IMG/VR virus record: IMGVR_UViG_3300027759_000044
DNA from: a virus
Taxonomy: Duplodnaviria > Caudoviricetes
Length of the DNA: 64,000 bases
Reading direction: 5' to 3' (one strand)
Part shown: positions 1-64,000 of the stretch, piece after piece
How the letters are laid out: every line of letters begins with the position of its first letter
How positions within the stretch are numbered: position 1 is the first letter of the stretch
The notes under the pieces: generated by a model
Told to the model about the DNA's origin: nothing
The model's input: the letters and a program-made list of their open reading frames with translations, nothing else
Database searches by the model: none
Program-made: the position numbers and the translations under genes

Positions 1-659
1 GTTTTACCCTTTTCACGATTACGAATTCTATCTAAGTAATCGTCTAGTTCTTGACCTTTTAGTTCACGTGTTTGTGCTGGTAGTTTGGTTGCTTCGGATA
101 CTTTTTTGTCATCCCAATCATCATCCCAATCATCATTATTTTTTGGGTGCTGTCCCCAGTCTGTCTGGTTAACTATAGCATATGCAACCTCAGGTGGTAC
201 ACCTGCTCGTTTAGCAAAAAATTCTTTGTTACCCGGCTCATTAAACCAAGCCCAAAAATCGTTTCCTAGTGATTTATAATAAGTCCACATAAGTTTTTTA
301 ACTTCACTGAATCTAGGATGTAATGATACTTCACCCTCCAACACACTTTGTTGTTTATGATTTGTAGATTGTTTACTCTGTTTATTACTATCAGGGAACA
401 TTATGGAAATACTTTTACCATAAGCCTGATCAATTGTCTTAGGATCTATTTTAGATTTATCAGTTCTAGCCTTATGTGTAAACTGTGCTAATTCTTCAGG
501 GGACATTTTATCTAATTCTTCGGAAGACATTTCATCTATTTGTTCTTCCGGTTCATCACCCGATTGAGCAAGGAATTGATCCATACTCATAACTTTGATG
601 CCGCCAACCGCACCCGGTAATTTGGGCGTTGCACCCTCAAATAATTCTGTAAAGTTCAT
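1..659 (-). CDS. Partial hypothetical protein (runs off the left edge), probable head-packaged protein
   Basis: Not in ORF track; I translated it from ATG at 659 (ATGA overlap with the upstream stop): MNFTELFEGATPKLPGAVGGIKVMSMDQFLAQ..., open to position 1. Confidence 0.8.
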   Translation of the reverse strand, partial: MNFTELFEGATPKLPGAVGGIKVMSMDQFLAQSGDEPEEQIDEMSSEELDKMSPEELAQFTHKARTDKSKIDPKTIDQAYGKSISIMFPDSNKQSKQSTNHKQQSVLEGEVSLHPRFSEVKKLMWTYYKSLGNDFWAWFNEPGNKEFFAKRAGVPPEVAYAIVNQTDWGQHPKNNDDWDDDWDDKKVSEATKLPAQTRELKGQELDDYLDRIRNREKGK

Positions 660-1588
660 AATATTTCTTTTCTAGCCTTTGCTACCATTTGTTCGGCAAG
701 CATTAATAATTCTTCCATCTGCTCAATAGATTCACAATTCCATCTACGTAAACTCTTGTTAATGTTACTATTTGGATCTCTTGCTGTTTTAGCACTAGTT
801 CTACTTTTCTTCATGCCCTTCATTCTAGCACAGAATGATTTACGGCGTTTAGCGGCTTTACTGCCCTTTTTAAGTTTGCTAGGTTTAGTAGTAACTGCTG
901 TTTGAATCTTGCTACCGGGATGACTACGGCGATAGCTACTTACAGACTTTTTACTCATACCACCTACTCTTGGGTTGTTATGCTTTGACCAAGTCTCACC
1001 TTCATTCAATTCTAAATCGCTATGATTAAACGCAATGTAACTATCTCCGTTCTCATCACCTATTCTAATAACAAATACTCCCGCATCTTCATCACCTGAT
1101 TCATCTTGACCGATATCCCAACCCATTGAAGCTAATGTTTTTTGTGCTTTTGCCATTTGTTGTTCTGTTCCATGCCACCATTGAGCAGCCAGTTGTTTTA
1201 GAATTTCTTCTTCATCTGGCTCATGGTCATCACCATTACTAGGAGCAAATTCATTTAATGATTCGTTTTGTTGCCCAAGTGGAATATTAGCAATATCAGC
1301 TACAGTAATATTAACTAAATTGGTTGTTCCATTTGCTATACGAGCAAAATGTCCTTGGTTGTGTAAATTCATCATTACGTAATACAGATAGTTTGGGTCA
1401 AGAACATCTGTACGTACTACTTTGACACCAATACGTGATGGATCAAATTCTTTAACAGGCTTACCCACTGTCTTATCACTACCTTTACGTATTAACCAAA
1501 AGTCAGCATCCGGCATATTGGTAGCAATTTTTGCTATGTCTTTCAGTCTGGTTCCTGAACTCTCTGATATAATTTCGGTAAATCTCAT
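656..1588 (-). CDS. Mosaic protein: HsdS-TRD-like N-domain, acidic middle, DUF6321-like C-domain; probable virion internal protein
   Basis: C-terminal KRRKSFCARM..GM..NKSLRRWNC (DUF6321-like); N-terminal RLKDIAKI...DPNYLYYVM..NGTT..NITVADIANIPL; starts MRFTEIISE. Confidence 0.6.
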   Translation of the reverse strand: MRFTEIISESSGTRLKDIAKIATNMPDADFWLIRKGSDKTVGKPVKEFDPSRIGVKVVRTDVLDPNYLYYVMMNLHNQGHFARIANGTTNLVNITVADIANIPLGQQNESLNEFAPSNGDDHEPDEEEILKQLAAQWWHGTEQQMAKAQKTLASMGWDIGQDESGDEDAGVFVIRIGDENGDSYIAFNHSDLELNEGETWSKHNNPRVGGMSKKSVSSYRRSHPGSKIQTAVTTKPSKLKKGSKAAKRRKSFCARMKGMKKSRTSAKTARDPNSNINKSLRRWNCESIEQMEELLMLAEQMVAKARKEIL

Positions 1589-1606
1589 TGTCTTGTCCGT
1601 AAATAG

Positions 1607-1635
1607 TTGACTTTATTGCGTAGGTATGCTACACT
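1607..1635 (+). promoter_or_regulatory. sigma70-type promoter
   Basis: TTGACT-17 bp-TACACT upstream of uvsE. Confidence 0.6.
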
Positions 1636-2693
1636 GTATATATTATTTATCACTTTGGACTATTACTTTGACAAATCAATCTATCAAACGCATCGGCTTT
1701 GCTTGTAAATGGGCAGAAATTAACAGTAAAGGTGAGATTGTTTCAGCCGAAGGTCTTAATACGGGTGGAACTACACAAGCATGGGCAAAGCGCAATAATC
1801 GTAGTGTAGTAGAAGAAAAGATTATGGATGTTGCTAAACGCAATATTATGAATACTCACGCATTGGTTAAGCGTGTTGCTACATTAGAACCCGAATTGCG
1901 TATGGTTCGTCTTACTAGCGATATGTTGAGTTTTTATACTATGGATGGTTACAAAGAATTTTGGCAAAGTACTGATGTACAGAATAGCTTACAACGTTGG
2001 ATGGCACCCATTGGTGAAACAGCTAGGGCTAACGATGTTCGTCTTAGTTTTCATCCTGACCAATTTGTAGTTTTAGCAAGTGACCGTGAAGAAGTAGTAA
2101 ATAAGAGTATAGAAGAATTTGAATATCATTGTGACATGGCCCGCATGATGGGTTATGGGCAGAAGTTTCAGGATATCAAAATCAATGTTCACATCTCTGG
2201 TAGAAAAGGTCCTCAGGGTATCAGAGATGTTTATGGTAGACTTAGCCCCGAGGCACGAAACACACTTACATTAGAAAATGAAGAATACACACATGATCTT
2301 ACAGACTGCTTATCATTATCTGACCTCGTACCTACGGTCATGGACATCCATCACCACTGGATTAAAACTGGAGAATATATTCAACCGACTGATGATCGGG
2401 TTAAAATGGTTAGGGATAGTTGGCGTGGTTTGCGCCCTACTTGCCATTACTCCGTCAGCCGTGAGGACGTACTTGTTGGACATCCCGGATCACAGTTACC
2501 CGCTCATGGTGCGTTGATAGAAGCCGGACATAGTAAACAGAAGCTTCGGGCACATAGTGATTATTATTGGAACGAAGCGGTAAACGATTGGGCATTGACA
2601 TTCTTAGATAACTTTGATATAATGTGTGAATCAAAGGCAAAGAATCTTGCCAGCTTTAAACTATACGAAAGATACAAATGTTTGACAAAATAA
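1626..2693 (+). CDS. uvsE: UV damage endonuclease UvsE/UvdE (true start possibly TTG at 1668)
   Basis: IGFACK, RLTSD, RLSFHPDQF, LTLENEE, MDIHHH, HYS motifs. Confidence 0.9.
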   Translation: MLHCIYYLSLWTITLTNQSIKRIGFACKWAEINSKGEIVSAEGLNTGGTTQAWAKRNNRSVVEEKIMDVAKRNIMNTHALVKRVATLEPELRMVRLTSDMLSFYTMDGYKEFWQSTDVQNSLQRWMAPIGETARANDVRLSFHPDQFVVLASDREEVVNKSIEEFEYHCDMARMMGYGQKFQDIKINVHISGRKGPQGIRDVYGRLSPEARNTLTLENEEYTHDLTDCLSLSDLVPTVMDIHHHWIKTGEYIQPTDDRVKMVRDSWRGLRPTCHYSVSREDVLVGHPGSQLPAHGALIEAGHSKQKLRAHSDYYWNEAVNDWALTFLDNFDIMCESKAKNLASFKLYERYKCLTK

Positions 2694-3094
2694 AAAACCT
2701 ATTTAAAAAACAAGAGATTGAACCTGTTGTTAAGAAAGAGCCTAAGCCTAAACAACAGAAACCCCTGACACCTGAACTTACAGAAAAAGAAAAAGCTACG
2801 GCAGCTAGTGAACCATACGTTGCTATTATCAAAGTAGAATTGAATCCTGAAAATATAAATGACGGTGCGTTTGAGTTGGATTGGAATGACAAATTTGTTT
2901 TGAACTTAATTAAAGCAGGTTACAAACAACGTGATGATGATACTGACCAACTTATAGTAGAAAGATGGTTTCAGTACACCTGCAGAAATATTGCTTTAGA
3001 GCTATATGACCAACAAATTGCTGATCCCGACAACCGTGATTCAAGGGTAATTCGTACTAAGGATTTAGGTAACGGTCGAACAGAAGTAAGTTAA
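2678..3094 (+). CDS. Hypothetical phage protein
   Basis: 138-aa ORF coupled to uvsE, typical codon usage. Confidence 0.75.
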   Translation: MFDKIKNLFKKQEIEPVVKKEPKPKQQKPLTPELTEKEKATAASEPYVAIIKVELNPENINDGAFELDWNDKFVLNLIKAGYKQRDDDTDQLIVERWFQYTCRNIALELYDQQIADPDNRDSRVIRTKDLGNGRTEVS

Positions 3095-3118
3095 TTTATC
3101 CAAATAACACAAATATAG

Positions 3119-3147
3119 TTGACATTTATCGGTTTCTATAGTATACT
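3119..3147 (+). promoter_or_regulatory. sigma70-type promoter
   Basis: TTGACA-17 bp-TATACT. Confidence 0.75.
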
Positions 3148-3202
3148 TGCTCTTGTGAGTTGAATAATATTCTTCACACAGACATTTTTACAAAGGAAAC
3201 AT

Positions 3203-4411
3203 ATGTCAAACTCTAAAACAGCAGGTACCTTCAAATTCAAATGGGTACCAAATTCAAAGTCAGTAACTAAAAAAGATTTACCAAACAATGAATTAGATCA
3301 AACCCCCGGTTATGTAGAACAAAACAGTATTACTAATCTAGTTAAAGACTTTAAGAACAGCGATTTTTTTAAAACGCTTAAAGATTTTCTAAAAACTGAA
3401 GATTATAAAAATGAGAGCAAGGGTAAGCCTCAACGATACAATCAAATACCCAAATTAGAATCAATCCCGATTCTATATCTTTTTACTGCTTTAGCCGTTC
3501 AACGAAAGATTGACTGGGATCATTTGTTCAGAATTGTAACAACATGGGATTCACGCAGGCCTGCTACGGTTAATGTAATTCGTTTACCTGGATCAAATAC
3601 ATACTATATTACAGACGGCCAACATACAGTATTAGCTATTGCTATTCGTGCAATGTTAGGTTTGTTCGAAGATATTGACAAAAATGATTGGATGAATGTC
3701 TCAGTAAATTGTCAAGTTGTAGAAACAAATGATTTCAGTTTTGCACGTGAACACTTTTTGGGTATTAATGGCGAAGATAGACTTCCAATCATGCCCTTTG
3801 ACACACACAAGATTCATGTGTTTGGTAGTCGGTTAGACAATAGTAAACAAGAAAAATATATCATTGCCGATAGACGACAATCAGCACTTGAAAAATATAA
3901 TTTGATTCCGGTACATCCTGAGAGCCTTGATCGTTTTAAGCCAGGTGCATTGATTCATTGTAATCTTATTAGAAAATTAGATGTAGAAGATATTCACTTC
4001 CTCGGCGAGAATCATAAACAATATTGGCCACAAGAGCCACTTGATTCAATTGAAATGTTACCATTTCAAGAATTGCGTAAGAAACTTCTTAAAGAGGGTG
4101 CTGACTTTGATACACCTGAATTCAAAGAATTTATGCGAGACTTAAATTCACTTGTTAAAGAAGTAGCCGGTGGTTGGGCTGAGTTTAAAAATCTAACACA
4201 ACAACTATACCCTAAATATTATATTAAAGCATTTAGTGATAAGCCTGCAGGATGCCCCAAAGATGCATCATTAGTACTATTAATGCAATTGTATGAAAAA
4301 GCGGGTGGAACATATCCTTATGTTCCTCAAAGTTTGACTACACGGTACCGTGAAAACAAAACACAAATGTTCAATCATTTAGACATTGCTCAAAAGGATA
4401 AATTCAAATGA
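3203..4411 (+). CDS. ParB-like/DGQH-motif protein
   Basis: VQRKIDW...YYITDGQHT motif; AAGGA RBS. Confidence 0.6.
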   Translation: MSNSKTAGTFKFKWVPNSKSVTKKDLPNNELDQTPGYVEQNSITNLVKDFKNSDFFKTLKDFLKTEDYKNESKGKPQRYNQIPKLESIPILYLFTALAVQRKIDWDHLFRIVTTWDSRRPATVNVIRLPGSNTYYITDGQHTVLAIAIRAMLGLFEDIDKNDWMNVSVNCQVVETNDFSFAREHFLGINGEDRLPIMPFDTHKIHVFGSRLDNSKQEKYIIADRRQSALEKYNLIPVHPESLDRFKPGALIHCNLIRKLDVEDIHFLGENHKQYWPQEPLDSIEMLPFQELRKKLLKEGADFDTPEFKEFMRDLNSLVKEVAGGWAEFKNLTQQLYPKYYIKAFSDKPAGCPKDASLVLLMQLYEKAGGTYPYVPQSLTTRYRENKTQMFNHLDIAQKDKFK

Positions 4412-4833
4412 ATATGATGCTTTACATTGCTGAGGCGTACGGAAAAGTTAAACCCGGTATTACTAAAAGCGCAAAAAATAGGATCATTTCATATGATAAG
4501 GGAAATAACAACCCTGCGATCTATCATATGTATGTCGCAATTAATGGTTATGACGAACATGTTAGAAATTGCGAGAATTATGTTATGCGACAATTATTTC
4601 CTTTCTTGGAAAACCCGCAATCTAATCGTAAACCAAGTGAATACGTTGATCCAAAACATACACAAATTACGACTGAATATGTACGTGATATTGTTGAGGA
4701 TAGGATCATAAGTCATCCACTTAAAGTTAAACGAGTTAAGAAGGTATTTTTACCTATCACACGATATAACATAAAAACTATCGTTGATGGAATTAAGAAT
4801 TTTCCGGATAAATATTTAGAAGATATTACTTAA
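4408..4833 (+). CDS. GIY-YIG/T5orf172-like protein
   Basis: LYIAE..KVKPGITK..KNRI..Y..GN motif; ATGA overlap with the upstream gene. Confidence 0.5.
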   Translation: MNMMLYIAEAYGKVKPGITKSAKNRIISYDKGNNNPAIYHMYVAINGYDEHVRNCENYVMRQLFPFLENPQSNRKPSEYVDPKHTQITTEYVRDIVEDRIISHPLKVKRVKKVFLPITRYNIKTIVDGIKNFPDKYLEDIT

Positions 4834-4842
4834 CAAAATCAA

Positions 4843-4870
4843 TGGGTTGTTGTATTTTTACAACAACCCA
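4843..4870. repeat. Perfect 12-bp inverted repeat directly upstream of an early promoter
   Basis: TGGGTTGTTGTA-TTTT-TACAACAACCCA. Confidence 0.9.
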
Positions 4871-4875
4871 AAAAT

Positions 4876-4904
4876 TTGACAATAAAGCCAACCGAGTGTA
4901 TAAT
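4876..4904 (+). promoter_or_regulatory. sigma70-type early promoter
   Basis: TTGACA-17 bp-TATAAT. Confidence 0.9.
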
Positions 4905-4935
4905 ACATAGTATTAAAGCTAATAAAGAGGTTAAA

Positions 4936-5157
4936 ATGTCTCATCAAGAATTTGAAAGCAATGTGTCTTACTTGGTCCGTCCGTTGTTAAATGACAACGA
5001 ACACGCAGGATTTTTCTCTGATACTGGTACATTGTTTGCTGAATGTTCTGAAAATACTGCCCGTAGTATTTTTCACAGATTGAGCAAAGAATTTGGTGTC
5101 GGAAAAGTACAAATAAATGGTCCTATAAACGGTGAATACTCCTACGATTTTGAATAA
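4936..5157 (+). CDS. Small early hypothetical protein
   Basis: ATG after AGAGG RBS downstream of the promoter (track start 4876 is the -35 box). Confidence 0.7.
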   Translation: MSHQEFESNVSYLVRPLLNDNEHAGFFSDTGTLFAECSENTARSIFHRLSKEFGVGKVQINGPINGEYSYDFE

Positions 5158-5158
5158 T

Positions 5159-5187
5159 TTGACATTAAATGGAACTTGTGCTATAAT
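5159..5187 (+). promoter_or_regulatory. sigma70-type early promoter
   Basis: TTGACATTAAATGG..TATAAT, 17-bp spacer. Confidence 0.9.
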
Positions 5188-5216
5188 ACATTTTCATTCA
5201 ATTGAAGGGTGCCAAC

Positions 5217-5402
5217 ATGACTGTAGCTATTATTAGTAATCTTCCGATATCGGAATTAGAAAAAGCACGGGTTCATTATAAACTTATCGCTAAACTAGTA
5301 GATAAGAAATTGAGAATCCGTTATCGTGGACCACGATATGATACAATGCGTTTGTATACCTTAAAAAGGCATGCTGTACGTTTTAGTGTTTACTTTGAAT
5401 AA
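5217..5402 (+). CDS. Small basic hypothetical protein
   Basis: ORF after promoter and GAAGGG RBS. Confidence 0.65.
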   Translation: MTVAIISNLPISELEKARVHYKLIAKLVDKKLRIRYRGPRYDTMRLYTLKRHAVRFSVYFE

Positions 5403-5412
5403 AAAAATTATT

Positions 5413-6228
5413 ATGAAAAACGACCGTGAATGGGCTGAGCCTGCAGAAAAAGAAGTTGCTGTGGCACTCAATGGTGGTACTACATCTACTCACATTACTG
5501 CCATTGCCGATAAAATTAAATCTCAAATAGTAACACGTTTTCCCAATGAGCAAATGGTAAAAGCTATTTGGATTGGTGGTGCTGATTATGGAAATGTAGG
5601 TGATGTTAGAATAGAACTTACATCATCTATTGTTCCAATTGAATTGAAATTCAGTTTAGAAGAAGGTAGAGGCACCGCTAAAAATCTTAGTGCTAAACTT
5701 TTTCAAAAAAGAATTGACCCATCAATTTTATCATATATTGAATATGATAAACAGTTTGGTTATAAAAAACAACGTTTTGATTTGATTGAATCATTGACTG
5801 GAAAGACATATAAAAGAGACAATGCTTATCATGCCGACTTGCGAATTTTACGTGACACTAATCCAAAAGTGTTAGATAAAATTGCTGATATTACAGCACC
5901 CGGTCAAGAAAAATATGCTGAGTACGTTGCTAAAGAATGTAATAATCATTTGGATAAAGTAAACATTCTAGTACAAAGCCTATTAAATAAACAAGTGCCC
6001 GATATGTTGTATTGTGTTGTTCGAAACTTTAATACATCCACTCAAGCAGTAGAGTTTATGGATTTTGATAAAGAAAATACAGTTGTCAAAGTAGTAGCAT
6101 CAGGAAAAAGTATTCGGTGTTTTAATAGTAATGGCAAAGACGTTGTAAGATTTTCTGTTCACTGGAAAAACATTTGCCAAGGTGGAAAGAGTCCCTGCTT
6201 TAATGTTTTCATTGGCAATGAATATTAA
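5413..6228 (+). CDS. Putative PD-(D/E)xK restriction-like endonuclease
   Basis: GD-(x9)-PIELK motif; adjacent to a DNA methyltransferase. Confidence 0.5.
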   Translation: MKNDREWAEPAEKEVAVALNGGTTSTHITAIADKIKSQIVTRFPNEQMVKAIWIGGADYGNVGDVRIELTSSIVPIELKFSLEEGRGTAKNLSAKLFQKRIDPSILSYIEYDKQFGYKKQRFDLIESLTGKTYKRDNAYHADLRILRDTNPKVLDKIADITAPGQEKYAEYVAKECNNHLDKVNILVQSLLNKQVPDMLYCVVRNFNTSTQAVEFMDFDKENTVVKVVASGKSIRCFNSNGKDVVRFSVHWKNICQGGKSPCFNVFIGNEY

Positions 6229-6249
6229 TCTGGACACATATTTTCTAAA

Positions 6250-6257
6250 TATAAATA
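6250..6257 (+). promoter_or_regulatory. T4-type late promoter
   Basis: Exact TATAAATA upstream of the methylase. Confidence 0.6.
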
Positions 6258-6282
6258 AACTACATAAAGGTATAATAAAAGT

Positions 6283-7227
6283 ATGTTTCCATATATAGGC
6301 GGTAAAGCACATCACGTAGGTTGGTTAGACCCATTGTTCCCGAACAAATTTGATAAATTTGTAGAAGTGTTCGGCGGTGCAGGTTGGGTTAGTGTAAAAA
6401 GCAAAAAAGTAGAACAAGCTACTACTAGAATTTATAATGACTTTAATCCATTACTGGCTAACGTATATGAATGTTTTAGAACAGATCCTACAGGTCTATT
6501 GGCTAAAATGAATGCTACTACAAAAAGTGATATCAATTTGTATAAACAATATCAACAAGAACTATTCGGGACACTTGACTGGACTAAGGTAACATTAGGA
6601 GATATTGATTTAGCTGTAAAATACTTATATTTACAAACACAAGTTTTTGCTGGTACACCACTAAGCACTACTAATGTTCCTTATTTTACAGAAACAAAAG
6701 CAGGTGGAAAATATCCTAGCAAGTATGATACCCTTAAAAAGAAACTTGGTAAAGATGTTTTAGTTGATAGACTACAACAGATTACATCAGTTGAACAAAT
6801 GGATTGTATTGATCTCATAAAAAAGCATGATAGCAAAGATACATTCTTTTATGTAGATCCTCCCTACTATAAAATGGAATTCTACTATAGCAAAGACTTT
6901 CCCAGAGAGAAACATCAAGAACTAGCTGATGTTTTAGCTAATATTAAGGGTAAGTTTGCTCTAAGCTATTATGACTTTGATGAACTTAAAGAGTTTTATC
7001 CTGAAAACAAGTTTACATGGCATCGTCAGGGTGTTTACCGTAGTGCGGCTACTCGCAGTGGTAACAATGACAATTACAAAGAAAAGAGTAAAGGTACAGA
7101 GATTTTAATTATGAACTACAGTCCACCTGTAGTTGTACCAAAAGTTACTAAAAAACTCAAAACTAAAAAAACTGACACTAAAAAAACTGACACTAAATTA
7201 GATAGCAGTTTATTTGTTTACTCCTGA
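6283..7227 (+). CDS. D12-class (Dam-family) N6-adenine DNA methyltransferase
   Basis: FPYIGGK, FVEVFGGAG (motif I), FFYVDPPYY (motif IV), FALSY. Confidence 0.92.
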   Translation: MFPYIGGKAHHVGWLDPLFPNKFDKFVEVFGGAGWVSVKSKKVEQATTRIYNDFNPLLANVYECFRTDPTGLLAKMNATTKSDINLYKQYQQELFGTLDWTKVTLGDIDLAVKYLYLQTQVFAGTPLSTTNVPYFTETKAGGKYPSKYDTLKKKLGKDVLVDRLQQITSVEQMDCIDLIKKHDSKDTFFYVDPPYYKMEFYYSKDFPREKHQELADVLANIKGKFALSYYDFDELKEFYPENKFTWHRQGVYRSAATRSGNNDNYKEKSKGTEILIMNYSPPVVVPKVTKKLKTKKTDTKKTDTKLDSSLFVYS

Positions 7228-7229
7228 TA

Positions 7230-7258
7230 TTGACAATAAAAGTAAGTTGTGTTATACT
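7230..7258 (+). promoter_or_regulatory. sigma70-type promoter
   Basis: TTGACAATAAA..TATACT, 17-bp spacer. Confidence 0.8.
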
Positions 7259-7264
7259 TCAATT

Positions 7265-7429
7265 ATGAACGAAAAAGTTGAACTTTACTGTACCCAAAAT
7301 GACGAAGGTCAATGGTTAGTATGGTTCCCTCATCCTCTAGGTGGAATGGATGTATTAGAATCATTTGATAATGAATCTGATGCTAAAATTTTTTATCAAC
7401 AACAATTAAATGACGCAGACTATACATGA
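7265..7429 (+). CDS. Small acidic hypothetical protein
   Basis: ATG downstream of promoter; ATGA overlap with rnh. Confidence 0.6.
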   Translation: MNEKVELYCTQNDEGQWLVWFPHPLGGMDVLESFDNESDAKIFYQQQLNDADYT

Positions 7430-8430
7430 GCTCCAAATACGCACTAATCGATACCGCAAATACTTTCTTCAGGGCACGGCATGTTGCTTCACGCAATAGC
7501 ACAACAGAGGAGAAGATAGGCATGGCCTTACATCTGACATTAGCAAGTGTCAATCAAGCTGTAAAACGTTTTGGCATTGACCACTGCGTTTTCTGTTTAG
7601 AAGGTAGGAGCTTCCGCAAAGATACATATGCTCCTTATAAAAAGAATCGTGTAGTTGATGCTATGTCTATTACTGAAACAGAGGCCGAAGAGTCAAAAAT
7701 GTTTTGGGAAACATACTCAAAATTTACCCAATATATTTCAGAGAAGACCAATGTAACTGTATTAAGACACGAACGGGCTGAAGCGGACGATATGATTGCC
7801 CGCTGGATTCACATGCATCCAGCAGATTCACACTGGATAATTTCCACAGATAGCGATTTTCAACAATTAGTGGCGCCAAATGTTAAAATTTATAATGGGG
7901 TAACTAACGAGTTAATTACACTTGAAGGATATTTTAAAGAAAATGGTAAGCCAGTTCTTGATAAGAAAACTAAAGAACCCAAACTATTAGAAGATCCTGA
8001 GTATATTTTATTTCGCAAAATTTGCAGGGGGGATCCGGGCGATAATATTTTTGCGGCCTATCCCGGAGCTAGAGAAAAAGGCACTAAGAATAAAGTTGGC
8101 ATTCTTGAAGCGTTTCAAGATCGTCATAAAATGGGCTACAACCATAACAATTTCATGCTTAGCCGATGGACCGACCATGAGGGTAATGAAGTAAGAGTTA
8201 GGGACGCTTTTGAAAGAAATCGAGGCTTGATAGATTTAACAGCACAACCTCAAGAAATCAAAGATGCTGTGGATCAACGTATCCGTGAAAGTGTACGAGT
8301 TGAGACTACGCCTCACGTAGGAATTCATTTTATGAAATTCTGCGGCCGATATGATTTGGTAAAACTTAGTTCACAAGCGGATTCTTATGCGGCATGGTTA
8401 AATTCACCATATACAGGGAGTTTAGTATGA
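7426..8430 (+). CDS. rnh: T4-type RNase H / 5'-3' exonuclease (FEN family)
   Basis: LIDTAN, FRKD, YKKNR, EADD, ISTDSDF.QL, GDPGDNI. Confidence 0.88.
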   Translation: MSSKYALIDTANTFFRARHVASRNSTTEEKIGMALHLTLASVNQAVKRFGIDHCVFCLEGRSFRKDTYAPYKKNRVVDAMSITETEAEESKMFWETYSKFTQYISEKTNVTVLRHERAEADDMIARWIHMHPADSHWIISTDSDFQQLVAPNVKIYNGVTNELITLEGYFKENGKPVLDKKTKEPKLLEDPEYILFRKICRGDPGDNIFAAYPGAREKGTKNKVGILEAFQDRHKMGYNHNNFMLSRWTDHEGNEVRVRDAFERNRGLIDLTAQPQEIKDAVDQRIRESVRVETTPHVGIHFMKFCGRYDLVKLSSQADSYAAWLNSPYTGSLV

Positions 8431-8639
8431 GTGAACGAATCAGAGAATTGATTAAACAGGTAGGAACCGATGTAAGCGGTAAATGGATGAATGTTGACAA
8501 TGTAGAAAAGTTCGCCGAGTTGATTGTGCAGGAATGTGTTGAAGTTGCTGACCATTCCAATGTTAACGGCAAAAGCATAATTGGTGAACGGATTAAACAA
8601 CATTTCGGAGTTGAAACTTGGGAAAAACTAGGAGAATGA
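8427..8639 (+). CDS. Small hypothetical protein, FAELIVxEC family
   Basis: EKFAELIVQEC motif, paralogous to 16271 and 16488. Confidence 0.7.
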   Translation: MSERIRELIKQVGTDVSGKWMNVDNVEKFAELIVQECVEVADHSNVNGKSIIGERIKQHFGVETWEKLGE

Positions 8640-8640
8640 A

Positions 8641-8838
8641 ATGAATAGAGATTACAATAACCTACAATACATTTTAAACAAAACACCAGATGAATTACAT
8701 AAGTGGTGGAACTCATTGGATGATGAGGATCAATCATATGCTATGGAAATCATTATAGAATATCGTAAAATGCTAGATGAACCAATAGTAGAGGATTTGT
8801 CTATTGCCCGTGATATACTAAAACAGTTTATGTTATAA
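8641..8838 (+). CDS. Hypothetical protein
   Basis: GGAG RBS, coupled ORF. Confidence 0.7.
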   Translation: MNRDYNNLQYILNKTPDELHKWWNSLDDEDQSYAMEIIIEYRKMLDEPIVEDLSIARDILKQFML

Positions 8839-9077
8839 TGGCAAGTTTAGCAGAATATTTCAAAGCTAACCGATACTCGGGTAAATATAGTATCGGTGAC
8901 CGTGTTATAGGTAAATGGAATAAGATTCCCTTTGTCGGTACGGTGGGTAATGATACACTAATCAATGAGATTGAAGGTCCAAGAATTAGTGTACATTTAG
9001 ATTTACCTATCAAATATAAGGATGTAGTATATAACGTTTTAATTGTTAAACACAAAGATATAAGGTTATTCACATGA
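8838..9077 (+). CDS. Hypothetical protein (SH3-like beta composition)
   Basis: Coupled ORF; YSIGDRV.G.W pattern. Confidence 0.65.
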   Translation: MASLAEYFKANRYSGKYSIGDRVIGKWNKIPFVGTVGNDTLINEIEGPRISVHLDLPIKYKDVVYNVLIVKHKDIRLFT

Positions 9078-9358
9078 GCAACATATCCGCACCCACTCCC
9101 TTACTTAATTATACCTTACGGTATAATATGCTAAAAGATATCATAGAAGCTACAAAGAAAAATGATATTAAAAGGGATGACAATAGGGAAAAAGATAAAA
9201 TATTAAGTATACAATCAGACAAACGTTTGGATCAACATAGGTTATTTTTAGAAAACATACAAGAAGTAAAACGATATGAATCGTTGAAACTTACCCGAGA
9301 ATACCAGGAGTACCAATATCTATATAGTTTAGGTACAAAGGTTGACAAATACATTTAA
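9074..9358 (+). CDS. Hypothetical protein
   Basis: ATGA-coupled ORF. Confidence 0.55.
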   Translation: MSNISAPTPLLNYTLRYNMLKDIIEATKKNDIKRDDNREKDKILSIQSDKRLDQHRLFLENIQEVKRYESLKLTREYQEYQYLYSLGTKVDKYI

Positions 9359-9370
9359 TAATGTTACACT
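9342..9370 (+). promoter_or_regulatory. sigma70-type promoter
   Basis: TTGACA-17 bp-TACACT. Confidence 0.7.
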
Positions 9371-9388
9371 TACACAGAGGAATAAAAA

Positions 9389-9850
9389 ATGACAAAAACA
9401 CTAATTGCTAAACCTGTAGTTAAAAATCAATTCTGGATTGTTACAGATGGTAAAGAAAAAGTTGGTAACGTATTAGCTGATGGATCCGGCTTTGAAGTTA
9501 AATTGAATGGCAATAAAAGTCATTATAAAAACACTACGGCTATCAAACGTAAAACAAATATTGAATTTGAATCTGTTCAAAAAGCAGATAAAACTAAACA
9601 TGACCTACCCTTCAAGGTGTATCCTACAACAGGAAAAGTGTTTAATAGCATGTTAGATATCAAACGTAAATTACATTTATTTACAACAGGAACTAAAAGC
9701 AAGTGTTATCATGCCGCAGGCTGGTTTGTAATACAACAGGGAAGTGAAAAAACAACAGTTTTTTGTCCTAAATACATCTTTATTGAGCGGTATCCATATT
9801 ATGGTCCGTATAAAACAGAAGATGAAGCAAAAAGCATGATAAATAACTAA
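9389..9850 (+). CDS. Hypothetical phage protein
   Basis: GAGG RBS; 153 aa. Confidence 0.8.
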   Translation: MTKTLIAKPVVKNQFWIVTDGKEKVGNVLADGSGFEVKLNGNKSHYKNTTAIKRKTNIEFESVQKADKTKHDLPFKVYPTTGKVFNSMLDIKRKLHLFTTGTKSKCYHAAGWFVIQQGSEKTTVFCPKYIFIERYPYYGPYKTEDEAKSMINN

Positions 9851-10050
9851 TGATACATATTAAGCGATTCGTGGATAAAATTACCCTGATAGAAGGCAAA
9901 CAGGGACGAGATGTGGTTATTCCCATAAGTGAGGCCCGCGGATTGCGTGATGAGTTAACTAAATTACTTGTAGATAACTATGAACTTTTACAAAATACAA
10001 ACAAAGTAGAACCAGTATTTCAAGTAGAGATGAACGGTGGTAGATTTTAA
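9850..10050 (+). CDS. Hypothetical protein
   Basis: TAATG coupling on both sides. Confidence 0.75.
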   Translation: MIHIKRFVDKITLIEGKQGRDVVIPISEARGLRDELTKLLVDNYELLQNTNKVEPVFQVEMNGGRF

Positions 10051-10343
10051 TGAGTAGAACACAACCTAAAATATTGCTTGAATTAGTAGACAAAGTAACA
10101 TACAAATGTGATCAAATTGTAGAAGCCGCGGGTATCTGGGCTGTATTTTATGACGGTCAACCTATCAATTTAAAAAGCCAACACTACTTAGATAACGAAG
10201 CTACACCTAAGTATAAAAAAACTAGCTTCAGTAACCCAGGACATGCACGTAATTTATGTCGTAAATTGAATGTACAATTCAAAACAGATAAGTTTACAGT
10301 TGTGTTTATGAACTCCGGTAGAGTTGTCTACCCAGATGAATAA
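10050..10343 (+). CDS. Hypothetical phage protein
   Basis: Coupled ORF, YKKTSFSNPGHA motif. Confidence 0.8.
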   Translation: MSRTQPKILLELVDKVTYKCDQIVEAAGIWAVFYDGQPINLKSQHYLDNEATPKYKKTSFSNPGHARNLCRKLNVQFKTDKFTVVFMNSGRVVYPDE

Positions 10344-10743
10344 GCGTAAGACACTTAAAGAAACTATAACAGAAGTTGTATTGGCTCAACTTCCTGATTC
10401 ATTACTCCAAGAAAAAAACATCTCAGTAGATAAGCTACTATTCAAGTGGTGGATGACTGGGCGCCAAGATGGCTTGCGTTTAACTGATGTGGGTGATCTA
10501 GCATTTAGAACAGCAGAAATAGAATTCTATCAGTATGAACTCAAAATACAGCCCGAAACTCAATATCATGCTTACATACTAGAACTCAATAAAAAAATTA
10601 AGTGCCCATATTATATGGGGGTAAATAAACTTGAAAAAAGAAGTTTTCCCTACATCCGATTTTATGACAGTAAAATTGCTATGATGATTAGTCTGTATGG
10701 AAATGTAAATGAATATTTAGATAGCATAAAGGTAAAAAAATGA
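10336..10743 (+). CDS. Hypothetical protein
   Basis: Coupled ORF. Confidence 0.75.
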   Translation: MNKRKTLKETITEVVLAQLPDSLLQEKNISVDKLLFKWWMTGRQDGLRLTDVGDLAFRTAEIEFYQYELKIQPETQYHAYILELNKKIKCPYYMGVNKLEKRSFPYIRFYDSKIAMMISLYGNVNEYLDSIKVKK

Positions 10744-10904
10744 CAGAAAAGAAAAACCCAAATCCATTTATTAATTTAGCTAACGAAGCTAAAAAGAAAA
10801 ACACACCAATGTTAACAGGTAAAAAGTCTGAACAAAAAGCTCCAAAGCCTAGTAAAGGTTTTGGCGGTTCAAGTGTTGTGCGTAGAACGGGAAGGGGTGG
10901 TTAA
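10740..10904 (+). CDS. Small basic protein (54 aa)
   Basis: Below track cutoff; I translated MTEKKNPNPFINLA...VVRRTGRGG; ATGA overlap. Confidence 0.65.
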   Translation: MTEKKNPNPFINLANEAKKKNTPMLTGKKSEQKAPKPSKGFGGSSVVRRTGRGG

Positions 10905-11383
10905 TACCACTCACCTTCATTACGCATACGTTTAATGAAGTTTAAATAGGTACTACACACTCCGTAGCATCTTAAATGTACTGTACTGAGTAATCCGCGA
11001 TCTTTAAGTTCAGGTAAAACAATAATACTAGTATCATTAACTGGAACAGTTCCTGGTGTCCATAACTTATTACTACTAGTTAGTGCATTGACCATACTAT
11101 TAGGTTGATAGAAGTAGTTTGGATATTGTCTTAATGATTGTGTAGTAAACCAATCATATGTTTCCTGATTACCGCATTTAATCCAAAAACGATTACCCTG
11201 TAGATATTTGTCAGTAACTGGGATAGGTGCTTGTTCTGGCCCTACACAAAGGATGCTATCTATCCTCCAAACATCAACCATACAAGAGAAACCATTATTA
11301 AATGATCTGCCTATTTGGTCGGGAGTATTGGCATCTTCATAGTTTTTTCCATCAAAGATTCCCTGATAAGATATATATAACAT
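10901..11383 (-). CDS. Glycerophosphodiester phosphodiesterase-like protein with degenerate active site
   Basis: ISYQGI..ANTP..MVDVW..LCVGPE aligns by eye to ISHRGN..EN.P..EIDVW..LGHD. Confidence 0.55.
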   Translation of the reverse strand: MLYISYQGIFDGKNYEDANTPDQIGRSFNNGFSCMVDVWRIDSILCVGPEQAPIPVTDKYLQGNRFWIKCGNQETYDWFTTQSLRQYPNYFYQPNSMVNALTSSNKLWTPGTVPVNDTSIIVLPELKDRGLLSTVHLRCYGVCSTYLNFIKRMRNEGEWY

Positions 11384-11472
11384 AATGTATTTATGTCAAC
11401 GAAACAGTTGGCTACCGCGTTATATATATGTAGACTATAAAATCTACTTCATTAACTTAAAGGAAACTTAAA

Positions 11473-11733
11473 ATGAAAACATTAGCAATCGCCCTAATCA
11501 CAACGTTATCAGTAGCTACAGCAATGGCAGCTGAACCAGCAAAAGCTCCAGCAACACCTGCTCCGGCTGCTACAGCACCGGCTGCACCAGCTAAAGCAGA
11601 GGCGCCAAAAGAAGAAATGAAATTGGCTAAGAAAAAGGACGCTCCCAAGGCAGACACTAAAAGTGATGCCAAAACTGCTAGTCCAGCACCAGCAAAAGCT
11701 GACGATAAAAAAGCCGAAACTTCTAAGAAGTAA
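11473..11733 (+). CDS. Secreted Ala/Lys/Pro-rich low-complexity protein
   Basis: Signal peptide MKTLAIALITTLSVATAMA; AAGGA RBS. Confidence 0.8.
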   Translation: MKTLAIALITTLSVATAMAAEPAKAPATPAPAATAPAAPAKAEAPKEEMKLAKKKDAPKADTKSDAKTASPAPAKADDKKAETSKK

Positions 11734-11950
11734 TCCATACCGACTCATAGCAATTAGAACCTGGGGTCTTGATCCTAATAAGGTTCTAGTTGATGATGAG
11801 GACATATTAGTTAATTCCCGTCGTATTATACTAAAGATTGAAACCTCTTTAGATATCAATGAGGACTTAACTGATTATGTTCAGTTGAGATTGTTTCTGG
11901 CCAGAGAAATGGCTATGTCAAAATATAGAGAAATCTATCAACCGGCATAA
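11663..11950 (+). CDS. Hypothetical protein (start uncertain)
   Basis: ORF fills the gap; N-terminal part overlaps the previous gene. Confidence 0.45.
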   Translation: MMPKLLVQHQQKLTIKKPKLLRSNPYRLIAIRTWGLDPNKVLVDDEDILVNSRRIILKIETSLDINEDLTDYVQLRLFLAREMAMSKYREIYQPA

Positions 11951-12016
11951 ATATATATGAAGTTACGGGTTCTTCATAAAAACCTAACTTTTAAACACAC
12001 ACATAGGAGATATAAA

Positions 12017-12289
12017 ATGTTTAACACAGCAACTTACGCCTTTATTGACGGCGTTTCAGACTTTAAAAAGAAATTCGTAGAACAAACAGTTCAACACGAA
12101 GGCATCAAAACAGCAATGAATTCATTCGTTGATGCACAAGCAAAATACACTAAATCAGCCGCAGATGCAGGAATGCAATCTATGATGGCTTTGGGTATGA
12201 TTTTCACAAGCAAAGATTTCTACACAGAAATGGGTGATCAGTTTAAAACAATGGTCCCTGCTTTTAATACAAAGAAAGCTAAAAAGTAA
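12017..12289 (+). CDS. Small helical protein, phasin-like
   Basis: AGGAGA RBS; amphipathic Ala/Lys-rich helices; resemblance only. Confidence 0.4.
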   Translation: MFNTATYAFIDGVSDFKKKFVEQTVQHEGIKTAMNSFVDAQAKYTKSAADAGMQSMMALGMIFTSKDFYTEMGDQFKTMVPAFNTKKAKK

Positions 12290-12290
12290 T

Positions 12291-12458
12291 ATGAAGAAAA
12301 TTCTAGGAATGCTATTAGTGTTCCTAGGTTTCTCTACAGATACCTATGGCACTGAGTTAGAAAAATATATAGTCGGCCGAAATCCACAAGATATAGGCGA
12401 CATTGAGCGATTGACCTATGAGTTCCATCGCAAACAATCAAATTGGAGATTTCTATGA
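12291..12458 (+). CDS. Small hypothetical protein (DUF3563-like, weak)
   Basis: LEKYI..RNPQDIGDIERL pattern. Confidence 0.4.
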   Translation: MKKILGMLLVFLGFSTDTYGTELEKYIVGRNPQDIGDIERLTYEFHRKQSNWRFL

Positions 12459-12660
12459 ACACACTTAAACAACTATTTCAAAGCCTCTTAGAGGCAATCA
12501 GCGATATTAAAAAATATAAAGCAAGTAAAATGCCATGATAGTTACTAATTGGTGGCCGGTTTCAGATGAAGAATGGGAAAGATTGAATTTCCCCGAAAGA
12601 TTTGAACAACCTAAAAAAATGCTATATACTATCTGAACATTTATACAGTAAGGAAACAAA

Positions 12661-12927
12661 ATGTCAGACTACACACCAAAAGTACCAGAAGTTAAATTCA
12701 ATAAAAACGGTTACGAGATTCGTACTGAAATTCTTAGACAAGCACAAGACCTTGTTGGCCAAGAGTTTTCATACAAATGGCAAGGTTGGGAAGTTTCTCA
12801 AGAAAAAGATAAAGATGGTAAACTTGTAACTAAAGTAGGTATGCCAGAATTTCCCGGAGTTGACAAAGTTTTAGAAACTGCGGAAAAGATGTACAGCTTT
12901 GTAAATCAAGCCACTAATAAAAAATAA
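12661..12927 (+). CDS. Hypothetical protein
   Basis: AAGGA RBS. Confidence 0.8.
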   Translation: MSDYTPKVPEVKFNKNGYEIRTEILRQAQDLVGQEFSYKWQGWEVSQEKDKDGKLVTKVGMPEFPGVDKVLETAEKMYSFVNQATNKK

Positions 12928-13826
12928 TGAAACACAATAAATTGACCATTGTGTCCGTATTTGGACACAACGATGGTTCCGCTGCCATACCTTCTATAGT
13001 TAAAAGTATGCAGGAATTACCCGGTAGTAAAGGACTACTTCTGTCTCCGGTAAAACCACAAAATTTACCAACTTCAGTTGAGTGGAAAAAAATTGGTAAT
13101 TTAACTTATAAACAATACTCAGTTTTTATGATGCATTCTTTATATGCGTTTATTGAAACAGATTATTGTTTAGTAGTACAAGAAGATAGTTGGGTATTAA
13201 ACGGTAAAATGTTAACTAAAGAATTCTATCAATATGATTACGTTGGTCCACCGACACATTGTGGATTTCAATTTAATAAAGAAAATACGCTAATAGAAGC
13301 TTTATATTTAAAATATCAATGGATTCATTATTCAAATATAGAAGTAGTACAAAATGGTGGATTTTCATTAAGAAGTAAAAAATTTTTAGAAGCATGTAAT
13401 GTTCATGGTATTACTCATACTTCTCCCGATCCAGTAAAATTAACAAATATTAATAATATTAAAGAGGAACTGTTATGGAGTCATATTTGGAATGAAGATG
13501 TACATCTTACAGGGTTGATTAAACATCAATTAATTAGTCATGGTTATAAATTTGCACCATTGGAGGTAGCAACAAGATTTGCTATTGAATATCTAGATCC
13601 TATATTACATACTGGAATAAACTTTGACGAAATAGTAGGTCATCATGCTAAATCTAGAATTCTACTAGACAATAATCGAGTTATGGTACCAAACAATATC
13701 AGTCAGATGGAAAATTCAACTGAATTAGAAAAAGAATTAATCCATTGGATGTCTACTAAAAAGGGATATACTATTACAGTAGATCCTAATTGGGCTAGCG
13801 AATTTAATACCGTCATCCCCGCCTAA
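12927..13826 (+). CDS. DUF5672 (glycosyltransferase-like) protein, paralog 1
   Basis: LVVQEDSWV, YDYVG, QNGGFSLRSK, NED motifs. Confidence 0.75.
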   Translation: MKHNKLTIVSVFGHNDGSAAIPSIVKSMQELPGSKGLLLSPVKPQNLPTSVEWKKIGNLTYKQYSVFMMHSLYAFIETDYCLVVQEDSWVLNGKMLTKEFYQYDYVGPPTHCGFQFNKENTLIEALYLKYQWIHYSNIEVVQNGGFSLRSKKFLEACNVHGITHTSPDPVKLTNINNIKEELLWSHIWNEDVHLTGLIKHQLISHGYKFAPLEVATRFAIEYLDPILHTGINFDEIVGHHAKSRILLDNNRVMVPNNISQMENSTELEKELIHWMSTKKGYTITVDPNWASEFNTVIPA

Positions 13827-13845
13827 ATCACTAATAAAAATATTA

Positions 13846-14751
13846 ATGTTACATAATCAGTTAACCATTGTATCAGTGTTTGGACACAATGATGGTTCTG
13901 CCGCTATACCTTCCATAGTTAAAAGTATGAAGGAGTTACCCGGTAGTAGAGGACTACTTCTGTCAATTAAAAAACCAGAAGACCTACCAAACGACATTGA
14001 ATGGAAACGTATATTCAATCTAAATTACAAACAATATACACTTTTTATGATGCATTCTCTATATGCGTTTATTGAAACAGATTATTGTTTAGTAGTACAG
14101 GACGACAGTTGGGTGTTAAATGGAAATAAATTTGTTGAAGAATTTTATCAATATGATTATATTGGGCCGCCAACACATTGTGGATTTCAATTTAATAATG
14201 ATGCTTCGTCAATTGAACATCTATTTTTACAATTTCATTGGCTTGATAAACCTAATACATTTGTGGTACAAAATGGTGGATTTTCGTTAAGAAGTAAAAG
14301 ATTCTTAGAAGCATGTAATGTAAATGGCATAACTCATACTATACCCGAACCATTAAAATTAAAAAATGATTCAACAAAAAAAGATAATTTGTGGATTCAT
14401 AATTGGAATGAGGACGTACAGCTTACTGCACTTTTTAGACCAATCTTAACAAGTTGTGGATATAAATTTGCGCCATTGGATGTAGCATCAAAATTTGCTA
14501 TTGAATATCTAGATCCAATTTGGCATAAAGGTATAGAGTTTAATAATATTGTAGGTCATCATGCTAAATCCAGAATCTTATTACCAAATAATTTAATAAG
14601 AGTTCCGAATAATGTAGGTAAAATAGGTAAAATGGAAAAAGATTTTATTAATTGGCTAAAAAATAAAAAGGGATATAATATTATTATGGACAAAGATTGG
14701 GAAAGTAAATTTGGTGGAGGTGACGCCTCAGATAAAAATGTAGTGCGTTAG
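13846..14751 (+). CDS. DUF5672 (glycosyltransferase-like) protein, paralog 2
   Basis: Same motifs; long identical stretches with 12927..13826. Confidence 0.75.
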   Translation: MLHNQLTIVSVFGHNDGSAAIPSIVKSMKELPGSRGLLLSIKKPEDLPNDIEWKRIFNLNYKQYTLFMMHSLYAFIETDYCLVVQDDSWVLNGNKFVEEFYQYDYIGPPTHCGFQFNNDASSIEHLFLQFHWLDKPNTFVVQNGGFSLRSKRFLEACNVNGITHTIPEPLKLKNDSTKKDNLWIHNWNEDVQLTALFRPILTSCGYKFAPLDVASKFAIEYLDPIWHKGIEFNNIVGHHAKSRILLPNNLIRVPNNVGKIGKMEKDFINWLKNKKGYNIIMDKDWESKFGGGDASDKNVVR

Positions 14752-14765
14752 TATTCAAAAATTTA

Positions 14766-14787
14766 CCCCATTAAATGGGGCTTTTTT
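14766..14787 (+). terminator. Rho-independent terminator
   Basis: CCCCA-TTAAA-TGGGG followed by CTTTTTT. Confidence 0.7.
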
Positions 14788-14798
14788 ATACCCAAAAT

Positions 14799-14827
14799 TT
14801 GACAATAAATGGATCTTCTGCTACAAT
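14799..14827 (+). promoter_or_regulatory. Early promoter cassette
   Basis: TTGACAATAAATGG..TACAAT, followed by AGAATCTTAGACAGTTAGATAAAGGA. Confidence 0.9.
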
Positions 14828-14859
14828 AGAATCTTAGACAGTTAGATAAAGGAAACGAA

Positions 14860-15195
14860 ATGACTACATTCATCAAAGGCAATTTCTACGGTACTGAGTA
14901 CGTTGACTACACAAACCCAGTTGATGGTACTACAAAGTTTGTAGCCCGATTCAAATATGTTCGTGGAACTAAAGCTAGTTTCCTTACATTCCTTACAAAG
15001 AACTTTACAGTTGAGGAATACTTTAGCCGTTTAGAAAAGGGTGAGGCTCCGCTTGAAATCGTCGGTTCTAAAGGTTTCATTCAACCCCATATCAAAAAAA
15101 TGCTGAAAGAACAGGGTTATCCAGTTTCCAAGGCAGGGTTTGAGCAATTAGTACAGGATAATGTTGCTAAAACACAACAAAGATTAGCCGCTTAA
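14860..15195 (+). CDS. Early hypothetical protein
   Basis: RBS, follows promoter cassette. Confidence 0.8.
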   Translation: MTTFIKGNFYGTEYVDYTNPVDGTTKFVARFKYVRGTKASFLTFLTKNFTVEEYFSRLEKGEAPLEIVGSKGFIQPHIKKMLKEQGYPVSKAGFEQLVQDNVAKTQQRLAA

Positions 15196-15197
15196 AT

Positions 15198-15226
15198 TTG
15201 ACAATAAATGGATTTGGGCTTATAAT
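15198..15226 (+). promoter_or_regulatory. Early promoter cassette
   Basis: TTGACAATAAATGG..TATAAT, 17-bp spacer. Confidence 0.9.
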
Positions 15227-15259
15227 AGAATCTTAAACAGTTAAACAACGGAGTTAAAC

Positions 15260-15526
15260 ATGAAAGCATTGCAAAAATACATTGACCAGAAGAATCACTG
15301 GAACTCAATCTTTAAAGGTGAGCAATACGAAATTGCTACTCAAGCTGGTCGTCAACGTTTGGCAGATCAAATTGATTCTGCTCTCAGCCCAGAGAATTTG
15401 ACTTGTGATGGAGAACTGCCCCGTGCAGAAGTTAACCGTCGCTACAAAGAATTGATGACTGCCGCTAAACAACTGAAGCAGTTGGATCCATCTGTTAAGT
15501 TTTACGAATACGAAACTGAAGTTTAA
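15260..15526 (+). CDS. Early hypothetical protein
   Basis: GGAG RBS. Confidence 0.8.
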   Translation: MKALQKYIDQKNHWNSIFKGEQYEIATQAGRQRLADQIDSALSPENLTCDGELPRAEVNRRYKELMTAAKQLKQLDPSVKFYEYETEV

Positions 15527-15536
15527 GGAGAAGATT

Positions 15537-16274
15537 ATGCCCGGATTTACTAACGTATCAAATATGACTAGCCGTCAAATTCAACGTATGGGTCACGAGG
15601 ACGATGTTACTCCATATCGTGCTAAAACTAGAACACAAAAAGTTACAATTAACTACAATGCCGATGATGTATGGAGTGCGGCATGTTCGGCTCAACGTAT
15701 TAACGGAAGTTACATTAAGTTGAGTGTAGTATCCGAATCAGATCCAGCTACAACAAAGTTATCCAATCGTATGATTGTTGAACAATTGTTGGCAAACCTA
15801 TCAGGTATCACCGACGAGGATCGTGAACAGGGTAAGAAGGTTCGTGCGTTTTATCAAGCATTGACTTTCAAAATCTTGCAAGGCAAACAACTAAGTGACT
15901 TTGATAACACCGCAATGCTGATTGCTAACAGAGAGGTTATTACTGGTAACTATGATGTTGCTGTAATTGCTAGTTTGCCCTCATGTTATGAGCGTGGTGT
16001 TGTACGTCAAACAGCAGACCAACGTATCAACTTTGCTACAGGTGGTTTTATTGGTAAAGCTAATGACAAGGTGAATGCTTCTATTGAAGTATTGAAATCA
16101 GTATTTTCAATGAAATGGAATACTAACTATGTTACCGGTATTACTACTGATGACCAAGTAGTGTTTTTTGCTTATAAAGAAGCATTGGACATTGGTAAAG
16201 TGTTAAACATTGCAGGTACTGTCAAAGCACATAGAGATAACAGTACACAACTTAATCGTGTAAAGGTATTATGA
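15537..16274 (+). CDS. Hypothetical protein
   Basis: AAGGAG RBS, 245 aa. Confidence 0.8.
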   Translation: MPGFTNVSNMTSRQIQRMGHEDDVTPYRAKTRTQKVTINYNADDVWSAACSAQRINGSYIKLSVVSESDPATTKLSNRMIVEQLLANLSGITDEDREQGKKVRAFYQALTFKILQGKQLSDFDNTAMLIANREVITGNYDVAVIASLPSCYERGVVRQTADQRINFATGGFIGKANDKVNASIEVLKSVFSMKWNTNYVTGITTDDQVVFFAYKEALDIGKVLNIAGTVKAHRDNSTQLNRVKVL

Positions 16275-16498
16275 ACACAGAATTGATTCAGAAATTAAAA
16301 TCGCAATGTATCTTCCGTGAACAACGTGGTACTAATGCTTTTAATAGTTACATGGTAGATCGGTTTGATAGTGAAAAGTTCGCAGAACTGATTGTACGTG
16401 AGTGTGACCGTTATGCCCGTAGTGTGTGGGAACATGGTCCGTTGTTAGGTAGAGATTTATTAATCCATTTTGGAGTTGAGGAGATGAGTGATGAATAA
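16271..16498 (+). CDS. FAELIVxEC-family small protein
   Basis: EKFAELIVREC. Confidence 0.7.
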   Translation: MNTELIQKLKSQCIFREQRGTNAFNSYMVDRFDSEKFAELIVRECDRYARSVWEHGPLLGRDLLIHFGVEEMSDE

Positions 16499-16721
16499 AG
16501 ATATTGAAATTCTATTCAAGCAAGCAGGTGGTTATGTTGAAGTTGATAGTGAAGGTAATCGTTTTACCTATACACAGGACTTTGACCCTGATACTTTTGC
16601 TAGTTTAATTATTCAAAATTGTATTCAAACATTAGTCAATTATGGCTATACAGATGCGGCAACTGTTTTAGAAACAGAGTATGCTGAAGATTGGCAAAAA
16701 ATGGAATTTCCGGAGATTTAA
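16488..16721 (+). CDS. FAELIVxEC-family small protein (divergent)
   Basis: DTFASLIIQNC. Confidence 0.65.
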   Translation: MMNKDIEILFKQAGGYVEVDSEGNRFTYTQDFDPDTFASLIIQNCIQTLVNYGYTDAATVLETEYAEDWQKMEFPEI

Positions 16722-16723
16722 TT

Positions 16724-16852
16724 ATGACAAAATTATTAGTAGGCTTTGTTCTTGGCATCGTTGTTTCAACAGTAGGCTTTAGCGGCATTGCTAAAATGGC
16801 TGACAACGGTGTAGAAAAAGTTAAACAGGTAACTGTTGAACAATCTAAGTGA
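16724..16852 (+). CDS. Small membrane/secreted peptide (42 aa)
   Basis: Translated by me: MTKLLVGFVLGIVVSTVGFSGIAK...; GGAG RBS. Confidence 0.55.
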   Translation: MTKLLVGFVLGIVVSTVGFSGIAKMADNGVEKVKQVTVEQSK

Positions 16853-16881
16853 AATATAAACGTAAAAAGGTGGAGGATATT

Positions 16882-17310
16882 ATGGGACTAGATATGTATG
16901 CTTATGTTGCTAAAAAAAGAGGGCAATACAATGAATTCTACGAAACCGCAGAGTTTGATGGAACAACAAATGATTTTGAAAGTGAAACAGTTACTAAGCC
17001 ACATGAACTTGCGTACTGGCGTAAGCATCCTAACTTGCATGGTTGGATGGAACAACTATGGATTAGTAAAGGGCGTCCAAGACAAAGTGTTGGTTGGCCT
17101 ATATTCAACGGCATTGAACTTGAACTAACATGGGATGACTTGGATAACCTTGAACGTGCTATTCGTCACGGTCAACTTCCGGATACAGAAGGTTTCTTCT
17201 TTGGTAATCCTGCAGACAATCATTACTATGAACAAGACCTTGAATTTGTAAACAACGCTAAGGCAGAAGTGTTCCTGGGATTAAAAGTATTTTACAATAG
17301 CAGTTGGTAA
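16882..17310 (+). CDS. Hypothetical protein (MGLDMY.. family)
   Basis: GGAGG RBS; YWRKHPNLHGWM motif. Confidence 0.8.
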   Translation: MGLDMYAYVAKKRGQYNEFYETAEFDGTTNDFESETVTKPHELAYWRKHPNLHGWMEQLWISKGRPRQSVGWPIFNGIELELTWDDLDNLERAIRHGQLPDTEGFFFGNPADNHYYEQDLEFVNNAKAEVFLGLKVFYNSSW

Positions 17311-17335
17311 CTAAATACCCCGTAAGGGTAACATC

Positions 17336-17518
17336 ATGGACACTATTAAAACAACAATTATAACAATGCTAGTAATCGTAGGAATGATTTGGTTTGTACG
17401 AGAGGGTACCGACGATCCTGATTATGTTGTACTAGAGTATCAGTGTTCCAAACTAGACACATATGAACAAGTGCCTGATCAGGCATATGAAGAATGTAAT
17501 AATCGTAAGGCAAAATAA
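17336..17518 (+). CDS. Small membrane protein
   Basis: N-terminal hydrophobic helix. Confidence 0.65.
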   Translation: MDTIKTTIITMLVIVGMIWFVREGTDDPDYVVLEYQCSKLDTYEQVPDQAYEECNNRKAK

Positions 17519-18003
17519 TGGCTATCTTATATCGCATCAAACCACAAGATAAAAAATCTATTGAGGCATACTATGATGTTTATAGTAAAGATGAACAAGG
17601 TAATATCCGCAGTTGGAGTGTAACCGAAACATATCGTTGGGGTCAAGGATTCGTAGAAGATGAATCTGAGTTACCTTTTAGTGATGATAGAGAACATATT
17701 GTAGATTCTGAAATTGGGTGGGGATGTGAACTTGATGACCTTTGTGCTTGTTGGTTTGAGTTTGATGATAGCTTTACTGATGAAGAAAAAGCCGAAATTG
17801 AACAAGCATGGGAAGATGGTGGAGCAGGATGGCTATATGATAGTGAACATAAATGGGAAGTTGACTATGAAAGTATAACTATTTTGGGTCCATATATAGT
17901 TGACAAAGTTGACGAAGATGTGTATAATGTAAGTATTGAAACAATAGAACTTAAACCCCGTCCACCTTTTGTAGCAACAACAGCGTGGCCATTCTCAGGA
18001 TAA
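17518..18003 (+). CDS. Acidic hypothetical protein
   Basis: D/E-rich 161-aa ORF. Confidence 0.75.
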   Translation: MAILYRIKPQDKKSIEAYYDVYSKDEQGNIRSWSVTETYRWGQGFVEDESELPFSDDREHIVDSEIGWGCELDDLCACWFEFDDSFTDEEKAEIEQAWEDGGAGWLYDSEHKWEVDYESITILGPYIVDKVDEDVYNVSIETIELKPRPPFVATTAWPFSG

Positions 18004-18006
18004 TAT

Positions 18007-19341
18007 ATGTCAGCAAGTTGGATTAATAAATTAAATGAATCAGATAGCCGCCTGCACAAGGAAGATATCATTTTACAGGCGCTTGAGGCAAGTGTCCTAG
18101 GTAGCACTAATGCTCAGATTTTTCTGGGTTTGACCAAAGCTTGTTACAATCCTTATGTGACATTCGGTGTACGAAAAGTGTCTGATACAGTAGGTATCGT
18201 TGATGCTGAAAATCCTTGGAGTGAGTTTAATACATTACTGACTATGTTATCACAACGTGATTTGTCAGGTAATGCCGCACTAGATGCTATCAATGAAATG
18301 AGTGAACGTTTTGATAGTATAGAATGGAATACATTCTGTGCTCCTGTTATTCGTAGAGATTTACGTGCAGGCATTTCAGATAAAACAATCAATAAAATCT
18401 GTAAGAAAACACAATACGAAATTCCAATCTTTGGTTGTCAACTTGCTACTAATAGCGAAGGTCGTCCTGAGATGAAAGGTACTAAACGCCTAGAACCTAA
18501 GCTTGATGGTGTTCGTGTATTGATGATGGTTATCCCGGGTGCAAGCGAAGGTATAACTACAGTTTGCTACAGCCGTAATGGCAAAGTGTTTGATAACTTT
18601 GGTCACATTGAAAAACAGATTAGCGACAACTTTGTTAAGATTGCCAGAGGACATCAGAACGCATTGATTAACGGGTTTGTATTAGATGGAGAAGTGATTG
18701 GTAATACATTCCAAGAACTGATGCGACAAGCACGCCGTAAGACTGATGTACAAGCAGATGACAGTGTGTTCAATATCTTTGATATTATTCCATTAAGTGA
18801 TTTCCGTGAAGGACATTGGAATGCTCAACTACGTAAACGTATTGCTATACTTGAACATATTCGGCACGTAGTTGACACTATGCCTAACGTAGAGTTGTTG
18901 CCTCACATCATGGTTGACTTAGATACAGCCGCAGGTAAGGATCAACTTGAACGCTATGCTAAGGATAATGTCAATGCAGGGTTTGAAGGCATTATGATTA
19001 AAGAATTAGAAGCTCCATATATCTGTAAGCGTAGCACTGATTGGATGAAATGGAAGCCAACATTAACCGTAGACTTGGAGGTCGTAGGTGTTGAAGAAGG
19101 TACTGGTAGAAACTTGGGAAGACTTGGAGCATTGGTTTGTCATGGAGTTGACGACGGGAAAGAAATTACAGTCAATGTGGGTAGTGGCTTTAGTGATACT
19201 GATAGAGATGACTATTACACTAACCGTAATTTGGTCATTGGTCGTACTGCTGAAGTCTTGTGTGATGTGATTACCCAAAATCAAGACGGAACGTATAGTT
19301 TGCGTTTCCCCAGATTTGTTCGTTTCCGTGACGATAAATGA
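18007..19341 (+). CDS. lig: ATP-dependent DNA ligase
   Basis: EPKLDGVR (motif I), LDGEV, FNIFD, EGIMIK, KWKP, SLRFPRF. Confidence 0.96.
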   Translation: MSASWINKLNESDSRLHKEDIILQALEASVLGSTNAQIFLGLTKACYNPYVTFGVRKVSDTVGIVDAENPWSEFNTLLTMLSQRDLSGNAALDAINEMSERFDSIEWNTFCAPVIRRDLRAGISDKTINKICKKTQYEIPIFGCQLATNSEGRPEMKGTKRLEPKLDGVRVLMMVIPGASEGITTVCYSRNGKVFDNFGHIEKQISDNFVKIARGHQNALINGFVLDGEVIGNTFQELMRQARRKTDVQADDSVFNIFDIIPLSDFREGHWNAQLRKRIAILEHIRHVVDTMPNVELLPHIMVDLDTAAGKDQLERYAKDNVNAGFEGIMIKELEAPYICKRSTDWMKWKPTLTVDLEVVGVEEGTGRNLGRLGALVCHGVDDGKEITVNVGSGFSDTDRDDYYTNRNLVIGRTAEVLCDVITQNQDGTYSLRFPRFVRFRDDK

Positions 19342-19366
19342 TAGAATAACTCAATAGGAGAATAAT

Positions 19367-20620
19367 ATGGTAACAGTTGTAAAACATGAATGGCATCAGC
19401 ACGATAGACAATATGCTATTGAAATTGATGAAGCACTATTAAGTGAAATCTATCCTGATTTAGATGAGGATGAAATTAAACAAAAACTCGCAGACCTCGA
19501 GGCAGGTGAAATTGACTACGAAGAAGTGCTTGACGATGCCAATGAAAATGACGTTGAGATTGAATGGGAATTTCAATATGATGACTGTTGGACTGACCGT
19601 AAAGGCGGGTATGAAGTTACATATGAACTAGGTGATGAAGACAGTTGGCATAGTGACCCTCCTCCACCAGAGCCTACGCACAAATGTACTAAGTGCAAGT
19701 GGGTAGGTCAAAGCTATGATGCCGAGTGGTCTTGGGTAGATAAAGAGGGTACTGAAATTGATGACCCTAGAAAAATTTGTCCAATGTGTGAAAGTGATAC
19801 TGAATTAACAGAAGCAGGTATCAAAGATAAAAAAGAATCTGATGAACGTTCTGCACGATGGGCTAAAGAAGCAGTAGATGATGAAGAAGATGACGAACCC
19901 ATTGATGCGACCGAACTAGAGGCAGCATTAGAAGAACTTAAACAAGAATTTGAGACACTTGTGGCAGAACCAGATGTGTTACCTAACTATCCAGCCGGTG
20001 AATACACCATTCGTATTTGGGGTCGTACACGTGAAATTGGTGTACATAAGATTAAGAAAGCACAATACGATTATTGGAGTGATGAAGACCACGAAGATGA
20101 TTTGAGTGATGCTCTTAATGAAAGCTACGATTATGATGAGAACAAAACTCCCAAAGCGGCACAATTTGATTTGCCTTATTATGAGTATCAGGGCAAACAT
20201 TCATTCTGGGGCTTTGACCAAGATGATACTCACATGACCATTACTAATAGTGAAGGTGAAGAGATTTATGAAGGTGATTTAGAATCATTTATTGCTGAAG
20301 CACACGGAGAAGAAGATAGTCGTTGGGAAGCCACAGAAGAACTAGAAGAACTATATCCAGAACATCTAGGTAAGGGTTATTGGTTGATGTGGACACAAGG
20401 TGGTAAAGGTAGTTGTATACAAACTACTATTGAGATTGAAGAAGGTCAAGAGTTTGATCCTCGCAAACTTAAAGTCCTTAACTGGGATATTCAAGGTACA
20501 AGTGTAGTTACACGTTTAGTGTATGACGGTGATGAACTTGATGATAATGGTATGGATAGTGAACATGACAACTGGCGTGGTCAGTGGGCACAGTTTGATG
20601 TATATCATAATACAAAATGA
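19367..20620 (+). CDS. Highly acidic multi-domain protein with zinc ribbon
   Basis: CTKC...CPMC; very D/E-rich; AGGAG RBS. Confidence 0.75.
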   Translation: MVTVVKHEWHQHDRQYAIEIDEALLSEIYPDLDEDEIKQKLADLEAGEIDYEEVLDDANENDVEIEWEFQYDDCWTDRKGGYEVTYELGDEDSWHSDPPPPEPTHKCTKCKWVGQSYDAEWSWVDKEGTEIDDPRKICPMCESDTELTEAGIKDKKESDERSARWAKEAVDDEEDDEPIDATELEAALEELKQEFETLVAEPDVLPNYPAGEYTIRIWGRTREIGVHKIKKAQYDYWSDEDHEDDLSDALNESYDYDENKTPKAAQFDLPYYEYQGKHSFWGFDQDDTHMTITNSEGEEIYEGDLESFIAEAHGEEDSRWEATEELEELYPEHLGKGYWLMWTQGGKGSCIQTTIEIEEGQEFDPRKLKVLNWDIQGTSVVTRLVYDGDELDDNGMDSEHDNWRGQWAQFDVYHNTK

Positions 20621-20829
20621 ACGCATATACTTTAGTAGGTCAATCTTATGTATTTGAAGATGGCAACAGGATTGAAGTAATACAGGTAAAAAAGACTGAT
20701 GAGGATCGTGGTGATTATTTAGTTACATATCACGTTACTCACGGTCCTGGTATTCCTCAAAAGCTAGTTTTACCTGTAGCTGAATTTCTTAGTTATTATA
20801 GTCACTTATTTGACGTTAGTATAGACTAA
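20617..20829 (+). CDS. Hypothetical protein
   Basis: ATGA-coupled. Confidence 0.7.
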   Translation: MNAYTLVGQSYVFEDGNRIEVIQVKKTDEDRGDYLVTYHVTHGPGIPQKLVLPVAEFLSYYSHLFDVSID

Positions 20830-20836
20830 ATATTAG

Positions 20837-22366
20837 ATGCGCCTTAAATTTTTATCATTCTCAAATCTCACATTATTAGTAGCACTATCATTAAGTTCAG
20901 TAGCTGCCTGGTATAGTATAATTGGCTTAACCGCTATCTTTGCAGGTGCGGTTATTCCTGTTATTATTATGGGTGGTATCCTAGAAATAGGAAAGATCAC
21001 TACAACTGTTTGGTTACGCAAGTACTGGAGTCGTTGTGGCTTCCTACTTAAACTATACCTTGTACCTGCTGTTATTGCATTAGCATTACTCACTAGCATG
21101 GGTATCTTTGGCTTCCTAAGTAAAGCGCATATGGAACACGGTTTAAATACCGGTGATAGCCAGGCTAAGTTATCATTGTATGATGAGAAGATAAAAACAC
21201 AACGAGATAATATTGAGTTAGCCCGTAAAGCATTAACTCAAATGGACAATCAAGTTGACCAACGATTAAGTCGCGGTGATAGTGAGAATAGTGCTGAACG
21301 TGCTGTACAGATTCGTAGACAACAAGCAGGTGAGCGTAGTAGATTACAAAAAGATATCGGTGATGCTCAAAAAGAAATTGCTAAATTAAACGAAGAACGA
21401 GCACCTATTGCGGCAGAGAATCGTAAAGTAGAAGCAGAAGTTGGACCTATCAAATATATTGCCGCATTGATGTATGGTGATAATGCTGATAACAATATGT
21501 TAGAGAGTGCAGTACGTTGGGTTATTATTTTATTGGTTATTGTATTTGATCCATTAGCTATTGCGTTAGTGTTAGCTGCCAATGCAAGTAAGGAATGGGA
21601 TGAGGAGGGTGACAGCCCTCTAGGGACTGAACCAATATCAACTCCCACTGTCACAGAACCAGCATATGAGCCTGATGATGGTCCATTAACTGATGACCAA
21701 ATTAAACAGATTATTGCAATGGCAGGAACCCCCAAACATCCTATTAACTGTTACATGTGTGGCACTGAGTTGGTTAATGCTACTGGCATTGGTTTATTCT
21801 GCCCAAATAAATTATGTGATGTTAAAGATGGTCCTTTTGAAGAACCAGAAGTAGAACCTAAAACTATATTAGAACAACATCCTTACTTAAGTAAACCATT
21901 TGTGAGTTTTGACACTAAACCAATGGTTGCTCCAAAAGAAGAAATAGTAGAAGATACATCAGAAATTATTCAATCCGAGAAACCTTATAAGGAATTAGAA
22001 GGTGGTTATGTAATGTTTGAAGATAAACATTACCAAATGGATGCATTAAAGAGTTTACGCCCAGATATATTTATGGCAACTGCTGATAGTCAACGTTCAA
22101 TTAGTACAAATTTTGGTATTAAATTTCCAGATGGTGCTAATAAAGGGGATGTATTTGTACGAGTAGATTCATTACCAAATCGTGTCTATAAGTATGACGG
22201 TCGTAAATGGATTGAGGTTCAAAAGGAACAGTCGGATACCTATCTACATAACCAAAAATATATCAAATATCTGGTTGAAAAGATAGAAAAGGGCGAATAC
22301 GATTTGGATTTATTGTCCGAAACTGAAAAGGAACAGATAGAATTGTTCCTAAAGAATCAAAAATAA
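20837..22366 (+). CDS. Membrane protein with coiled coil (DUF4407-like) and Cys motif
   Basis: Three N-terminal TM helices, long coiled coil, further TM, CYMC..CPNKLC. Confidence 0.7.
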   Translation: MRLKFLSFSNLTLLVALSLSSVAAWYSIIGLTAIFAGAVIPVIIMGGILEIGKITTTVWLRKYWSRCGFLLKLYLVPAVIALALLTSMGIFGFLSKAHMEHGLNTGDSQAKLSLYDEKIKTQRDNIELARKALTQMDNQVDQRLSRGDSENSAERAVQIRRQQAGERSRLQKDIGDAQKEIAKLNEERAPIAAENRKVEAEVGPIKYIAALMYGDNADNNMLESAVRWVIILLVIVFDPLAIALVLAANASKEWDEEGDSPLGTEPISTPTVTEPAYEPDDGPLTDDQIKQIIAMAGTPKHPINCYMCGTELVNATGIGLFCPNKLCDVKDGPFEEPEVEPKTILEQHPYLSKPFVSFDTKPMVAPKEEIVEDTSEIIQSEKPYKELEGGYVMFEDKHYQMDALKSLRPDIFMATADSQRSISTNFGIKFPDGANKGDVFVRVDSLPNRVYKYDGRKWIEVQKEQSDTYLHNQKYIKYLVEKIEKGEYDLDLLSETEKEQIELFLKNQK

Positions 22367-22395
22367 TTGACAATAATTGGAGAGTGTGTTAATAT
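22367..22395 (+). promoter_or_regulatory. sigma70-type promoter
   Basis: TTGACAATAA..TAATAT, 17-bp spacer. Confidence 0.65.
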
Positions 22396-22425
22396 ACACA
22401 TATCTTAAACTTATTGGAGATTTAA

Positions 22426-23061
22426 ATGAAATTCAAATTATTAGCTTTAGTAACTGCTCTTTCGCTAGCGGGCTGTTCTGGTATGAAACGTGGTGAGGGT
22501 GAATTTGAACAAATTCGTAATCAAAAACTGTCCACGTCATTCAAACAAGATACAATTCGTATTGAAACTGATTGTGCTTGGTATACATGGAATAAATCAA
22601 ATTGTGAAATAGTTAGTATTGAGGCAATAGGCACAGCAAGTACTAATGGTAACACAGAAAGTAATCGGCGAACTGCATTAATTCGTGCTGGTGATCATGC
22701 CCGCGCAAGTGTTCGTCATTTTATCCAAGAAGATGTTTCTAGCACACGTGTAAATAATACACTTGCTAAAAACGTTGAAAAGGCAAGTGACCGAATGAAA
22801 TCTCGCACAACAACAGGTGAGGTTGTCTCAATGAGTGATACTGATGCTGAAAAAGACACTAATCATTCAGTACGTGAAAATAGCAATGATACCGCGTATC
22901 AACTAAGTGAAAATATTCGTGTTAATGCTCAGGGCATCTTACGTGGATTCAAGGTTATTAAACAAGAGGTTACTGCGCCGCAAGAAGTTGCTGTAACTAT
23001 TCGTTGGGATAAAGAATCCGAAAAAGTTTCAAATCAATTGCGTAAAAAATTCGGTAACTAA
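22426..23061 (+). CDS. Lipoprotein (LPP20-like)
   Basis: Lipobox LAGC. Confidence 0.7.
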   Translation: MKFKLLALVTALSLAGCSGMKRGEGEFEQIRNQKLSTSFKQDTIRIETDCAWYTWNKSNCEIVSIEAIGTASTNGNTESNRRTALIRAGDHARASVRHFIQEDVSSTRVNNTLAKNVEKASDRMKSRTTTGEVVSMSDTDAEKDTNHSVRENSNDTAYQLSENIRVNAQGILRGFKVIKQEVTAPQEVAVTIRWDKESEKVSNQLRKKFGN

Positions 23062-23063
23062 TT

Positions 23064-24089
23064 ATGCGTTTATTGTTGATAGCGGTATGTTTTATACTTA
23101 CCGCATGTGCTTCTACCTCTAAATCGGATAATTACATTCGTAGTACTGGTGTAGGCAATACCTACGAAGAAGCAAAAAACAATGCTTTTAAAGAAGCAAT
23201 TGAATACCATTTGGGTGTTGCAATTGCCAGTGAACGTGAATCACATAATGAAAATCTAACAAAGAATCAAATCCTTGCCTACAGTGCAGGTTATGTTGAT
23301 GAATATAAAATTATTTCACAACAACAAATCGGTAATAAAGTACATGTGGTACTAGATGTTAAGCTGTCTTTACTTAGATTAGGTGATAGGATTATGTCTA
23401 AGGGTAAAGATAGCAAAAATCTTGATGGTCCTAAACATGATAGTCAATATAAATCCTTCTTGGAAAATAAACAGAATGGTGATAGAATACTTGATAGCGT
23501 GTTGAATGATTATCCTAAACGAGCGTTTGACATTAAACAAAATGAATATACTATAAAAATTGATTCTAATAGAAATTTAATATTGATTGTTCCGTATGTT
23601 ATGAAGTGGAATGCCAATTATATTAAAGCATTTGATGATACTATTAAATTACTATCTGACGGCACTTTAAATTTACTTGAAGAATTTGTATTGGGAAACG
23701 CAAAAAGGAATAGGGCTAACTTTAACGGATCTGCCTATTTAGACTGGTCCGGATCTGTAAATTTAGGTAAAGGAATTTATTATTTTAAGGACTCTATTAT
23801 ACCAAAAAAATTAGTTCAAGGATTAGAAAAGCCTATGATCAATATGGAAATTAAAGACAATCGTAACCAATTACTGTATAGTAAATGTTTTAAGCACGGT
23901 GAAAATAAATATTATAAATTTGACTATGCTTTTGGTTCAACCGATCTTGAGATTTATCAACGTTCAAGTGAGAATACTCATATCTCCTTGGACATCCATC
24001 AGAATAGTAGTTTGGCACGTATGATGAAAAATTTATTTACAATTGAATTATCCGTCATACCTAAAAAGTTATGTCCACCTACTGAATAA
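23064..24089 (+). CDS. Lipoprotein
   Basis: Lipobox LTAC; G.G.TYEEAK..AF..AIE pattern. Confidence 0.7.
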
Positions 24090-24102
24090 GATAAGTATTA
24101 AT

Positions 24103-25308
24103 ATGTCAACAGAAACAAAATTAAGTCATTGCTCATTCTGCGGTAATCATAAAGATACCGTAAATAAATTAATCGTAGGAGAAGATGTTGCTATTTGTAG
24201 CGATTGTATTGAACTCTGTACACAATTAATGGTGGATGAAAATAACTCATCGGAAGAGGTTATAGAAAAAGACCATCTTAGATATGATCCAGAAACTATT
24301 AAAGATTTTCTAGACCAGCATATCATTGGTCAAATTAATGCTAAAATGGTTCTTAGTGTAGCTATAGCTAATCACTATAAGCGTATTAACAATCCTCCAA
24401 AAGATTTAGAAATTCATAAAGGTAACGTATTACTGATCGGACCAACTGGTTCAGGTAAAACGTTGCTTGCTAAGACAGTAGCAAAATATCTCAAAGTGCC
24501 CTTCATTGTAGCTGATGCTACAAGTTTAACAGAAGCTGGATATGTAGGTGATGACGTTGAATCTATGATTAGTATGCTAGTCAATGCCGCAGGTGGCGAT
24601 CCTAAACTAGCAGAACGTGGTATTGTGTTTGTTGATGAAATTGACAAGATTGCCCGTAAAAGCGAAGGTGCAAGTATTACCCGTGATGTGTCAGGTGAGG
24701 GTGTACAGCAAGCATTATTAAAGATGGTTGAAGGTACAGTTTGTCGTATCCCGGCTGGTGGTGGACGTAAACATCCTAGTGGCGATATGATTGAGGTCAA
24801 TACAAAAGATATTCTATTCATTGCCGGTGGTGCTTTTGTTGGATTAAAAGATATTGTTAACAATAGAATAAATGGAACTAGTATTGGATTTGGTGCTGAA
24901 ATTAAAGACTCCCGCAAAGATGGTGATTTGTCTATGGTTAGTCCAGATGATTTAACACGATTCGGTATGATCCCTGAATTCATTGGACGTTTCACTACTA
25001 CAGTTAATGTAGATAATTTAACCAAAGATGAAATGATTCAGGTCCTGACAAAAGTTAAAAACAACTATATTGACCAATATAAGTATCTATTAAGTTTAGA
25101 TGATATTGAGTTAGATTTTACAGAAGATGCTATTTCTCAATTAGCTGAGAATACGATGAAATTAAAAACCGGTGCTCGTGGCTTACATACAGAGATTGAA
25201 AAGGTTTTAATGCCTCATATGTATAACACTAAGAAGTACCGTGAAAACAACATTAAAAAGATAAATATTAATCAGGAGCAAATTTTACAGCCAAAAGCCG
25301 CAATATGA
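24103..25308 (+). CDS. clpX: ATP-dependent Clp protease ATPase subunit ClpX
   Basis: CSFCG/CSDC zinc finger, [22 protein letters not shown] loop. Confidence 0.97.
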
Positions 25309-25523
25309 TTAGAGGACGCAAAGTTTTAGTTAATGACGGAAATACAGAAAAGGCCCTACGTAAATTCAAAAAAATGATTACGGATTATGGTACTTTACAA
25401 GAAGTCCGTGACCGACAAGAATTTGTGAAACCTACTGTTAAACGCAAACTAGCTAAAAGTCAGGCTAAAAGACGTTGGGACAAATATTTGCGTGAACAAA
25501 CTTTACCTAAAAAGTTGTTTTAA
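25305..25523 (+). CDS. rpsU: Ribosomal protein bS21
   Basis: [27 protein letters not shown]. Confidence 0.9.
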
Positions 25524-25570
25524 TTGCCCTAAATAATATATTTCTTTACACAATCTAGTATAATAAATAC

Positions 25571-25635
25571 TTTTCTATCGATGCCTAACGGGTCTATAGA
25601 AGAAAAAATCTTGCTTTACAAAGGAGAAAACTATG
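25571..25635 (+). promoter_or_regulatory. Structured 5' leader of dnaK with ROSE-like SD-sequestering hairpin
   Basis: CTTGCTT-TACA-AAGGAG pairs with a bulged G; upstream hairpin contains GATGCC..GGGTC; ATAAATA at 25563. Confidence 0.6.
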
Positions 25636-27528
25636 AGCAAAGTAATCGGTATCGACCTAGGTACCACAAATTCATGTGTAGCCGTTATTGAAAACGGAAT
25701 TCCCAAAATAATTGAAAACAGCGAAGGTGCAAGAACTACTCCATCAATCGTTGCCTATGCCAATGATGAGATCCTAGTAGGTGCTAGTGCTAAACGTCAA
25801 TCAGTTACGAACCCAAAAAACACTATCTATGCTGCCAAGCGATTAATTGGACGTAAGTTCACTGAACAAGCCGTTCAAAAAGATATTGACTTGATGCCAT
25901 ATAAAATCGTTAAAAACGAGAATGGTGATGCATGGGTAGAAGTATTAGATAAAAAACTAGCACCCCCTCAAATTAGTGCTGAAGTCTTACGTAAAATGAA
26001 AAAGACTGCCGAGGATTATCTCGGTAAAGAAGTAACACAAGCTGTTATTACTGTACCGGCTTACTTTAACGATAGTCAACGTCAAGCTACTAAAGATGCA
26101 GGACGTATTGCAGGATTAGAAGTACTACGTATTATCAACGAACCTACAGCGGCTGCATTAGCATATGGTGTAGACAAACAAGACAAGAAGGATCGTAAGA
26201 TTGCTGTCTATGACTTGGGTGGTGGTACATTTGACGTATCTATTATTGAATTAGCAGATGTTGAGGGCGAAACTCAAATTGAAGTATTATCAACTAACGG
26301 TGATACATTCTTAGGTGGTGAAGACTTTGACCAACGTATCATGGACTATTTAGTTGACGAGTTTAAGAAAGACAATGCGGTTGATCTTAAGAAAGATATG
26401 CTAGCACTACAGCGTTTAAAAGAAGCGGCTGAGAAGGCTAAGATTGAATTGTCAAGTTCAGCACAAACAGATGTTAACTTACCATATATTACAGCCGATG
26501 CTAATGGTCCTAAACATTTGAATGTTAAGTTAAGTCGTGCTAAATTAGAATCATTAGTTGATGAATTAATTCAACGTAGTATTCAACCATGTAAGCAAGC
26601 AATGACTGATGCAGGTGTTTCTACATCTGATATTGATGAAGTTATTCTTGTTGGTGGTATGACACGTATGCCAAAAGTACAAGAAATTGTTGAATCATTG
26701 TTCGGTAAAGCACCTCGCAAGGATGTTAATCCAGACGAGGCAGTGGCAGCGGGTGCGGCACTTCAAGGTAGTGTATTAGCTGGTGAACGTACAGACGTAT
26801 TGTTACTTGATGTTACCCCATTAAGTTTGGGTATTGAAACATCAGGCGGTGTGTTTACTAAGTTGATTAAGAAGAATACAACTATTCCAACTAAACATTC
26901 ACAAGTGTTTTCAACAGCAGATGACAATCAACCAGCTGTAACTATTAAGGTTGCACAAGGTGAACGTGATTTGTTTACATACAATAAGATATTAGGTGAA
27001 TTTAATTTAGAGGGTATTCCACCTTCAATGCGTGGTGTTCCTCAGATTGAAGTTACCTTAGATATTGATGCTAACGGTATTCTTAATGTAAGTGCCAAAG
27101 ACAAAGGTACAGGCAAAGAGAATAAAATCACTATCAAATCTGATTCTGGATTAACTGAAAAAGAAATTCAACAGATGGTTAATGATGCTGAAGAAAATGC
27201 TGAATCTGATGCTAAACAAGTTAAATTCATTCAAGCAAAAAATAGCGGTGAATCAACCTTGAACAGTTTCCGTAAAGATTATGAAAAATACGGTGACAAA
27301 GTTACATCGGAAGAAAAAGAAAAAGCATCCAATGCTATTGATGCTTTGGAAGTTGCATTAGCTGGAACTGACGTTGAAGAAATTGACAACAAAGTTAAAG
27401 AACTATATGAAGCTATTGGTCCTGTTACTAAGGTTAAATCCGAAGAGGAACAAAAAGCTAAAGAAACATCTGAATCACAAAAGTCTGACGACAATGTGGT
27501 TGATGCAGAGGTTAAGGAATCAACTTAA
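25633..27528 (+). CDS. dnaK: Chaperone DnaK (Hsp70)
   Basis: [37 protein letters not shown]. Confidence 0.99.
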
Positions 27529-27538
27529 CCTAAACAAA

Positions 27539-27600
27539 ATCGGGTGCCGCATTCGGCGGGCCCGATATCGTCATAACTTGCTTATTAGGAGAAAAACATG
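27539..27600 (+). promoter_or_regulatory. Structured 5' leader of hsp20 with ROSE-like hairpin
   Basis: CTTGCT-TATT-AGGAG; upstream hairpin ATCGGGTGCCG..CGGCGGGCCCGAT. Confidence 0.65.
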
Positions 27601-28047
27601 ACAACAAAAACACTAACCCTTCGTGCCATTGATATTCCATCAATTCACAAATTTGGCATCGGATTTGATTCCATGCTAGATAAATTAATGCTAGCCACAG
27701 CCGGGCAAACAAATACTAACTATCCACCTCACAATGTTATTAAAACAGGTGAGGAGACTGTAACCATTGAGATTGCTGTAGCTGGATTTGGTGAGAACGA
27801 TTTAGATATAAAATTAGATAGTAATGCTTTAATTATATCCGGTTCTAAATCACGTGAAGAAATGCTTAACTATGAATATTTACATAGAGGATTGAGTAAT
27901 AGAGATTTTACTCAAACATTCCCTTTAGCTGAACATGTTGAAGTTATACATGCTGAAGTAAAGAACGGGATTCTTTCTGTTTATTTGGAACGTAAAATTC
28001 CAGAAGAAAAGAAGCCGAAATCTATTGCTATTACTTACACTAAGTAA
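27598..28047 (+). CDS. ibpA: Small heat-shock protein (Hsp20/IbpA family)
   Basis: GIGFD, NYPPHNV, IEIAVAGF, YLHRG, NGIL, PEEKKP..I.I. Confidence 0.95.
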   Translation: MTTKTLTLRAIDIPSIHKFGIGFDSMLDKLMLATAGQTNTNYPPHNVIKTGEETVTIEIAVAGFGENDLDIKLDSNALIISGSKSREEMLNYEYLHRGLSNRDFTQTFPLAEHVEVIHAEVKNGILSVYLERKIPEEKKPKSIAITYTK

Positions 28048-28070
28048 TATAATAAATTTTACATAAATAA

Positions 28071-28092
28071 GAGTGCGGGGAAACTCGCACTC
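28071..28092 (+). other. Stable hairpin between a late motif (CATAAATA at 28062) and clpS
   Basis: GAGTGCGGG-GAAA-CTCGCACTC. Confidence 0.7.
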
Positions 28093-28109
28093 ACAACTAA
28101 ATTAACTAT

Positions 28110-28418
28110 ATGGCAAAAACAGAAATTAAAACAATACTTAAACCAAACTTGAGTTTAGTAGAACCCCCATTATTCAAAATCATTTATTTGAATGATGAAG
28201 TAACTAGTATGGAATTTGTTGTGGGTAGTCTAATTGAATATTTCAATTATACCGATGATACAGCATTACATATTACAGAAAATATACACAGTCAAGGTAG
28301 TGCTGTTGTTGCTGTTTTACCCTATGAAATTGCCGAACAAAAAGGCATTGAAGTAACAGTATCAGCACGAAGTCAAGGTTACCCTCTACAGGTTAAAGTA
28401 GAGTCTGAGACTGCTTAA
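28110..28418 (+). CDS. clpS: N-end-rule adaptor ClpS
   Basis: PPLFKIIYLNDEVTSMEFVV, IH..G.AVV..Y..EIAE.K, YPL. Confidence 0.9.
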   Translation: MAKTEIKTILKPNLSLVEPPLFKIIYLNDEVTSMEFVVGSLIEYFNYTDDTALHITENIHSQGSAVVAVLPYEIAEQKGIEVTVSARSQGYPLQVKVESETA

Positions 28419-29107
28419 ATTTCTATTCTTTTAGCCCAATAAGGGTTTCTGTTATAATAACTATTGTTAATATAGGTGATTCCATCAATTACAATATCAA
28501 CGGTTTTATCATAATCACCGTATATCCAGTGAGTTACTTTAGCCTCGAGGTCTTTGATTAATGATAATTTAAGTGGTGGGACAGAATGAATTATATCAGG
28601 CTCTTCACCGAACAACAATTCATAGCTAGGCGCTGAATGACTGACAATTATAATTTTCTTCACATCTAAATGTAATTGTAGTTTTTCTATAGAATTGCTT
28701 AAATAACCAATGTCTTGATATCGTTCGTGTTCTATGGCGTCTATTGGTAATAAAGGATAAGTATCCTGTTGATTAAACCAACCATTAGATCCTACAATAG
28801 CAATACCATCGATGATGACTACATGGTTATGTAAATAAGCTACGTTGCGTATACTTTTACATATGTTAAAAAGTTCATCGGTGCGGTGTGCTAAATTATT
28901 TACACCCTCATATTCTAATGATCCTGCGGTGTAGAACACACCTTGATAAAAGTGTGATAAATGTAATAGGGTTTGATGTATAGTACGTAAATCATTACTG
29001 ATGTTACCTGCTATAATACAATAGAGACTTGTTGCTTTACCTTCCCAACCAAATAGTTCGTTAGGTTTAAGATTTAAGTCACTGATTACATCAAACCCTA
29101 TTTTCAT
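28415..29107 (-). CDS. Calcineurin-like metallophosphoesterase fold, catalytic motifs degenerate
   Basis: SDLN, AGNI, GSLE, GDYD in place of DxH, GD, GNH, GHxH. Confidence 0.7.
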   Translation of the reverse strand: MKIGFDVISDLNLKPNELFGWEGKATSLYCIIAGNISNDLRTIHQTLLHLSHFYQGVFYTAGSLEYEGVNNLAHRTDELFNICKSIRNVAYLHNHVVIIDGIAIVGSNGWFNQQDTYPLLPIDAIEHERYQDIGYLSNSIEKLQLHLDVKKIIIVSHSAPSYELLFGEEPDIIHSVPPLKLSLIKDLEAKVTHWIYGDYDKTVDIVIDGITYINNSYYNRNPYWAKRIEI

Positions 29108-29122
29108 TAATCAATTCAGTAG

Positions 29123-29458
29123 TTATTTTGCTACTGTTATTTTTGGCTTTGCAGGCGCCTTAGGTTTTGCTGTTTTTGCAGGTGCCTTAGCTGGAGCTTT
29201 AGCGGCTGTTTTTGCAGGTGCCTTAGGCTTTGCAGGTGCTTTGGCCTTCTTAGCAGGTGCCGCAATTGAAGCTTCTGTTCCTGCAGGAATTACTTCAACT
29301 TTTGGTGTTTCGGCTTTAACTGGTTCTGCTACTGGAGCAGGGGCTTCTACTTTATAAGAAGCAGTAATACTTGATTTATCGTCCCCGCGGACAATATTTC
29401 TCATAAAAAACCACCAAACACCTACACCCAAAATGACCAATACTATAATAATTTCCAT
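29123..29458 (-). CDS. Membrane-anchored protein with histone-like PAK-rich tail
   Basis: N-terminal TM; AKAPAKPKAPAK repeats. Confidence 0.75.
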   Translation of the reverse strand: MEIIIVLVILGVGVWWFFMRNIVRGDDKSSITASYKVEAPAPVAEPVKAETPKVEVIPAGTEASIAAPAKKAKAPAKPKAPAKTAAKAPAKAPAKTAKPKAPAKPKITVAK

Positions 29459-29556
29459 TTAATTTCTCCTAAACATATATTTAATCACGGACATTAAAAC
29501 GGTTATTTTTCCTAATATATTGTTACATTGCATGGCCCTGCTACAATAAATACATT

Positions 29557-30048
29557 ATGACAAAAAGATCCGAACTTTCCAAACTAATGCGTGAACCGCT
29601 ACCAAGTATCGGTTACCAAAAACGTCTAAGCTATCGCACAACTCAAGCTGAGGTAGTAGAACTATACAAAATAATCAATCAGGTATGCTTTAACAATAAA
29701 TTGAACATGCCTGAAATTGAAATCACGCCCCGATGTAGGAAATATTGGGGAATGTGCTTTGCTAGTTATGATATAGTTAAATATCGCAAAACCTATTGTA
29801 AAATCCGTCTCATGGACAAATGGTTCTGTAAACAATGGTTAATCACTACCCTGGCACATGAAATGGTTCATCAATATCAATGGGATATTGACGGAGCTAA
29901 ACGTGAACGTGAGGGTAAGGAAAGAATAATGAGTCATGGTCCTAGCTTCTATGCCCATAGAGAAAGACTAGCTAAACACGGAATATCATTAAAAGTAGGT
30001 CATGGCCAAAAACGTTGGCTCAAGCATCAAAGTTTTGCCAAGTGTTGA
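29557..30048 (+). CDS. SprT-like zinc metalloprotease
   Basis: TLAHEMVH, HG..F motifs. Confidence 0.8.
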   Translation: MTKRSELSKLMREPLPSIGYQKRLSYRTTQAEVVELYKIINQVCFNNKLNMPEIEITPRCRKYWGMCFASYDIVKYRKTYCKIRLMDKWFCKQWLITTLAHEMVHQYQWDIDGAKREREGKERIMSHGPSFYAHRERLAKHGISLKVGHGQKRWLKHQSFAKC

Positions 30049-31125
30049 TTATTTGATATTTGGATTCTTAACTACGTTACCGTATTGATCCACTAGGATA
30101 ACGTCTTTTGTACCCTTCTTACCTATACCGCGAGTTAATGTAACTCCTAGGGGACGAATACCTGCTATTCCTAAACTTTCACTATTACGTCCACTGTCAT
30201 TTCGTAACTGCCAAACCATCAGATGGCTTTCTGGTATATCAGCAGAACTAGTAATAACTGCATGACAATCAACTGTTACAGTAGGACCATCTTGTACAAA
30301 GTGTTCCGGTTTGAATGTTTGAATAACAATTCCACCTTTAGGATTTAAATCACTTCCAAAGATAGCATTCAATGCTTCTTCTTCTGTTGGCTCTATAACA
30401 ATTTCCTTACTTAATTCATACACAGGAACTATGCCATTCTTTTTCTTACTCTCACCAATTTTATTAAGTTTAATATGACCTTCTTTGACTAACTTATCTA
30501 ATATACTACGGGCACGTTGTCCAAACAAATTGTCAGCACTTTCCCACATATCAGCATTTAACTTTTTAATACTTATTGGTAGAAATCCTTTAGGACTTTG
30601 TAACACAACGTCGGCTTTTTTACGATTACCGGTATCACGTCCTGCAACATTAACATTGATACAATTCTTAATGGTCATCTTTTTACCACGTGGGTCAACA
30701 AATGTTACATTAGCTGATCCGTACTTTTCAACTACAGATTGAATGATACTAGCTAACTCAATCTCATTGGCTATACCGGCACTATTATCACCTTGGCCGC
30801 CACTGTCTTTTATGACAACTTTTACTGGACCATTGGCAAAAATTATACCACCCAAACTGCTTATCCCTTTATCCATAGAGTATTCAACCCCATCATGTGG
30901 ATATGCTTTTTTAAGTACTGCTAGCACTTCTTGTAAGATATCATCTCGGAATTCAGCTTTCTTTGCACCATCAGGAATTTGTACCAAAACATTGATTTTA
31001 TTGCCGTTAATTTTGAAATCTTCATACCCAGCTTTACGCAGAGTCTGTTCCACATCATGTTTGGTAACAGTCTTTAATTGGTCATCCGCTTCAACCAAAG
31101 TTCTTGTAAATTCAGTATATCTCAT
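30049..31125 (-). CDS. Putative PD-(D/E)xK nuclease-fold protein with capsid-targeting-like N-terminus
   Basis: ANE..., KKADV..ISIKK; starts MRYTEFTRTLVE. Confidence 0.45.
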   Translation of the reverse strand: MRYTEFTRTLVEADDQLKTVTKHDVEQTLRKAGYEDFKINGNKINVLVQIPDGAKKAEFRDDILQEVLAVLKKAYPHDGVEYSMDKGISSLGGIIFANGPVKVVIKDSGGQGDNSAGIANEIELASIIQSVVEKYGSANVTFVDPRGKKMTIKNCINVNVAGRDTGNRKKADVVLQSPKGFLPISIKKLNADMWESADNLFGQRARSILDKLVKEGHIKLNKIGESKKKNGIVPVYELSKEIVIEPTEEEALNAIFGSDLNPKGGIVIQTFKPEHFVQDGPTVTVDCHAVITSSADIPESHLMVWQLRNDSGRNSESLGIAGIRPLGVTLTRGIGKKGTKDVILVDQYGNVVKNPNIK

Positions 31126-31203
31126 GTATAATATCTCAAATAATGTGCTAATTATAGCACTATTAAGTATTTATCGCAAAACATTTTTAAAGAAGGAAAC
31201 AAT

Positions 31204-31794
31204 ATGAGTTTAGTCCCAATGGTGTTAGAACAAACAAGTAAAGGTGAACGTAGCTATGACATTTATAGTCGTCTATTACGTGACCGTGTTATCTTGCTTG
31301 AAGGGGAAGTACATGACCAAATGGCAAATCTAATCGTTGCTCAACTGCTATACTTAGAAAGTGAAGGTTTTGAAAGGGATATCAGTCTTTATATCAACAG
31401 CCCGGGCGGCTCTGTAACAGCTGGTATGGCCATCTATGACTGTATTCAATTCATTAAACCCGATGTTCAAACAATCGTTATGGGTCAAGCCTGTTCAATG
31501 GGTTCATTACTAGCACAAGCCGGTGCTAAGGGTAAACGATTTATGTTACCAAATGCTAGACATATGGTACATCAACCGTCAGGGGGCGCACGTGGTCAAG
31601 CCACTGATATGTTAATTCAAGTAGAAGAAATTCTTGCTATGAAGAAAAACCTAACTGAAATCTATGTTAAGCACAACAGCGCAGGTAAGACGTTTGAACA
31701 ACTTACGGCTGATATGGAACGTGATAACTTTATGTCTGCTAAACAAGCACTTGAATATGGATTGATTGATAAAATTATGGAGAAAAGAGATTAA
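31204..31794 (+). CDS. clpP: ClpP protease proteolytic subunit
   Basis: [21 protein letters not shown] (Ser), HQP (His), ERD (Asp). Confidence 0.97.
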
Positions 31795-31796
31795 TA

Positions 31797-32483
31797 ATGA
31801 ATCTGATTCTTAATCCTGCTAATGAATTAATTTATATCAAGGATATGACTGATATAATTGATTTTAAATCTATTATTAGTGAGTTTAATAATTTAAAATT
31901 TATTAAAAATACTCAAAATGAAATAACAGATAAATTAAACTTATTTGATGACATTAAATTTCAAAATAGTAAAAAATTATTGGAATTAGAATGTAAAAAT
32001 TATTTAAATGAATGTTATCAAATACAAGAAATGTATGAGGATATAACTATAACTAATAGTTGGGGTAATATAACTAAACCAAATCAAAGCCATCATCAAC
32101 ATATTCACCCATTAAGTGTAGTTAGTGGTGTGATATATTTGGATAATAATGTTGATAATTTAAATTTAAATTTTATGTTTAAAAATAGAACAGCAGATAT
32201 ACCATTTTTTATGGAAAAAGACAAAGAGGCAACTTTGTCATTAAAAGGAATATTAGAACTATACGGACATAGTGCTATATTACATAATAATCTTAAAAAT
32301 CATTTAATTTTGTTTTTATCTAATCTATCACACTATGTTACACCTACACCAATAAATTCTATTCCCCGAAAATCAATATCATTTAATACATTTTGGAAGG
32401 GTATGGTTGGCGCCAAAAACAACCCGTTAAGCACTATTAGTTTTGACCAACTATCAGTACGCCCAAATCACGCTACTATTTGA
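31797..32483 (+). CDS. 2OG-Fe(II) oxygenase (TIGR02466-like)
   Basis: SW.N..H.H..S.VSGV.Y, LILF.S.L.H.V, RKSISFN. Confidence 0.75.
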   Translation: MNLILNPANELIYIKDMTDIIDFKSIISEFNNLKFIKNTQNEITDKLNLFDDIKFQNSKKLLELECKNYLNECYQIQEMYEDITITNSWGNITKPNQSHHQHIHPLSVVSGVIYLDNNVDNLNLNFMFKNRTADIPFFMEKDKEATLSLKGILELYGHSAILHNNLKNHLILFLSNLSHYVTPTPINSIPRKSISFNTFWKGMVGAKNNPLSTISFDQLSVRPNHATI

Positions 32484-32541
32484 CAATAAATGGGCTTTCT
32501 GCTACAATAGATACTTAGACAGTTAGATAAAGGACTAGGAA

Positions 32542-32808
32542 ATGACTAAGAAAATCTCTATCAAAGTATTCGCAGACCCCGGACATGCTTGGGCACGTTT
32601 CCCTAAAGCAAAATTGGTCAGTCTCGGTATTGCTGACAAAATTAGTACTTATAGTTACATGAATGGTTCCAATGCGTTTTTGGAAGAGGACTGTGATTTG
32701 AGTACTTTATTAGTAGCCCTTCGTGACCGTGGGTATGAAATCAAATTCAACGAAAGCCACACTAACCGTCAAAGCAAAATCCGCGGTTACAATACATACA
32801 AAATTTGA
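32542..32808 (+). CDS. Early hypothetical protein
   Basis: DPGHAW..FLEEDCD motif; stop TGA lies inside the next -35 box. Confidence 0.8.
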   Translation: MTKKISIKVFADPGHAWARFPKAKLVSLGIADKISTYSYMNGSNAFLEEDCDLSTLLVALRDRGYEIKFNESHTNRQSKIRGYNTYKI

Positions 32809-32863
32809 CAATAAATGGTTTTGGGTCTATAATAGAGTCTTATTCAGTCAAAAGGAGTTAGCA

Positions 32864-33151
32864 ATGGGTTTACGATACGATACAGTGGGCGAGATGATTA
32901 CCATGAACGAAAGCCAAAAACGTGACATTCGTATGTACGGATGCACAGAGGCTCAAATGCGTGAGGCTGTAGAACAAAGTATTACTTTTCGTCATTCTGG
33001 TCCTGCAATGATGGCCGCTAGTCTCATGTCCGATGCCCAAGAAATGATTAACACCGAGTACGGTGACATTGACTATATGCGAGCCGAAGATGCCCGTCAA
33101 GCCCTGAACCGTGCAAAATGGATACTTTTTGAGTATTGCGACAAACGCTAA
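32864..33151 (+). CDS. Early hypothetical protein
   Basis: AAGGAG RBS after cassette. Confidence 0.75.
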   Translation: MGLRYDTVGEMITMNESQKRDIRMYGCTEAQMREAVEQSITFRHSGPAMMAASLMSDAQEMINTEYGDIDYMRAEDARQALNRAKWILFEYCDKR

Positions 33152-33215
33152 AATTTGACATTAAATGGTTTTGGGTATATAATAGAATCTTAGACAGTCA
33201 ACTAAAGGACACAAA

Positions 33216-33476
33216 ATGAAAGAAGTTACAGCAATCAAAGTTATTCAAAAAGACGCTGAATTTTTAGGTATGGGTTTCTTGTCAATGATGAAATTCATTG
33301 AGACCAACCCGCTAGCACAAAACAGTAAGACTTTGGAAGCCTTTAAGGTTCTTAACCCTTACTACGTTTTCCCTAAGAAAACGGTCAAAAATCTAATGTC
33401 CGGCAAGGAAATAGAGATTGATGCTGACACTCCACACTGTTGTAATCCTGCAACAGAGACTTATTGGTCAATGTAA
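33216..33476 (+). CDS. Early hypothetical protein
   Basis: C-terminal TP.CC.P..ETYWSM motif. Confidence 0.8.
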   Translation: MKEVTAIKVIQKDAEFLGMGFLSMMKFIETNPLAQNSKTLEAFKVLNPYYVFPKKTVKNLMSGKEIEIDADTPHCCNPATETYWSM

Positions 33477-33538
33477 AAGGTTGACAATAAATGGGTTTGG
33501 GTATATAATAGAGTCTTATTCAGTCAAAAGGAAACAAA

Positions 33539-33886
33539 ATGTTGTTAGTTAATAAATCTCTCAAAACTTCAGGTAACGGTTTTTGGTCAAGTGCAGTTAA
33601 ATCTGTTAAGGTTACAGGTCTGGACCTCTCTTATGTAAGTGACAAAGGTGAATTCGGTGAGTTGCGTGTGTACTTTGATACTACATCTTGGAACGTTGAC
33701 AAAGACGGATTGATCTATACTGACAAACAATTCATTAAGGAAGTGAAAAAATTGTTGGCCGAACAACATCTCGGTACTGACGTTTCATATTCCGAGCAAG
33801 GTATGCAAGGTGATACTTTTGTATCACTGGATTGCGGATCCGAATTCATCAAATCTTTCCAAAATTTGCTTACAGTGGAACTGTGA
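33539..33886 (+). CDS. Early hypothetical protein
   Basis: GLIYTD..F, YSEQGMQG motif. Confidence 0.8.
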   Translation: MLLVNKSLKTSGNGFWSSAVKSVKVTGLDLSYVSDKGEFGELRVYFDTTSWNVDKDGLIYTDKQFIKEVKKLLAEQHLGTDVSYSEQGMQGDTFVSLDCGSEFIKSFQNLLTVEL

Positions 33887-33899
33887 AAGGTAATACTAA

Positions 33900-34121
33900 A
33901 TGACTAAATTTGAAAACCTCCAGGAACTGTTGTCTTTGCTCAACGAAGCGCAGGATTTGATTGAAGAAATTTACGGTGATGCAGACGAGGCTTTTGACAT
34001 GTCCATCAACCTTAGTAATGTCATCTCCGATGTAGAGGTTGAGATAGATTTTGAGGACATTAGACTTGACCAAAACTTGACAATAAATGGTTTTCCTGTT
34101 ATAATAGAATCTAGACAGTAA
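33900..34121 (+). CDS. Small very acidic early protein
   Basis: D/E-rich; reads through the next promoter cassette. Confidence 0.65.
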   Translation: MTKFENLQELLSLLNEAQDLIEEIYGDADEAFDMSINLSNVISDVEVEIDFEDIRLDQNLTINGFPVIIESRQ

Positions 34122-34137
34122 AGAAAAGGACTACAAA

Positions 34138-34410
34138 ATGCGTACAAAAACTATCATCGATGGCTTCAAAAATTCACAAAAATTCCGTGTAATTTTCAAG
34201 GGTGACGGATCCGAAAACGATATCGGTATGTATATGACAGTCCAGCAAATGACGGAAATGTTTGCTACCAATACAGCCCGTACAGTTTGCTGGGATGCGT
34301 TGATTAAATTGTCTTATTTGCGTTATGAAGCCAAACGTAAAAATGAGACGGTTCCTACAGGTCTAGGACATACTTTCCGCAACAAACAGGTCCAATTAGA
34401 TTTGGTGTGA
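34138..34410 (+). CDS. Early hypothetical protein
   Basis: AAGGA RBS. Confidence 0.8.
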   Translation: MRTKTIIDGFKNSQKFRVIFKGDGSENDIGMYMTVQQMTEMFATNTARTVCWDALIKLSYLRYEAKRKNETVPTGLGHTFRNKQVQLDLV

Positions 34411-34475
34411 GATTTGACAATAAATGGCATTTGTGCTATAATATATACTTAAACAGTTAATTAAAGGATTTCAAA

Positions 34476-34958
34476 ATGGCAACACGTTCTACAATCGCTC
34501 TCGAATTTGCTGATGGTACTATCGGTCAAGTGTACTGTCACTGGGATGGTTACTTGGCTCACAACGGTAAAATGTTGCAGGAATACTATTCTAATCCCTT
34601 TATCTTGCGTGACTTGATTGACCTTGGTAGCTTGTCTAGCTTGCGTCCTCAAATTGGTACAAAGCATCCCTTCAGTATGTTTGAAGCAAACATGACTCAG
34701 GATGAATATGCTAACCTGTATCGTGACATGTGTACATTCTATGGTCGTGACTGCGGAGAAGGTAGTTCAGATGCTACATACTTCAAAGACTACGAACATT
34801 TTTTGGTTGATGGTCAAGAAGAAGAATACGATTACATTTTGCGTAATGTAAATGGTAAGGCTACTTGGTTTGTATCCGATCATGGCGGTGACTTTCAATT
34901 ACTGACAGTAGCATTGATTGAAGATATATTAGAAAATGTAGAAGTATTGCCCCTGTAA
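34476..34958 (+). CDS. Early hypothetical protein (MATRS..YCHWDGY family)
   Basis: YCHWDGY motif. Confidence 0.8.
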   Translation: MATRSTIALEFADGTIGQVYCHWDGYLAHNGKMLQEYYSNPFILRDLIDLGSLSSLRPQIGTKHPFSMFEANMTQDEYANLYRDMCTFYGRDCGEGSSDATYFKDYEHFLVDGQEEEYDYILRNVNGKATWFVSDHGGDFQLLTVALIEDILENVEVLPL

Positions 34959-34967
34959 GGAGTGACA

Positions 34968-35114
34968 ATGAAAGACGAGTTACTGGTTAAACTAGCAGAA
35001 ATTGGCAATATCTTAACAGAAGCAACCTGTGATGGTGTGAAACTTACAGAGGCAGACGAAGTTATGGAAATTCTAGGACAACTAGAACAAGCAGTTGATT
35101 ACTATGTAGATTGA
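34968..35114 (+). CDS. Small acidic protein (48 aa)
   Basis: Translated by me: MKDELLVKLAEIGNILTEATCD...; AAGGAG RBS. Confidence 0.65.
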   Translation: MKDELLVKLAEIGNILTEATCDGVKLTEADEVMEILGQLEQAVDYYVD

Positions 35115-35129
35115 CCCAAGGAGTAATAA

Positions 35130-35462
35130 ATGGAAGCAGTAGTAGAAACAACAGTTTGGAATGATAGCAACAATGCTAATCATACTTACTTACTTGATGG
35201 AACCAAAATGGTTGCGTACATCAAGGTTGGTTCTACTACTCCTGTATATTTCAAAAACCCGATCACAATAGATAAACGTGGTCGTAAGTTTGTAGCAGTT
35301 AAGCCAAATCCTTTCAAGGCAGTAAAAGAAAAATCTACAATCATTAAAGTATCCGGCAGTAAAGGTAATGTTTACTCTATTGATACTGATGAAAAAACTT
35401 GTACATGTCCCGGCTTTATGTATCGTGGAACATGTAAACATATAACAGAATTAGTTAAATGA
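35130..35462 (+). CDS. SWIM zinc-finger protein
   Basis: CTCPGF.YRG.CKH. Confidence 0.8.
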   Translation: MEAVVETTVWNDSNNANHTYLLDGTKMVAYIKVGSTTPVYFKNPITIDKRGRKFVAVKPNPFKAVKEKSTIIKVSGSKGNVYSIDTDEKTCTCPGFMYRGTCKHITELVK

Positions 35463-36307
35463 AAATAGCATTGTGTAGTGACTTACACTTAGAGTTTGAA
35501 GATATAATCCTTAGTAATACAGAAGGTGCTGAGGTCCTTATCCTATCCGGCGATATTATGTTGGCAGAAGATTTATATAATCATCCCCCAACAGTAACTA
35601 GCCCATATGAATCATATACTGAATTGGGTACAAGACAAAAAGCCGCACAAAGGTTCCGTGCTTTTCTTACTAGAGTAAGCAATGCGTTCCCTCATGTTGT
35701 TTATATTGCTGGCAACCATGAGTTCTATCATGGAAGATGGAGTGCTAGTTTAGATCACCTACGTGAAGCATGTTCTGCCTACTCAAACATTTACTTCCTT
35801 GAAAACGATATTAAGGTTATCAATGAAGTGTCCTTTATTGGTGCCACACTGTGGACTGATTGTAACAAGGTTGACCCACTAACATTACATGCTATAGCTG
35901 ACATGATGAATGATTATCGTGTAATTCGCAATGATGAACATGGATACAGTAAGTTACGTCCTGCACATACAGTACACCGTCATCAACAAACACTAAGTTA
36001 TTTGAAACAAGTGTTGGTTGATATGAAGGATAAGAAAGTTGTATTTGTAGGACATCATGCCCCTAGTTCAATGAGTACCCATGACAGATACAAGCATAAT
36101 GTTCATTATGTAATGAATGGAGGTTATCATAGTGAATTAAGTGAATTCATTTTAGACCATCCACAAATTGTGTTATGGACGCATGGTCACATGCATGACC
36201 CATTTGATTATAATATTGGCACTACCCGAGTGGTATGTAATCCTCGTGGTTACAAGGGTGCTGATCCTCAAGCCGATGTGTTTGAGTTAAAGTTTTTGGA
36301 CATCTAA
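35459..36307 (+). CDS. Calcineurin-like metallophosphoesterase (intact)
   Basis: SDLH, SGD, AGNHE, HH.P, HGHMH. Confidence 0.92.
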   Translation: MKIALCSDLHLEFEDIILSNTEGAEVLILSGDIMLAEDLYNHPPTVTSPYESYTELGTRQKAAQRFRAFLTRVSNAFPHVVYIAGNHEFYHGRWSASLDHLREACSAYSNIYFLENDIKVINEVSFIGATLWTDCNKVDPLTLHAIADMMNDYRVIRNDEHGYSKLRPAHTVHRHQQTLSYLKQVLVDMKDKKVVFVGHHAPSSMSTHDRYKHNVHYVMNGGYHSELSEFILDHPQIVLWTHGHMHDPFDYNIGTTRVVCNPRGYKGADPQADVFELKFLDI

Positions 36308-36403
36308 ATTAAACTAGGTGACCAAAAGATATTGTATATAACTCCTAGTTGTTATACAATAGTAACACGTTGTGAAAACAACGATTTTTTAAAGGAAACA
36401 AAA

Positions 36404-36664
36404 ATGACATTAACTAAACAAGCACGCCTTATTGAGGCATTTGAGCAAGGTGCAGAATTGACTGCAAAGCAAATTACCCAACGTTTTGGATTTGCTAACC
36501 CAACTGCTACAGTAAGCGATTTGCGCTTGCGTGGCGGATTGGCAATCTACGCTAACAAGCGTACAAACAAACTTGGTGGTACATACACTAAGTACCGTTT
36601 GGGTACACCTAGTCGTGAAGTTGTAGCCGCTGGTTACAAGGCCTTGGCAATGGGCCTTGTTTAA
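36404..36664 (+). CDS. Winged helix-turn-helix protein
   Basis: LTAKQI..RFG..NP.A.VSDLR pattern; AAGGA RBS. Confidence 0.65.
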   Translation: MTLTKQARLIEAFEQGAELTAKQITQRFGFANPTATVSDLRLRGGLAIYANKRTNKLGGTYTKYRLGTPSREVVAAGYKALAMGLV

Positions 36665-36685
36665 TCTCAATTTTGAGATGTGAAT

Positions 36686-36709
36686 AAAGGGTGATTCGTC
36701 ACCCTTTTT
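36686..36709 (+). terminator. Rho-independent terminator
   Basis: AAAGGGTGA-TTCG-TCACCCTTTTT. Confidence 0.85.
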
Positions 36710-36721
36710 CTGCCTTTATAC

Positions 36722-36750
36722 TTGTGTTTAATTCAGTTGTATGTTATAAT
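36722..36750 (+). promoter_or_regulatory. sigma70-type promoter with extended -10
   Basis: TTGTGT-17 bp-TATAAT, TG at -15. Confidence 0.6.
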
Positions 36751-36773
36751 AGTCAATCAGATAGGAGATAGTA

Positions 36774-37289
36774 ATGAGTTTATTTCACAAAGTAATGAAT
36801 AAGTTAGGTCGTTATCGTTTGATTCCTGATCGTAGGACAGGTTTAGATTACATGCACCGCTATTATTTATTTCTCAAAGACCGTAATTGGTTTCCCTTCA
36901 ACGTTACATTACATAAGATTGTTCGTAGTGATGATCCTATATTTCATGACCATCCCTGGGGTTATATGACTATTGTTCTTAAAGGTGGATATTGGGAGCA
37001 TACACCAGTGTTTAATGATGACGGCAAAATGCTTACAGAATTTCAAACATGGCGTGGTCCGGGTAGTATCATTAAGCGTGGTCCGGGCGAATATCATTGG
37101 CTTGAATTAGATGGCGAACAACCAGCTACTACATTATTCTTCATGGGTCGTCAACAACGAGAATGGGGCTTTCTAGTAGAAGCAAAAAAAGGCATACATC
37201 GTTGGATTAAACATGACCATTATTTGAATGATTGGAAACCCTATCACGAGAAATATGTAATGTCTAAAGCTAATAGGAAACAACAATGA
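36774..37289 (+). CDS. Cupin-fold protein
   Basis: LHKI..SD..FHDHPW..LKGGY.E..YHWL. Confidence 0.75.
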   Translation: MSLFHKVMNKLGRYRLIPDRRTGLDYMHRYYLFLKDRNWFPFNVTLHKIVRSDDPIFHDHPWGYMTIVLKGGYWEHTPVFNDDGKMLTEFQTWRGPGSIIKRGPGEYHWLELDGEQPATTLFFMGRQQREWGFLVEAKKGIHRWIKHDHYLNDWKPYHEKYVMSKANRKQQ

Positions 37290-37444
37290 TGATTAGTGTT
37301 TTTGCTACATTGTTCTTTGGTTATATACTAGCAACCAAAGATTACAAAGATAGTCCTAAGTGGATGTACTACATAGATGGACTAGTTTTTGCAATTAATT
37401 TTGCAATTGTTTTTAAGTACTTAACCGATATGATTGGATTTTAA
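37286..37444 (+). CDS. Small two-TM membrane protein (52 aa)
   Basis: Translated by me; two hydrophobic segments; ATGA overlap. Confidence 0.55.
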   Translation: MMISVFATLFFGYILATKDYKDSPKWMYYIDGLVFAINFAIVFKYLTDMIGF

Positions 37445-37446
37445 TA

Positions 37447-37677
37447 ATGTTTATCTCTCTCACAAATGCCAGTGACTTACACAAAGGCAATAAAATTGCA
37501 ATCAATATTGATTTGATTTCAACTGTGTTCAATACTCCCAATCTTGCTAAAAAAGAAAATGGTATAATTGAAAACATCACATATGTATTTTGTCCTCCTC
37601 ATGGTACATGGGAAGTACAGGAATCGTTAGATGAAGTAGTAGCTGAATTAAACAACTTTAGATGGAATAAAAAATGA
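37447..37677 (+). CDS. Hypothetical protein (FlbD-like pattern)
   Basis: MFI.LT..IAIN.DLI..V.ES.DEV. Confidence 0.6.
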   Translation: MFISLTNASDLHKGNKIAINIDLISTVFNTPNLAKKENGIIENITYVFCPPHGTWEVQESLDEVVAELNNFRWNKK

Positions 37678-37955
37678 ACGAAGATACTAGAGAAATTCTA
37701 TTAATCTTACAAGAAGAATGTGCCGAAGTTACACAAGCAGTAAGCAAGTGTTTTAGATTTGGACCAGATCAAATGAAACCAAATAAGCCAATGACTAATA
37801 TCCAAATGCTTGAAGAAGAATTGGGTGACTTGTTGGCTATGGTTGAATTGATTACAGATAACAATGTAGGTATTACAGTTGAAGGGTTAGATATGGCCAA
37901 AAAGAATAAATTTAAGAAATTAAAGAAATGGTCTAACTTAACTATCAATAAATAG
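37674..37955 (+). CDS. MazG-like NTP pyrophosphohydrolase
   Basis: LQEECAEV, LEEELGDLLA. Confidence 0.8.
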   Translation: MNEDTREILLILQEECAEVTQAVSKCFRFGPDQMKPNKPMTNIQMLEEELGDLLAMVELITDNNVGITVEGLDMAKKNKFKKLKKWSNLTINK

Positions 37956-37959
37956 TAGT

Positions 37960-38289
37960 ATGACACTGCTTGATATTATTTTAATCCTAGCTTTGGGATG
38001 GTTTATGGGTAAGTTTCATACAATGTATAAATTACGTAAAAACCTTCGTTCAATTATTATCATTGAAGAGGCGGCACGTAAACCAAATGTTTATAAATTA
38101 GAAACAGAAGAAATAGACAATACAATATTGCTATATGACCGTGAAACAAATGATTTTATTTGTCAAGGTAATTCATTAGAGCAACTAGCACAACTAAGTA
38201 GAGAATACAAAAAGATTGAATATGCTACAGTAAAGCACGGAGATTATTTTGTTGCATTTATTGAAGGCAAGGTAACTGAAAAAGTATGA
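37960..38289 (+). CDS. Membrane-anchored hypothetical protein
   Basis: N-terminal TM. Confidence 0.7.
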   Translation: MTLLDIILILALGWFMGKFHTMYKLRKNLRSIIIIEEAARKPNVYKLETEEIDNTILLYDRETNDFICQGNSLEQLAQLSREYKKIEYATVKHGDYFVAFIEGKVTEKV

Positions 38290-38822
38290 AAATAAATATT
38301 GGCAATTACCCTAGAAAAGGTAATCGTAGAAAAATCAATGTTCAAATTGATAGATTTGATACTTGGAGTACAGATCACACTCTAGCTACTATTATCTATC
38401 CAGCATTAATTCAACTAAAACAAACTAAACAGGGTATCCCTAGTGAGTTTGTAGATGTTGGTGGTGAAGAATATAGCACACAACAAAGCTTTGATTTCTA
38501 TATTGAATCACACGATGAGGCATGGAACGAAGGTGCTAAACGTTGGGATGAAACATTAGATAAAATGATTTGGGCCTTTCACCAAATCGCATTTGAAGAT
38601 TATGGGGACAAATATCACCATGGTAAAAGTGACTATGATTGGATTAAAACTGATAAAACATATCCCAATCCTCTGACAGGTAAAGTAGAAGATACATTTC
38701 AAATGGTTGATAAAAATCCCGATGACCACTTCTATGATGCTGAAGGGCATCAATTACACGAAGACCGTATCCAAGAAGGTTTGGATTTGTTTGGAAAATA
38801 TTTTAGAGCACTCTGGGATTAA
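38286..38822 (+). CDS. Hypothetical phage protein
   Basis: DTWS.DHTLA, W...LDKMIWAF, IQEGLDLFGKYF..LWD. Confidence 0.8.
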   Translation: MKINIGNYPRKGNRRKINVQIDRFDTWSTDHTLATIIYPALIQLKQTKQGIPSEFVDVGGEEYSTQQSFDFYIESHDEAWNEGAKRWDETLDKMIWAFHQIAFEDYGDKYHHGKSDYDWIKTDKTYPNPLTGKVEDTFQMVDKNPDDHFYDAEGHQLHEDRIQEGLDLFGKYFRALWD

Positions 38823-38823
38823 T

Positions 38824-39063
38824 ATGTTTGATAAAATGGCGCAACAACTAGATATACAAACTCTAAGTAAAGGTAGAAAAGATTTTAAGATTAGTAAACA
38901 AGAGTTTGATGATTTTTTCAAAGAGTTTCTGTTTGAGCAGATTAAAGGCAACTACAGAATAGGTGAAGCTTTTTGTAAAAAGTATGACGAACCAAATTAT
39001 GTACTAAGTATCTTACCCGATCGTAGTGCAAAAGCACATATTAAAAAATTCTACGTTAAATGA
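38824..39063 (+). CDS. Hypothetical protein
   Basis: Coupled ORF. Confidence 0.65.
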   Translation: MFDKMAQQLDIQTLSKGRKDFKISKQEFDDFFKEFLFEQIKGNYRIGEAFCKKYDEPNYVLSILPDRSAKAHIKKFYVK

Positions 39064-39560
39064 AACAAAAATTTATAGACTATTACATGGATATAGCTGA
39101 ACTAACAAGTAAGCTAAGTTCAGCCATTAGATTAAACGTTGGGGCAGTTATCGTTAAAGGTAACAAGATTTTAGGTACAGGGTACAACGGTATGCCAACT
39201 GGCTGGACTAATGAATGTGAATATAAAGAATACATGCCCGGTGATGTTTGGGACGGAGAGTTATATCCATTTGAAGAATATGATAGTACAGTTGAAAGTA
39301 ATCGTAGATATAGATTAGTTACTAAGGACGAAGTGTTACATGCAGAAATGAACGCAATCGCTAAAGTGTCCGCAAGTACCGAATCTAGTGAGGATGCTAC
39401 ATTGTTTATCACACACGCACCCTGCATACATTGTGCAAAAGCTATATATCAATCTGGTATCAAAAATGTATTCTACCGAGAAGCATATAGAGATACTAAA
39501 GGATTAGAATTTTTAGAACAAGGCAAAGTAAGTGTCACCCGATACACAATACAAAACTAG
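39060..39560 (+). CDS. dCMP deaminase family protein
   Basis: VGAVIV, GYNG, HAEMNA, PC..C. Confidence 0.92.
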   Translation: MKQKFIDYYMDIAELTSKLSSAIRLNVGAVIVKGNKILGTGYNGMPTGWTNECEYKEYMPGDVWDGELYPFEEYDSTVESNRRYRLVTKDEVLHAEMNAIAKVSASTESSEDATLFITHAPCIHCAKAIYQSGIKNVFYREAYRDTKGLEFLEQGKVSVTRYTIQN

Positions 39561-39732
39561 AATAACAATTGGTTACGGAGAATTAAAACCCGTGATTGAT
39601 TGGTGTCAAAGAAACTGTGCTAATGATTGGGGCTATGATTGTCAAGTGCCTGCAGGCCGTGATGGTGGATTATATGATTTCTATTTTGAAACTGAATCCG
39701 ACTACATAAACTTTATACTTTGGAAAAAATGA
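39532..39732 (+). CDS. Hypothetical protein
   Basis: WC..W..FYF..E.D..F.L.W pattern. Confidence 0.6.
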   Translation: MSPDTQYKTRITIGYGELKPVIDWCQRNCANDWGYDCQVPAGRDGGLYDFYFETESDYINFILWKK

Positions 39733-39998
39733 AATATTATACTTTTTACCGTGAGAACAACAATTTCACAGATATACTAACCGACAACAACATTAAGAAG
39801 GTTGTTGATATGAAAATATCATGGCATAGACACTTAATGATTGGGTTGAAGGAAGCTACTAATAGCGGAACATTTAGCTATATTACACTAAAGTATGGTG
39901 ATGAGATGATACCAAGTTTAACTAAAGATTATAGTCCAGTACCCGGTGTTGATTATATGCCTAAGAAAGATATCACTACGTTTGGACCTAAAGATTAA
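39729..39998 (+). CDS. Hypothetical protein
   Basis: ATGA-coupled. Confidence 0.65.
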   Translation: MKYYTFYRENNNFTDILTDNNIKKVVDMKISWHRHLMIGLKEATNSGTFSYITLKYGDEMIPSLTKDYSPVPGVDYMPKKDITTFGPKD

Positions 39999-40726
39999 TA
40001 AAGCATAGATAGCATCTTTGCTTCTGGGATACGAGTTGTAGTATTCTTTGAACCCAACAGGACTACAGTCCTGATTCCATTTGCTGTATCCATCATCATA
40101 ACAATACAACCACCGGCTTTGTTAATAAAGCCAGTTTTACTTACTAAGAATTTATAACCATGTCCTACTAGAGTATTGGTATTCTTAAATTCTGCTATTT
40201 TCTTTTTACCAATACTCCACCGTACAGCGTCCATATTACTTGCTTCTACTATTAATGGATAGGTGCTTGCGGCAAATACAAGTTTAATTAAATCGTGGGC
40301 TGTGCTGACGTTAGTATGCATTCTACCTGTAGGGTCTGTAAACATTGAGTTATTCATTTGTAATGACATTGCCTTAGCATTCATTGCTTCAATACAATTA
40401 TTATATCCGCCCGGATAGTAATCACATAATAGTTTAGCGGCATTGTTATCTGATTTGACTATTGCTAGATCAATTAATGTTTCTCTTGTTAGTTGTTTAT
40501 TGTATAGTTTTTTTGGAATAATTTCAGTTAGTGATTGTCCACTATCTAGTACAACCATAGCAGTCATTAGTTTAGTTATACTAGCGATGCTACGCACCTC
40601 AGTCATATTAGACCCTTCAAGTATTTTACCATTACTATCAGCCACTAACCAAGCCTGTGCTGTTAAAGGGTCGGCAAATACTGAAGTAATAGTTAGTGTT
40701 AGTATTGCTATAAGTTTTTTAATCAT
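39995..40726 (-). CDS. Peptidase S11 D-alanyl-D-alanine carboxy/endopeptidase (low-MW PBP)
   Basis: Signal peptide; SITK, SDN, KTG catalytic motifs. Confidence 0.92.
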   Translation of the reverse strand: MIKKLIAILTLTITSVFADPLTAQAWLVADSNGKILEGSNMTEVRSIASITKLMTAMVVLDSGQSLTEIIPKKLYNKQLTRETLIDLAIVKSDNNAAKLLCDYYPGGYNNCIEAMNAKAMSLQMNNSMFTDPTGRMHTNVSTAHDLIKLVFAASTYPLIVEASNMDAVRWSIGKKKIAEFKNTNTLVGHGYKFLVSKTGFINKAGGCIVMMMDTANGIRTVVLLGSKNTTTRIPEAKMLSMLY

Positions 40727-40735
40727 ATTATAAAT

Positions 40736-40981
40736 TTAAGGATAAGTCCAGCTATTTGATTCTGCGTCCCATACAGGGGGTGATGGTGGATAGAAGCTAA
40801 CCCAATTATGTGTTGTGTTATCCCATAGATATGGTTTACCATCTGATGGAGGATCAATTGGTGCTACCCATGAAACTTTTTCTTCATCCCAAATCCATGC
40901 ATCTGGATGAAAAGCATTATAAGCATTTTCTCTTACTTCTGCAATTTGTTCTGCGGTAGGTGTTATATTTTCTTGTATCAT
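40736..40981 (-). CDS. Small Trp/Pro-rich protein, possible fibre/adhesin accessory
   Basis: W.WDEE..W.APIDPP.DG..Y.WD repeats; last gene of the adhesin array. Confidence 0.6.
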   Translation of the reverse strand: MIQENITPTAEQIAEVRENAYNAFHPDAWIWDEEKVSWVAPIDPPSDGKPYLWDNTTHNWVSFYPPSPPVWDAESNSWTYP

Positions 40982-41005
40982 ATTTTTCCTTTGTGTTTAA
41001 ATTAT

Positions 41006-41947
41006 TTATATTAATGAATAGCTACAGGCTGCAAGATAATATCTAGCAGTACCAACACCAGTTACATCAGCAGAGACCACTCCGGTGTTTGACACTAAAT
41101 TAGTAAGTGCTGTTGAAGGTGAAACTCCATAACCAAATATACCTTTATCACCGCCGTAACCTGCGGCTGCTAGTCCAGATCTAGCGGTACCGACACCTGC
41201 AGTATCAGTAGCTACTACACCGGTGTTTGATACTAGATTATTTATTGATGATCCCGGAGAAGAACCTAAATATCCATATCCAAACATTGCTTGACCGGAA
41301 CTACCGTAACCAACGGCAGCTAGATATACTCTCGCAGTACCAACAGCAGTAGTATTAGAGGCAACTACACCCGTGTTTGATACTAAATTTGTTATTCCTG
41401 TATAACCAACACCACCATTGGTAGATCCAAATCCAAAAATAGCTTTATCAGTTCCATAACCAACGGCTGCTAGTTGTGTTCGTATCTGACCAATACCAGC
41501 TGTATCAGTAGCTACTACACCCGTGTTTGATACTTTGTTGGTTATTGCTGTAACAAACGGACTGAGACCGACTGTCCCAAATCCAAAAATAGCTTTATCA
41601 GTCCCGTACCCTGCGGCCGCAAGAAAACTTCTAGGTTCACTACTTGCATTGTATGTATTAGAGGCAACGATCCCCGTATTGCTTACTAGATTAGTATATG
41701 CGTAACTTAAGTCGCCAAAGGCAAATATACCTTTATCATACCCATAACCCGCAGCCGCTAGCCCACGTCTAGCAAAATCTACACCTGTAGTATCACTAGC
41801 TACTACTCCTGTATTATTTACTAGATTGGTTATTGCAGTATAAGTAGAGGGACTAGCAACTTGTCCATATCCAAATATAGCTCTTTGGGTAACCAGTTGA
41901 CTACTAACTGTTAGGTTTGCTAGTGTAAGGTTTGTAATAGTTGTCAT
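41006..41947 (-). CDS. Six-repeat Kelch-like beta-propeller protein 1
   Basis: 6x AIFG(Y/F)G..TNLVSNTGVVA.DT.GVGTAR..LAA.GYG. Confidence 0.8.
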   Translation of the reverse strand: MTTITNLTLANLTVSSQLVTQRAIFGYGQVASPSTYTAITNLVNNTGVVASDTTGVDFARRGLAAAGYGYDKGIFAFGDLSYAYTNLVSNTGIVASNTYNASSEPRSFLAAAGYGTDKAIFGFGTVGLSPFVTAITNKVSNTGVVATDTAGIGQIRTQLAAVGYGTDKAIFGFGSTNGGVGYTGITNLVSNTGVVASNTTAVGTARVYLAAVGYGSSGQAMFGYGYLGSSPGSSINNLVSNTGVVATDTAGVGTARSGLAAAGYGGDKGIFGYGVSPSTALTNLVSNTGVVSADVTGVGTARYYLAACSYSLI

Positions 41948-41960
41948 AATACTATCCTTT

Positions 41961-41994
41961 TTGTATAAATGTTTTTAATATTTTTCATATGATA
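41961..41994. repeat. 34-bp intergenic direct repeat, copy 1
   Basis: TTGTATAAATGTTTTTAATATTTTTCATATGATA, identical to 42984-43017. Confidence 0.9.
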
Positions 41995-42004
41995 CTTGAT
42001 AGCT

Positions 42005-42967
42005 TTATATTGCTCCAAATCCAAAACTTGCGGCTGCTAATTCAGTTCTTTGAGTACCAACACCTGTAACATCAGCAGAAACTACTCCGGTGTTACTTAC
42101 TAGATTTGTTAATGAATATACTGAAGGACTAACGAATCCATAACCAAATATAGCTTTATCACCACCGTACATAGCGGCTGCTGTTCCTTGTCTAGCAGTA
42201 CCCACACCAGCGGTATTGGTGGCTACTACACCGGTGTTTGATACTAGATTGGTTATTGCCGTAGTTGGGCCACCACCATAACCAAAAATAGCTTTGTCAT
42301 TGCCATAACCTGCGGCTGATAGTCTACTCCTAGCAGTACCTACCCCTGTAGTATCTGTCGCAACTACACCCGTGTTTGATACTAGGTTGGTTAATGAATA
42401 AGATGCCGGAAGCACGTTATTTTCCCCGTATCCAAAAATAGCTTTATCAGTACCATACATTGCGGCAGCAAGGCCAAATCTGACAGTACCAACACCTGTA
42501 GTATCACTAGCTACTACACCTGTGTTTGATACTAGGTTAGTTATCGATGTACTAAACGGGGATGCATCAATTGATCCATAACCAAAAATAGCTTGACCAG
42601 TACTTCCATATCCTGAGGCTGCAAGCAAACTTCTAGCAGTACCAACACCTGTAGTATCTGTAGCAACTACGCCGGTGTTTGATACTAGGTTAGTAATTGA
42701 TTTGTTAACATTTGTAGTTCCATATCCAAATATAGCTTTATCAGTACCATAACCTGCAGCTGCTAGACTTATTCTAGCAGTACCAACTCCGGTAGTATCA
42801 GTAGCTACTACACCTGTGTTTGAAACTTTGTTGGATATTGATACTTGGCCGAGGTAGTTGTTAGTAGTAGTTCCATATCCAAATATAGCAACAGCATTAT
42901 AACCTGTTACAGGATCGAATGTCATTCCACCGGTAATAGTAATATTTTCAAAAGTTACTTGAGCCAT
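42005..42967 (-). CDS. Six-repeat Kelch-like beta-propeller protein 2
   Basis: 6 repeats as above. Confidence 0.8.
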   Translation of the reverse strand: MAQVTFENITITGGMTFDPVTGYNAVAIFGYGTTTNNYLGQVSISNKVSNTGVVATDTTGVGTARISLAAAGYGTDKAIFGYGTTNVNKSITNLVSNTGVVATDTTGVGTARSLLAASGYGSTGQAIFGYGSIDASPFSTSITNLVSNTGVVASDTTGVGTVRFGLAAAMYGTDKAIFGYGENNVLPASYSLTNLVSNTGVVATDTTGVGTARSRLSAAGYGNDKAIFGYGGGPTTAITNLVSNTGVVATNTAGVGTARQGTAAAMYGGDKAIFGYGFVSPSVYSLTNLVSNTGVVSADVTGVGTQRTELAAASFGFGAI

Positions 42968-42983
42968 AATACTATCTCCTGTG

Positions 42984-43017
42984 TTGTATAAATGTTTTTA
43001 ATATTTTTCATATGATA
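42984..43017. repeat. 34-bp intergenic direct repeat, copy 2
   Basis: Identical to 41961-41994. Confidence 0.9.
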
Positions 43018-43020
43018 GTT

Positions 43021-43974
43021 TTAGGTTAAACCATATCCTGCAGCCGCAATTCCATATCTAGCAGTACCAACTCCTGTTGTGTTTGAGGCGACAACACCAG
43101 TGTTTGATACTAGATTAGTAGTTGACACACCTGGATTACTTGTGATAATACCGTAACCAAATATAGCTTTATCCACACCGTAAGTTGCGGCTGCAATCCA
43201 GCCCCTATAAGTGCCGGCATTGGAAATATCAGTGGCTACTATCCCTGTGTTTGATACTAAATTAGTATATGTAGTTCCGGATGAACTCATATATCCAAAT
43301 CCAAATATAGCCTTATCAATACCATAACCTGCGGCTCCAAGTCGATATTTAGGAGTACCAACACCTGCAGTGTCAGTTGCCACCACTCCTGTGTTTGATA
43401 CTAAATTGGTTATTGCTATTGCAATAGAGATTGAATTTTCACCAAATCCAAATATAGCTTGACCGCTTGAACCATATGTTGCGGCTGCTGGGTTTTGCCT
43501 AGTAGTACCAACCCCTGCCGTATCAGCAGCAACAATACCGGTATTTGACACAAGGTTGGTTGTTGCTACAGCACCAGCTAGACTATTAACCCCAAAGCCA
43601 AATATAGCTTTATCAGTACCGTATCCAGAAGCCGCAATTTGATATCTGCCACTCGCACTAGCATTTGTGACATCAGCAGAAACCACTCCGGTGTTTGACA
43701 CTAGATTGGTAATTGTTGTTACTCCGGAGCCTGGTCTACCAAATCCAAATATAGCCTTATCAGTTCCATAACCTGCGGCCGCCAATGAAAATCTACCAGT
43801 GCCTGTAACTGCCGCCTGATCATCAGAAACTACGCCAGTGTTTGATACTAGATTAGTGATAGCTAATCCAGCAAGTTGGTTAATAGTACCAAACCCAAAT
43901 ATAGCAAACTGAGTGGTAGGCTGTGCATAGAACGTAAGCCCTGCTGTAAATAGTATTCCTGGAGTAATAATCAT
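43021..43974 (-). CDS. Six-repeat Kelch-like beta-propeller protein 3
   Basis: 6 repeats as above. Confidence 0.8.
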   Translation of the reverse strand: MIITPGILFTAGLTFYAQPTTQFAIFGFGTINQLAGLAITNLVSNTGVVSDDQAAVTGTGRFSLAAAGYGTDKAIFGFGRPGSGVTTITNLVSNTGVVSADVTNASASGRYQIAASGYGTDKAIFGFGVNSLAGAVATTNLVSNTGIVAADTAGVGTTRQNPAAATYGSSGQAIFGFGENSISIAIAITNLVSNTGVVATDTAGVGTPKYRLGAAGYGIDKAIFGFGYMSSSGTTYTNLVSNTGIVATDISNAGTYRGWIAAATYGVDKAIFGYGIITSNPGVSTTNLVSNTGVVASNTTGVGTARYGIAAAGYGLT

Positions 43975-44025
43975 AATAATATCTCTTGTAGTATATTTAT
44001 GATTTAAAATTTGATGTGATTAACT

Positions 44026-44346
44026 TTAAATACCAACACCTAGCTTATAATTTAATATTTTGATATCAGTGCCCATACCAACAACACAACTTAAATCGTT
44101 TTTAGTAGCAACTATCGTCCAATTGTTATCAATCGGGTTCATCCAAATACTTACTACTGAATTAGCTTCATCACTGGCTTTTCCAGACATTACAGGAAAT
44201 TCTTTATATTTTTCTCTAAGACTTTTAAATATTTCTTTTGTGTTATAGCAGGGTAAATCTATTGATATAGATTCTTCTATTTCTTGTGAATAGGAGCTAG
44301 TTGATAGTCCTAAAAACATAATTACAAGTAGATAAGTTAATTTCAA
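44026..44346 (-). CDS. Secreted hypothetical protein
   Basis: Signal peptide; two Cys. Confidence 0.7.
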   Translation of the reverse strand: MKLTYLLVIMFLGLSTSSYSQEIEESISIDLPCYNTKEIFKSLREKYKEFPVMSGKASDEANSVVSIWMNPIDNNWTIVATKNDLSCVVGMGTDIKILNYKLGVGI

Positions 44347-44408
44347 AAAATTCTCCTAGTCGTAGTAGTATAACATAGTAGAGATAAATGTGCTAATCAC
44401 ATTTACCC

Positions 44409-47400
44409 TTATACGGTTAACGAATAGCTTGCGGCTGCAAGGTTAATTCTAGCAGTACCGATACCTGAAGTATCACTAGCCATTACACCTGTATTTGATA
44501 CTAAGTTAGTTATTGTTACATATGTACCTACAGCTATACCATAACCAAAAATAGCTTTATCACCACCATAGCCTGCGGCTGCAAGGTTATATCTAGCAGT
44601 ACCGATAGTTGTTGTATTACTAGCAACCACACCTGTATTTGATACTAGATTAGTGACTGAATATCGTTGATTTAATTGAATACTATATCCAAATCCAAAT
44701 ATAGCTTTATCGCCGCCATAACCTGCGGCTGCTAAACCAGATCTGGCAGTACCTACACCTGTAGTATCAGTCGCAACTACACCTACGCTTGATACTTTGT
44801 TGGTCATTGATACTGCATCGGGATACTTATTACCTAGGTAGGTAAATTGTGCTTGTCCATAACCAAATATAGCTTTATTACCACCATAAGTTGCGGCTGC
44901 AAGGCCCGATCTAGCAGTACCTACACCTGCAGTATCTGTGGCAATTACACCTAGATTTGATACTTTGTTGCTTATTGATATGTAAGTATTGCTAGAGCCA
45001 CCTTCTCCGTAACCGTATATGGCCAAGCCAACACCATACATAGCGGCTGCAACACCTCGTCTAGCAGTACCAACATTTGAGATATCTCCTGCAACAACTC
45101 CTGTATTTGAAACTAAATTTGTTATGTTATATCCAGTACCAGATTGTCCACCATAAGCAAACATAGCTTGACCAGTTGTACCATATCCTGTGCCTGCTAG
45201 AAAGGCTCTACTGGTTCCAACTCCAGTAGTGTCACTAGCAACAATTCCATAATATGATACTAGGTTAGTCATACGCACGTATGTAGTGGGGCTAGTCATT
45301 CCAAATCCAAAAATAGCGTTTTTAGCACCTGCGGGTGCCGCACTTGTTGTAATACTGTTACTTGCCGCACTTGGACTACCAGTACCTACACTATTTGTTG
45401 CTGTAACGGTAAATGTATAACTTGTACTAGGCACTAATCTAGTCACACTAATAGTACCTGATCCAGCTTGGGTTAATGTACCGGTAATATTACCAGGATT
45501 ACTTGTTGCGGTGTATCTTATAATAGTAGCACCACCATTAAATGCCGGCGCAGTATATACTACATTAGCAGTTTGATCGCTTGTGGCTGTAGCAGTTCCT
45601 ATTGTTGGAGCATTTGGAGGACCATTATTAGTAGTAATACTATTACTTGCCGAGCTCGGTGAGCTAGTACCAGCACTATTGGTTGCAGTTACGGTAAAGG
45701 TGTAAGCTGTAGCCGATGTTAATCCAGTGACACTAATAACACCACCGACTGCTTGATTTACTGTACCGGTAATACCACCGGGACTACTTGTTGCTGTATA
45801 ACTTGTTATAGATGTGCCTCCAGCATTTAATGGAGCAGAAAATTCTACATATGCACCAGTACTTCCGTTTGTATAAGCAATGATTGAAGTCGGCGATCCT
45901 GGTGCAATTGGTTGAATAGCTGATGTATTATTAGAATTTGCAGATGATGCTCCGTATGGATTAGTTCCAGTCACTACGCATCTTATTACATTAAACACAT
46001 CAAATGATGTTAAAATATATGTATTACTTGTGGCAAGAGATATATTAACTCCGTTACGTTGCCACTGATATGAATACTCCGGTGTAGGAGTACCCGTCCA
46101 AGTACCGGTACTACATGATAGTACTGATTCATAACTTTGTGTACCACTAATTGCAGGTGCTACTGTATTAACTGGTACTGTATAAGTTGTAATGCTATTA
46201 CTTGCACTACTTGGACTACCTGTTCCTACACTATTTGTAGCAGTAACTGTAAAGGTATAGCTAGTACCTGTAGTTAATCCATTTACAATAATAGTACCAG
46301 ATCCTGCTTGAGTTAATGTACCAGTAATACCACCCGGAGTACTTGTTGCGGTGTAACTTTGTATGATTGAACCACCATTACTTGTTGGTGCAGTAAATGC
46401 CACAGTTGCAGTAGTTAAACTTGTAGGTGTTGCAGTTCCTATTATAGGAGCATCTGGTACAATTGGAGCCACAGTAGAAGTAGAGTTAGAAATTTCAGAC
46501 GAATTTCCGTAAATATTAGTTCCGGTTACGACACATCTAATTGTATTTTCAGCATCTGATGCTACTAATGTATATGTACTAGAGGTAGCACCTCCTATAT
46601 TAGACGCACTACGTTGCCATTGATATGTATATGTTATTGGAGATGAACCAAGCCAAGTACCATTAGTAGTTGATAAAATTTGACCTACGGTAGCTGTCCC
46701 ACTTACAACAGGTGCTACAGTATTAAACGGAGCACTATATGCAGTAATACTATTACTTGATGCACTTGGTGAGCCAGTACCTATAATATTAGTAGCAGTT
46801 ACTCTAAATGTGTAACTAGTGTCTATTGTCAATCCAGTTACTGTAATATTACCACTACCTGATTGAGTTACTGTACCAGTGAGTCCACCCGGACTACTTG
46901 TCGCTGTATAGCTTAATATAGTAGAGCCACCATTATTAACAGGTGCGGTAAAATCTACTGTAGCTGATGTAGTTATAGCCGTAGCATTAACCCCTGTAGG
47001 AGCTCCAGGTGCAATTGGAGATATATTAGAAGTAGCATTAGAATTCGCTAAATTTGATCCAGCTGAATTAGTTCCGGTCACTACACATCTAATTGGATTT
47101 TCAGCATCAGCATCTACTAAAATATATGTACTAGCTGTTGCACTAGATATATTAACTCCGTTACGTTGCCATTGATATGTAAATACTATAGTCGGTGTGC
47201 CCGTCCAAGTACCATTTGTTGTTGACAGTGTTTGTCCAACTGTTGTTGTTCCAGTAACTACCGGAGCAACTGTATTAAGTGGTCCAGCACCCGGAGTAGC
47301 AATAATATTGCTTGGTAAACTAGGGGAACTGATACCAATACTATTTGTTGCAGTTACTCTAAAGGTATAACTAGTAGCTGGTGTTAATCCATCAACAGTA

Positions 47401-47642
47401 ATAGTACCAGATCCTGCTTGGTTCAACGTTCCAGTAATACCACCCGGACTACTGGTTGCTATATATTTTAATATAGTAGAACCTCCATTGTCAGATGGAG
47501 CGGTATATGATACATTAGCTGATGTTGGGATGTTGGAGAATGCTGTACCTATTATAGGATTATTCGGTATGGTTGTGCCGATAGCAGGTGTTATAATAAC
47601 ACTACCAGCTATATTGATACCGGGCCCGATAGATAAAGACAT
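44409..47642 (-). CDS. Large adhesin: (Fn3-Ig)x3, Fn3, Fn3, then a six-repeat propeller
   Basis: P.AP..G..YTFTVTATN.G (Fn3), P.NTVAP..YQWQR..IRCVVTGTN (Ig-like), C-terminal 6 repeats. Confidence 0.85.
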   Translation of the reverse strand: MSLSIGPGINIAGSVIITPAIGTTIPNNPIIGTAFSNIPTSANVSYTAPSDNGGSTILKYIATSSPGGITGTLNQAGSGTITVDGLTPATSYTFRVTATNSIGISSPSLPSNIIATPGAGPLNTVAPVVTGTTTVGQTLSTTNGTWTGTPTIVFTYQWQRNGVNISSATASTYILVDADAENPIRCVVTGTNSAGSNLANSNATSNISPIAPGAPTGVNATAITTSATVDFTAPVNNGGSTILSYTATSSPGGLTGTVTQSGSGNITVTGLTIDTSYTFRVTATNIIGTGSPSASSNSITAYSAPFNTVAPVVSGTATVGQILSTTNGTWLGSSPITYTYQWQRSASNIGGATSSTYTLVASDAENTIRCVVTGTNIYGNSSEISNSTSTVAPIVPDAPIIGTATPTSLTTATVAFTAPTSNGGSIIQSYTATSTPGGITGTLTQAGSGTIIVNGLTTGTSYTFTVTATNSVGTGSPSSASNSITTYTVPVNTVAPAISGTQSYESVLSCSTGTWTGTPTPEYSYQWQRNGVNISLATSNTYILTSFDVFNVIRCVVTGTNPYGASSANSNNTSAIQPIAPGSPTSIIAYTNGSTGAYVEFSAPLNAGGTSITSYTATSSPGGITGTVNQAVGGVISVTGLTSATAYTFTVTATNSAGTSSPSSASNSITTNNGPPNAPTIGTATATSDQTANVVYTAPAFNGGATIIRYTATSNPGNITGTLTQAGSGTISVTRLVPSTSYTFTVTATNSVGTGSPSAASNSITTSAAPAGAKNAIFGFGMTSPTTYVRMTNLVSYYGIVASDTTGVGTSRAFLAGTGYGTTGQAMFAYGGQSGTGYNITNLVSNTGVVAGDISNVGTARRGVAAAMYGVGLAIYGYGEGGSSNTYISISNKVSNLGVIATDTAGVGTARSGLAAATYGGNKAIFGYGQAQFTYLGNKYPDAVSMTNKVSSVGVVATDTTGVGTARSGLAAAGYGGDKAIFGFGYSIQLNQRYSVTNLVSNTGVVASNTTTIGTARYNLAAAGYGGDKAIFGYGIAVGTYVTITNLVSNTGVMASDTSGIGTARINLAAASYSLTV

Positions 47643-47682
47643 GAAATTACCTTTTATGTAAGTTTAATAGTATTTATGACAA

Positions 47683-47704
47683 TAAAAAAGGCTCCGTAGA
47701 GCCT
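47683..47704 (-). terminator. Rho-independent terminator (minus strand)
   Basis: AGGCTC-TACG-GAGCCT-TTTTT on the minus strand. Confidence 0.8.
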
Positions 47705-47722
47705 AATTTGATTATAATGCCG

Positions 47723-48394
47723 TTATGTTGTTTTATTCTCATTAGCGGCTGATTCAATAGTCTGTACTTCATTTGTCTGTATACTATTATCTGAAGGTGA
47801 TTGATTGGTTAACTCTAACATAATATCTTTTTGTTCTAACAATACAGTACCTTGTGGAACAAGCCCAATTTGCATTAATGCATTTAATGTTTGAGGATTA
47901 CTCATAGCATTTAATAGTTTAGCTGGACTAGGTCTACCCAAAGCAATGATTTCTGATTGTATCTCACGACCAACTGTTACTGTAAACTCATAATTAGCAT
48001 TAGCTTCAAACATTTCGTCATCAGTATATGGTGTCCCATCTTCATGTTTCAAGCGTGTTGGTTCAACTTCAGCATACAGTTCAGCCATATATTTTTCTAG
48101 TATTTTAATCTCTTTACGATTAAGTTCAAAAGCATGTCTTTGGTCCTCTAAATGTGATTCTAATTCAAGGATTTCTGCTTGTAAATTAAGTAATATGTGA
48201 GGTAGTGCAGGTACTGTTTTTAAGTGTTTCATTTCTTCAAGTTTAGCTTGATATTTTAATTCGGCACATTCTTCTAGTACTGCGGCACGTGTTCTGCCGA
48301 CATAGAAGCCTTGAAGTGTTTTGATTTTTTCCCAGGGTGTTGAACCGATAACTTGGTAACGGTAGTTGAATTCTGAATTTAGATTTGATGCCAT
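47723..48394 (-). CDS. Coiled-coil hypothetical protein heading the propeller locus
   Basis: 223 aa, helical; TATAAATA late motif at 48424-48431 (minus). Confidence 0.8.
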   Translation of the reverse strand: MASNLNSEFNYRYQVIGSTPWEKIKTLQGFYVGRTRAAVLEECAELKYQAKLEEMKHLKTVPALPHILLNLQAEILELESHLEDQRHAFELNRKEIKILEKYMAELYAEVEPTRLKHEDGTPYTDDEMFEANANYEFTVTVGREIQSEIIALGRPSPAKLLNAMSNPQTLNALMQIGLVPQGTVLLEQKDIMLELTNQSPSDNSIQTNEVQTIESAANENKTT

Positions 48395-48463
48395 TTGTTC
48401 TCTCTATAGGTTGTGTATAGAGATATTTATAAGCTAGAGAGTCTGTTTAAAAATTTTTAGAGT

Positions 48464-48637
48464 TTATTTGTTATTTTTAACAAACCAATAATGTTTTTGT
48501 AACTCTCTAATTACTTCACTTTCTGGTTGTTTAAAGTATCTTGTTGCCAACTCTACAAAGTCTAACCAACGATGACCATAATTATCATTACCTTGGCACC
48601 ATTGTTGGTACATTTGCTGTAATTCTCTACTCGTCAT
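48464..48637 (-). CDS. Small hypothetical protein (57 aa)
   Basis: Translated by me: MTSRELQQMYQQWCQGNDNYGHRWLDF... Confidence 0.55.
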   Translation of the reverse strand: MTSRELQQMYQQWCQGNDNYGHRWLDFVELATRYFKQPESEVIRELQKHYWFVKNNK

Positions 48638-48789
48638 TTCTTCTTTTTTTCTTGTTCTGATAACTTAGCTTTTACACCAGTTACCTCAAGTTTAGTCTCT
48701 TTTAGTATCTTTTCTGCTATAGGGCTTGAATAGTGAGGATACAATTTTGGGGGTGTTTTTGTTCTGGGTTTATGTTTGAACCAACTCAT
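48634..48789 (-). CDS. Small basic protein
   Basis: AAGGAG RBS before MSWFKHK. Confidence 0.6.
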   Translation of the reverse strand: MSWFKHKPRTKTPPKLYPHYSSPIAEKILKETKLEVTGVKAKLSEQEKKKK

Positions 48790-48875
48790 TGGTATGCTCC
48801 TTTTGATTGGGTATAAATATATATTTAATTGATTAAGTTCAATCAAATAGCATCATTCATAACTAAAGGAAATAA

Positions 48876-49952
48876 ATGAAAAAAATCTTATTAGCATTAT
48901 TATTAGCTTTAGCTAGTCAATATGTTGTTGCCCAAGACGCACCAACAACATTATTAAGCTCTGGAACTATAAGTCCTTATAAGGCTCAACGTAATGGACT
49001 ATTCATGGCCGCTGATTTTCTTGCGGCAGTTCCTGCAAATACAACATTTAAACTAAGCACACAGCCCTGGATGGATACGTCAAACAACACCGTTGTTATT
49101 TCAAAGATGCCATATGTGAGTGGCACCAAATATGCCAAAGATTACGCAAAAGAAGGCAGTGTGTTTACTGTAACCGAAGATAACAAGTATCGTTATTTTG
49201 TAGGTAATGGATTACCAAATACTGCAATGGGCGACTTTCCTGTTCAACCCGGTACCCCTGCCTACAAATATTATCAGGCTGCGCCAGGAGGACATGATTT
49301 TAGAACAGGTATTCCTGGTTCAGATTATTCAAGTGCCGCGGCGATTGGGATTAGTCCTTATGAGTTAAATATTCAAATACCTAAACATCCCAAGATAAGT
49401 GCTAAGCCAAATCCAATTGCCGCATTGCCAATTGGTGTCACACTCACAGGCACAGTGTGGCATGCCGAGATTGCAAACGCCAGTAGTACAGCATGGTATC
49501 CGCCAGCGTCAATACTACCGATTGACCAATGCTGGGGGCATCCTTATGCTCAACAATATCACTTGCATGGTTATTCATGGAAGTGTTTCCCTAATCAAGG
49601 TACAGAAGGACATTCACCATTGTTTGGTTATGCATTAGATGGATTTGGTATCTACGGTCCCAGAGGTGATGATGGCAAAATGGTAACTAACGACCAATTA
49701 GATGAATGTCATGGACATACTCACCCAGTAATGTGGGATGGTAAACTTCAAAATATCTATCACTATCACTTGAACCGTGAATTTCCATACGCTGTTGGTT
49801 GTTTTAGAGGTACAGTTAACTATGACCAAGCATTAGGATCAGCCGATTTGAGAGCGCACAACAAACCTCACGGGACACCAAGTAAAGCACATGACCATAA
49901 GAGTCATGGACCAAAAGGTATTATTGCAATACCAATTGGAGCCTTTCAATAA
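48876..49952 (+). CDS. Secreted YHYH-domain protein
   Basis: Signal peptide; GHP..YHLHG, HSPLFGYALDGF.IYG, LDECHGH, YHYH. Confidence 0.9.
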   Translation: MKKILLALLLALASQYVVAQDAPTTLLSSGTISPYKAQRNGLFMAADFLAAVPANTTFKLSTQPWMDTSNNTVVISKMPYVSGTKYAKDYAKEGSVFTVTEDNKYRYFVGNGLPNTAMGDFPVQPGTPAYKYYQAAPGGHDFRTGIPGSDYSSAAAIGISPYELNIQIPKHPKISAKPNPIAALPIGVTLTGTVWHAEIANASSTAWYPPASILPIDQCWGHPYAQQYHLHGYSWKCFPNQGTEGHSPLFGYALDGFGIYGPRGDDGKMVTNDQLDECHGHTHPVMWDGKLQNIYHYHLNREFPYAVGCFRGTVNYDQALGSADLRAHNKPHGTPSKAHDHKSHGPKGIIAIPIGAFQ

Positions 49953-49973
49953 TTAATAACAAAGGAAAATAAA

Positions 49974-50510
49974 ATGACAGAAGTAAAACCACTATCACGT
50001 AGTGAACGTGAAGCACAAATTAAAGATAGAGCAGGATGGGTAATTACTGTTATTGCTTTACTACTAGCAATAACAACTTATGTAGCTAATGGATTCAGTA
50101 GTAAAATACTAACTAATACTATCAAAGCAAATGATACTTGGAACTTCTATCAAGCTAAGAGTATCAAACAAAGTATTGCTGAAGGTCAATTAGAAGATGC
50201 CAAAGATCCAAAACGCAGAGAACAACTAGAAGCTAAGATTGCCCGTTATGAAAGTGATCCAGCTAAAGGTGAGGGTAAGAAAGAATTAATGGCTAAAGCA
50301 TTACAAATTGAAGCTGAACGTGATGATGCCAAAAAACATACCCCATGGTTAACTTTTGCCGGAATGGCATTTCAGTTAGCCATTGTGTTACTTTCAGCTA
50401 GTATTTTAGCTGTAGATAAACGTATGTTTTGGGGTAGTATTGGCGTTAGTGTTTTTGGTTCATTACTATTAGCCCAAGGCATTTGGCTTATTCTACCATT
50501 TGTGATATAA
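49974..50510 (+). CDS. DUF4337-like membrane protein
   Basis: ANDTWNFYQAKSIKQ; N- and C-terminal TM helices. Confidence 0.75.
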   Translation: MTEVKPLSRSEREAQIKDRAGWVITVIALLLAITTYVANGFSSKILTNTIKANDTWNFYQAKSIKQSIAEGQLEDAKDPKRREQLEAKIARYESDPAKGEGKKELMAKALQIEAERDDAKKHTPWLTFAGMAFQLAIVLLSASILAVDKRMFWGSIGVSVFGSLLLAQGIWLILPFVI

Positions 50511-50517
50511 TAACTAA

Positions 50518-51075
50518 ATGAAACTTAAGGAATTAATGGAAGATACTAACAAAAAAATGCCACATCTATACTTAGATATGGATGGGGTTCAAGCCGACTT
50601 CTTTGGAGCTTGGGCCGCAAAGCACAATGTTGGTAATTATAAAGAGATTCCTGATACTGAAACATCAATCAATGAATTAGCCTCAAGTAGCCCCGAAGAA
50701 GTATATAAGTTTTTTAGAGAACTAAAACCTCTTCAAGGTGGAGGCAAAGTTGTACGGTGGTTAAATCAACATAACATTCCATACACAGTATTAAGTGCTC
50801 CATTACGTGGCCCATATGCTAGTGCTAGTGTAAAAGCTAAAAAAGATTGGTTAGATGAACACAATCCAAATGCTACTCAAAATGCTATCTTTACGCAACA
50901 TAAACACAAATACGCATTAAAAGGTAGTGAGCCGAATGTGTTAGTAGATGATTACGGTAAATATTTAAATCTTTGGAGTAACGCAGGTGGTATTGCTGTG
51001 AAACATGAAGATGAGAATACTGACCACACTATTAAGTCATTAGAAAAGATTTATGCCCCTTATCTAACTAGATAA
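50518..51075 (+). CDS. HAD-family 5'(3')-deoxyribonucleotidase-like protein
   Basis: LYLDMDGV.ADF, ILS.P, K..WL, LVDDY.K..W..GG..H. Confidence 0.85.
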   Translation: MKLKELMEDTNKKMPHLYLDMDGVQADFFGAWAAKHNVGNYKEIPDTETSINELASSSPEEVYKFFRELKPLQGGGKVVRWLNQHNIPYTVLSAPLRGPYASASVKAKKDWLDEHNPNATQNAIFTQHKHKYALKGSEPNVLVDDYGKYLNLWSNAGGIAVKHEDENTDHTIKSLEKIYAPYLTR

Positions 51076-51083
51076 GTATTAAT

Positions 51084-51269
51084 ATGAAAAAACCCGGCAA
51101 AGACTTAGTTCGTTATGAAGTATTAACACATGAAGATCCAGACACGGGTGATTTAATGTTGCCTATACCACAGAAGTTATTAGATGAATTGGGTTGGCGT
51201 GAGGGTGATGAGATAGAATTTGCTATAGATGAAAAGGGCAAGTACATCTTAAAACGAGCAAATAAATGA
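51084..51269 (+). CDS. AbrB/MazE/SpoVT-family DNA-binding protein
   Basis: L.LPIP..LL..LGW.EGD.IEF. Confidence 0.75.
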   Translation: MKKPGKDLVRYEVLTHEDPDTGDLMLPIPQKLLDELGWREGDEIEFAIDEKGKYILKRANK

Positions 51270-51664
51270 GTTACCCAAATTACAATAACACTATGATAGG
51301 TGATTCATTCAATACCGATATCGGCGGTACAGTTACCATAGGCACAGTTACTATACCCAATAATACTTCAAACGGGATATATTGGGGTTTAAATGGTACA
51401 TCAAACACTATTATAGCAGATCCTAGCCTTAAAGGCAATTCACTTAGTGTTAAAGGTGATGCTAATTTTGAAGGTGAAGTAACTATTAAGGGTAAAAACT
51501 TATCTGATATGTTAGATAAGATTGAAGAACGATTGGCTATTCTTCACCCAAATCCTGAACTGGAAGATAGATGGGATGAGTTAAAAGAATTGGGCAAACG
51601 CTATAAAAAACTAGAGCAAGAACTACTAGAAAAAGAACGTGTTTGGGCAATCTTAAAAAAGTAA
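51266..51664 (+). CDS. Hypothetical protein
   Basis: Coupled ORF, C-terminal coiled coil. Confidence 0.75.
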   Translation: MSYPNYNNTMIGDSFNTDIGGTVTIGTVTIPNNTSNGIYWGLNGTSNTIIADPSLKGNSLSVKGDANFEGEVTIKGKNLSDMLDKIEERLAILHPNPELEDRWDELKELGKRYKKLEQELLEKERVWAILKK

Positions 51665-51667
51665 AAT

Positions 51668-51696
51668 TTGACAAATAATCCATACTTTGCTATAAT
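51668..51696 (+). promoter_or_regulatory. sigma70-type promoter
   Basis: TTGACA-17 bp-TATAAT with TG. Confidence 0.9.
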
Positions 51697-51728
51697 AGAA
51701 ACTGTTTAATAACTATGACCCACACATC

Positions 51729-52121
51729 ATGACCATGCATTTAGAAGGGCCCTGGCTTAGTACCGGTGGTAAACGTAAAGGCAAGATTAAGTTTCGCAAT
51801 AGCGCAGAGGCACAAAAAGCCCGTCAGCTTGATGCCGACTGGAAAGAACTACAGAAAAAATGGGAAGTTGATGCTGATGATAAAAAGCGAAAACGGGCAC
51901 TAGCGGCTGAGCCATTACAATATACATTATCGGCGCCGGCCGGGCGTGAGACAAAACGTATTGCTAGTTTAGATACTGGTCATTCAGGAGCTGTTCGCAC
52001 AAAAGATATTCCACAGTATACAGGTACTAATATTGTTGGGATTTCTACATTACATAAAAGTAATGCGGTTCCAGTTTTTAGTAGGGAAGAAGCGATTGAT
52101 ATATCAAAAATGAGAAGGTAG
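51729..52121 (+). CDS. Conserved phage hypothetical protein
   Basis: [14 protein letters not shown] motif. Confidence 0.8.
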
Positions 52122-52122
52122 A

Positions 52123-52335
52123 ATGGCAAAAGAAGAAGGTCTAAGAATGGATGGTACGGTAACTGATGTGTTGCCAAATGCCATGTTCCGTGTCAAAGTT
52201 AATGGCACAAATGTAATAGGTTATATTTCTGGCAAGATGCGCCAGCATGATATTAAAGTTCTACTCGGTGATACAGTAGAATTAGAATTTAGTCCATACG
52301 ACTTAACTAAAGGACGTATTGTACGTAGAAGATAA
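52123..52335 (+). CDS. infA: Translation initiation factor IF-1
   Basis: [28 protein letters not shown]. Confidence 0.95.
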
Positions 52336-52371
52336 ATATTTTCTTATCTGTTTTAAACAATATATATATTA

Positions 52372-53256
52372 ATGAAAAAAATTCTAATTACCGGCGGTTG
52401 CGGCTATATTGGTTCCGCACTTTTTACTAAATTTTGTAATAATCCAAATTATCAAGTCACTACGGTTGATGTTGAGTGGTTTGGGAATTTTATAAATCCT
52501 AATAATATCAAACTAGATTTTGGTGTATTAGATGAAAATTTCCTAGACCAATATGATATTATCATCCACGTAGCTGCCAATTCATCAGTTACATTATGTA
52601 AAGATATTAAAGATGCGTATGACAATAATGTCACTAAATTTATAAATCTAGTAAGTAAACTTAAAAAACAAAAATTCATATATGCGAGTAGTTCCTGTGT
52701 ATATGTAACGTCAGATAATCTACCAAAATCAGAAGATGATGTTTTATCTCCTATGGATGGTTTAACTTTTACCAAAACCACAATAGACCAATATATGCCA
52801 TTAACAAATGTTGAATATTACGGTTTAAGATTTGGAAGTGTTAATGGATATAGTCCTAATATGCGTTTAGATTTGATGATTAATTCAATGACTATTTCCG
52901 CAAAAACAAAGGGTGAAGTTAATGTTATGAATGGTTACGCACATAGACCAATACTTTCTACTAATGATTTAGTACGTGCAATTGAAACTATAGTTAACTC
53001 TGATGGGGATAAGCGAGGTGTTTACAACTTAGCATCAGTAAATCATAATATTTTAGACATTGGTAACAAAGTAGCAAAACACACCAATGTTCCGTTAGTA
53101 GATAAGGGTAATAATTTTACATATGATTTTTCTATTAATTCTGAGAAATTTATGAAAGAATTTAATTTTCAGTTCAACGATACCGTTGAGACAATTGTAG
53201 ATAATATATTATCTAACCCACACAATGATAAATGGCAAAAAAGAGATACTAAATGA
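52372..53256 (+). CDS. NAD-dependent epimerase/dehydratase (NDP-sugar)
   Basis: ITGGCGYIG, YASS..VY, LRFG.V.G.SP..R.DL; catalytic YxxxK appears as FxxxK. Confidence 0.85.
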   Translation: MKKILITGGCGYIGSALFTKFCNNPNYQVTTVDVEWFGNFINPNNIKLDFGVLDENFLDQYDIIIHVAANSSVTLCKDIKDAYDNNVTKFINLVSKLKKQKFIYASSSCVYVTSDNLPKSEDDVLSPMDGLTFTKTTIDQYMPLTNVEYYGLRFGSVNGYSPNMRLDLMINSMTISAKTKGEVNVMNGYAHRPILSTNDLVRAIETIVNSDGDKRGVYNLASVNHNILDIGNKVAKHTNVPLVDKGNNFTYDFSINSEKFMKEFNFQFNDTVETIVDNILSNPHNDKWQKRDTK

Positions 53257-54461
53257 ATTTTAAAATAAACGACCACTGTCTAGTATGTAAACATCCGATA
53301 AGTCATCAATTTTTAGATTTATCTGATCAACCTCTAGCTAATTCTTATCACAAAGGTGAGGATTTAGAGAAGTATCCATTAAGGATGAATGTTTGTACTA
53401 ATTGTTGGCATTCGCAATTAACAGTAAGTGTTGAACCATCCAAGATGTTTGAACATTATTTGTATATTAGTGATACCTCAAAAACACTTACAACATATTT
53501 TGAATGGGTCACTGATTATATATTAGACAAATGTAAGCCAAAAAATGTATTAGAAATTGCGTGTAATAGCGGGTTGTTACTAGAAATGTTCCAACAAAGG
53601 GGAATTGAATCATATGGGGTAGATCCTGCTAAAAATATTAGAGAATTAAGTGAAAAAAGAAATCTTAACGTATTTGTAGATTATTGGGATAAAAGATTTA
53701 GTGAAGAATTAAAGCTTACGGTAGGTAAGTTAGATTTAATTCTTGCATTCCACGTATTACCGCATGTTCAAGATCCTAATGATTTCATTGAGAGTTGTAT
53801 TAATGTATTATCTGATACAGGTACTATTTTCATTCAAACTAGTCAATGTGATATGTTATTGAATAATGAATTTGATGTAATATACCATGAACATTCAAGT
53901 TATTTTACAGGTAAATCTATACAAGAATTAGCACATAGACATAACTTATTTGTGTCTAGTATTATAAAGACTGATATACATAGTAAAAGCTTTTTATTCT
54001 CATTACAAAAGGCCCAATGTGATGAGACTCAACTTAGTGAGTTAATTGATTTTGAAACTCAGCACGGGATTTATAGCCTTGAGAAATATCATTCATTTGC
54101 CCAGATAGCAGAAACTAATAAAAATAAGTTACTAGTTGGATTACAGAAACTTAAAGATGAGGGATATTCTATAATTGGATATGGCGCTGCCGCAAAAGGT
54201 AATACGTTATTGAATTATATTGATTTTAAGTTAGATTATATTATAGATGATAGTTATATGAAATGGGGTTATTTAACTCCTGGTCAAGATATAGAAATAC
54301 ATAGTATTGATTTATTGAAGGACAAGTCTTTTGAAAAGATAGTATTTGTTCCTTTAGCTTGGAATTTTTATAAAGAAATTAAAGAAAGAATTACAAATGT
54401 ACGTGACACCAGTAATGATGTGTTTGTAAAGTATTTCCCTGATTATATGGAAGAAAAATGA
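53253..54461 (+). CDS. NDP-sugar C-methyltransferase (TylCIII/TcaB9-like)
   Basis: CxxC..QPLAN..CxxC zinc site, IYHEH.SYF, GYGAAAKG.TLLN. Confidence 0.9.
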   Translation: MNFKINDHCLVCKHPISHQFLDLSDQPLANSYHKGEDLEKYPLRMNVCTNCWHSQLTVSVEPSKMFEHYLYISDTSKTLTTYFEWVTDYILDKCKPKNVLEIACNSGLLLEMFQQRGIESYGVDPAKNIRELSEKRNLNVFVDYWDKRFSEELKLTVGKLDLILAFHVLPHVQDPNDFIESCINVLSDTGTIFIQTSQCDMLLNNEFDVIYHEHSSYFTGKSIQELAHRHNLFVSSIIKTDIHSKSFLFSLQKAQCDETQLSELIDFETQHGIYSLEKYHSFAQIAETNKNKLLVGLQKLKDEGYSIIGYGAAAKGNTLLNYIDFKLDYIIDDSYMKWGYLTPGQDIEIHSIDLLKDKSFEKIVFVPLAWNFYKEIKERITNVRDTSNDVFVKYFPDYMEEK

Positions 54462-55135
54462 TTAAATTAATTACAGATCATCCTGTTGCCTTAGAAAGTG
54501 ATGACCACATTCACCCTGATGGCATTTATTTAGATAATAATATTAACTATACATTTGTAGAGAATGTAGAAAAATATTTTAATAATACTAAAATAAATAT
54601 GCTTGATTTGGGTTGTGCCGGTGGTGAATTAGTTAGTAGAATGGCTGAACAAGGTCATAACACTGTGGGTTTAGAAGGTTCGGACCATTGTGTAAATGTT
54701 AGAGAAGAGGTAATAAAGCATCATAATACCTCACCATTAGGATTAAAAAATTGGGCCCAATATCACAATAGTAGACTGTTTACATGTGATGTGACTAAGA
54801 AATATCAACTATTATTAAATGATAGTCCAATGAAGTTTGATTTAATAACTTGTTTTGATGTTATGGAGCATTTCCATGAACATGAGTTAGATATGTTTTT
54901 TAAGATGATTCAATATCATTTAAAACCTGAAGGTATATTTGTTGCTAGTATAGCTTTATTTGACCTTATAAAGAATGAGGGAGTTAACTGGCACAAATCA
55001 GTATATCCGAAAGAATGGTGGGTGGAGACAAATTCTAAATATTTAAAAGAAATACCTTATCCGTTTAATATCACTAATAGAGGACAGAATATTCATACTA
55101 GTGGTGTATATGTTTATAGTGGTATGTTAAAGTGA
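54458..55135 (+). CDS. Class I SAM-dependent methyltransferase
   Basis: LDLGCAGG, FDLITCFDVMEH. Confidence 0.88.
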   Translation: MIKLITDHPVALESDDHIHPDGIYLDNNINYTFVENVEKYFNNTKINMLDLGCAGGELVSRMAEQGHNTVGLEGSDHCVNVREEVIKHHNTSPLGLKNWAQYHNSRLFTCDVTKKYQLLLNDSPMKFDLITCFDVMEHFHEHELDMFFKMIQYHLKPEGIFVASIALFDLIKNEGVNWHKSVYPKEWWVETNSKYLKEIPYPFNITNRGQNIHTSGVYVYSGMLK

Positions 55136-56100
55136 TTGTAACATCATGTCCTTTAAGGATATCGTTAGTGGGTGGGTCAACCGATCACCCGCATTTTATT
55201 AATAAGTACGGACACGGATCTGTTATTAGTTTCCCCTCAACATTACGTACATATATAACTATTCACCAAGATATTTTTGGTAGTAATTCTATAGGTAATA
55301 ATTATCATATTAATTATAGTAAACGAGAAACCGTAAAAAAAGTATCTGAAATTCAAAATGAATTAATACGATATTGTTTTGAATATCTTAATGTAGATAA
55401 AATGAATTGTAGTTTGACTTCAGATATTTATAGTTCTGGTTCAGGGTTAGCGGCAAGTTCTTCTTATTTACAAGCTTTAATAAAAGCCATATATGTATTG
55501 CGTGAAGAACATATAACTGAATTTGAAGTATGTAAAATAGCAGAGATTATTGAAAGAAATTTTAATCCATTGGTAGGACAACAAGATTTCTATGGAAGTA
55601 CCGGCGGATTGAAACGCATAGATTTTTATAAAAACACTGATCCGTCAATACGTTATTTAAGCACAAACATATTCAAACAATTAAACATATATTTACTATA
55701 TACAGGAGTATTACGCAGTAGTACCAATATATTAGAAAGTATAGATATAGACAAATCAATACCTCTATTACAGGATGTTGAAGATTTAGAAATTGCTATA
55801 AACAATTGTGATATTGAAAAGTTTGGTAACGTTATAAATCGTGGTTGGGAAAATAAAAAAGCTACCAGTAATTTAATATGTGGATCGCCCGCACTTTTAG
55901 AATTAGATAATAAACTTAAAAATGATTCTAACATATTAGCACACAAATTATGTGGTGCCGGCAATGGTGGATATTTTCTAATTTTTACTAATTTCAATAG
56001 TGGATTTGATCCAACTAAATATGATATGTTGAAATCCATCAGCATATCAGAGACCGGATTAAAATATATTAATTTAAAAAATGAATTTACAAAACTTTAA
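55132..56100 (+). CDS. GHMP sugar kinase, HddA (heptose-7-phosphate kinase)-like
   Basis: PLRISL.GG.TD, GSGLA.SS, GQQD, KL.GAG.GG. Confidence 0.85.
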   Translation: MIVTSCPLRISLVGGSTDHPHFINKYGHGSVISFPSTLRTYITIHQDIFGSNSIGNNYHINYSKRETVKKVSEIQNELIRYCFEYLNVDKMNCSLTSDIYSSGSGLAASSSYLQALIKAIYVLREEHITEFEVCKIAEIIERNFNPLVGQQDFYGSTGGLKRIDFYKNTDPSIRYLSTNIFKQLNIYLLYTGVLRSSTNILESIDIDKSIPLLQDVEDLEIAINNCDIEKFGNVINRGWENKKATSNLICGSPALLELDNKLKNDSNILAHKLCGAGNGGYFLIFTNFNSGFDPTKYDMLKSISISETGLKYINLKNEFTKL

Positions 56101-56578
56101 ATCTTGCCTTGATAATATAAAGCAAGATGACCTATCTAAATTAAAACAATACGTTCTTGGTGCCAAAAACATAATCATTCTAGGTAACGGTGGTAGTAAC
56201 GCTATTAGCTGTCATCTAGCACAAGATTATACAAAAGCATTGGGAATTAAAACCATAGCATTCGGAGATAGTTCCAGAATGAGTTGTTACGCAAATGACT
56301 ATGGATGGGATAATGCCTATACCAAATTTTTAGAACATTTTGCTGATTCTGATACCATGGTGATATTGATATCATCTTCTGGTAATTCTCAAAATATACT
56401 CAATGCGGCTGAATATTGTGTAGGTAAACATGGTATGATTACTTTATCCGGATTTAATCCTGACAATAAATTAAAAACAAAATATGGTTCACCCTCTTTA
56501 TTAAATTTTTATATTCCCAGTAATGATTATGGGGTGGTGGAAATACTTCACGAACTCATTTTACATTCTGTCATATGA
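56081..56578 (+). CDS. gmhA: SIS-domain phosphoheptose isomerase (GmhA-like)
   Basis: GNGGS.A..H...D, AND.G, ISSSGNS.NI, VE..H. Confidence 0.82.
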   Translation: MNLQNFKSCLDNIKQDDLSKLKQYVLGAKNIIILGNGGSNAISCHLAQDYTKALGIKTIAFGDSSRMSCYANDYGWDNAYTKFLEHFADSDTMVILISSSGNSQNILNAAEYCVGKHGMITLSGFNPDNKLKTKYGSPSLLNFYIPSNDYGVVEILHELILHSVI

Positions 56579-57327
56579 AGTCTACTATTATAACACACTT
56601 TTTTAATGAAGAATATCTATTGCCGTGGTGGTTAGAACATCATAAGAAGATATTTGATTATGGGATATTAATTGATTATGCTTCTACAGATAATTCAGTA
56701 AATATCATAAAAGAAATATGTCCAAATTGGTTAGTTATTCCTAGTATTCATAAAGAATTTGATTCAAAATTACAAAATGATGAAATACAGTATTGGGAAA
56801 ACCGTATAGAAGGTTGGCGTATTGCGTTAAATATAACTGAATTTTTAGTAGGAAATGTTAGTGATAAGTTTATAACGTCTCACCAAAGATTACAATATTT
56901 AATCCCAAGTATTAGCTTTTTTGATTGGGATCCTAGTGGAAGTTTAGATAGAGCCAAACCATTATGGGAGCAAAAGAAGTATGGGGTTTCTTATGAAACC
57001 GATTTCCATAATCTTCCCGGTAGATGGTCTAGAAGTTTACATAATTTCAATGATATAGTATATGAGCGAGGTAGACATTTTACACAGGGCTGGAATACTG
57101 TAAATCCATTAATTTTTCATTATGCCAATTGTATATCTAGTCCCGAAATGTTATCCAGAAGATTAAATTTACAGACAAAAATATCAATGGGTGATATACA
57201 AAATCATAGGGGCTGGCAACATACCAATTTTGGTAGAGGGCTTACAGTAGAATCAGTGATTGAATATAATAATTCCCATGCTCATAAAGTATCAGATTGT
57301 TCTAATTTCATAAATAGTGTAACTTAA
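56575..57327 (+). CDS. GT-A fold glycosyltransferase-like protein
   Basis: FFNEE.LLPWW..HH..FD...LIDY.STD.S. Confidence 0.75.
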   Translation: MKSTIITHFFNEEYLLPWWLEHHKKIFDYGILIDYASTDNSVNIIKEICPNWLVIPSIHKEFDSKLQNDEIQYWENRIEGWRIALNITEFLVGNVSDKFITSHQRLQYLIPSISFFDWDPSGSLDRAKPLWEQKKYGVSYETDFHNLPGRWSRSLHNFNDIVYERGRHFTQGWNTVNPLIFHYANCISSPEMLSRRLNLQTKISMGDIQNHRGWQHTNFGRGLTVESVIEYNNSHAHKVSDCSNFINSVT

Positions 57328-57356
57328 AAGTCTTAGATTAGATTGATAAATACTCA

Positions 57357-57911
57357 ATGCGTGACATTATTACATTGCTTGAGGACAAGGCTAAACCTCA
57401 AGATATAGAAATTATACCACTAAACTTCACAGCAAGTGAGGTTAAACCTGTATTAAGCCAAGATACCTTAGACCTACATTACGGTAAATTAGCCCATGGG
57501 TATGCTGAACGCTACAATAAGGGTGAAGGTGACAAAGATTTTAATTATGCAGGTGCTTTCTTACATAACACATTATTCCCCCAATTCCGTGAAGTTAGAA
57601 ATAACAACAAACCAAACGGCCCTATGTACGGATTTATCAATAAGCATTATAAAACGTATGACGATATGAAGTTAAAGTTTGAAGAAGAAGCAATGAAGAT
57701 TCAGGGATCAGGTTGGATCTATCTTGCGTATGACGGTAGTATAAAAACAATCAAAAACCATGAAGTAAGAAATGATATTCTACTATTGATAGATTGGTGG
57801 GAACATGCTTGGATACTTGATTACGGTGCAGACAAGAAAAAGTATTTAAAAGAGCAATGGAAAATCATCAATTGGAATGTAATTAACACAAGATGGGGCC
57901 GAAGTTTATGA
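57357..57911 (+). CDS. sod: Fe/Mn superoxide dismutase
   Basis: LHYGK, FLHN, DWWEHAW (all four metal ligands present). Confidence 0.93.
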
Positions 57912-58234
57912 TAGAAATAACAGAGAATGCTACTATAAAGATAGCGGATATTTTAGCAGAGGAAAACAACCCAAAAGCTAGAATACGTGTGTTTGTTCAA
58001 GGTGGCGGATGTAGTGGAATGCAGTATGGTTTCACTATAGATGAAGAACAAAATGAAGATGATTTTGAGATACCCGCAGGATCATTAAGTATGTTAGTAG
58101 ACAGTATTTCAGCACAATATTTACAGAATGCCAGCATAGATTATGTTGAGGATTTGAACGGATCGCAGTTCAAAATCAGTAATCCCAATGCGGCAACAAC
58201 CTGCGGATGCGGGAGTAGTTTTAGTCCAACCTGA
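57908..58234 (+). CDS. erpA: A-type Fe-S carrier ErpA/IscA
   Basis: [24 protein letters not shown]. Confidence 0.93.
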
Positions 58235-58283
58235 TGATATTACATTTAGTCCTTATTGATAAATACATAATAAGGATTAAATT

Positions 58284-59771
58284 ATGGCAATTTCAGGACT
58301 ACAGACTATACAAGTAGGATTACAGAATGAATCTACGGGTAGTGACAGCCTATATACAGCATTTACTAAAACAAGAGACAACTTTGGTATACTAGCAAAT
58401 ACCGCCAGTCCTTACAATACATTTACCAGTGGGACTGGTATTAATGCTAATGCCAACGCTACCACGAATACTGTAACAATAACAAATATTGGTGTAACTA
58501 GTATTATTGCCGGCAATAATATAACTGTTAGTAGTTCAAACGGAAATGTAACTATATCATCAACTATTAGTAACTCTACTGCTAGCGGTTCTAACACACA
58601 AATTCAATTTAATGATGCGGGAATATTAAGTGGCAATACTAATTTCACTTTCAATAAAACTACTGGGGTTTTTTCAGCATTATATTTGGCAGGAAATGGT
58701 AACGGGTTATCAAATATACAAGGTGCTAATGTTTCCGGTGCGGTAACATACGCAACTACAGCCAATTCAGTAGCAGGTGCTAACGTTTCTGGACAAGTAG
58801 GCAATTCATTAATTGCTGGTACAGTATATACTGCGGCACAACCAAATATTACATCAGTTGGTACATTAACAAGTTTAAGTGTTACCGGTAATATATCCGG
58901 TGGTAATATTAATGTTTCAAATGGTCGTTCAAATGTAACCGGTACTGCTAATACGGTTGGCGGTGGTGCGACAGTTGGGGTAAGTAGTATATTAGCAATT
59001 GATTCAGCATTTGGTAGCAATGACGCAAATGATCCAGCAAGCGCACAAGCAGTACGTGGTCGTGTAACAGGTAGCAATCTAACTAAAACACGTAATTATG
59101 TAGCCGGTGTTACCGGTCAATACTTAGTAACTGGTACTAATGCAAGCGAATTTATTAACACTGGTTTACTTGGTGTTGTAGGGGACCAAACAACTACAGC
59201 AAATGCGGCTGTTGTTGCTTACTTAGACGGTGACGGCGGATTGACTACTGCTGGTTCAGCATATGGTGTCAGTATGAAAAACTCAACTCCTGGCTCAGGA
59301 TTTGATTACGGTCTTGACTTGCAATTCATTAATTTAAATGTAGCGGGAACGACCACTCCATTCAAGCAAGCAGATATTCGTTTTAATAACGGTGTAGAAC
59401 TTGTTGCTAATGTAGCGAACACAATAAGTATAGGCGCTAACCTCACAGTTACAGGCACTACGAGTACTGGTGTATTATCATTAAACAGTAGTGAAGATTT
59501 AGCAGATGCCGCGGCAGTTAATTTATTAGTTACAGCAAGTTATTTTACAACAGTAGCCGCAGAGACTGCAACATTGGCTGCTGGTACAGCAGGACAAATT
59601 AAAACATTTATGATGGTTAGTTCAGGGGGCAACATGGTTATTACTGTGACTAATCCTGGATGGGGAGGTTCAGGTACAATGACATTTAGCAACACCGGCG
59701 ATTCATGTACACTACAATATATAGCAAGCAAGTGGTTTTGTATAGGTAATAATGGTGCAATATTTGCTTAA
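58284..59771 (+). CDS. Baseplate/tail fibre protein
   Basis: N-terminus I.VG..N..TGSD.L.TAF.K..NF resembles T4 gp9/gp10; G/N/T/A-rich repeats. Confidence 0.7.
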   Translation: MAISGLQTIQVGLQNESTGSDSLYTAFTKTRDNFGILANTASPYNTFTSGTGINANANATTNTVTITNIGVTSIIAGNNITVSSSNGNVTISSTISNSTASGSNTQIQFNDAGILSGNTNFTFNKTTGVFSALYLAGNGNGLSNIQGANVSGAVTYATTANSVAGANVSGQVGNSLIAGTVYTAAQPNITSVGTLTSLSVTGNISGGNINVSNGRSNVTGTANTVGGGATVGVSSILAIDSAFGSNDANDPASAQAVRGRVTGSNLTKTRNYVAGVTGQYLVTGTNASEFINTGLLGVVGDQTTTANAAVVAYLDGDGGLTTAGSAYGVSMKNSTPGSGFDYGLDLQFINLNVAGTTTPFKQADIRFNNGVELVANVANTISIGANLTVTGTTSTGVLSLNSSEDLADAAAVNLLVTASYFTTVAAETATLAAGTAGQIKTFMMVSSGGNMVITVTNPGWGGSGTMTFSNTGDSCTLQYIASKWFCIGNNGAIFA

Positions 59772-59791
59772 AGATATCAGGGAATAAAAAA

Positions 59792-62700
59792 ATGGCAACA
59801 ACAATTAAAATAACGGAATTAACAAATATAGGTGCAAACTTAGCAAGTTCTACAGTTATACCAGTAGTTAATATGGGAGGTACTCCTACTACGGAAAAAA
59901 CAGTATTAGGTAATATTGCTAATCTTGTATTAGCTGGTGCTGGAGGTAACTATGTTGCTGCCGCCAAAGCTACTACTGCTACAACAGCAAATACTGTACT
60001 AACTAACGCTCAACCTAACATTACTAGTATAGGTAGTTTAACTGGTTTAACAGTAAGTAATGCAACAGGTGTTGTTAATTTTAGTAACACTGCTAACGTT
60101 ACATTAGGTAATGTTTCTAACTTACATATTGCAGGTGGTACAGCCGGACAATTGTTATCTACTAACGGTAACGGTACTTTAAGTTGGGCAAGTGATACTA
60201 CTACATATGGTAATAGTAATGTTGTAACACTATTATCTGCGTTTGGTTCTAATACAATAACAACTACAGGTAATGTATCTGTTGGAAATATTATTGGTAA
60301 TGGACAAGCATTGACTAATATTGCAGGTGCCAATGTCTCTGGATTCGTAGCTAATGCTAATGTTTCTAATACAGCATTTGCGGTTGCAGGTGCCAATGTC
60401 TCTGGATTCGTAGCTAATGCTAATATTGCTAATACGGCATTTAGTGTGGCTGGTGCTAATGTCTCTGGATTCGTAGCTAATGCCAATGTTTCTAATACAG
60501 CATATGCGGTTGCAGCCGCAAATGTGTCAGGTTTAGGTAATATTGCTACTATCAATTTAACTGGTAATAGTAGTAATGTGTTATACGGCAACGGAGTATT
60601 TGCGGCGGTAGCAGGTGGTGCTAATACAGGTAATGTTACATTCAATGACGTTAATATCATTGGCACAGGTAACTTGAATCTGCAACCAAACTCTGCTGAT
60701 GCTGCCGCATATGTAAATATTTACTTGACCGGGGCCGCGGATATACATATGGCAGCCGGTGCCGCTGGTGCTAATTTGATTTTAGGTACAGATGAAGAAG
60801 CCAATATTGCTGTTTTACAGGGCGGCAATGTGGCCATACAGGCAGGTAATGTCAGTGGCACAAAGACTTGGAACTTTGATACTACTGGTAACTTGACCTT
60901 GCCATTAAATAGTGTTGTTTATGAAACCAACATTCCAGACCAATCACTTAGTGGTAGTGCTATTGCTTTAAAACCAGCAGGTGGAACTACTGCCAATCAA
61001 CAGTTATTAATATATCCAACAGCGAATGACGGGGACCATGTACATATGACAAGTGGCAACTTGTATGCAACCGAATTGTTCTTAGGTAGTGATAATTTAT
61101 ATGTCAAGTTAGCAAATACAGGTAATATTGTTATCAACAGTAATGATGGTAATAGTAGTAATGCTATGTGGACATTTGGTACAGATGGTAGCACAATATT
61201 TCCAACATTAACTACACAGCGTGGTGACGATCCAAGTGCGACAATTACAGGTCAAACATTATTGTTTGGTGATAACACACAAGAAGCAATTATTTCAACA
61301 CCGGATGGCACTAGTAATATTAATAGCAGTCAACGACTAGTAATCAACCCTGGCCAAGGCTTTGACGGTGGTGAAGGTGGTGATATTTATCTATGGGCCG
61401 GTCGCGGTGGTCCAACTAGCGGCTCAGGTGGCGATATCAAGATTCGCGGTGGTTTTGCCCCAGCAGATGGCACAGGTGGCTACATACGTATGGAAGGCGG
61501 TGACTCGCAGGCCAATGGTCAACCTGGCTTTATTGAAATTACAGGCGGGCAAGGTGGGAATACTGTAGGCGGGTATGTTCAAATAACAGGTGGTGTTGGT
61601 GGCGGTGGTAGTGGTGGTGGTGTTGATATTTATGGTGGCTACGGTGTTGGTGGCCCAGGTGCTGCTGTAAATATCAGCGGTGGCGGTTCGAGCAATGGCC
61701 TAGCAGAATACGGTAATGTAAGCATCAATTCAGGTTCAGGTACTTGGATATTTGACAATACTGGTAACTTAACAGTACCTGGCAATTTAATAGGACCAGA
61801 TAATGCTAACTTTACAATCTATTCTAATGTTGGCCAACATGAATTTGTATTTGGTGATGACGGTACATTCTATGCTCCAGATACTGTTGTATTAGGTGGT
61901 AACACTATCTATATTGGGCCAGGTTCTAATACATTAGCTGGACTAGAGCATGCGGTACTAATAGCAAGTAGTAATCACTTTGCCTATATTCAAGGTGTTA
62001 TCAATAACATATCCGATAACGGTAGTGCTGACTGGGTAGCACAAGGTCGTCTTGGAAGTGATGAGGGTGGATGGGCAGATTTTGGCTTTACTAGTGGTGG
62101 ATTTAATGATGCTAATTACACTATCACAGGTCCGGGCGATGGATATTTAATAGTAGAATCATATGGTCCTGGACAACTTATTACAGGACCCAAAGGTGGT
62201 AATTTAATATTAGCTACTGGTTCTCAGGGTACTGTTAGAGATATTATATTTGGTACCGGTGGATTTGAAACAGGTAATATATTTGGTAGAATGTCAGATG
62301 CTAATAATTCATTTGAATTATCACGTGCTGGTGCAACTATTACATTCCCTGATGCTACTGTACAAAATACAGCTTGGACCGGTAATGTAGCAAGAATAGC
62401 TAATGGTAATAGTAATGTCAATATCGCAACTGCTAATGGTAATATAACTATAGCGGCTGTTGGTAACACTACAATGACAATAACCGGTACTGGTGCTAAT
62501 ATCACAGGTACTGCAAACATTAGTGGTAATGTAAACACTACTGGGCAATTAAGCGCCACAGGTAATATTACTACATCAGGAAACTTTGTTGGTAACGGTG
62601 CGGCACTAACCAATGTAACGGTGAACGTTGCTGGTAACATTGTTGGTACAGAATCAAATGTTACCTTGGTAGCCGGCTCATACAATTGGACATTTGACAA

Positions 62701-63142
62701 CACCGGCAACTTGAAGTTGCCAGGCAACACATTTGCCGTAAACTATGCCAACAACACACCGGTGGATGCGGTCACACGGTTTTCAGGCACTTGGACGGTG
62801 CCTACAGGCAACAGCACCCAGAGTTTTACTGTGGGTTCCAGCGAGACTTATCAAATGTGGGTTGATTGCAATATCCCCAATGGTATCTTGGCTTGGAATG
62901 CCACAGCCACTATTACCAACACCAATGTGCCTGTTGTGGGTGCTCAGTATGCCTGGGTCTACAACGGTGGCGGCACACCCATAGACTTTACCAGTATACC
63001 CAATCAGTTTGTAGGTACAGCAAATGCCATATTTCGTAGTAATACCGCTCCAAGTGCAACTACCAATAGATTTGACTTTGGCATCAACAACACTAGCGGC
63101 GGTAATGTCACTGTTCGTTACGGTTGGATAGCAATCAGTTAA
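59792..63142 (+). CDS. Long mosaic tail fibre
   Basis: Fibre composition; recurring W.FD.TGNL.LP junctions; GG-rich repeats. Confidence 0.78.
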   Translation: MATTIKITELTNIGANLASSTVIPVVNMGGTPTTEKTVLGNIANLVLAGAGGNYVAAAKATTATTANTVLTNAQPNITSIGSLTGLTVSNATGVVNFSNTANVTLGNVSNLHIAGGTAGQLLSTNGNGTLSWASDTTTYGNSNVVTLLSAFGSNTITTTGNVSVGNIIGNGQALTNIAGANVSGFVANANVSNTAFAVAGANVSGFVANANIANTAFSVAGANVSGFVANANVSNTAYAVAAANVSGLGNIATINLTGNSSNVLYGNGVFAAVAGGANTGNVTFNDVNIIGTGNLNLQPNSADAAAYVNIYLTGAADIHMAAGAAGANLILGTDEEANIAVLQGGNVAIQAGNVSGTKTWNFDTTGNLTLPLNSVVYETNIPDQSLSGSAIALKPAGGTTANQQLLIYPTANDGDHVHMTSGNLYATELFLGSDNLYVKLANTGNIVINSNDGNSSNAMWTFGTDGSTIFPTLTTQRGDDPSATITGQTLLFGDNTQEAIISTPDGTSNINSSQRLVINPGQGFDGGEGGDIYLWAGRGGPTSGSGGDIKIRGGFAPADGTGGYIRMEGGDSQANGQPGFIEITGGQGGNTVGGYVQITGGVGGGGSGGGVDIYGGYGVGGPGAAVNISGGGSSNGLAEYGNVSINSGSGTWIFDNTGNLTVPGNLIGPDNANFTIYSNVGQHEFVFGDDGTFYAPDTVVLGGNTIYIGPGSNTLAGLEHAVLIASSNHFAYIQGVINNISDNGSADWVAQGRLGSDEGGWADFGFTSGGFNDANYTITGPGDGYLIVESYGPGQLITGPKGGNLILATGSQGTVRDIIFGTGGFETGNIFGRMSDANNSFELSRAGATITFPDATVQNTAWTGNVARIANGNSNVNIATANGNITIAAVGNTTMTITGTGANITGTANISGNVNTTGQLSATGNITTSGNFVGNGAALTNVTVNVAGNIVGTESNVTLVAGSYNWTFDNTGNLKLPGNTFAVNYANNTPVDAVTRFSGTWTVPTGNSTQSFTVGSSETYQMWVDCNIPNGILAWNATATITNTNVPVVGAQYAWVYNGGGTPIDFTSIPNQFVGTANAIFRSNTAPSATTNRFDFGINNTSGGNVTVRYGWIAIS
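60321..60535 (+). repeat. 63-bp (21-aa) tandem repeat in the fibre, about 3.5 copies
   Basis: AGANVSGFVANANVSNTAFAV repeated. Confidence 0.85.
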
Positions 63143-63152
63143 TGGATCAACT

Positions 63153-63863
63153 ATGATAATACAAGGCGTAACTCTTAAAGGCGTAACTGTAATTGATGGT
63201 GTTGTATCCAGTGGACTACAATTGTATCTTGATGCAGCCGTACCCGCAAGTTATGCGGGTTCAGGTACCACTTGGTATGATTTAAGTGGGCAAAACAATA
63301 ATGTTGTGATGCAGAACTCGGGCAATATCTCATATACTAGTTCGGGCGGTGGATACTTTACTTTGTCTAGCAACGGCTATTTTAACAAAGCAACCACTAC
63401 AGGTATTCCTATAGGCACTAGTGCTTATACTATGAGTGTGTGGGTTCAGTGGCCCACAGGTACCTGGCCCACTTTTGGGGGCATGATTGGCATAGGCAAT
63501 TCGATTATTATTAATGAAACCAATCAATTTAGAACCACTGGCACAAATGCTTTAATAAACTACTGGTATGGTAACGATCTAGCCGCAACCAGCACTATCA
63601 GTCCTGCGTCGCAGTGGGTTAATATTGTAGCGCAATGGGACGGAACTACTAGAAAAATTTGGGTTAACGGCACACAAGTTGCGTCAGCCGCTGCCAGTGG
63701 ACTCAACGTATCATCAAGTCTACTACAAGTTGGTGCTACCAATGTCGGTGGCACTGAGACATTGAGGGGCAATATTGGACAAGCATTAATTTACAATCGT
63801 GCTTTATCATCAACAGAAATTAATAATAACTATACACTAATAAGAACTAGGTATGGTGTATGA
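63153..63863 (+). CDS. LamG/concanavalin A-like lectin-domain protein
   Basis: L.LYLDA..SY.GSG..WYDLSG, W.NIV..WDG, G.IG..IYNRALS..EI..NY. Confidence 0.88.
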   Translation: MIIQGVTLKGVTVIDGVVSSGLQLYLDAAVPASYAGSGTTWYDLSGQNNNVVMQNSGNISYTSSGGGYFTLSSNGYFNKATTTGIPIGTSAYTMSVWVQWPTGTWPTFGGMIGIGNSIIINETNQFRTTGTNALINYWYGNDLAATSTISPASQWVNIVAQWDGTTRKIWVNGTQVASAAASGLNVSSSLLQVGATNVGGTETLRGNIGQALIYNRALSSTEINNNYTLIRTRYGV

Positions 63864-63888
63864 AGATAAATATATAAAAGGATAACAA

Positions 63889-64000
63889 ATGGCAATAGTT
63901 TTTGAAAACGGAATAAATATAGGTGGCGGAATAGATATAGGTGCAACACCACCTTCTGGATTGGTTCTTAACCTTGATGCATCCAACTATAGTGCTATGC
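63889..64000 (+). CDS. Partial LamG-type adhesin (runs off the right edge)
   Basis: MAIVFENGINIGGGIDIG..GLVLNLDA; AAGGA RBS; GATAAATA at 63865. Confidence 0.7.
   Translation, partial: MAIVFENGINIGGGIDIGATPPSGLVLNLDASNYSAM

Follow-up and report, generated by a model that had tools for sequence, protein, structure and literature searches.

Late promoter boxes set against start codons in a giant lake phage, and the leaderless late messages that they predict

In the DNA of an uncultured giant lake phage (virus IMGVR_UViG_3300027759_000044; the 64,000-nucleotide stretch analyzed is referred to here as the window), about 1 gene in 10 has a T4-style late promoter box, TAA(A/G)TA, 4 to 5 bases before its ATG and no ribosome-binding site. 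Their messages most likely have the start codon itself as their 5′ end.

Boxes next to start codons

The original prediction named seven of these genes, and rereading the sequence confirmed that in all of them the box ends 4 to 5 nucleotides (nt) upstream of the earliest in-frame ATG and that a Shine-Dalgarno (SD) sequence is absent. On the minus strand, TAAATA at 11388 to 11393 lies 4 nt from the ATG at 11383 (element 11383 to 11393; ATAAATAcattATG), which opens a 160-amino-acid gene and faces a divergent intergenic region. The other six are on the plus strand: (C)TAAATA 4 nt before the ATG at 20837 of a 509-amino-acid gene (20827 to 20839; CTAAATAttagATG), TAAGTA 5 nt before the ATG of clpX at 24103 (24092 to 24105; GATAAGTAttaatATG), ATAAATA 4 nt before the ATG at 29557 of a SprT-like gene (Pfam) in a 98-nt divergent intergenic region (29547 to 29559; ATAAATAcattATG), ATAAATA 5 nt before the ATG at 37960 of a gene for a 109-amino-acid membrane-like protein (37949 to 37962; ATAAATAgtagtATG), TAAGTA 5 nt before the ATG at 51084 of a gene for a 61-amino-acid AbrB/MazE-like protein (51073 to 51086), and ATAAATA 4 nt before the ATG at 57357 of a gene for an Fe/Mn superoxide dismutase (SOD; Pfam) (57347 to 57359; ATAAATActcaATG). 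As had been claimed, clpX and 51084 carry the identical 16-mer, GATAAGTAttaatATG. Two plus-strand sites were absent from that list. At 9840 to 9845, TAAATA lies 4 nt before the ATG at 9850 (element 9840 to 9852), embedded in the final codons of the gene upstream. At 11948 to 11959, TAAATA lies 3 nt before the ATG at 11957; this site is doubtful as a leaderless one, given a strong SD and an ATG 20 codons downstream (alternative start, dG −7.3) and a first codon that is sometimes GTG or missing in relatives. A host-type version of the layout, with TATAAT, occurs at 50518.

If the true start codons lay downstream, with ordinary ribosome-binding sites, the box would simply give a normal leader. 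At 11957, 37960 (a second ATG with an SD-like site, 15 codons downstream), and 50518, the frame contains a later ATG whose anti-SD energy is −6 to −7 kcal/mol, which is consistent with such misplacement, but most box-proximal genes have no strong alternative: an SD-bearing downstream start of that kind was found for 15% of them versus 12% of other genes. Furthermore, the N termini of orthologues are conserved from the proposed ATG onward. In clpX, whose identity Pfam confirms, the zinc finger of the proposed protein starts at residue 9, and the ATG at 24103 is therefore the right start. Taken together, these observations make misplaced starts a highly improbable explanation.

Spacing, ribosome-binding sites, and start codons

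Next, the spacing was counted for every TAA[AG]TA followed by an ATG opening at least 50 codons. The window holds 1, 5, and 3 sites at gaps of 3, 4, and 5 nt, respectively, and none at gaps of 6, 7, or 9 to 13 nt, while 12 composition-matched control hexamers gave 0 to 3 sites at gaps 4 and 5 together. The motif itself is depleted in the window (149 copies versus 206 ± 13 in shuffled sequences), which we count in favor of the promoter reading given below. For genome-wide counts, we used a complete 348.7-kb relative (G001), in which TAAATA occurs 16 times at gap 4 and 19 times at gap 5, with at most two sites at each of gaps 6 to 11. The distribution in G001 is bimodal, with a sharp peak at 4 to 5 nt and a second, broad group at 12 to 30 nt that carries SD sites, and the window has the same shape. 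Thus, the genome-wide histogram of motif-to-ATG distances that had been put forward as a check does contain the peak at 4 to 5 nt (35 sites).

With an SD scored as an anti-SD duplex energy of −5 kcal/mol or better, none of the 26 box-proximal genes in G001 has one, compared with 126 of the 285 others (44%; P = 8e-7); the corresponding figures for the window are 0 of 6 and 42%. Among the 62 G001 genes with a box 12 to 39 nt upstream, 53% have a good SD. Box-proximal genes in G001 start with ATG in 27 cases versus 1 GTG and 2 TTG, and these latter two codons are at the level of nonstart control codons. The base directly before the box-proximal ATG is a pyrimidine in 86% of cases in G001, 83% in the cultured Xanthomonas phage XacN1, and 100% in the Pelagibacter phage Mosig, both of which have the box-to-ATG layout, compared with 37 to 49% elsewhere. 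A pyrimidine followed by a purine is the usual preference at a transcription start site. The hexamer ATAAAT of the box ends 5 to 6 nt before the ATG, within the 5 to 8 nt at which a −10-type element precedes the start codon of a leaderless gene; like leaderless genes, the box-proximal genes have neither an SD nor space for one and strongly prefer AUG.

Conservation and promoter identity

Orthologues at 53 to 96% protein identity retain the box and its spacing while the surrounding DNA diverges, and this was seen for five genes whose flanks have diverged. For the gene at 11383, 18 orthologue loci hold the box at 4 to 6 nt, and the upstream sequence varies. Nearly all of 80 loci for 20837 (53 to 92% amino acid identity) retain it, mostly at gap 4 and some at 5 to 7. 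At clpX, most of about 70 loci have GATAAGTA or GATAAATTA with the distance unchanged, and about 10 distant loci have another AT-rich sequence in its place. About 50 SprT loci at 54 to 94% identity have the box, mostly at gap 4 and some at 5 to 8. (A/C)TAAATA is retained in 12 of 13 orthologues of 9850, and the G001 orthologue of 37960, at 229666, has a gap of 5. Among about 65 distinct regions upstream of SOD orthologues, most carry ATAAATA at 4 to 7 nt within contexts that are unrelated; in one clade, the box is missing and the stop and start codons overlap instead.

That overlap is what would be expected if these genes were translated by termination and reinitiation on polycistronic read-through RNA, with TAAATA serving as an internal late promoter for genes farther downstream or being partly the upstream stop codon. 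The box TAA is indeed the stop codon of the upstream gene at 20837 (gene 20617 to 20829) and at 51084, and six of the nine window sites lie 0 to 30 nt behind a same-strand gene. However, the sites at 11383 and 29557, both placed in short divergent intergenic regions, have no same-strand gene upstream, and in G001, boxes stand directly behind terminator hairpins or the 3′ end of a tRNA, so that a promoter is needed at each of these places. The sharp spacing, the specificity for ATG, and the pyrimidine at −1 would not be expected under coupling either, and SOD orthologues bear the box behind unrelated neighbors. Given these points, we consider reinitiation unlikely.

Exchanges between orthologues indicate what kind of promoter element the box is. 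At 50482 to 50520 on the plus strand, the host-type promoter TTGGCT-N17-TATAAT (TATAAT at 50506 to 50511) precedes by 6 nt the ATG at 50518 of a gene for an NT5C-like nucleotidase, with no SD. Orthologues of this gene have either TTGACA-N17-TATAAT-6 nt-ATG or ATAAATA-5 nt-ATG; the late box therefore stands in place of a −10 hexamer. Relatives of 51084 elsewhere have TTGAYA-N17-TATACT-5 nt-ATG; here, as at 50518, full host-type promoters (TTGACA-N17-TATAAT) are 5 to 7 nt before an ATG. TATAAT also ends 6 nt before the ATG of 12 G001 genes. Thus, the leaderless layout is not confined to late boxes, and the earlier statement that early cassettes all have strong SD sites was too broad, as 50518 illustrates.

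In T4, the late promoter consists of TATAAATA, placed upstream of the start by about one helical turn, has no −35 element, and is read with the gp55 sigma factor, the gp33 coactivator, and the gp45 clamp (PMC2988020). A gp55-type sigma factor (phrog_234; E, about 1e-22) is encoded in all five large related contigs searched, including the complete relative, so the evidence for it comes from relatives; XacN1 and Mosig also encode one. These proteins have 304 to 325 amino acids, versus 185 in T4. For the other two factors, both small and fast diverging, gp33 (phrog_254) gave no match in G001 to G003 or XacN1, and gp45 (phrog_223) gave weak matches in G003 (6e-4) and XacN1 (4e-6) and none in G001 or G002. 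The family thus resembles T4 in the sequence of the box, in having no conserved −35 element, in its gp55-type sigma factor, and in leadered boxes before virion-type genes. (A/C)TAAATA is conserved while the sequence upstream varies freely, and in the orthologue exchanges it occupies the −10 position, as a T4-type promoter should. It is very probably a T4-type late promoter. The difference from T4 is in placement. About one-third of the boxes here abut an ATG, whereas T4 has no ATAAATA within 0 to 11 nt of an ATG opening at least 60 codons, and its ATAAATA-to-ATG distances peak at 21 to 29 nt.

The window also contains leadered late promoters. On the minus strand, the box at 47671 to 47676 (element 47642 to 47676) is separated by 28 nt, with the SD AAAGG, from the ATG at 47642 of gene 44409 to 47642, which encodes a 1,077-amino-acid fn3-repeat protein that matches virion proteins and is the sole virion-type gene with evidence in the window. 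Also on that strand, a box at 43994 to 43999 (element 43974 to 43999) lies 19 nt before the ATG at 43974, and similar boxes precede 40981 by 21 nt and 48394 by 29 nt. On the plus strand, the box at 58260 to 58265 (element 58244 to 58286) is followed by the SD AAGGA and the ATG at 58284. Leaders of 18 to 29 nt with SD-like purine runs are thus predicted for 44409 to 47642, 47723 to 48394, 43021 to 43974, 40736 to 40981, and 58284. Pfam and PHROGs gave no match for 58284, 59792, 19367, 42005, 43021, or 47723; the label structural therefore rests on the virion match of the fn3 protein.

At 58284, per-sequence duplex energies with cross-pair controls revealed a covarying hairpin in which the SD arm (58269 to 58282) pairs with an arm upstream of the box (58244 to 58257), while RNAalifold returned no structure for the alignment of this upstream region. 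The only reading under which this hairpin makes sense is that RNA starts between its arms. Such masking of the SD in read-through RNA is a further likeness to T4, in which hairpins of this kind occur at e, 49, and I-TevI.

These sites bear on whether the element might act in RNA instead, either as an A/U-rich site for S1, bS21, or IF-1 or as a processing site at which the RNA is cut back to the AUG. Its fixed position near the AUG, the missing SD, and the presence of phage genes for bS21 and IF-1 would fit such a signal. However, the same element lies 18 to 40 nt upstream of SD-led genes and inside the loop of the SD-masking hairpin, a complete −35/−10 promoter replaces it in orthologues, the family has a sigma factor whose box it matches, and XacN1 has the layout with neither bS21 nor IF-1. 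We therefore regard an RNA-level signal as very unlikely.

We favor the reading that (A/C)TAA(A/G)TA is the late promoter of the family, recognized by the host RNA polymerase in combination with a gp55-like sigma factor of the phage. Where the box is 4 to 5 nt from the ATG (4 to 7 nt in relatives), as in about one-third of the late promoters, transcription would begin at or within 1 to 2 bases of the A. The resulting message would start with AUG and have no SD, and ribosomes with initiator tRNA would bind the 5′-terminal AUG directly. We give a probability of roughly 0.7 to this reading, in which T4-type late promoters abutting the ATG yield late mRNAs that lack a leader and are translated accordingly. 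The sequence itself shows the motif, its spacing, the missing SD, the conservation among orthologues, the gp55 homologue of relatives, and the exchange with host-type promoters in the same place; when in infection these genes are transcribed, precisely where their RNA begins, and how it is translated are what we infer. The original prediction that the spacing, by comparison with T4, puts position +1 on the A of the start codon or beside it agrees with our reading of the sequence. If the T4 register is applied strictly (box at −13 to −6), a gap of 5 puts +1 on the A and a gap of 4 puts it on the T of the ATG; gap 4, the commonest spacing in the window, would thus call for transcription to begin one base sooner than it does in T4. 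For relatives with gaps of 6 to 8, leaders of 1 to 3 nt are expected. Four lake metatranscriptome runs match small parts of the stretch, and over 9750 to 29749 they give short assembled contigs, which are uninformative on RNA starts and ends and show no usable bridging pattern.

In read-through RNA from an upstream promoter, the same AUG would be internal and without an SD, so efficient translation of clpX-bS21, SprT, SOD, the AbrB-like gene, and others would be tied to the late promoter being used. The SD-masking hairpin that surrounds the box of 58284 follows the same logic; if the reading is true, the tie would here be achieved with no added RNA structure.

Ribosomal factors and other leaderless systems

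Pfam confirms the claim that the window encodes bS21 (25305 to 25523, plus strand; PF01165, 57.6 bits) and IF-1 (52123 to 52335, plus strand; PF01176, 74.4 bits). The start codon of bS21 and the stop codon of clpX overlap (ATGA); bS21 lacks a separate SD and is likely coexpressed with clpX. The IF-1 gene is not box proximal; it has an SD-like AGAAGG just upstream, and most relatives have a clear SD there. It had been suggested that these proteins assist a programmed switch from SD-led to leaderless translation. We found nothing that links either one to the layout: XacN1 has it with neither protein, Mosig has it with bS21 only, and the bS21 gene of the window lies downstream in the clpX unit. 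It is very doubtful that late remodeling of ribosomes by bS21 (from the clpX-bS21 unit) and IF-1 favors 5′-AUG messages over SD-led host and early phage messages as a virus-programmed change in initiation. As for the switch itself, the layout is best read as a class of late mRNAs that are leaderless, but a programme-wide change does not fit, since virion-type genes keep SD leaders, as do 53% of the G001 genes with boxes at 12 to 39 nt.

If AUG is truly the 5′ end of these messages, a large group of aquatic and jumbo phages related to T4, common across the globe, would express about one-tenth of its genes by a route thought to be marginal in most Gram-negative hosts; chaperone and protease genes, a gene for a ribosomal protein, and a stress gene are among them. 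The box-proximal starts will be misplaced by gene callers in which a ribosome-binding site is required, and late timing can be predicted from the layout for many genes with no assigned function. Because XacN1 and Mosig are cultured, the layout is directly testable.

Our literature search (leaderless, late promoters, cyanophages, and jumbo phages) returned no description of start-codon-fused late boxes in T4-related phages. The Rak2-like jumbo phages vB_PcaM_CBB and GAP32 have ATAAATA before structural genes and a gp55-like sigma factor, with no detectable gp33 or gp45 (PMC5259590); compared by description, they share the motif and the sigma factor, but that report mentions no boxes fused to start codons. 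In phiKZ and AR9, transcript mapping did not find leaderless transcripts. Leaderless genes of Deinococcus-Thermus have the −10 region adjacent to the open reading frame (PMC12340547), and the Thermus phages phiYS40 and Lalka27a make mostly leaderless transcripts, late ones included, from a phage-specific −10 box (bioRxiv 10.64898/2026.04.20.719267). In that group, leaderless mRNAs occur throughout the host, whereas here most genes have strong SDs and a leaderless-type subset with a T4-type promoter is predicted from sequence. The lambda cI mRNA from PRM is the classic leaderless phage message (PMC10491246). As there, a promoter directly before the start codon would give a 5′-terminal AUG, and the AbrB-like gene at 51084 and its relatives with host-type promoters resemble that design; unlike cI, a single regulatory gene of a temperate phage, the layout here would extend to tens of genes controlled by a late sigma factor. 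Lake phages with bS21 have been assigned to Bacteroidota (PMC9723584). A Bacteroidota host was therefore considered here but rejected as a ground for argument, given the strong AAGGA sites and the TTGACA/TATAAT promoters of this phage.

Spacing of late boxes and start codons

On re-reading the window, we found the seven sites of the original prediction as described, each with a T4-type late box, (A/C)TAA(A/G)TA, ending 4 to 5 nt before an ATG that lacks a Shine-Dalgarno (SD) sequence: 11383(-), 20837, 24103 (clpX), 29557 (SprT), 37960, 51084, and 57357 (superoxide dismutase, SOD). The GATAAGTATTAATATG said to be shared by clpX and 51084 is identical at the two genes. Using a count free of gene models, in which every TAA(A/G)TA was paired with a downstream ATG opening at least 50 codons, we observed one site in the window at a gap of 3 nt, five at 4 nt, and three at 5 nt, with none at gaps of 6, 7, or 9 to 13 nt; 12 control hexamers of the same composition gave 0 to 3 sites at gaps of 4 and 5 nt combined. 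Two of these sites, 9850 (gap of 4 nt) and 11957 (gap of 3 nt), are additional to the original seven. The motif itself is rarer in the window than in shuffles (149 copies versus 206 +/- 13), as expected for a signal barred from chance occurrence.

The window comes from a giant freshwater phage that has not been cultured, and fragments of this phage or close relatives occur in lake-water metatranscriptomes. Its complete relative G001 (348,701 bp) aligns with it over positions 216 to 263 kb at 66 to 95% nucleotide identity (80 to 92% in most blocks). In G001, 466 copies of TAAATA are present on the two strands together, and those ahead of an ATG that opens 60 codons or more number 16 at 4 nt and 19 at 5 nt, with at most two sites at each gap from 6 to 11 nt and a second, broad group at 12 to 30 nt. 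The genome-wide distribution thus peaks at 4 to 5 nt, as was to be expected from the original prediction. Almost all of the near-box ATGs have no earlier start codon in their frame. SD pairing, defined as anti-SD pairing of -5 kcal/mol or better (a threshold reached by 7% of random 19-mers), was detected in 0 of 26 box-proximal genes versus 126 of 285 other genes (p=8e-7) and in 53% of the 62 genes with a box 12 to 39 nt away. The near-box effect is specific to ATG: 27 starts behind a near box are ATG, 1 is GTG, and 2 are TTG, the latter two at the level of non-start control codons. Additionally, a pyrimidine directly precedes 86% of box-proximal starts versus 49% of other starts in G001, in line with transcription starts, which usually prefer a pyrimidine at -1 and a purine at +1. 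At gap 5, ATAAAT spans -12 to -7 when the A of ATG is +1, which agrees with the T4 register originally invoked; gap 4 needs a start one base earlier than in T4, and these sites are a weak point of a start-on-A model.

Conservation and probable promoter function of the box

An IMG/VR search with gene 20837-22366 returned 155 related stretches, from which we took the best 80 loci (proteins 53 to 92% identical; longest contig, 524 kb) as orthologues. (A/C)TAAATA is kept in nearly all of these 80, mostly at a gap of 4 nt, and the sequence farther upstream is unrelated between clades. The orthologues of SprT, clpX, 11383(-), and 9850 follow the same pattern. For SOD, about 65 distinct upstream sequences were compared, and most have ATAAATA at 4 to 7 nt, with quite different neighboring genes; one clade lacks the box and has a stop/start overlap in its place. 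Gene 50518 is the most informative case. In some of its orthologues, the ATG follows a full host-type promoter, TTGACA-N17-TATAAT, at a distance of 6 nt, and in others it follows ATAAATA at 5 nt; therefore, the late box occupies the exact place of the -10 hexamer.

A gene for a gp55-type late sigma factor (phrog_234, E about 1e-22) was found in each of the five large related contigs. Boxes also precede, by 18 to 29 nt, SD-like purine runs upstream of gene 44409-47642 and its neighbors; this gene encodes an fn3-repeat protein with matches among the virion and capsid-decoration proteins of Stenotrophomonas phages. In G001, some boxes lie immediately behind terminator hairpins or the 3' end of a tRNA, and in the window 11383(-) and 29557 sit in short divergent intergenic regions, positions at which a promoter is needed. 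The co-activator gp33 was not detected in a profile search of the relatives, and the sliding clamp gp45 matched weakly in one. The gp55-like proteins (G001:87079-87384 and others) match only positions 22 to 136 of the 181-position T4-type profile. Because they are 304 to 325 aa long, compared with 185 aa in T4, the late machinery may not be the same as in T4, and their extra length might replace a missing partner.

Proposed leaderless translation and its limits

In the mechanism that we propose, RNA polymerase with the phage sigma factor would open the box and start on the A of ATG, and the 5'-AUG message would then be translated by the leaderless route, presumably late in infection. Within read-through RNA, such an AUG has no SD, and efficient translation should hinge on the late promoter being used. 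A hairpin at 58244-58282 follows the same logic by other means: its loop holds the late box of gene 58284, and its upstream arm pairs with the SD arm. Its arms co-vary in 27 distinct relatives (mean of -10.6 kcal/mol for own pairs, -8.2 for cross-pairs, and -4.6 for shuffled sequences). In T4 genes e, 49, and I-TevI, such a hairpin keeps read-through early RNA untranslated and late RNA, starting inside the hairpin, is free; the 58284 hairpin is a device of this lysozyme/gene 49 type and would silence read-through RNA.

However, a general late switch from SD-led to leaderless translation does not hold. In G001, the 62 genes with a box 12 to 39 nt away outnumber the 26 box-proximal genes by about 2:1, half of the 62 have a good SD, and virion-type genes in the window retain leaders. 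Nor is the layout peculiar to late boxes, since host-type promoters are also fused to ATG at 50518, in G001 (12 sites with TATAAT at 6 nt), and in relatives of the AbrB/MazE-like gene 51084. The latter small genes (L106 to L185) lie 5 to 7 nt behind complete TTGAYA-N17-TATACT promoters, resembling the lambda cI leaderless regulator design.

Pfam confirmed that the window encodes bS21 (25305-25523) and IF-1 (52123-52335), both on the plus strand, but the assistance tentatively ascribed to them is not required. Xanthomonas phage XacN1 (50% G+C), a cultured jumbo phage, has the layout without either gene (TAAATA, nine at gap 5 and six at gap 6; TATAAT, nine each at gaps 6 and 7), and Pelagibacter phage Mosig, with six ATAAATA sites at gap 5, has bS21 without IF-1. 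T4, unlike the window phage family, has no box-to-ATG sites; it also lacks both genes. Moreover, bS21 supports SD-dependent initiation and ribosomes without it favor leaderless messages, which points away from a helper role. The bS21 gene, whose start overlaps the stop codon of clpX, lacks its own SD and would accordingly be expressed late, from the leaderless-type clpX unit, in keeping with the late timing reported for phage bS21 in a different group of lake phages (PMC9723584). In the 524,565-bp contig G002 (L019 and L047), the 20837 homologue, bS21, and IF-1 are each present as two diverged copies, which points either to two related phages assembled into a chimera or to an extensive duplication.

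Both T4-type late promoters and leaderless messages are well documented on their own. Start codons abutting a promoter are common in Deinococcus-Thermus and Thermus phages (PMC12340547; bioRxiv 10.64898/2026.04.20.719267), and leaderless transcripts are absent from the start-site maps of phiKZ and AR9. For T4-related and jumbo phages, we found no published description of a late box fused to a start codon. Taken together, the sequence comparisons confirm and extend the box-proximal, SD-less observation and partly support its original interpretation; the layout can be tested in two cultured phages, XacN1 and Mosig.

Gene products and variant boxes

Pfam identified the products of 24103 (ClpX), 29557 (SprT-like), 51084 (AbrB/MazE-like, 61 aa), and 57357 (Fe/Mn SOD), all on the plus strand. 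The ClpX zinc finger begins at residue 9, so ATG 24103 is the correct start. ClpX, bS21, DnaK (631 aa; Hsp70, E=1e-258), and ClpS form a proteostasis cluster (24103-28418), and SOD is accompanied by an IscA-like Fe-S protein (57357-58234). ClpS (Pfam; 28110) lies behind a hairpin, with CTAAATTAACTAT ahead of its SD-less ATG (28098-28112), possibly a weak or variant box at 6 nt. A box sub-type with G at position 5, AGATAAGTATTAA(T/C)ATG, recurs at clpX (24092-24105), at the AbrB-like gene (51073-51086), and at G001 90587; it is kept in relatives and may be a separate timing class. In the early cassettes (14800-15260 and 33150-34480), at least six small genes are preceded by nearly the same promoter-leader unit, TATAATAGAATCTTAGACAGT...AAAGGA...ATG.

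Follow-up and report, generated by a model that had tools for sequence, protein, structure and literature searches.

A conserved ROSE-like RNA element in the leaders of phage dnaK and hsp20, a candidate translational RNA thermometer

Among the described systems closest to the leaders reported here are the two-hairpin ROSE-like leaders of Pseudomonas ibpA, for which reporter assays, probing and toeprinting have proven an RNA thermometer function (Krajewski et al., 2013, PMC3669281). In these leaders hairpin II melts and hairpin I does not, deletion of the bulged G locks the switch shut, and all Pseudomonas elements possess G-C pairs on both sides of the core formed by the ROSE motif and the Shine-Dalgarno (SD) sequence (PMC3669281). 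In phage genomes, only three RNA thermometers have been reported, none of which belongs to the ROSE class (PMC11182007), namely those of lambda cIII, of SPbeta blyA (fourU) and of a sigma-70 gene (fourU) in a gut Caudoviricetes phage (PMC11182007, PMC10586365). No report of a ROSE-like element in phages or on dnaK was found in the literature examined. ROSE elements have been described mainly on bacterial small heat-shock genes; here, an element with ROSE hallmarks is found widespread on phage chaperone genes including dnaK, where it is located behind a phage promoter-like box.

The window, by which we mean the whole stretch of 64,000 nucleotides that was analysed, has a G+C content of 35% and encodes a phage-type ATP-dependent ligase and tail-like proteins, with most open reading frames lacking a family match. 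No tRNA genes were found in the window, and no close relative was found among GenBank phages. Direct reading of the sequence recovered every feature that a first-pass annotation of this DNA had named; these and the surrounding genes are collected in Table 1.

Table 1. Features of the dnaK and hsp20 locus by position in the window; base pairs are numbered by the last two digits of the positions
Feature	Position	Strand	Sequence or structure	Basis or remark
clpX	24043-25308			near the leaders
ribosomal protein S21 gene	25305-25523			near the leaders
promoter-like box	25559..25569	+	TATAATAAATA, includes ATAAATA at 25563-25569	read directly
dnaK leader hairpin 1	25571..25603	+	outer stem 25571-25578 with 25596-25603; core G80-C94, A81-U93, U82-G92, bulged G25583, C84-G91, C85-G90; loop UAAC; motif GAUGCC..GGGUC at 25580-25594	RNAfold minimum free energy (MFE) structure; R1 and R2 alignments; compensatory changes in 59 dnaK leaders
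dnaK leader hairpin 2, proposed ROSE register	25610..25626	+	CUUGCUUUACAAAGGAG, 6 nt upstream of the ATG at 25633; SD AGGAG at 25622-25626; proposed pairs C10-G26, U11-A25, U12-G24, bulged G25613, C14-G23, U15-A22, U16-A21	sequence; pairing proposed from ROSE likeness
dnaK	25633..27528	+	631 aa, Hsp70	Pfam HSP70, 859 bits
hsp20 leader hairpin 1	27539..27566	+	stem AUCGGG/CCCGAU, then U45-G60, bulged G27546, CCGC/GCGG; loop AUUCG; motif GGUGCC..GGGCC at 27543-27562	RNAfold; ROSE_3 alignment; R1; covariation
GUCAU segment, hsp20 leader	27570..27574	+	complementary to AUGAC at 27598-27602	RNAfold MFE
hsp20 leader hairpin 2, proposed ROSE register	27577..27591	+	CUUGCUUAUUAGGAG, 6 nt upstream of the ATG at 27598; SD AGGAG at 27587-27591; proposed pairs C77-G91, U78-A90, U79-G89, bulged G27580, C81-G88, U82-A87	sequence; ROSE_3 alignment
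hsp20	27598..28047	+	149 aa, IbpA-type small heat-shock protein	Pfam HSP20
clpS	28110-28418			near the leaders; a SprT-like gene is also in the neighbourhood

Comparison with other phages identifies both leaders as one conserved RNA element with ROSE hallmarks, whose covariation extends over more than 100 phage loci. In IMG/VR, Hsp20 has at least 302 relatives and DnaK at least 587, and 80 loci of each (160 in total, on contigs of up to 525 kb) were fetched. Nearly all fetched leaders start with a TATA(AT)AAATA box followed by a hairpin whose stem varies around a constant YGCC...GGG core, and continue with a short linker, CUUGCUU, 3-8 nt, AGGAG, 5-8 nt and the AUG. Two covariance models were constructed: R1 from nine distant hsp20 leaders, whose Hsp20 proteins are 57-68% identical to that of the window and none of which stems from the window's subclass, and R2 from 12 dnaK leaders of other phages with the window excluded. 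In the 64-kb window, R1 retrieves the hsp20 leader with 54.4 bits (E 2e-9) and the dnaK leader with 28.4 bits (E 7e-4), R2 retrieves the dnaK leader with 68.9 bits (E 2e-9), and these two leaders are exactly the significant sites of the models. The pair of ROSE-like leaders described in the first-pass annotation holds up: in both, a structural hairpin precedes U(U/C)GCU, which faces the SD around a bulged G, an arrangement kept in more than 100 loci.

The specificity resides in the complete element, as the short motifs by themselves occur in the window at about the frequency expected by chance (7 matches to TTGCT..AGGA versus 6.2 expected; 12 to CTTGCTT versus 9.3 expected). In about 1.2 Mb of related loci, all model matches but one are located at the dnaK start, at the hsp20 start or just after dnaK, and five phage genomes of 349-525 kb, complete or nearly so, contain one to three elements each, always at dnaK/hsp20. 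The model search found no third element in the window. Three other candidates were discarded as chance occurrences: a minus-strand match in a related locus (L055, E 0.008) and the next R1 match in the window (54391-54466), both without the motifs, and a CTTGCTT..AGGGG..ATG arrangement at 31275-31321, which lies inside an open reading frame and out of frame. At 12018-12290 the window encodes a homologue of a small protein that has the leader in other phages; here it is preceded by a box and a 5' hairpin without an anti-SD.

With respect to structure, the covariation establishes hairpin 1 as a real base-paired element of both leaders. In model-guided alignments, which are fitted to the structure of the model so that the pair counts lean towards it, compensatory changes are observed in 9 of 11 pairs among 61 leaders and in 8 of 9 pairs among 91 distinct leaders. 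Approximately 98% of the hairpin 1 cells are paired, compared with 38-67% when the 3' partners are slid by 1-3 columns, the covariation score is reached by no shuffle, and the subset of 59 dnaK leaders covaries likewise. The model-guided alignments were used instead of a plain MAFFT alignment, for which RNAalifold predicted no structure as the alignment was structurally inconsistent. Hairpin 1 of the hsp20 leader is G+C-rich and begins 11 nt past the dnaK stop codon; no T-run follows downstream, and a typical terminator was not called there.

The first-pass annotation had described GRUGCC/GGGYC as a conserved loop that may also be a protein-binding site. The motif is instead the stem core of hairpin 1: its R-Y pair covaries from A-U to G-C, the U that follows is paired with G and is replaced by C in some leaders, and a single bulged G is followed by the pairing of CC with GG. 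No evidence for a separate protein-binding site was found; the motif represents the hairpin-I core in the Rfam ROSE and ROSE_3 consensus. As in the ROSE_3 type, the first hairpin is stable with conserved pairs, and its GAUGCC/GGGUC core aligns to the ROSE_3 consensus.

The second hairpin displays the opposite pattern of conservation. U(U/C)GCU facing the SD with a bulged G is present at both sites of the window and is kept in 105 of 116 non-redundant leaders; CUUGCUU and AGGAG are unchanged across 59 dnaK leaders, and hairpin 2 is invariant in 61 leaders except for a U-to-C change at the wobble position. The covariation proposed by the first-pass annotation as a check is thus strong for hairpin 1, whereas in the SD hairpin CUUGCU and AGGAG do not vary and hence yield none for or against pairing. 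We infer the pairing of CUUGCU(U) with AGGAG from the likeness to ROSE. The changes in rare anti-SD variants (UCGCU, UUACU and CUCACUU), which represent few independent events, are confined to the bulged G or to the wobble U, which becomes a Watson-Crick C, as the model predicts. Of the G-C pairs flanking the ROSE motif/SD core, the outer C-G is present in the phage hairpins; on the loop side there is U-A only.

In the case of hsp20, an outer GUCAU:AUGAC helix would also close the start codon. GTCA adjoins CTTGC in 39 of 52 hsp20 leaders, and the upstream segment shifts its register with codon 2 (UGACA/UGUCA in L038, AGUC/GACU in the ACU class). Matched partners from leader and start region pair better than permuted ones, the observed value being reached in 1/300 and 0/300 permutations.

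Upstream of the dnaK leader, the first-pass annotation had recognized a phage late motif, ATAAATA. The T4-type late promoter is defined by TATAAATA about 6 nt before the transcript start and is read by a gp55-type factor; the window box, AATAAATA, shares 7/8 bases with this consensus and ends 1 nt before the base of dnaK hairpin 1. ATAAATA is present in 53 of 66 dnaK and 37 of 52 hsp20 non-redundant leaders, in most of those carrying it at 55-66 nt upstream of the ATG, while the hsp20 leaders devoid of it are located after dnaK. The same arrangement is found in the window, where hsp20 has no box of its own, the single box stands before dnaK, and one transcript probably covers both genes. Many relatives possess the exact TATAAATA sequence, including the cultured T4-like phages Melnitz and Mosig (55-66 nt upstream of the ATG). 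The window contains no excess of KATAAATA (15 matches versus 19 expected), with about 12 of the 15 matches intergenic just upstream of a same-strand gene. No sigma-70-type site was called upstream of the dnaK leader, no CCCCAT-type -10 element was read in the sequence, and the ATAAATA box occupies the position at which the ROSE_3 type has its sigma-32 promoter. The motif is present and promoter-like and is not of the sigma-32 type; its designation as 'late' derives from the likeness to T4 late promoters only, because the genes behind the KATAAATA boxes of the window are mixed and not clearly late (Dam methylase, superoxide dismutase (SOD), epimerase and unknowns).

The element extends to cultured phages. 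It precedes hsp20 behind the exact box in Methylophilales phage Melnitz (39.6 and 42.7 bits), in Pelagibacter phage Mosig (18-26 bits) and, with a weak match, in phage C48C1; in cyanophage S-CAM1 the motifs are visible by eye (19 bits). A scan of the whole collection for CTTGCTT..AGGAG..ATG produced 120 sampled places, about 80 of them in front of hsp20-type genes and 3 in front of dnaK; a few with a complete leader precede a small unknown protein (L331 with 52.6 bits, L246 with 32 bits), and the remaining places have no hairpin 1 and look like chance. Phage-like matches in bacteria were restricted to contigs of metagenome-assembled genomes (MAGs), which are probably phage. Among 30 alphaproteobacterial dnaK loci, one showed a weak match exactly at the start codon (L201) and another the motif (L213), and the association with dnaK may therefore not be strictly phage-specific. 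Alphaproteobacterial dnaK leaders include some with a non-canonical SD, in which CCUGCY faces AGAGG. The Rfam ROSE models gave no match in 13 alphaproteobacterial dnaK loci, and ROSE_3 gave one sub-threshold match in five bacterial genomes with hsp20 relatives. A ROSE_3 screen of 41 genomes from the order of Halopseudomonas (G006) returned no match, with the controls equally silent and the pre-filter too coarse for a 69-nt RNA.

We consider it moderately probable that the leaders are phage ROSE-type translational RNA thermometers, closest to the short two-hairpin form of Pseudomonas ibpA. Transcription would begin just past the T4-late-like ATAAATA, with one box before dnaK and hsp20 most likely on the same mRNA. 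Hairpin 1 would be stable and not sense temperature, keeping the leader folded, and CUUGCUU would pair imperfectly with the SD AGGAG via a U-G wobble and the bulged G. The GUCAU:AUGAC helix of hsp20 would sequester the start codon in addition, and in dnaK UUGCU could pair with codons 2-5 instead. In the cold, the weak structure would limit ribosome binding; upon warming the structure would melt and chaperone synthesis rise, with host sigma-32 not needed. Both translational repression by the leaders and their temperature response are inferred.

Nearest-neighbour energies describe the inner SD hairpins as marginal. The dnaK hairpin 2 has +1.3 kcal/mol at 37 °C and about 0 at 25 °C; the inner hairpin 2 of hsp20 has +1.5 kcal/mol alone at 37 °C and, with the outer helix included, -0.9 at 37 °C and 0 at 42 °C. 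The energy of the inner hairpins is at or below 0 under about 20-25 °C, and they are much weaker than the E. coli ibpA hairpin with -4.1 kcal/mol at 37 °C. If temperature is sensed, such weak stems would fit a low set-point for cold-water hosts. The folding across temperatures suggested by the first-pass annotation did not favour the ROSE register, and the SD barely opened: ViennaRNA assigns this register a probability of only 0.00-0.07 in the phage leaders with little temperature dependence (5-50 °C), and in dnaK prefers UUGCUUU paired with codons 3-5. This outcome is uninformative, since the validated E. coli ibpA thermometer behaves alike, with a probability of the ROSE register of 0.11-0.17 and an SD that does not open over 5-45 °C; because a validated thermometer also fails in silico, folding programs are unable to decide on thermosensing.

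The same RNA structure might function without being a thermometer, as a constitutive translational attenuator, a stabiliser of the mRNA 5' end or the operator of a trans-acting factor such as a RegA-type phage repressor, the adjoining phage-encoded S21 or a small RNA, a reading we regard as doubtful. The core sequence of hairpin 1 is conserved more than pairing demands; however, bacterial ROSE elements, which need no protein to function, share this core and the anti-SD motif (PMC3669281; Rfam consensus). S21 and clpX are adjacent to the leaders and regA neighbours hsp20 in cultured relatives, but among the candidate binding proteins examined none strictly co-occurs with the element. A role in mRNA stability would be in agreement with the location of hairpin 1 at the predicted 5' end, where stem-loops protect from decay, and the prediction of inner SD hairpins barely stable even at 20 °C is in line with a function other than thermosensing, yet the element is confined to chaperone genes, as a heat-shock signal would be.

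Specifically for dnaK, UUGCU(UU) might pair not with the SD, but with the start of the coding region (AGCAA, codons 2-3, or AAAGUAA, codons 3-5). Such a long-range helix would loop out SD and AUG, and control would be exerted via the start region and not by a ROSE-type SD hairpin. Codons 2-5 (AGCAAAGUAA, 25636-25645) can indeed pair alternatively with the leader UUGCUUU, a fold which represents the RNAfold MFE at 15-37 °C, with the anti-SD paired elsewhere at a probability of approximately 0.8 versus 0.02-0.03 for the ROSE register, although the same program fails to place the validated E. coli element correctly, too. UUGCU and AGCAA are fully complementary over 5 bp, almost every dnaK leader retains AUGAGCAAA, and UUACU accompanies AGUAA in L103 and L110; on the other hand, UCA as codon 2 occurs together with UUGCU (L081, L101) and UUACU together with UCA (L154, L157), and covariation is consequently not strict. 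Matched partners pair better than in all 300 permutations, a signal that may stem from shared ancestry. In hsp20, whose coding start is different, the motif recurs with identical spacing to the SD. We judge exclusive pairing with the coding start in dnaK unlikely.

That CTTGCTT acts as a DNA signal and not as RNA is highly improbable: TGCTT forms the core of the MotA box in T4 middle promoters and CTTG starts the alphaproteobacterial RpoH (sigma-32) -35 element in some bacterial dnaK leaders, but the motif lies 16-23 nt before the ATG directly before the SD, where a promoter would yield transcripts that lack a ribosome-binding site, its spacing is fixed to AGGAG and not to any -10 box, and, besides not being enriched in the window, it always occurs with a covarying RNA hairpin.

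Beyond the thermometer reading of the individual leaders, we tentatively propose that T4-like and huge phages of aquatic heterotrophs possess their own RNA-based heat-shock regulon. A ROSE-derived thermometer, melting near 15-25 °C and not at 37-42 °C, would follow a late promoter and control dnaK, hsp20 and, in some of the phages, additional small genes, so that the output would track water temperature during virion assembly without host sigma-32, and the anti-SD of dnaK would toggle between the SD and the first codons. If temperature is indeed sensed, phages would govern chaperone supply post-transcriptionally without the host heat-shock sigma factor, and the weak stems would point to a cold-water set-point. 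Cultured phage-host pairs with the hsp20 element (Melnitz/Methylophilales H5P1 and Mosig/Pelagibacter HTCC1062) make the idea directly testable.

How do the phage leaders relate to known families? The known phage RNA thermometers are equally cis-acting 5' leader structures governing ribosome access; they differ by relying on alternative structures or fourU motifs and by controlling other genes, with none of them ROSE-like and none on a chaperone gene. The classical ROSE element (RF00435) of Rhizobiales heat-shock genes and ROSE_2 (RF01832) of enterobacterial ibpA share the U(U/C)GCU/SD pairing with bulged G; in addition, the first hairpin of the RF00435 consensus contains a bulged G just ahead of CC:GG, and E. 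coli ibpA, of the ROSE_2 type, presents CUCGCUG...CAGGAG. Both families differ in being longer and more stable with 3-4 hairpins, and neither matched the window at E up to 10.

The family coming closest is ROSE_3 (RF02523). A search against the Rfam ROSE models, also proposed by the first-pass annotation, aligned the hsp20 leader with the full 69-position model, both hairpins covered (27.4 bits, E 0.006); the gathering threshold of 43 bits was reached by neither leader and nowhere else in the window, and the dnaK leader gave no ROSE match at E up to 10. Of the complete relatives, the closest one (G001) matches ROSE_3 with both of its leaders (27.7 and 24.8 bits). The phage elements are unannotated because Rfam thresholds miss them.

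The phage leaders resemble Pseudomonas ibpA and ROSE_3 in consisting of two hairpins only, in the GAUGCC...GGGUC core with bulged G of hairpin I, in the CU(U/C)GCU of hairpin II opposite AGGAG with a bulged G and the start codon a few nucleotides on, and, for phage hsp20, in preceding a gene for an IbpA-type small heat-shock protein. They differ from the Pseudomonas leaders in a far weaker hairpin II, which is shorter by 2-3 bp and rich in A-U pairs towards the loop, in that a phage TATAAATA-type box takes the place of the sigma-32 promoter, in that the element is also found on dnaK and hsp20 leaders add the GUCAU:AUGAC helix over the start codon, and in their location on phage instead of bacterial genomes. 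As they score below the threshold, have no inner G-C pair and carry a phage box where a sigma-32 promoter would be, the phage leaders are set apart from ROSE_3 and are best filed as a ROSE-like variant and not as members of that family.

The two hairpins of one leader have an internal motif in common, 5'-U-G-C-3' opposite 5'-G-G-3', which consists of a U-G wobble, a bulged G and a C-G pair and recurs in the leaders of both dnaK and hsp20. Hairpin 1, the upstream stem, resembles a more stable duplicate of the hairpin formed by SD and anti-SD.

With respect to the genomic setting, dnaK and hsp20 lie in a proteostasis and translation island of the order clpX, ribosomal protein S21, dnaK, hsp20 and clpS, with the start of S21 overlapping the stop of clpX. 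The closest complete relative, the 525-kb genome G001, carries two hsp20 genes, the second of which is located 400 kb from the dnaK-hsp20 pair, in a second island without dnaK made up of clpX-like, S21-like, hsp20 and clpS-like genes (L162). In Pelagibacter phage Mosig, an AAA protein, S21 and hsp20 follow in matching order (L195). One relative has an hsp20-like ORF that seemingly stands directly 3' of dnaK and lacks both leader and motif, which may represent a fusion, an overlap or a misplaced start call.

The complete leader, with box, hairpin 1 and CUUGCUU, also precedes a family of small proteins of 65-90 amino acids in other phages, for which no Pfam match was found. The leader of the window homologue lacks the anti-SD motif.

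Features of the leaders, boxes and island (positions in the window unless a locus or genome is named)
Feature	Position	Remark
dnaK leader, hairpins 1 and 2	25580-25594; 25610-25626	shared motif
hsp20 leader, hairpins 1 and 2	27543-27562; 27577-27591	shared motif
Island	24043-28418	
Second hsp20 of G001	L162:1501-2009 (G001:63994-)	own box, canonical leader, 80 bits
hsp20-like ORF of one relative	L025:3916-3994	
Small-protein leaders, other phages	L331:4153-4401; L246:2534-2861(-)	
Small-protein homologue	11947-12290	ATG 12018; CATAAATA box, 5' hairpin
Leader of ORF 58284-59771	58222-58306	GATAAATA box 5' of leader
KATAAATA boxes	1651(-), 6250, 31175(-), 41010(-), 48431(-), 48812, 52331, 57345, 58258 and others	
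Alphaproteobacterial dnaK leaders	L200, L215, L219, L228, L201, L213	

KATAAATA is not more frequent in the window than expected by chance; its copies stand almost only in intergenic regions, 12-130 nt 5' of same-strand genes, among them those for a Dam methylase, an Fe/Mn SOD and an epimerase. It seems to be a general promoter motif of the phage, similar to the T4 late promoter. By partition-function calculation, the leader of ORF 58284-59771 possesses the most sequestered SD among the 23 SD-bearing leaders of the window, with a probability of being unpaired of 0.00 at 20 C.

Outside the phages, no Rfam family matches the alphaproteobacterial dnaK 5' leaders listed. Several such leaders contain within a hairpin the core GGYGCC...GGGCC, as in phage hairpin 1, and in some of them the position of CCUGCY would allow it to pair, around a bulged G, with AGAGG, a non-canonical SD. 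Such a pairing, if real, would constitute a compensating change in hairpin 2.

What the first reader, a model, noticed from the sequence alone, without database searches (positions are those of the whole stretch)
40736..48394. Antibody-like adhesin array: 24 near-identical propeller blades with hypervariable loops across four genes
Seen: four co-oriented genes each carry six ~50-aa repeats with a constant scaffold (AIFGYG / TNLVSNTGVVA.DT.GVGTAR / LAAAGYG). Variation concentrates in the loop after AIFG(Y/F)G, with different length and sequence in nearly every blade, and in 2-3 residues after the R. The DNA of the constant parts is near-identical between blades and genes. One copy is carried on an (Fn3-Ig)x3-Fn3-Fn3 stalk. 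The locus is bracketed by a coiled-coil gene and a Trp-rich small gene. Inference: a recombination-diversified binding repertoire (constant framework plus variable loops on one propeller face), with no reverse transcriptase in the window. It could be an undescribed host-range diversification system.
Basis: partly seen in the sequence, partly recalled or inferred. Interest (0 to 1): 0.8.

Follow-up and report, generated by a model that had tools for sequence, protein, structure and literature searches.

The report
Phage Kelch-like propeller adhesin gene family
A giant freshwater phage carries four neighbouring genes for six-bladed propeller "heads" with a fixed frame and variable loops on one face; they are most likely virion adhesins from a large unnamed phage family that diversifies by ordinary recombination, not by a dedicated diversification machine.

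Summary
The repeats are real: four co-oriented minus-strand genes each carry six ~50-aa blades (24 in all). One gene sits on an (Fn3-Ig)x3-Fn3-Fn3 stalk. The claim of near-identical DNA is wrong: the constant parts average 70% identity (maximum 83%).

The fold is a Kelch-type six-bladed propeller (Z 35 to KLHL17), but no Kelch, Pfam or PHROG profile matches. The two variable sites, the B-C loop and the two residues after the invariant Arg, lie on the face that Kelch domains use to bind ligands. They are rich in Tyr, Ser and Gly.

The family is large in freshwater phage metagenomes. It usually occurs in tandem arrays with a strongly conserved helical gene (47723-48394) and a small Trp-rich gene. 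A complete 524-kb relative has about 16 copies and no reverse transcriptase.

Synonymous sites show concerted evolution of the scaffold. Relatives show mosaic orthologues and blades moved between positions. Public runs show that one gene (43021-43974) is strain-variable and that one propeller is a local hot spot. Many alleles are nevertheless identical across samples.

My reading is a virion adhesin multigene family that evolves by duplication, blade-level conversion and cassette replacement. The scan noted the same family on two other genomes.

The parts
47723..48394 (-). cc223: a conserved helical (long hairpin or coiled-coil) protein and core partner of the module; function unknown
   Evidence: ORF. 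Model pLDDT 78, all-helical, with no fold or profile match. Homologues lie next to propeller genes in 35 of 77 loci at 55-94% aa identity. 3711 database homologues, none with a descriptive name.
48424..48431 (-). T4-type late-promoter motif TATAAATA about 30 nt upstream of cc223
   Evidence: The total count of this motif in the window is not above chance, so only its position is suggestive.
47689..47704 (-). Terminator-like hairpin plus T-run between cc223 and gD. CATAAATA follows it upstream of gD.
45318..47642 (-). gD N-terminal anchor-like peptide plus stalk: (Fn3-Ig-like)x3-Fn3-Fn3
   Evidence: Five Pfam fn3 stretches. DNA repeat families D5 and D8. Hoc-like PHROG hits. Weak Ig_2/Ig_3 hits.
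44409..45317 (-). gD six-bladed propeller head (aa 776-1077); hot spot of strain-level variation
   Evidence: In run X4, 37 substitutions and 4 indels fall in 44044-45806, against 0-6 in the other genes. The run X7 variant is classified.
44026..44346 (-). sp106: a small protein with a signal-peptide-like N-terminus inserted in the array; not part of the conserved module
   Evidence: ORF. A homologue occurs only in the syntenic relative L038/L042 (58% aa).
43021..43974 (-). gC six-bladed propeller gene; a strain-variable cassette
   Evidence: It is not covered in the 2025 runs X4 and X5, whose contigs break at 43013 and 44044. Its words are held only by the 2017 runs X1-X3 and X7.
42005..42967 (-). 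gB six-bladed propeller gene (the one modelled)
   Evidence: AlphaFold2 pLDDT 83.8, pTM 0.82. Kelch-type fold.
41006..41947 (-). gA six-bladed propeller gene
42984..43020 (-). 37-nt upstream element of gB, 36 of 37 identical to the one upstream of gA
   Evidence: Family D11. A 31-nt core is identical, occurs only at these two places in the window, and is absent from the 77 loci.
41961..41997 (-). 37-nt upstream element of gA (second copy)
40736..40981 (-). w81: a small Trp-rich protein (W.WDE...W repeats) and second conserved partner of the module. TATAAATA lies at 41003-41010 just upstream.
   Evidence: Homologues are in 34 loci, usually at the end of or inside arrays.

Best explanation
The four genes are paralogues of a large, unnamed phage family of Kelch-fold six-bladed propeller heads. 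They most likely act as virion-displayed adhesins or receptor-binding modules.

How each head is built:
- Each blade is a four-strand sheet: A = LAAAGY, B = AIFGYG, C = TNLVS, D = VVAxD.
- The long B-C loop and the two residues after the invariant Arg of the D-A loop sit on one face. Six blades give roughly 70 variable, Tyr/Ser/Gly-rich residues around a fixed ring (DTTGVGTAR).
- Each gene therefore offers a different binding surface on the same frame.

How the head is attached (inferred):
- The head hangs from a short N-terminal anchor peptide of the ITITGG..GG..PPP type.
- The attachment is either direct (gA, gB, gC) or at the tip of an eight-domain Fn3/Ig stalk (gD).
- The genes appear to be expressed late, together with two conserved partners of unknown role (cc223 and w81).

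How diversity arises:
- It comes from ordinary processes: gene duplication (about 16 copies in a relative), homologous exchange between blades that keeps the scaffold DNA alike while the loops stay different, and replacement of whole genes between strains.

Shown: repeats, fold, position of the variation, family spread, linkage, concerted evolution, and mosaic and strain variation. Inferred: virion location, ligand binding, and any role in host range.
For: Fold:
- VIA Z 35.2, rmsd 2.1 A over 277 aa to KLHL17; other six-bladed folds reach Z 19 or less.
- Foldseek TM 0.76/0.85 to KLHL12 and Keap1.
- DSSP shows a C-terminal strand closing blade 1, as in Keap1 (PMC12314335).

Face:
- The B-C and D-A loops fall on the same face by meander topology. 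They form the Keap1 ligand pocket (PMC12314335).
- Composition: Tyr is 20% at R+1/R+2 against 4% background; the B-C loop is Ser 22%, Thr 13.5%, Gly 12%.

Adhesin role:
- Homologous heads are fused to Mtd_N (a tail-fibre N-terminal domain, E 2e-8), Laminin_G_3, cadherin/Big_9 and Fn3.
- Short and stalked forms share an N-terminal anchor motif.
- Late-promoter motifs lie upstream of cc223, w81, gD and gC.
- In jumbo phage CBB three clustered Kelch proteins occur, and CBB_552 is in the virion (PMC5259590).

Family:
- More than 2342 homologues and 402 IMG/VR loci.
- 174 of 182 propeller ORFs have six blades, in arrays of 2-5.
- The order cc223 - propellers - w81 recurs.
- About 16 copies at 8 sites in the 524-kb relative.

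Evolution:
- Scaffold dN/dS is 0.10-0.22, the B-C loop 0.71-1.16, and R+1/R+2 from 0.67 to above 2.
- Four-fold-site identity between blades of one gene is 0.53-0.71 in all five clades. Between clades it is 0.29-0.50, falling to 0.29-0.34 against the most distant clade. The baseline is 0.35.
- Blades 1-5 carry no positional signature.
- L060/L062 orthologues are mosaic, with 0-1 versus 21-22 mismatches per 50 nt.
- Whole blades are 90-96% identical at different positions, genes and phages.
- In public runs gC is missing from 2025 strains that keep gA, gB and the stalk at 99.4-100%. The gD head carries clustered substitutions and a recoded blade-6 loop.
Against: - There is no direct evidence that any of these proteins is in the virion or binds anything.
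- No sequence profile (Kelch, PLL, PHROG) matches, and no cultured phage has a BLAST-detectable homologue.
- TATAAATA is not more frequent in the window than by chance, and gA and gB lack it.
- Loop dN/dS near 1 is what unconstrained loops would give.
- The window's own blades show no recent exchange.
- Metagenome contigs of repeats can be chimeric. This weakens the run X7 variant, whose depth differs from that of its neighbours.
- The cc223-gB complex prediction gave no verdict.
Confidence: 0.6

Rival explanations
1. The heads are capsid or tail decoration proteins that give general, weak adhesion to particles, mucus-like polymers or non-host surfaces (Hoc-like). They would not determine which host is infected. 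This shares the virion-display part of the best explanation and differs only in role.
For: The gD stalk resembles Hoc-like Ig/Fn3 decoration proteins (PHROG hits phrog_4069 and phrog_2973). A genome with about 16 heads seems too many for classical tail fibres. The heads are probably monomeric.
Against: Related heads are fused to the tail-fibre-type anchor Mtd_N. Strain-level cassette turnover and a local hot spot suggest an arms race with a specific partner.
Confidence: 0.17
2. The proteins are intracellular binders of host proteins, like poxvirus Kelch-like proteins. The variable face would then target host defence or regulatory proteins during infection.
For: The Kelch fold is classically a protein-protein interaction module. 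Large viral multigene families of repeat proteins often act on host factors. The three short genes (gA, gB, gC) have no signal peptide.
Against: There is no BTB, BACK or F-box partner domain. Family members are fused to extracellular-type modules (Fn3, Ig, cadherin, LamG, Mtd_N). Late-type promoter motifs are present. A Kelch protein is in the CBB virion (PMC5259590).
Confidence: 0.1
3. It is a dedicated, programmed diversification system (DGR-like mutagenic retrohoming, or invertase/cassette switching) that rewrites the loops at high frequency within a population.
For: A constant frame carries loop-confined variation. The blade-6 loop of gD is recoded in one strain. gA and gB share an identical upstream element that could support unequal exchange.
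Against: No RT was found among 29 window ORFs or in the complete 524-kb relative (positive controls rang). There is no template/variable repeat pair; repeats are 60-78% identical. The same alleles are letter-identical in up to seven metagenome contigs, and run X3 is identical over the locus. Strain differences include as many synonymous scaffold changes as loop changes, which fits conversion or divergence rather than targeted mutagenesis.
Confidence: 0.03
4. The propellers are enzymes (for example sialidase-, mutarotase- or oxidase-like) acting on host surface sugars.
For: The bacterial Kelch mutarotase YjhT/NanM is a fold neighbour (Z 24.3), and sialidases reach Z 17-18. A sugar-synthesis island lies nearby (52372-57327).
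Against: The invariant residues are the same in all six blades and look structural. The would-be active face is the most variable part. No enzyme profile matches.
Confidence: 0.04

Closest known systems
Kelch-domain virion proteins of jumbo phages (Pectobacterium phage CBB: CBB_550, 552, 554; also reported for Pseudomonas and Yersinia giant phages; PMC5259590)
   Same: Six-bladed Kelch-type propellers in giant myoviruses. Several copies are clustered, and at least one (CBB_552) is found in the mature particle.
   Different: The CBB proteins match InterPro Kelch signatures, whereas this family matches none and has no BLAST match in cultured phages. No work that I found describes near-perfect sixfold repeats, face-confined variation or concerted evolution in the CBB proteins.
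Eukaryotic Kelch domains (Keap1, KLHL12, KLHL17)
   Same: The fold (Z 33-35, rmsd 2.1-2.3 A), six blades, C-terminal strand closure, Gly after strand B, a long B-C loop, and a ligand pocket made of B-C and D-A loops (PMC12314335).
   Different: Sequence identity is only 11-15%. The GG doublet is G-Y-G here, and the conserved Tyr/Trp pair is absent. There are no BTB/BACK domains. The blades are about 80% alike within one protein.
Fungal NWD/HET-D/HET-E WD40 repeat repertoire (Paoletti et al. 2007, PMC1805685; PMC2873952)
   Same: A multigene family of propeller repeats. The scaffold evolves in concert, repeats are exchanged within and between loci, and a few surface positions per repeat vary on the interaction face.
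   Different: It is WD40 rather than Kelch, and cellular rather than viral. The fungal repeats are far more alike in DNA and vary in number. Here the DNA is about 70% identical, the blade number is fixed at six, and positive selection is not proven.
Phage adhesins with a constant frame and hypervariable segments: T-even gp38 (glycine-rich motifs and hypervariable segments; from my own knowledge) and DGR targets such as Mtd (Mtd_N domain seen; PMC10743442)
   Same: A receptor-binding tip in which conserved segments flank variable, ligand-contacting segments. Conserved segments can serve as recombination sites. Some family members use the Mtd_N anchor.
   Different: The folds are unrelated. There is no reverse transcriptase or template repeat here. 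Variation is spread over six equivalent blades.
Propeller-containing receptor-binding protein of Staphylococcus phage phi11 (PMC4901313)
   Same: A phage tail receptor-binding protein that uses a beta-propeller module for host recognition; phi11 adsorption needs GlcNAc on wall teichoic acid (abstract). That its propeller has five blades and contacts the glycan is from my own knowledge.
   Different: It is a five-bladed, single-copy part of a trimeric baseplate protein, with no detectable sequence relation.
Designed symmetric Kelch scaffolds (SAKe6; PDB 7on7, 7ong, 8pjz)
   Same: Idealised sixfold-symmetric Kelch propellers. Foldseek gives TM 0.70-0.82.
   Different: They are man-made. The phage family reaches near-symmetry naturally and carries natural loop diversity.

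Membership tests
Kelch-type beta-propeller (structural superfamily) | Six four-stranded antiparallel blades around a central axis | tested here: met
   Model pLDDT 83.8. VIA Z 35.2 to KLHL17, rmsd 2.1 A over 277 aa. Foldseek TM 0.76/0.85.
Kelch-type beta-propeller (structural superfamily) | Ring closure by a C-terminal strand that completes blade 1 | tested here: met
   In DSSP, strand 311-315 follows blade 6, and blade 1 has only strands B-D from the N-terminus. Keap1 shows the same closure (PMC12314335). This was read from secondary structure, not from coordinates.
Kelch repeat (Pfam Kelch_1-6 sequence families) | A match to a Kelch profile; a GG doublet after strand B plus a conserved Tyr/Trp pair | tested here: not met
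   No Pfam hit for gA, gB or gC even at E up to 10. The motif is G-Y-G, and the scaffold has no Trp. Only 16-22% of members of a few related Atlas clusters carry Kelch profiles.
PLL-like lectin propeller (PF26607) | A profile match; seven blades; sugar sites between blades | tested here: not met
   No hit in the Pfam copy used. The family profile against PLL chains in the PDB gives E 0.71. There are six blades, not seven. Sugar binding is not testable here.
Diversity-generating retroelement target | A reverse transcriptase and a template repeat near a variable repeat | tested here: not met
   No RVT_1 in the complete 524-kb relative, with positive controls. None among 29 window ORFs. No near-identical repeat pair.
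Concerted-evolution propeller repertoire (fungal NWD type) | Repeats more alike within a gene or lineage than between lineages (concerted evolution) | tested here: met
   Four-fold-site identity is 0.53-0.71 within genes in all five clades, 0.29-0.50 between clades, and 0.35 at baseline.
Concerted-evolution propeller repertoire (fungal NWD type) | Exchange of repeats between positions and loci | tested here: met
   Seen in relatives: 10 of 15 blade pairs at 88% identity or more lie at different positions, and L060/L062 are mosaic. Not seen among the window's own blades, whose best match is 71-83%.
Concerted-evolution propeller repertoire (fungal NWD type) | Positive selection on a few surface positions | tested here: inconclusive
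   Pairwise dN/dS at R+1/R+2 is 0.67, 1.03, above 1 and 2.4 on 10-12 codons each. The B-C loop gives 0.71-1.16. No site model was run.
Concerted-evolution propeller repertoire (fungal NWD type) | Variable repeat number between alleles | tested here: not met
   174 of 182 propeller ORFs have exactly six blades. The exceptions are fragments and one 12-blade ORF.
Phage receptor-binding or virion adhesin protein (functional class) | Presence in the virion and binding to a host surface ligand | not testable with these tools
   Only indirect evidence: fusions to Mtd_N, Fn3, Ig, cadherin and LamG, late-promoter motifs, and the CBB precedent (PMC5259590).

The most novel reading that the evidence does not exclude
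An abundant group of freshwater phages keeps a pool of interchangeable propeller blades, each carrying its own binding loops. Up to about 100 blades per genome are shared among co-infecting phages. The conserved scaffold DNA acts as the recombination handle. Blade-by-blade reshuffling and whole-gene replacement would then build new six-part binding faces combinatorially, with selection keeping the loops different. This would be a viral counterpart of the fungal NWD repeat repertoire and a new, retroelement-free route to changes in host recognition. The highly conserved cc223 would be the common docking or assembly partner.
Probability: 0.3. Interest if true: 0.75.

Novelty: new variant of a known kind. 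Interest (0 to 1): 0.6.

Why it matters
The family has thousands of members in freshwater phage metagenomes, none with a descriptive name and none matching a Pfam or PHROG profile. It takes up about 3% of a 524-kb phage genome.

If the heads are adhesins, they are a main unread determinant of what these uncultured giant phages attach to. Their turnover between strains would then be a readable record of phage-host arms races in lakes.

The mode of evolution is documented for fungal immune receptors but, as far as I could find, not for viruses. It combines concerted evolution of a frame with variation held on one face and no retroelement.

The protein is also a natural, near-symmetric Kelch scaffold that tolerates many loop sets. 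That is of interest for binder engineering.

Tried and rejected
- Sequence families: Pfam and PHROG scans of the propellers, cc223 and w81 gave nothing useful. PDB sequence and profile searches also gave nothing.
- Cultured phages: INPHARED searches by DNA and protein with the locus, gB, cc223 and w81 found no match.
- Own genome: no whole genome is held for the window, so copy number was taken from the 524-kb relative instead.
- cc223 fold: Foldseek against the PDB and BFVD gave no match below E 0.001. The Atlas gave only low-score leads.
- Complex prediction of cc223 with gB: no verdict, score 0.00. This is not evidence for or against binding.
- All-against-all BLAST for HSPs of 90% or more found only nine short out-of-register pieces, because long HSPs swallow the patches. 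Sliding-window and blade-level comparisons replaced it.
- A first codon analysis used a wrong offset and must be ignored. One search is the corrected version.
- The second read-laying run lost the run X4 contig at the 96% threshold. The full list of X4 differences in the gD head was therefore not obtained; only 10 substitutions and 4 indels were classified.
- Universal codon-level selection on the scaffold is rejected, because the column-specific codon preference decays to baseline in distant clades.


Full report
**Context.** The window belongs to a very large T4-like phage from freshwater.
- Its genes include an ATP-dependent DNA ligase, UvdE, Hsp70 and a ClpX-like ATPase, a dCMP-deaminase-sized ORF and virion-protein PHROG hits.
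- Earlier notes of this scan place gp26/gp51-like genes and a 26-tRNA cluster on the same genome.
- The locus occurs in 20 public freshwater or aquatic metagenome runs from 11 studies dated 2017-2025.
- No whole genome is held for the window.
- The finding lies in a minus-strand block (39995-48846) inside a mostly plus-strand region.

**Observation.** The four genes are gA (41006-41947), gB (42005-42967), gC (43021-43974) and gD (44409-47642).
- Each has six repeats of 45-56 aa.
- The aligned 24 blades give the consensus AIFGyG-[loop]-iTNLVSNTGVVAxDTtGVGTaR-xx-LAAAgYGxdk.
- Variation is concentrated in the loop after GYG (7-17 aa) and in the two residues after Arg.
- gD carries five Pfam fn3 domains. 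Three Ig-like modules are interleaved with them, as shown by DNA repeat families and Hoc-like PHROG hits.
- The claim of near-identical DNA fails. The constant parts are 70% identical on average and 83% at most. There is no difference within versus between genes, or at the same versus different blade position.

**Fold.** An AlphaFold2 model of gB, built on a 50-sequence alignment, has pLDDT 83.8 and pTM 0.82.
- It is a six-bladed Kelch-type propeller. VIA gives Z 35.2 to KLHL17 (rmsd 2.1 A, 277 aa), 33-34 to KLHL12 and Keap1, and 24 to bacterial YjhT. NHL, YWTD, sialidase and lectin propellers reach 19 or less. Foldseek agrees.
- At sequence level nothing matches. No Pfam hit appears at E up to 10, no PHROG matches, and the PDB profile search gives nothing below E 0.5.
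- The family is therefore Kelch by fold but not a member of the Kelch sequence families.

**Where the variation sits.** DSSP maps the motif to four strands: A (LAAAGY), B (AIFGYG), C (TNLVS) and D (VVAxD).
- In a four-strand meander the B-C and D-A connections lie on one face, and the A-B and C-D turns lie on the other.
- Both variable sites are therefore on one face. In Keap1 that face forms the ligand pocket (PMC12314335).
- One variable residue per blade (GYG-x-DK) lies on the opposite face.
- The variable positions are not random in composition. Tyr is 20% at R+1/R+2 against 4% background. Ser, Thr and Gly dominate the loop, and Lys, Pro, Ile and Cys are almost absent. That is typical of binding surfaces.
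- I could not reach the model coordinates, so this is topology, not measured distance.

**Family and context elsewhere.** gB has more than 2342 homologues in the 5.8-billion protein set. Where a source gives a name it is only 'hypothetical protein', and one is from an uncultured Caudovirales phage. IMG/VR holds 402 matching loci.
- In the 77 loci fetched, 174 of 182 propeller ORFs have exactly six blades, and arrays of 2-5 genes are the rule.
- Heads are joined to several N-terminal parts. Examples are a short motif of the type MSITITGGITLNGGGWTI..PPP (shared by short forms and stalked forms), an Mtd_N tail-fibre domain, Laminin_G_3, cadherin/Big_9, and long Fn3 stalks.
- The order cc223 - propellers - w81 recurs in many unrelated contigs. 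cc223 is present in 35 loci (55-94% aa identity) and w81 in 34.
- cc223 has 3711 database homologues, none with a descriptive name. It is a long helical hairpin with no fold match.

**The close relative.** Only L038/L042 share the window's flanking genes (85-94% aa identity).
- L042 lies on a complete 524,565-bp contig.
- There the array is rearranged to: p70, propeller, w81, propeller, cc223, a two-blade fragment, sp106, S11 peptidase.
- That genome has about 16 full propeller genes and one fragment at eight sites. It has no reverse transcriptase.

**Expression hints.**
- TATAAATA lies about 30 nt upstream of cc223 and just upstream of w81.
- CATAAATA precedes gD and gC.
- A hairpin with a T-run follows cc223.
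- gA and gB instead share a 36/37-identical upstream element that occurs nowhere else in the window or the loci.

**Evolution.** Across 80 distinct propeller DNAs, pairwise identity is 65-78% or at least 99.5%, with almost nothing between.
- Blades 1-5 have no positional signature; only blade 6 finds blade 6.
- Synonymous sites are informative. Column-specific codon choices are shared across the family.
- Four-fold-site identity between blades is 0.54 in every comparison within the window's clade: within a gene, between the window's genes, and against phages whose cc223 is at least 87% identical. It falls to 0.41 and 0.35 for clades with cc223 at 75% and 55-66%. The baseline is 0.35.
- In each of five clades, blades of one gene are more alike (0.53-0.71) than blades of different clades (0.29-0.50). 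Six blades are ancestral to all clades, so this is concerted evolution of the scaffold.
- Direct traces of exchange exist in relatives. Orthologues in L060 and L062 alternate between 0-1 and 21-22 mismatches per 50 nt. Some patches are 93-97% identical to other blades, paralogues or other phages. Of 15 whole-blade pairs at 88% identity or more, 10 lie at different positions.
- The window's own blades have no partner above 83%.
- In four moderately diverged pairs, dN/dS is 0.10-0.22 in the scaffold, 0.71-1.16 in the B-C loop, and 0.67 to above 2 at R+1/R+2. The loops therefore evolve at about the neutral rate. Positive selection is possible at the two post-Arg residues but is not shown.

**Population level.** Many alleles are letter-identical in up to seven metagenome contigs. 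This excludes rapid hypermutation.
- In public runs, X3 is identical to the window.
- Run X4 (2025, another study) has one strain at even depth. It has 0 differences in 1033 nt of gA, 6 in 963 nt of gB and 1 in 1927 nt of the stalk.
- The same strain has 37 substitutions plus 4 indels in 44044-45806, which covers sp106 and the gD head. It has no contig over gC, with breaks at 43013 and 44044.
- Words of gC are held only by the 2017 runs.
- The classified differences mix synonymous scaffold changes with loop changes. In X4 the blade-6 loop is recoded by four compensating indels. A variant contig in X7 has clustered changes and a 3-nt insertion next to the invariant Arg. This looks like conversion patches and cassette replacement.
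- Assembly chimeras in repeats cannot be excluded for X7.

**Verdict.** This is a real and large family of Kelch-fold propeller heads with one variable face. They are most likely virion adhesins, by analogy with Kelch proteins in the jumbo phage CBB virion (PMC5259590) and by their fusion partners.
The closest mechanistic parallel is the fungal NWD WD40 repertoire (PMC1805685).
- It is not a dedicated diversification system, the DNA is not near-identical, and binding and host range remain inferred.
- First readers of this scan noted the same family elsewhere on this genome and on two other genomes.

Noticed in passing
window 41961-41997 and 42984-43020: The intergenic DNA upstream of gA and gB is 36 of 37 identical (31-nt core identical), although the two genes are only about 67% identical. 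The element occurs nowhere else in the window or in the 77 related loci. It may be a regulatory site, or a recent conversion that could support unequal exchange removing or duplicating gB.
   Followed up: partly
window 39995-40726 (-): A phage-encoded D-Ala-D-Ala carboxypeptidase (Peptidase_S11, E 5e-35) with a signal-peptide-like N-terminus lies directly downstream of the array. It is 85% conserved in the 524-kb relative.
   Followed up: partly
window 48876-49952 (+): A YHYH-domain protein (PF14240) with a signal-peptide-like N-terminus lies next to the module on the other strand. No homologue turned up in the stretch of the syntenic relative that was fetched.
   Followed up: no
window 24043-25308 and 25633-27528 (+): The phage carries a ClpX-like AAA+ unfoldase with its zinc finger and a full-length Hsp70/DnaK (E 1.6e-258).
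   Followed up: no
window 48464-48613 (-): A 49-aa Trp/Tyr-rich ORF below the usual size cut-off fills most of the apparent gap between the 70-aa gene and cc223.
   Followed up: partly
window 12927-13826 and 13846-14751 (+): Two tandem DUF5672 paralogues.
   Followed up: no
window 58284-59771 and 59792-63142 (+): Two large ORFs (495 and 1116 aa) have no Pfam or PHROG match. The next ORF (63153-63863) matches virion structural PHROGs, so this is probably the start of a fibre or baseplate region.
   Followed up: no
L044 11027-12991: One 654-aa relative carries 12 blade matches, which would make a double propeller. It is the only such case among 182 ORFs.
   Followed up: no
L042 11759-12130 (524-kb relative): A 123-aa ORF has the N-terminal anchor motif and only two blades. 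It sits where the window has the 1077-aa gD, and looks like a deletion remnant or a minimal form.
   Followed up: partly
L045 12013-12336 and L052 10883-11239: Distant w81 relatives carry an extra N-terminal domain (MS.FA.I...IV..VIV type). The Trp-rich W.WDE...W part is therefore a separable C-terminal module.
   Followed up: no
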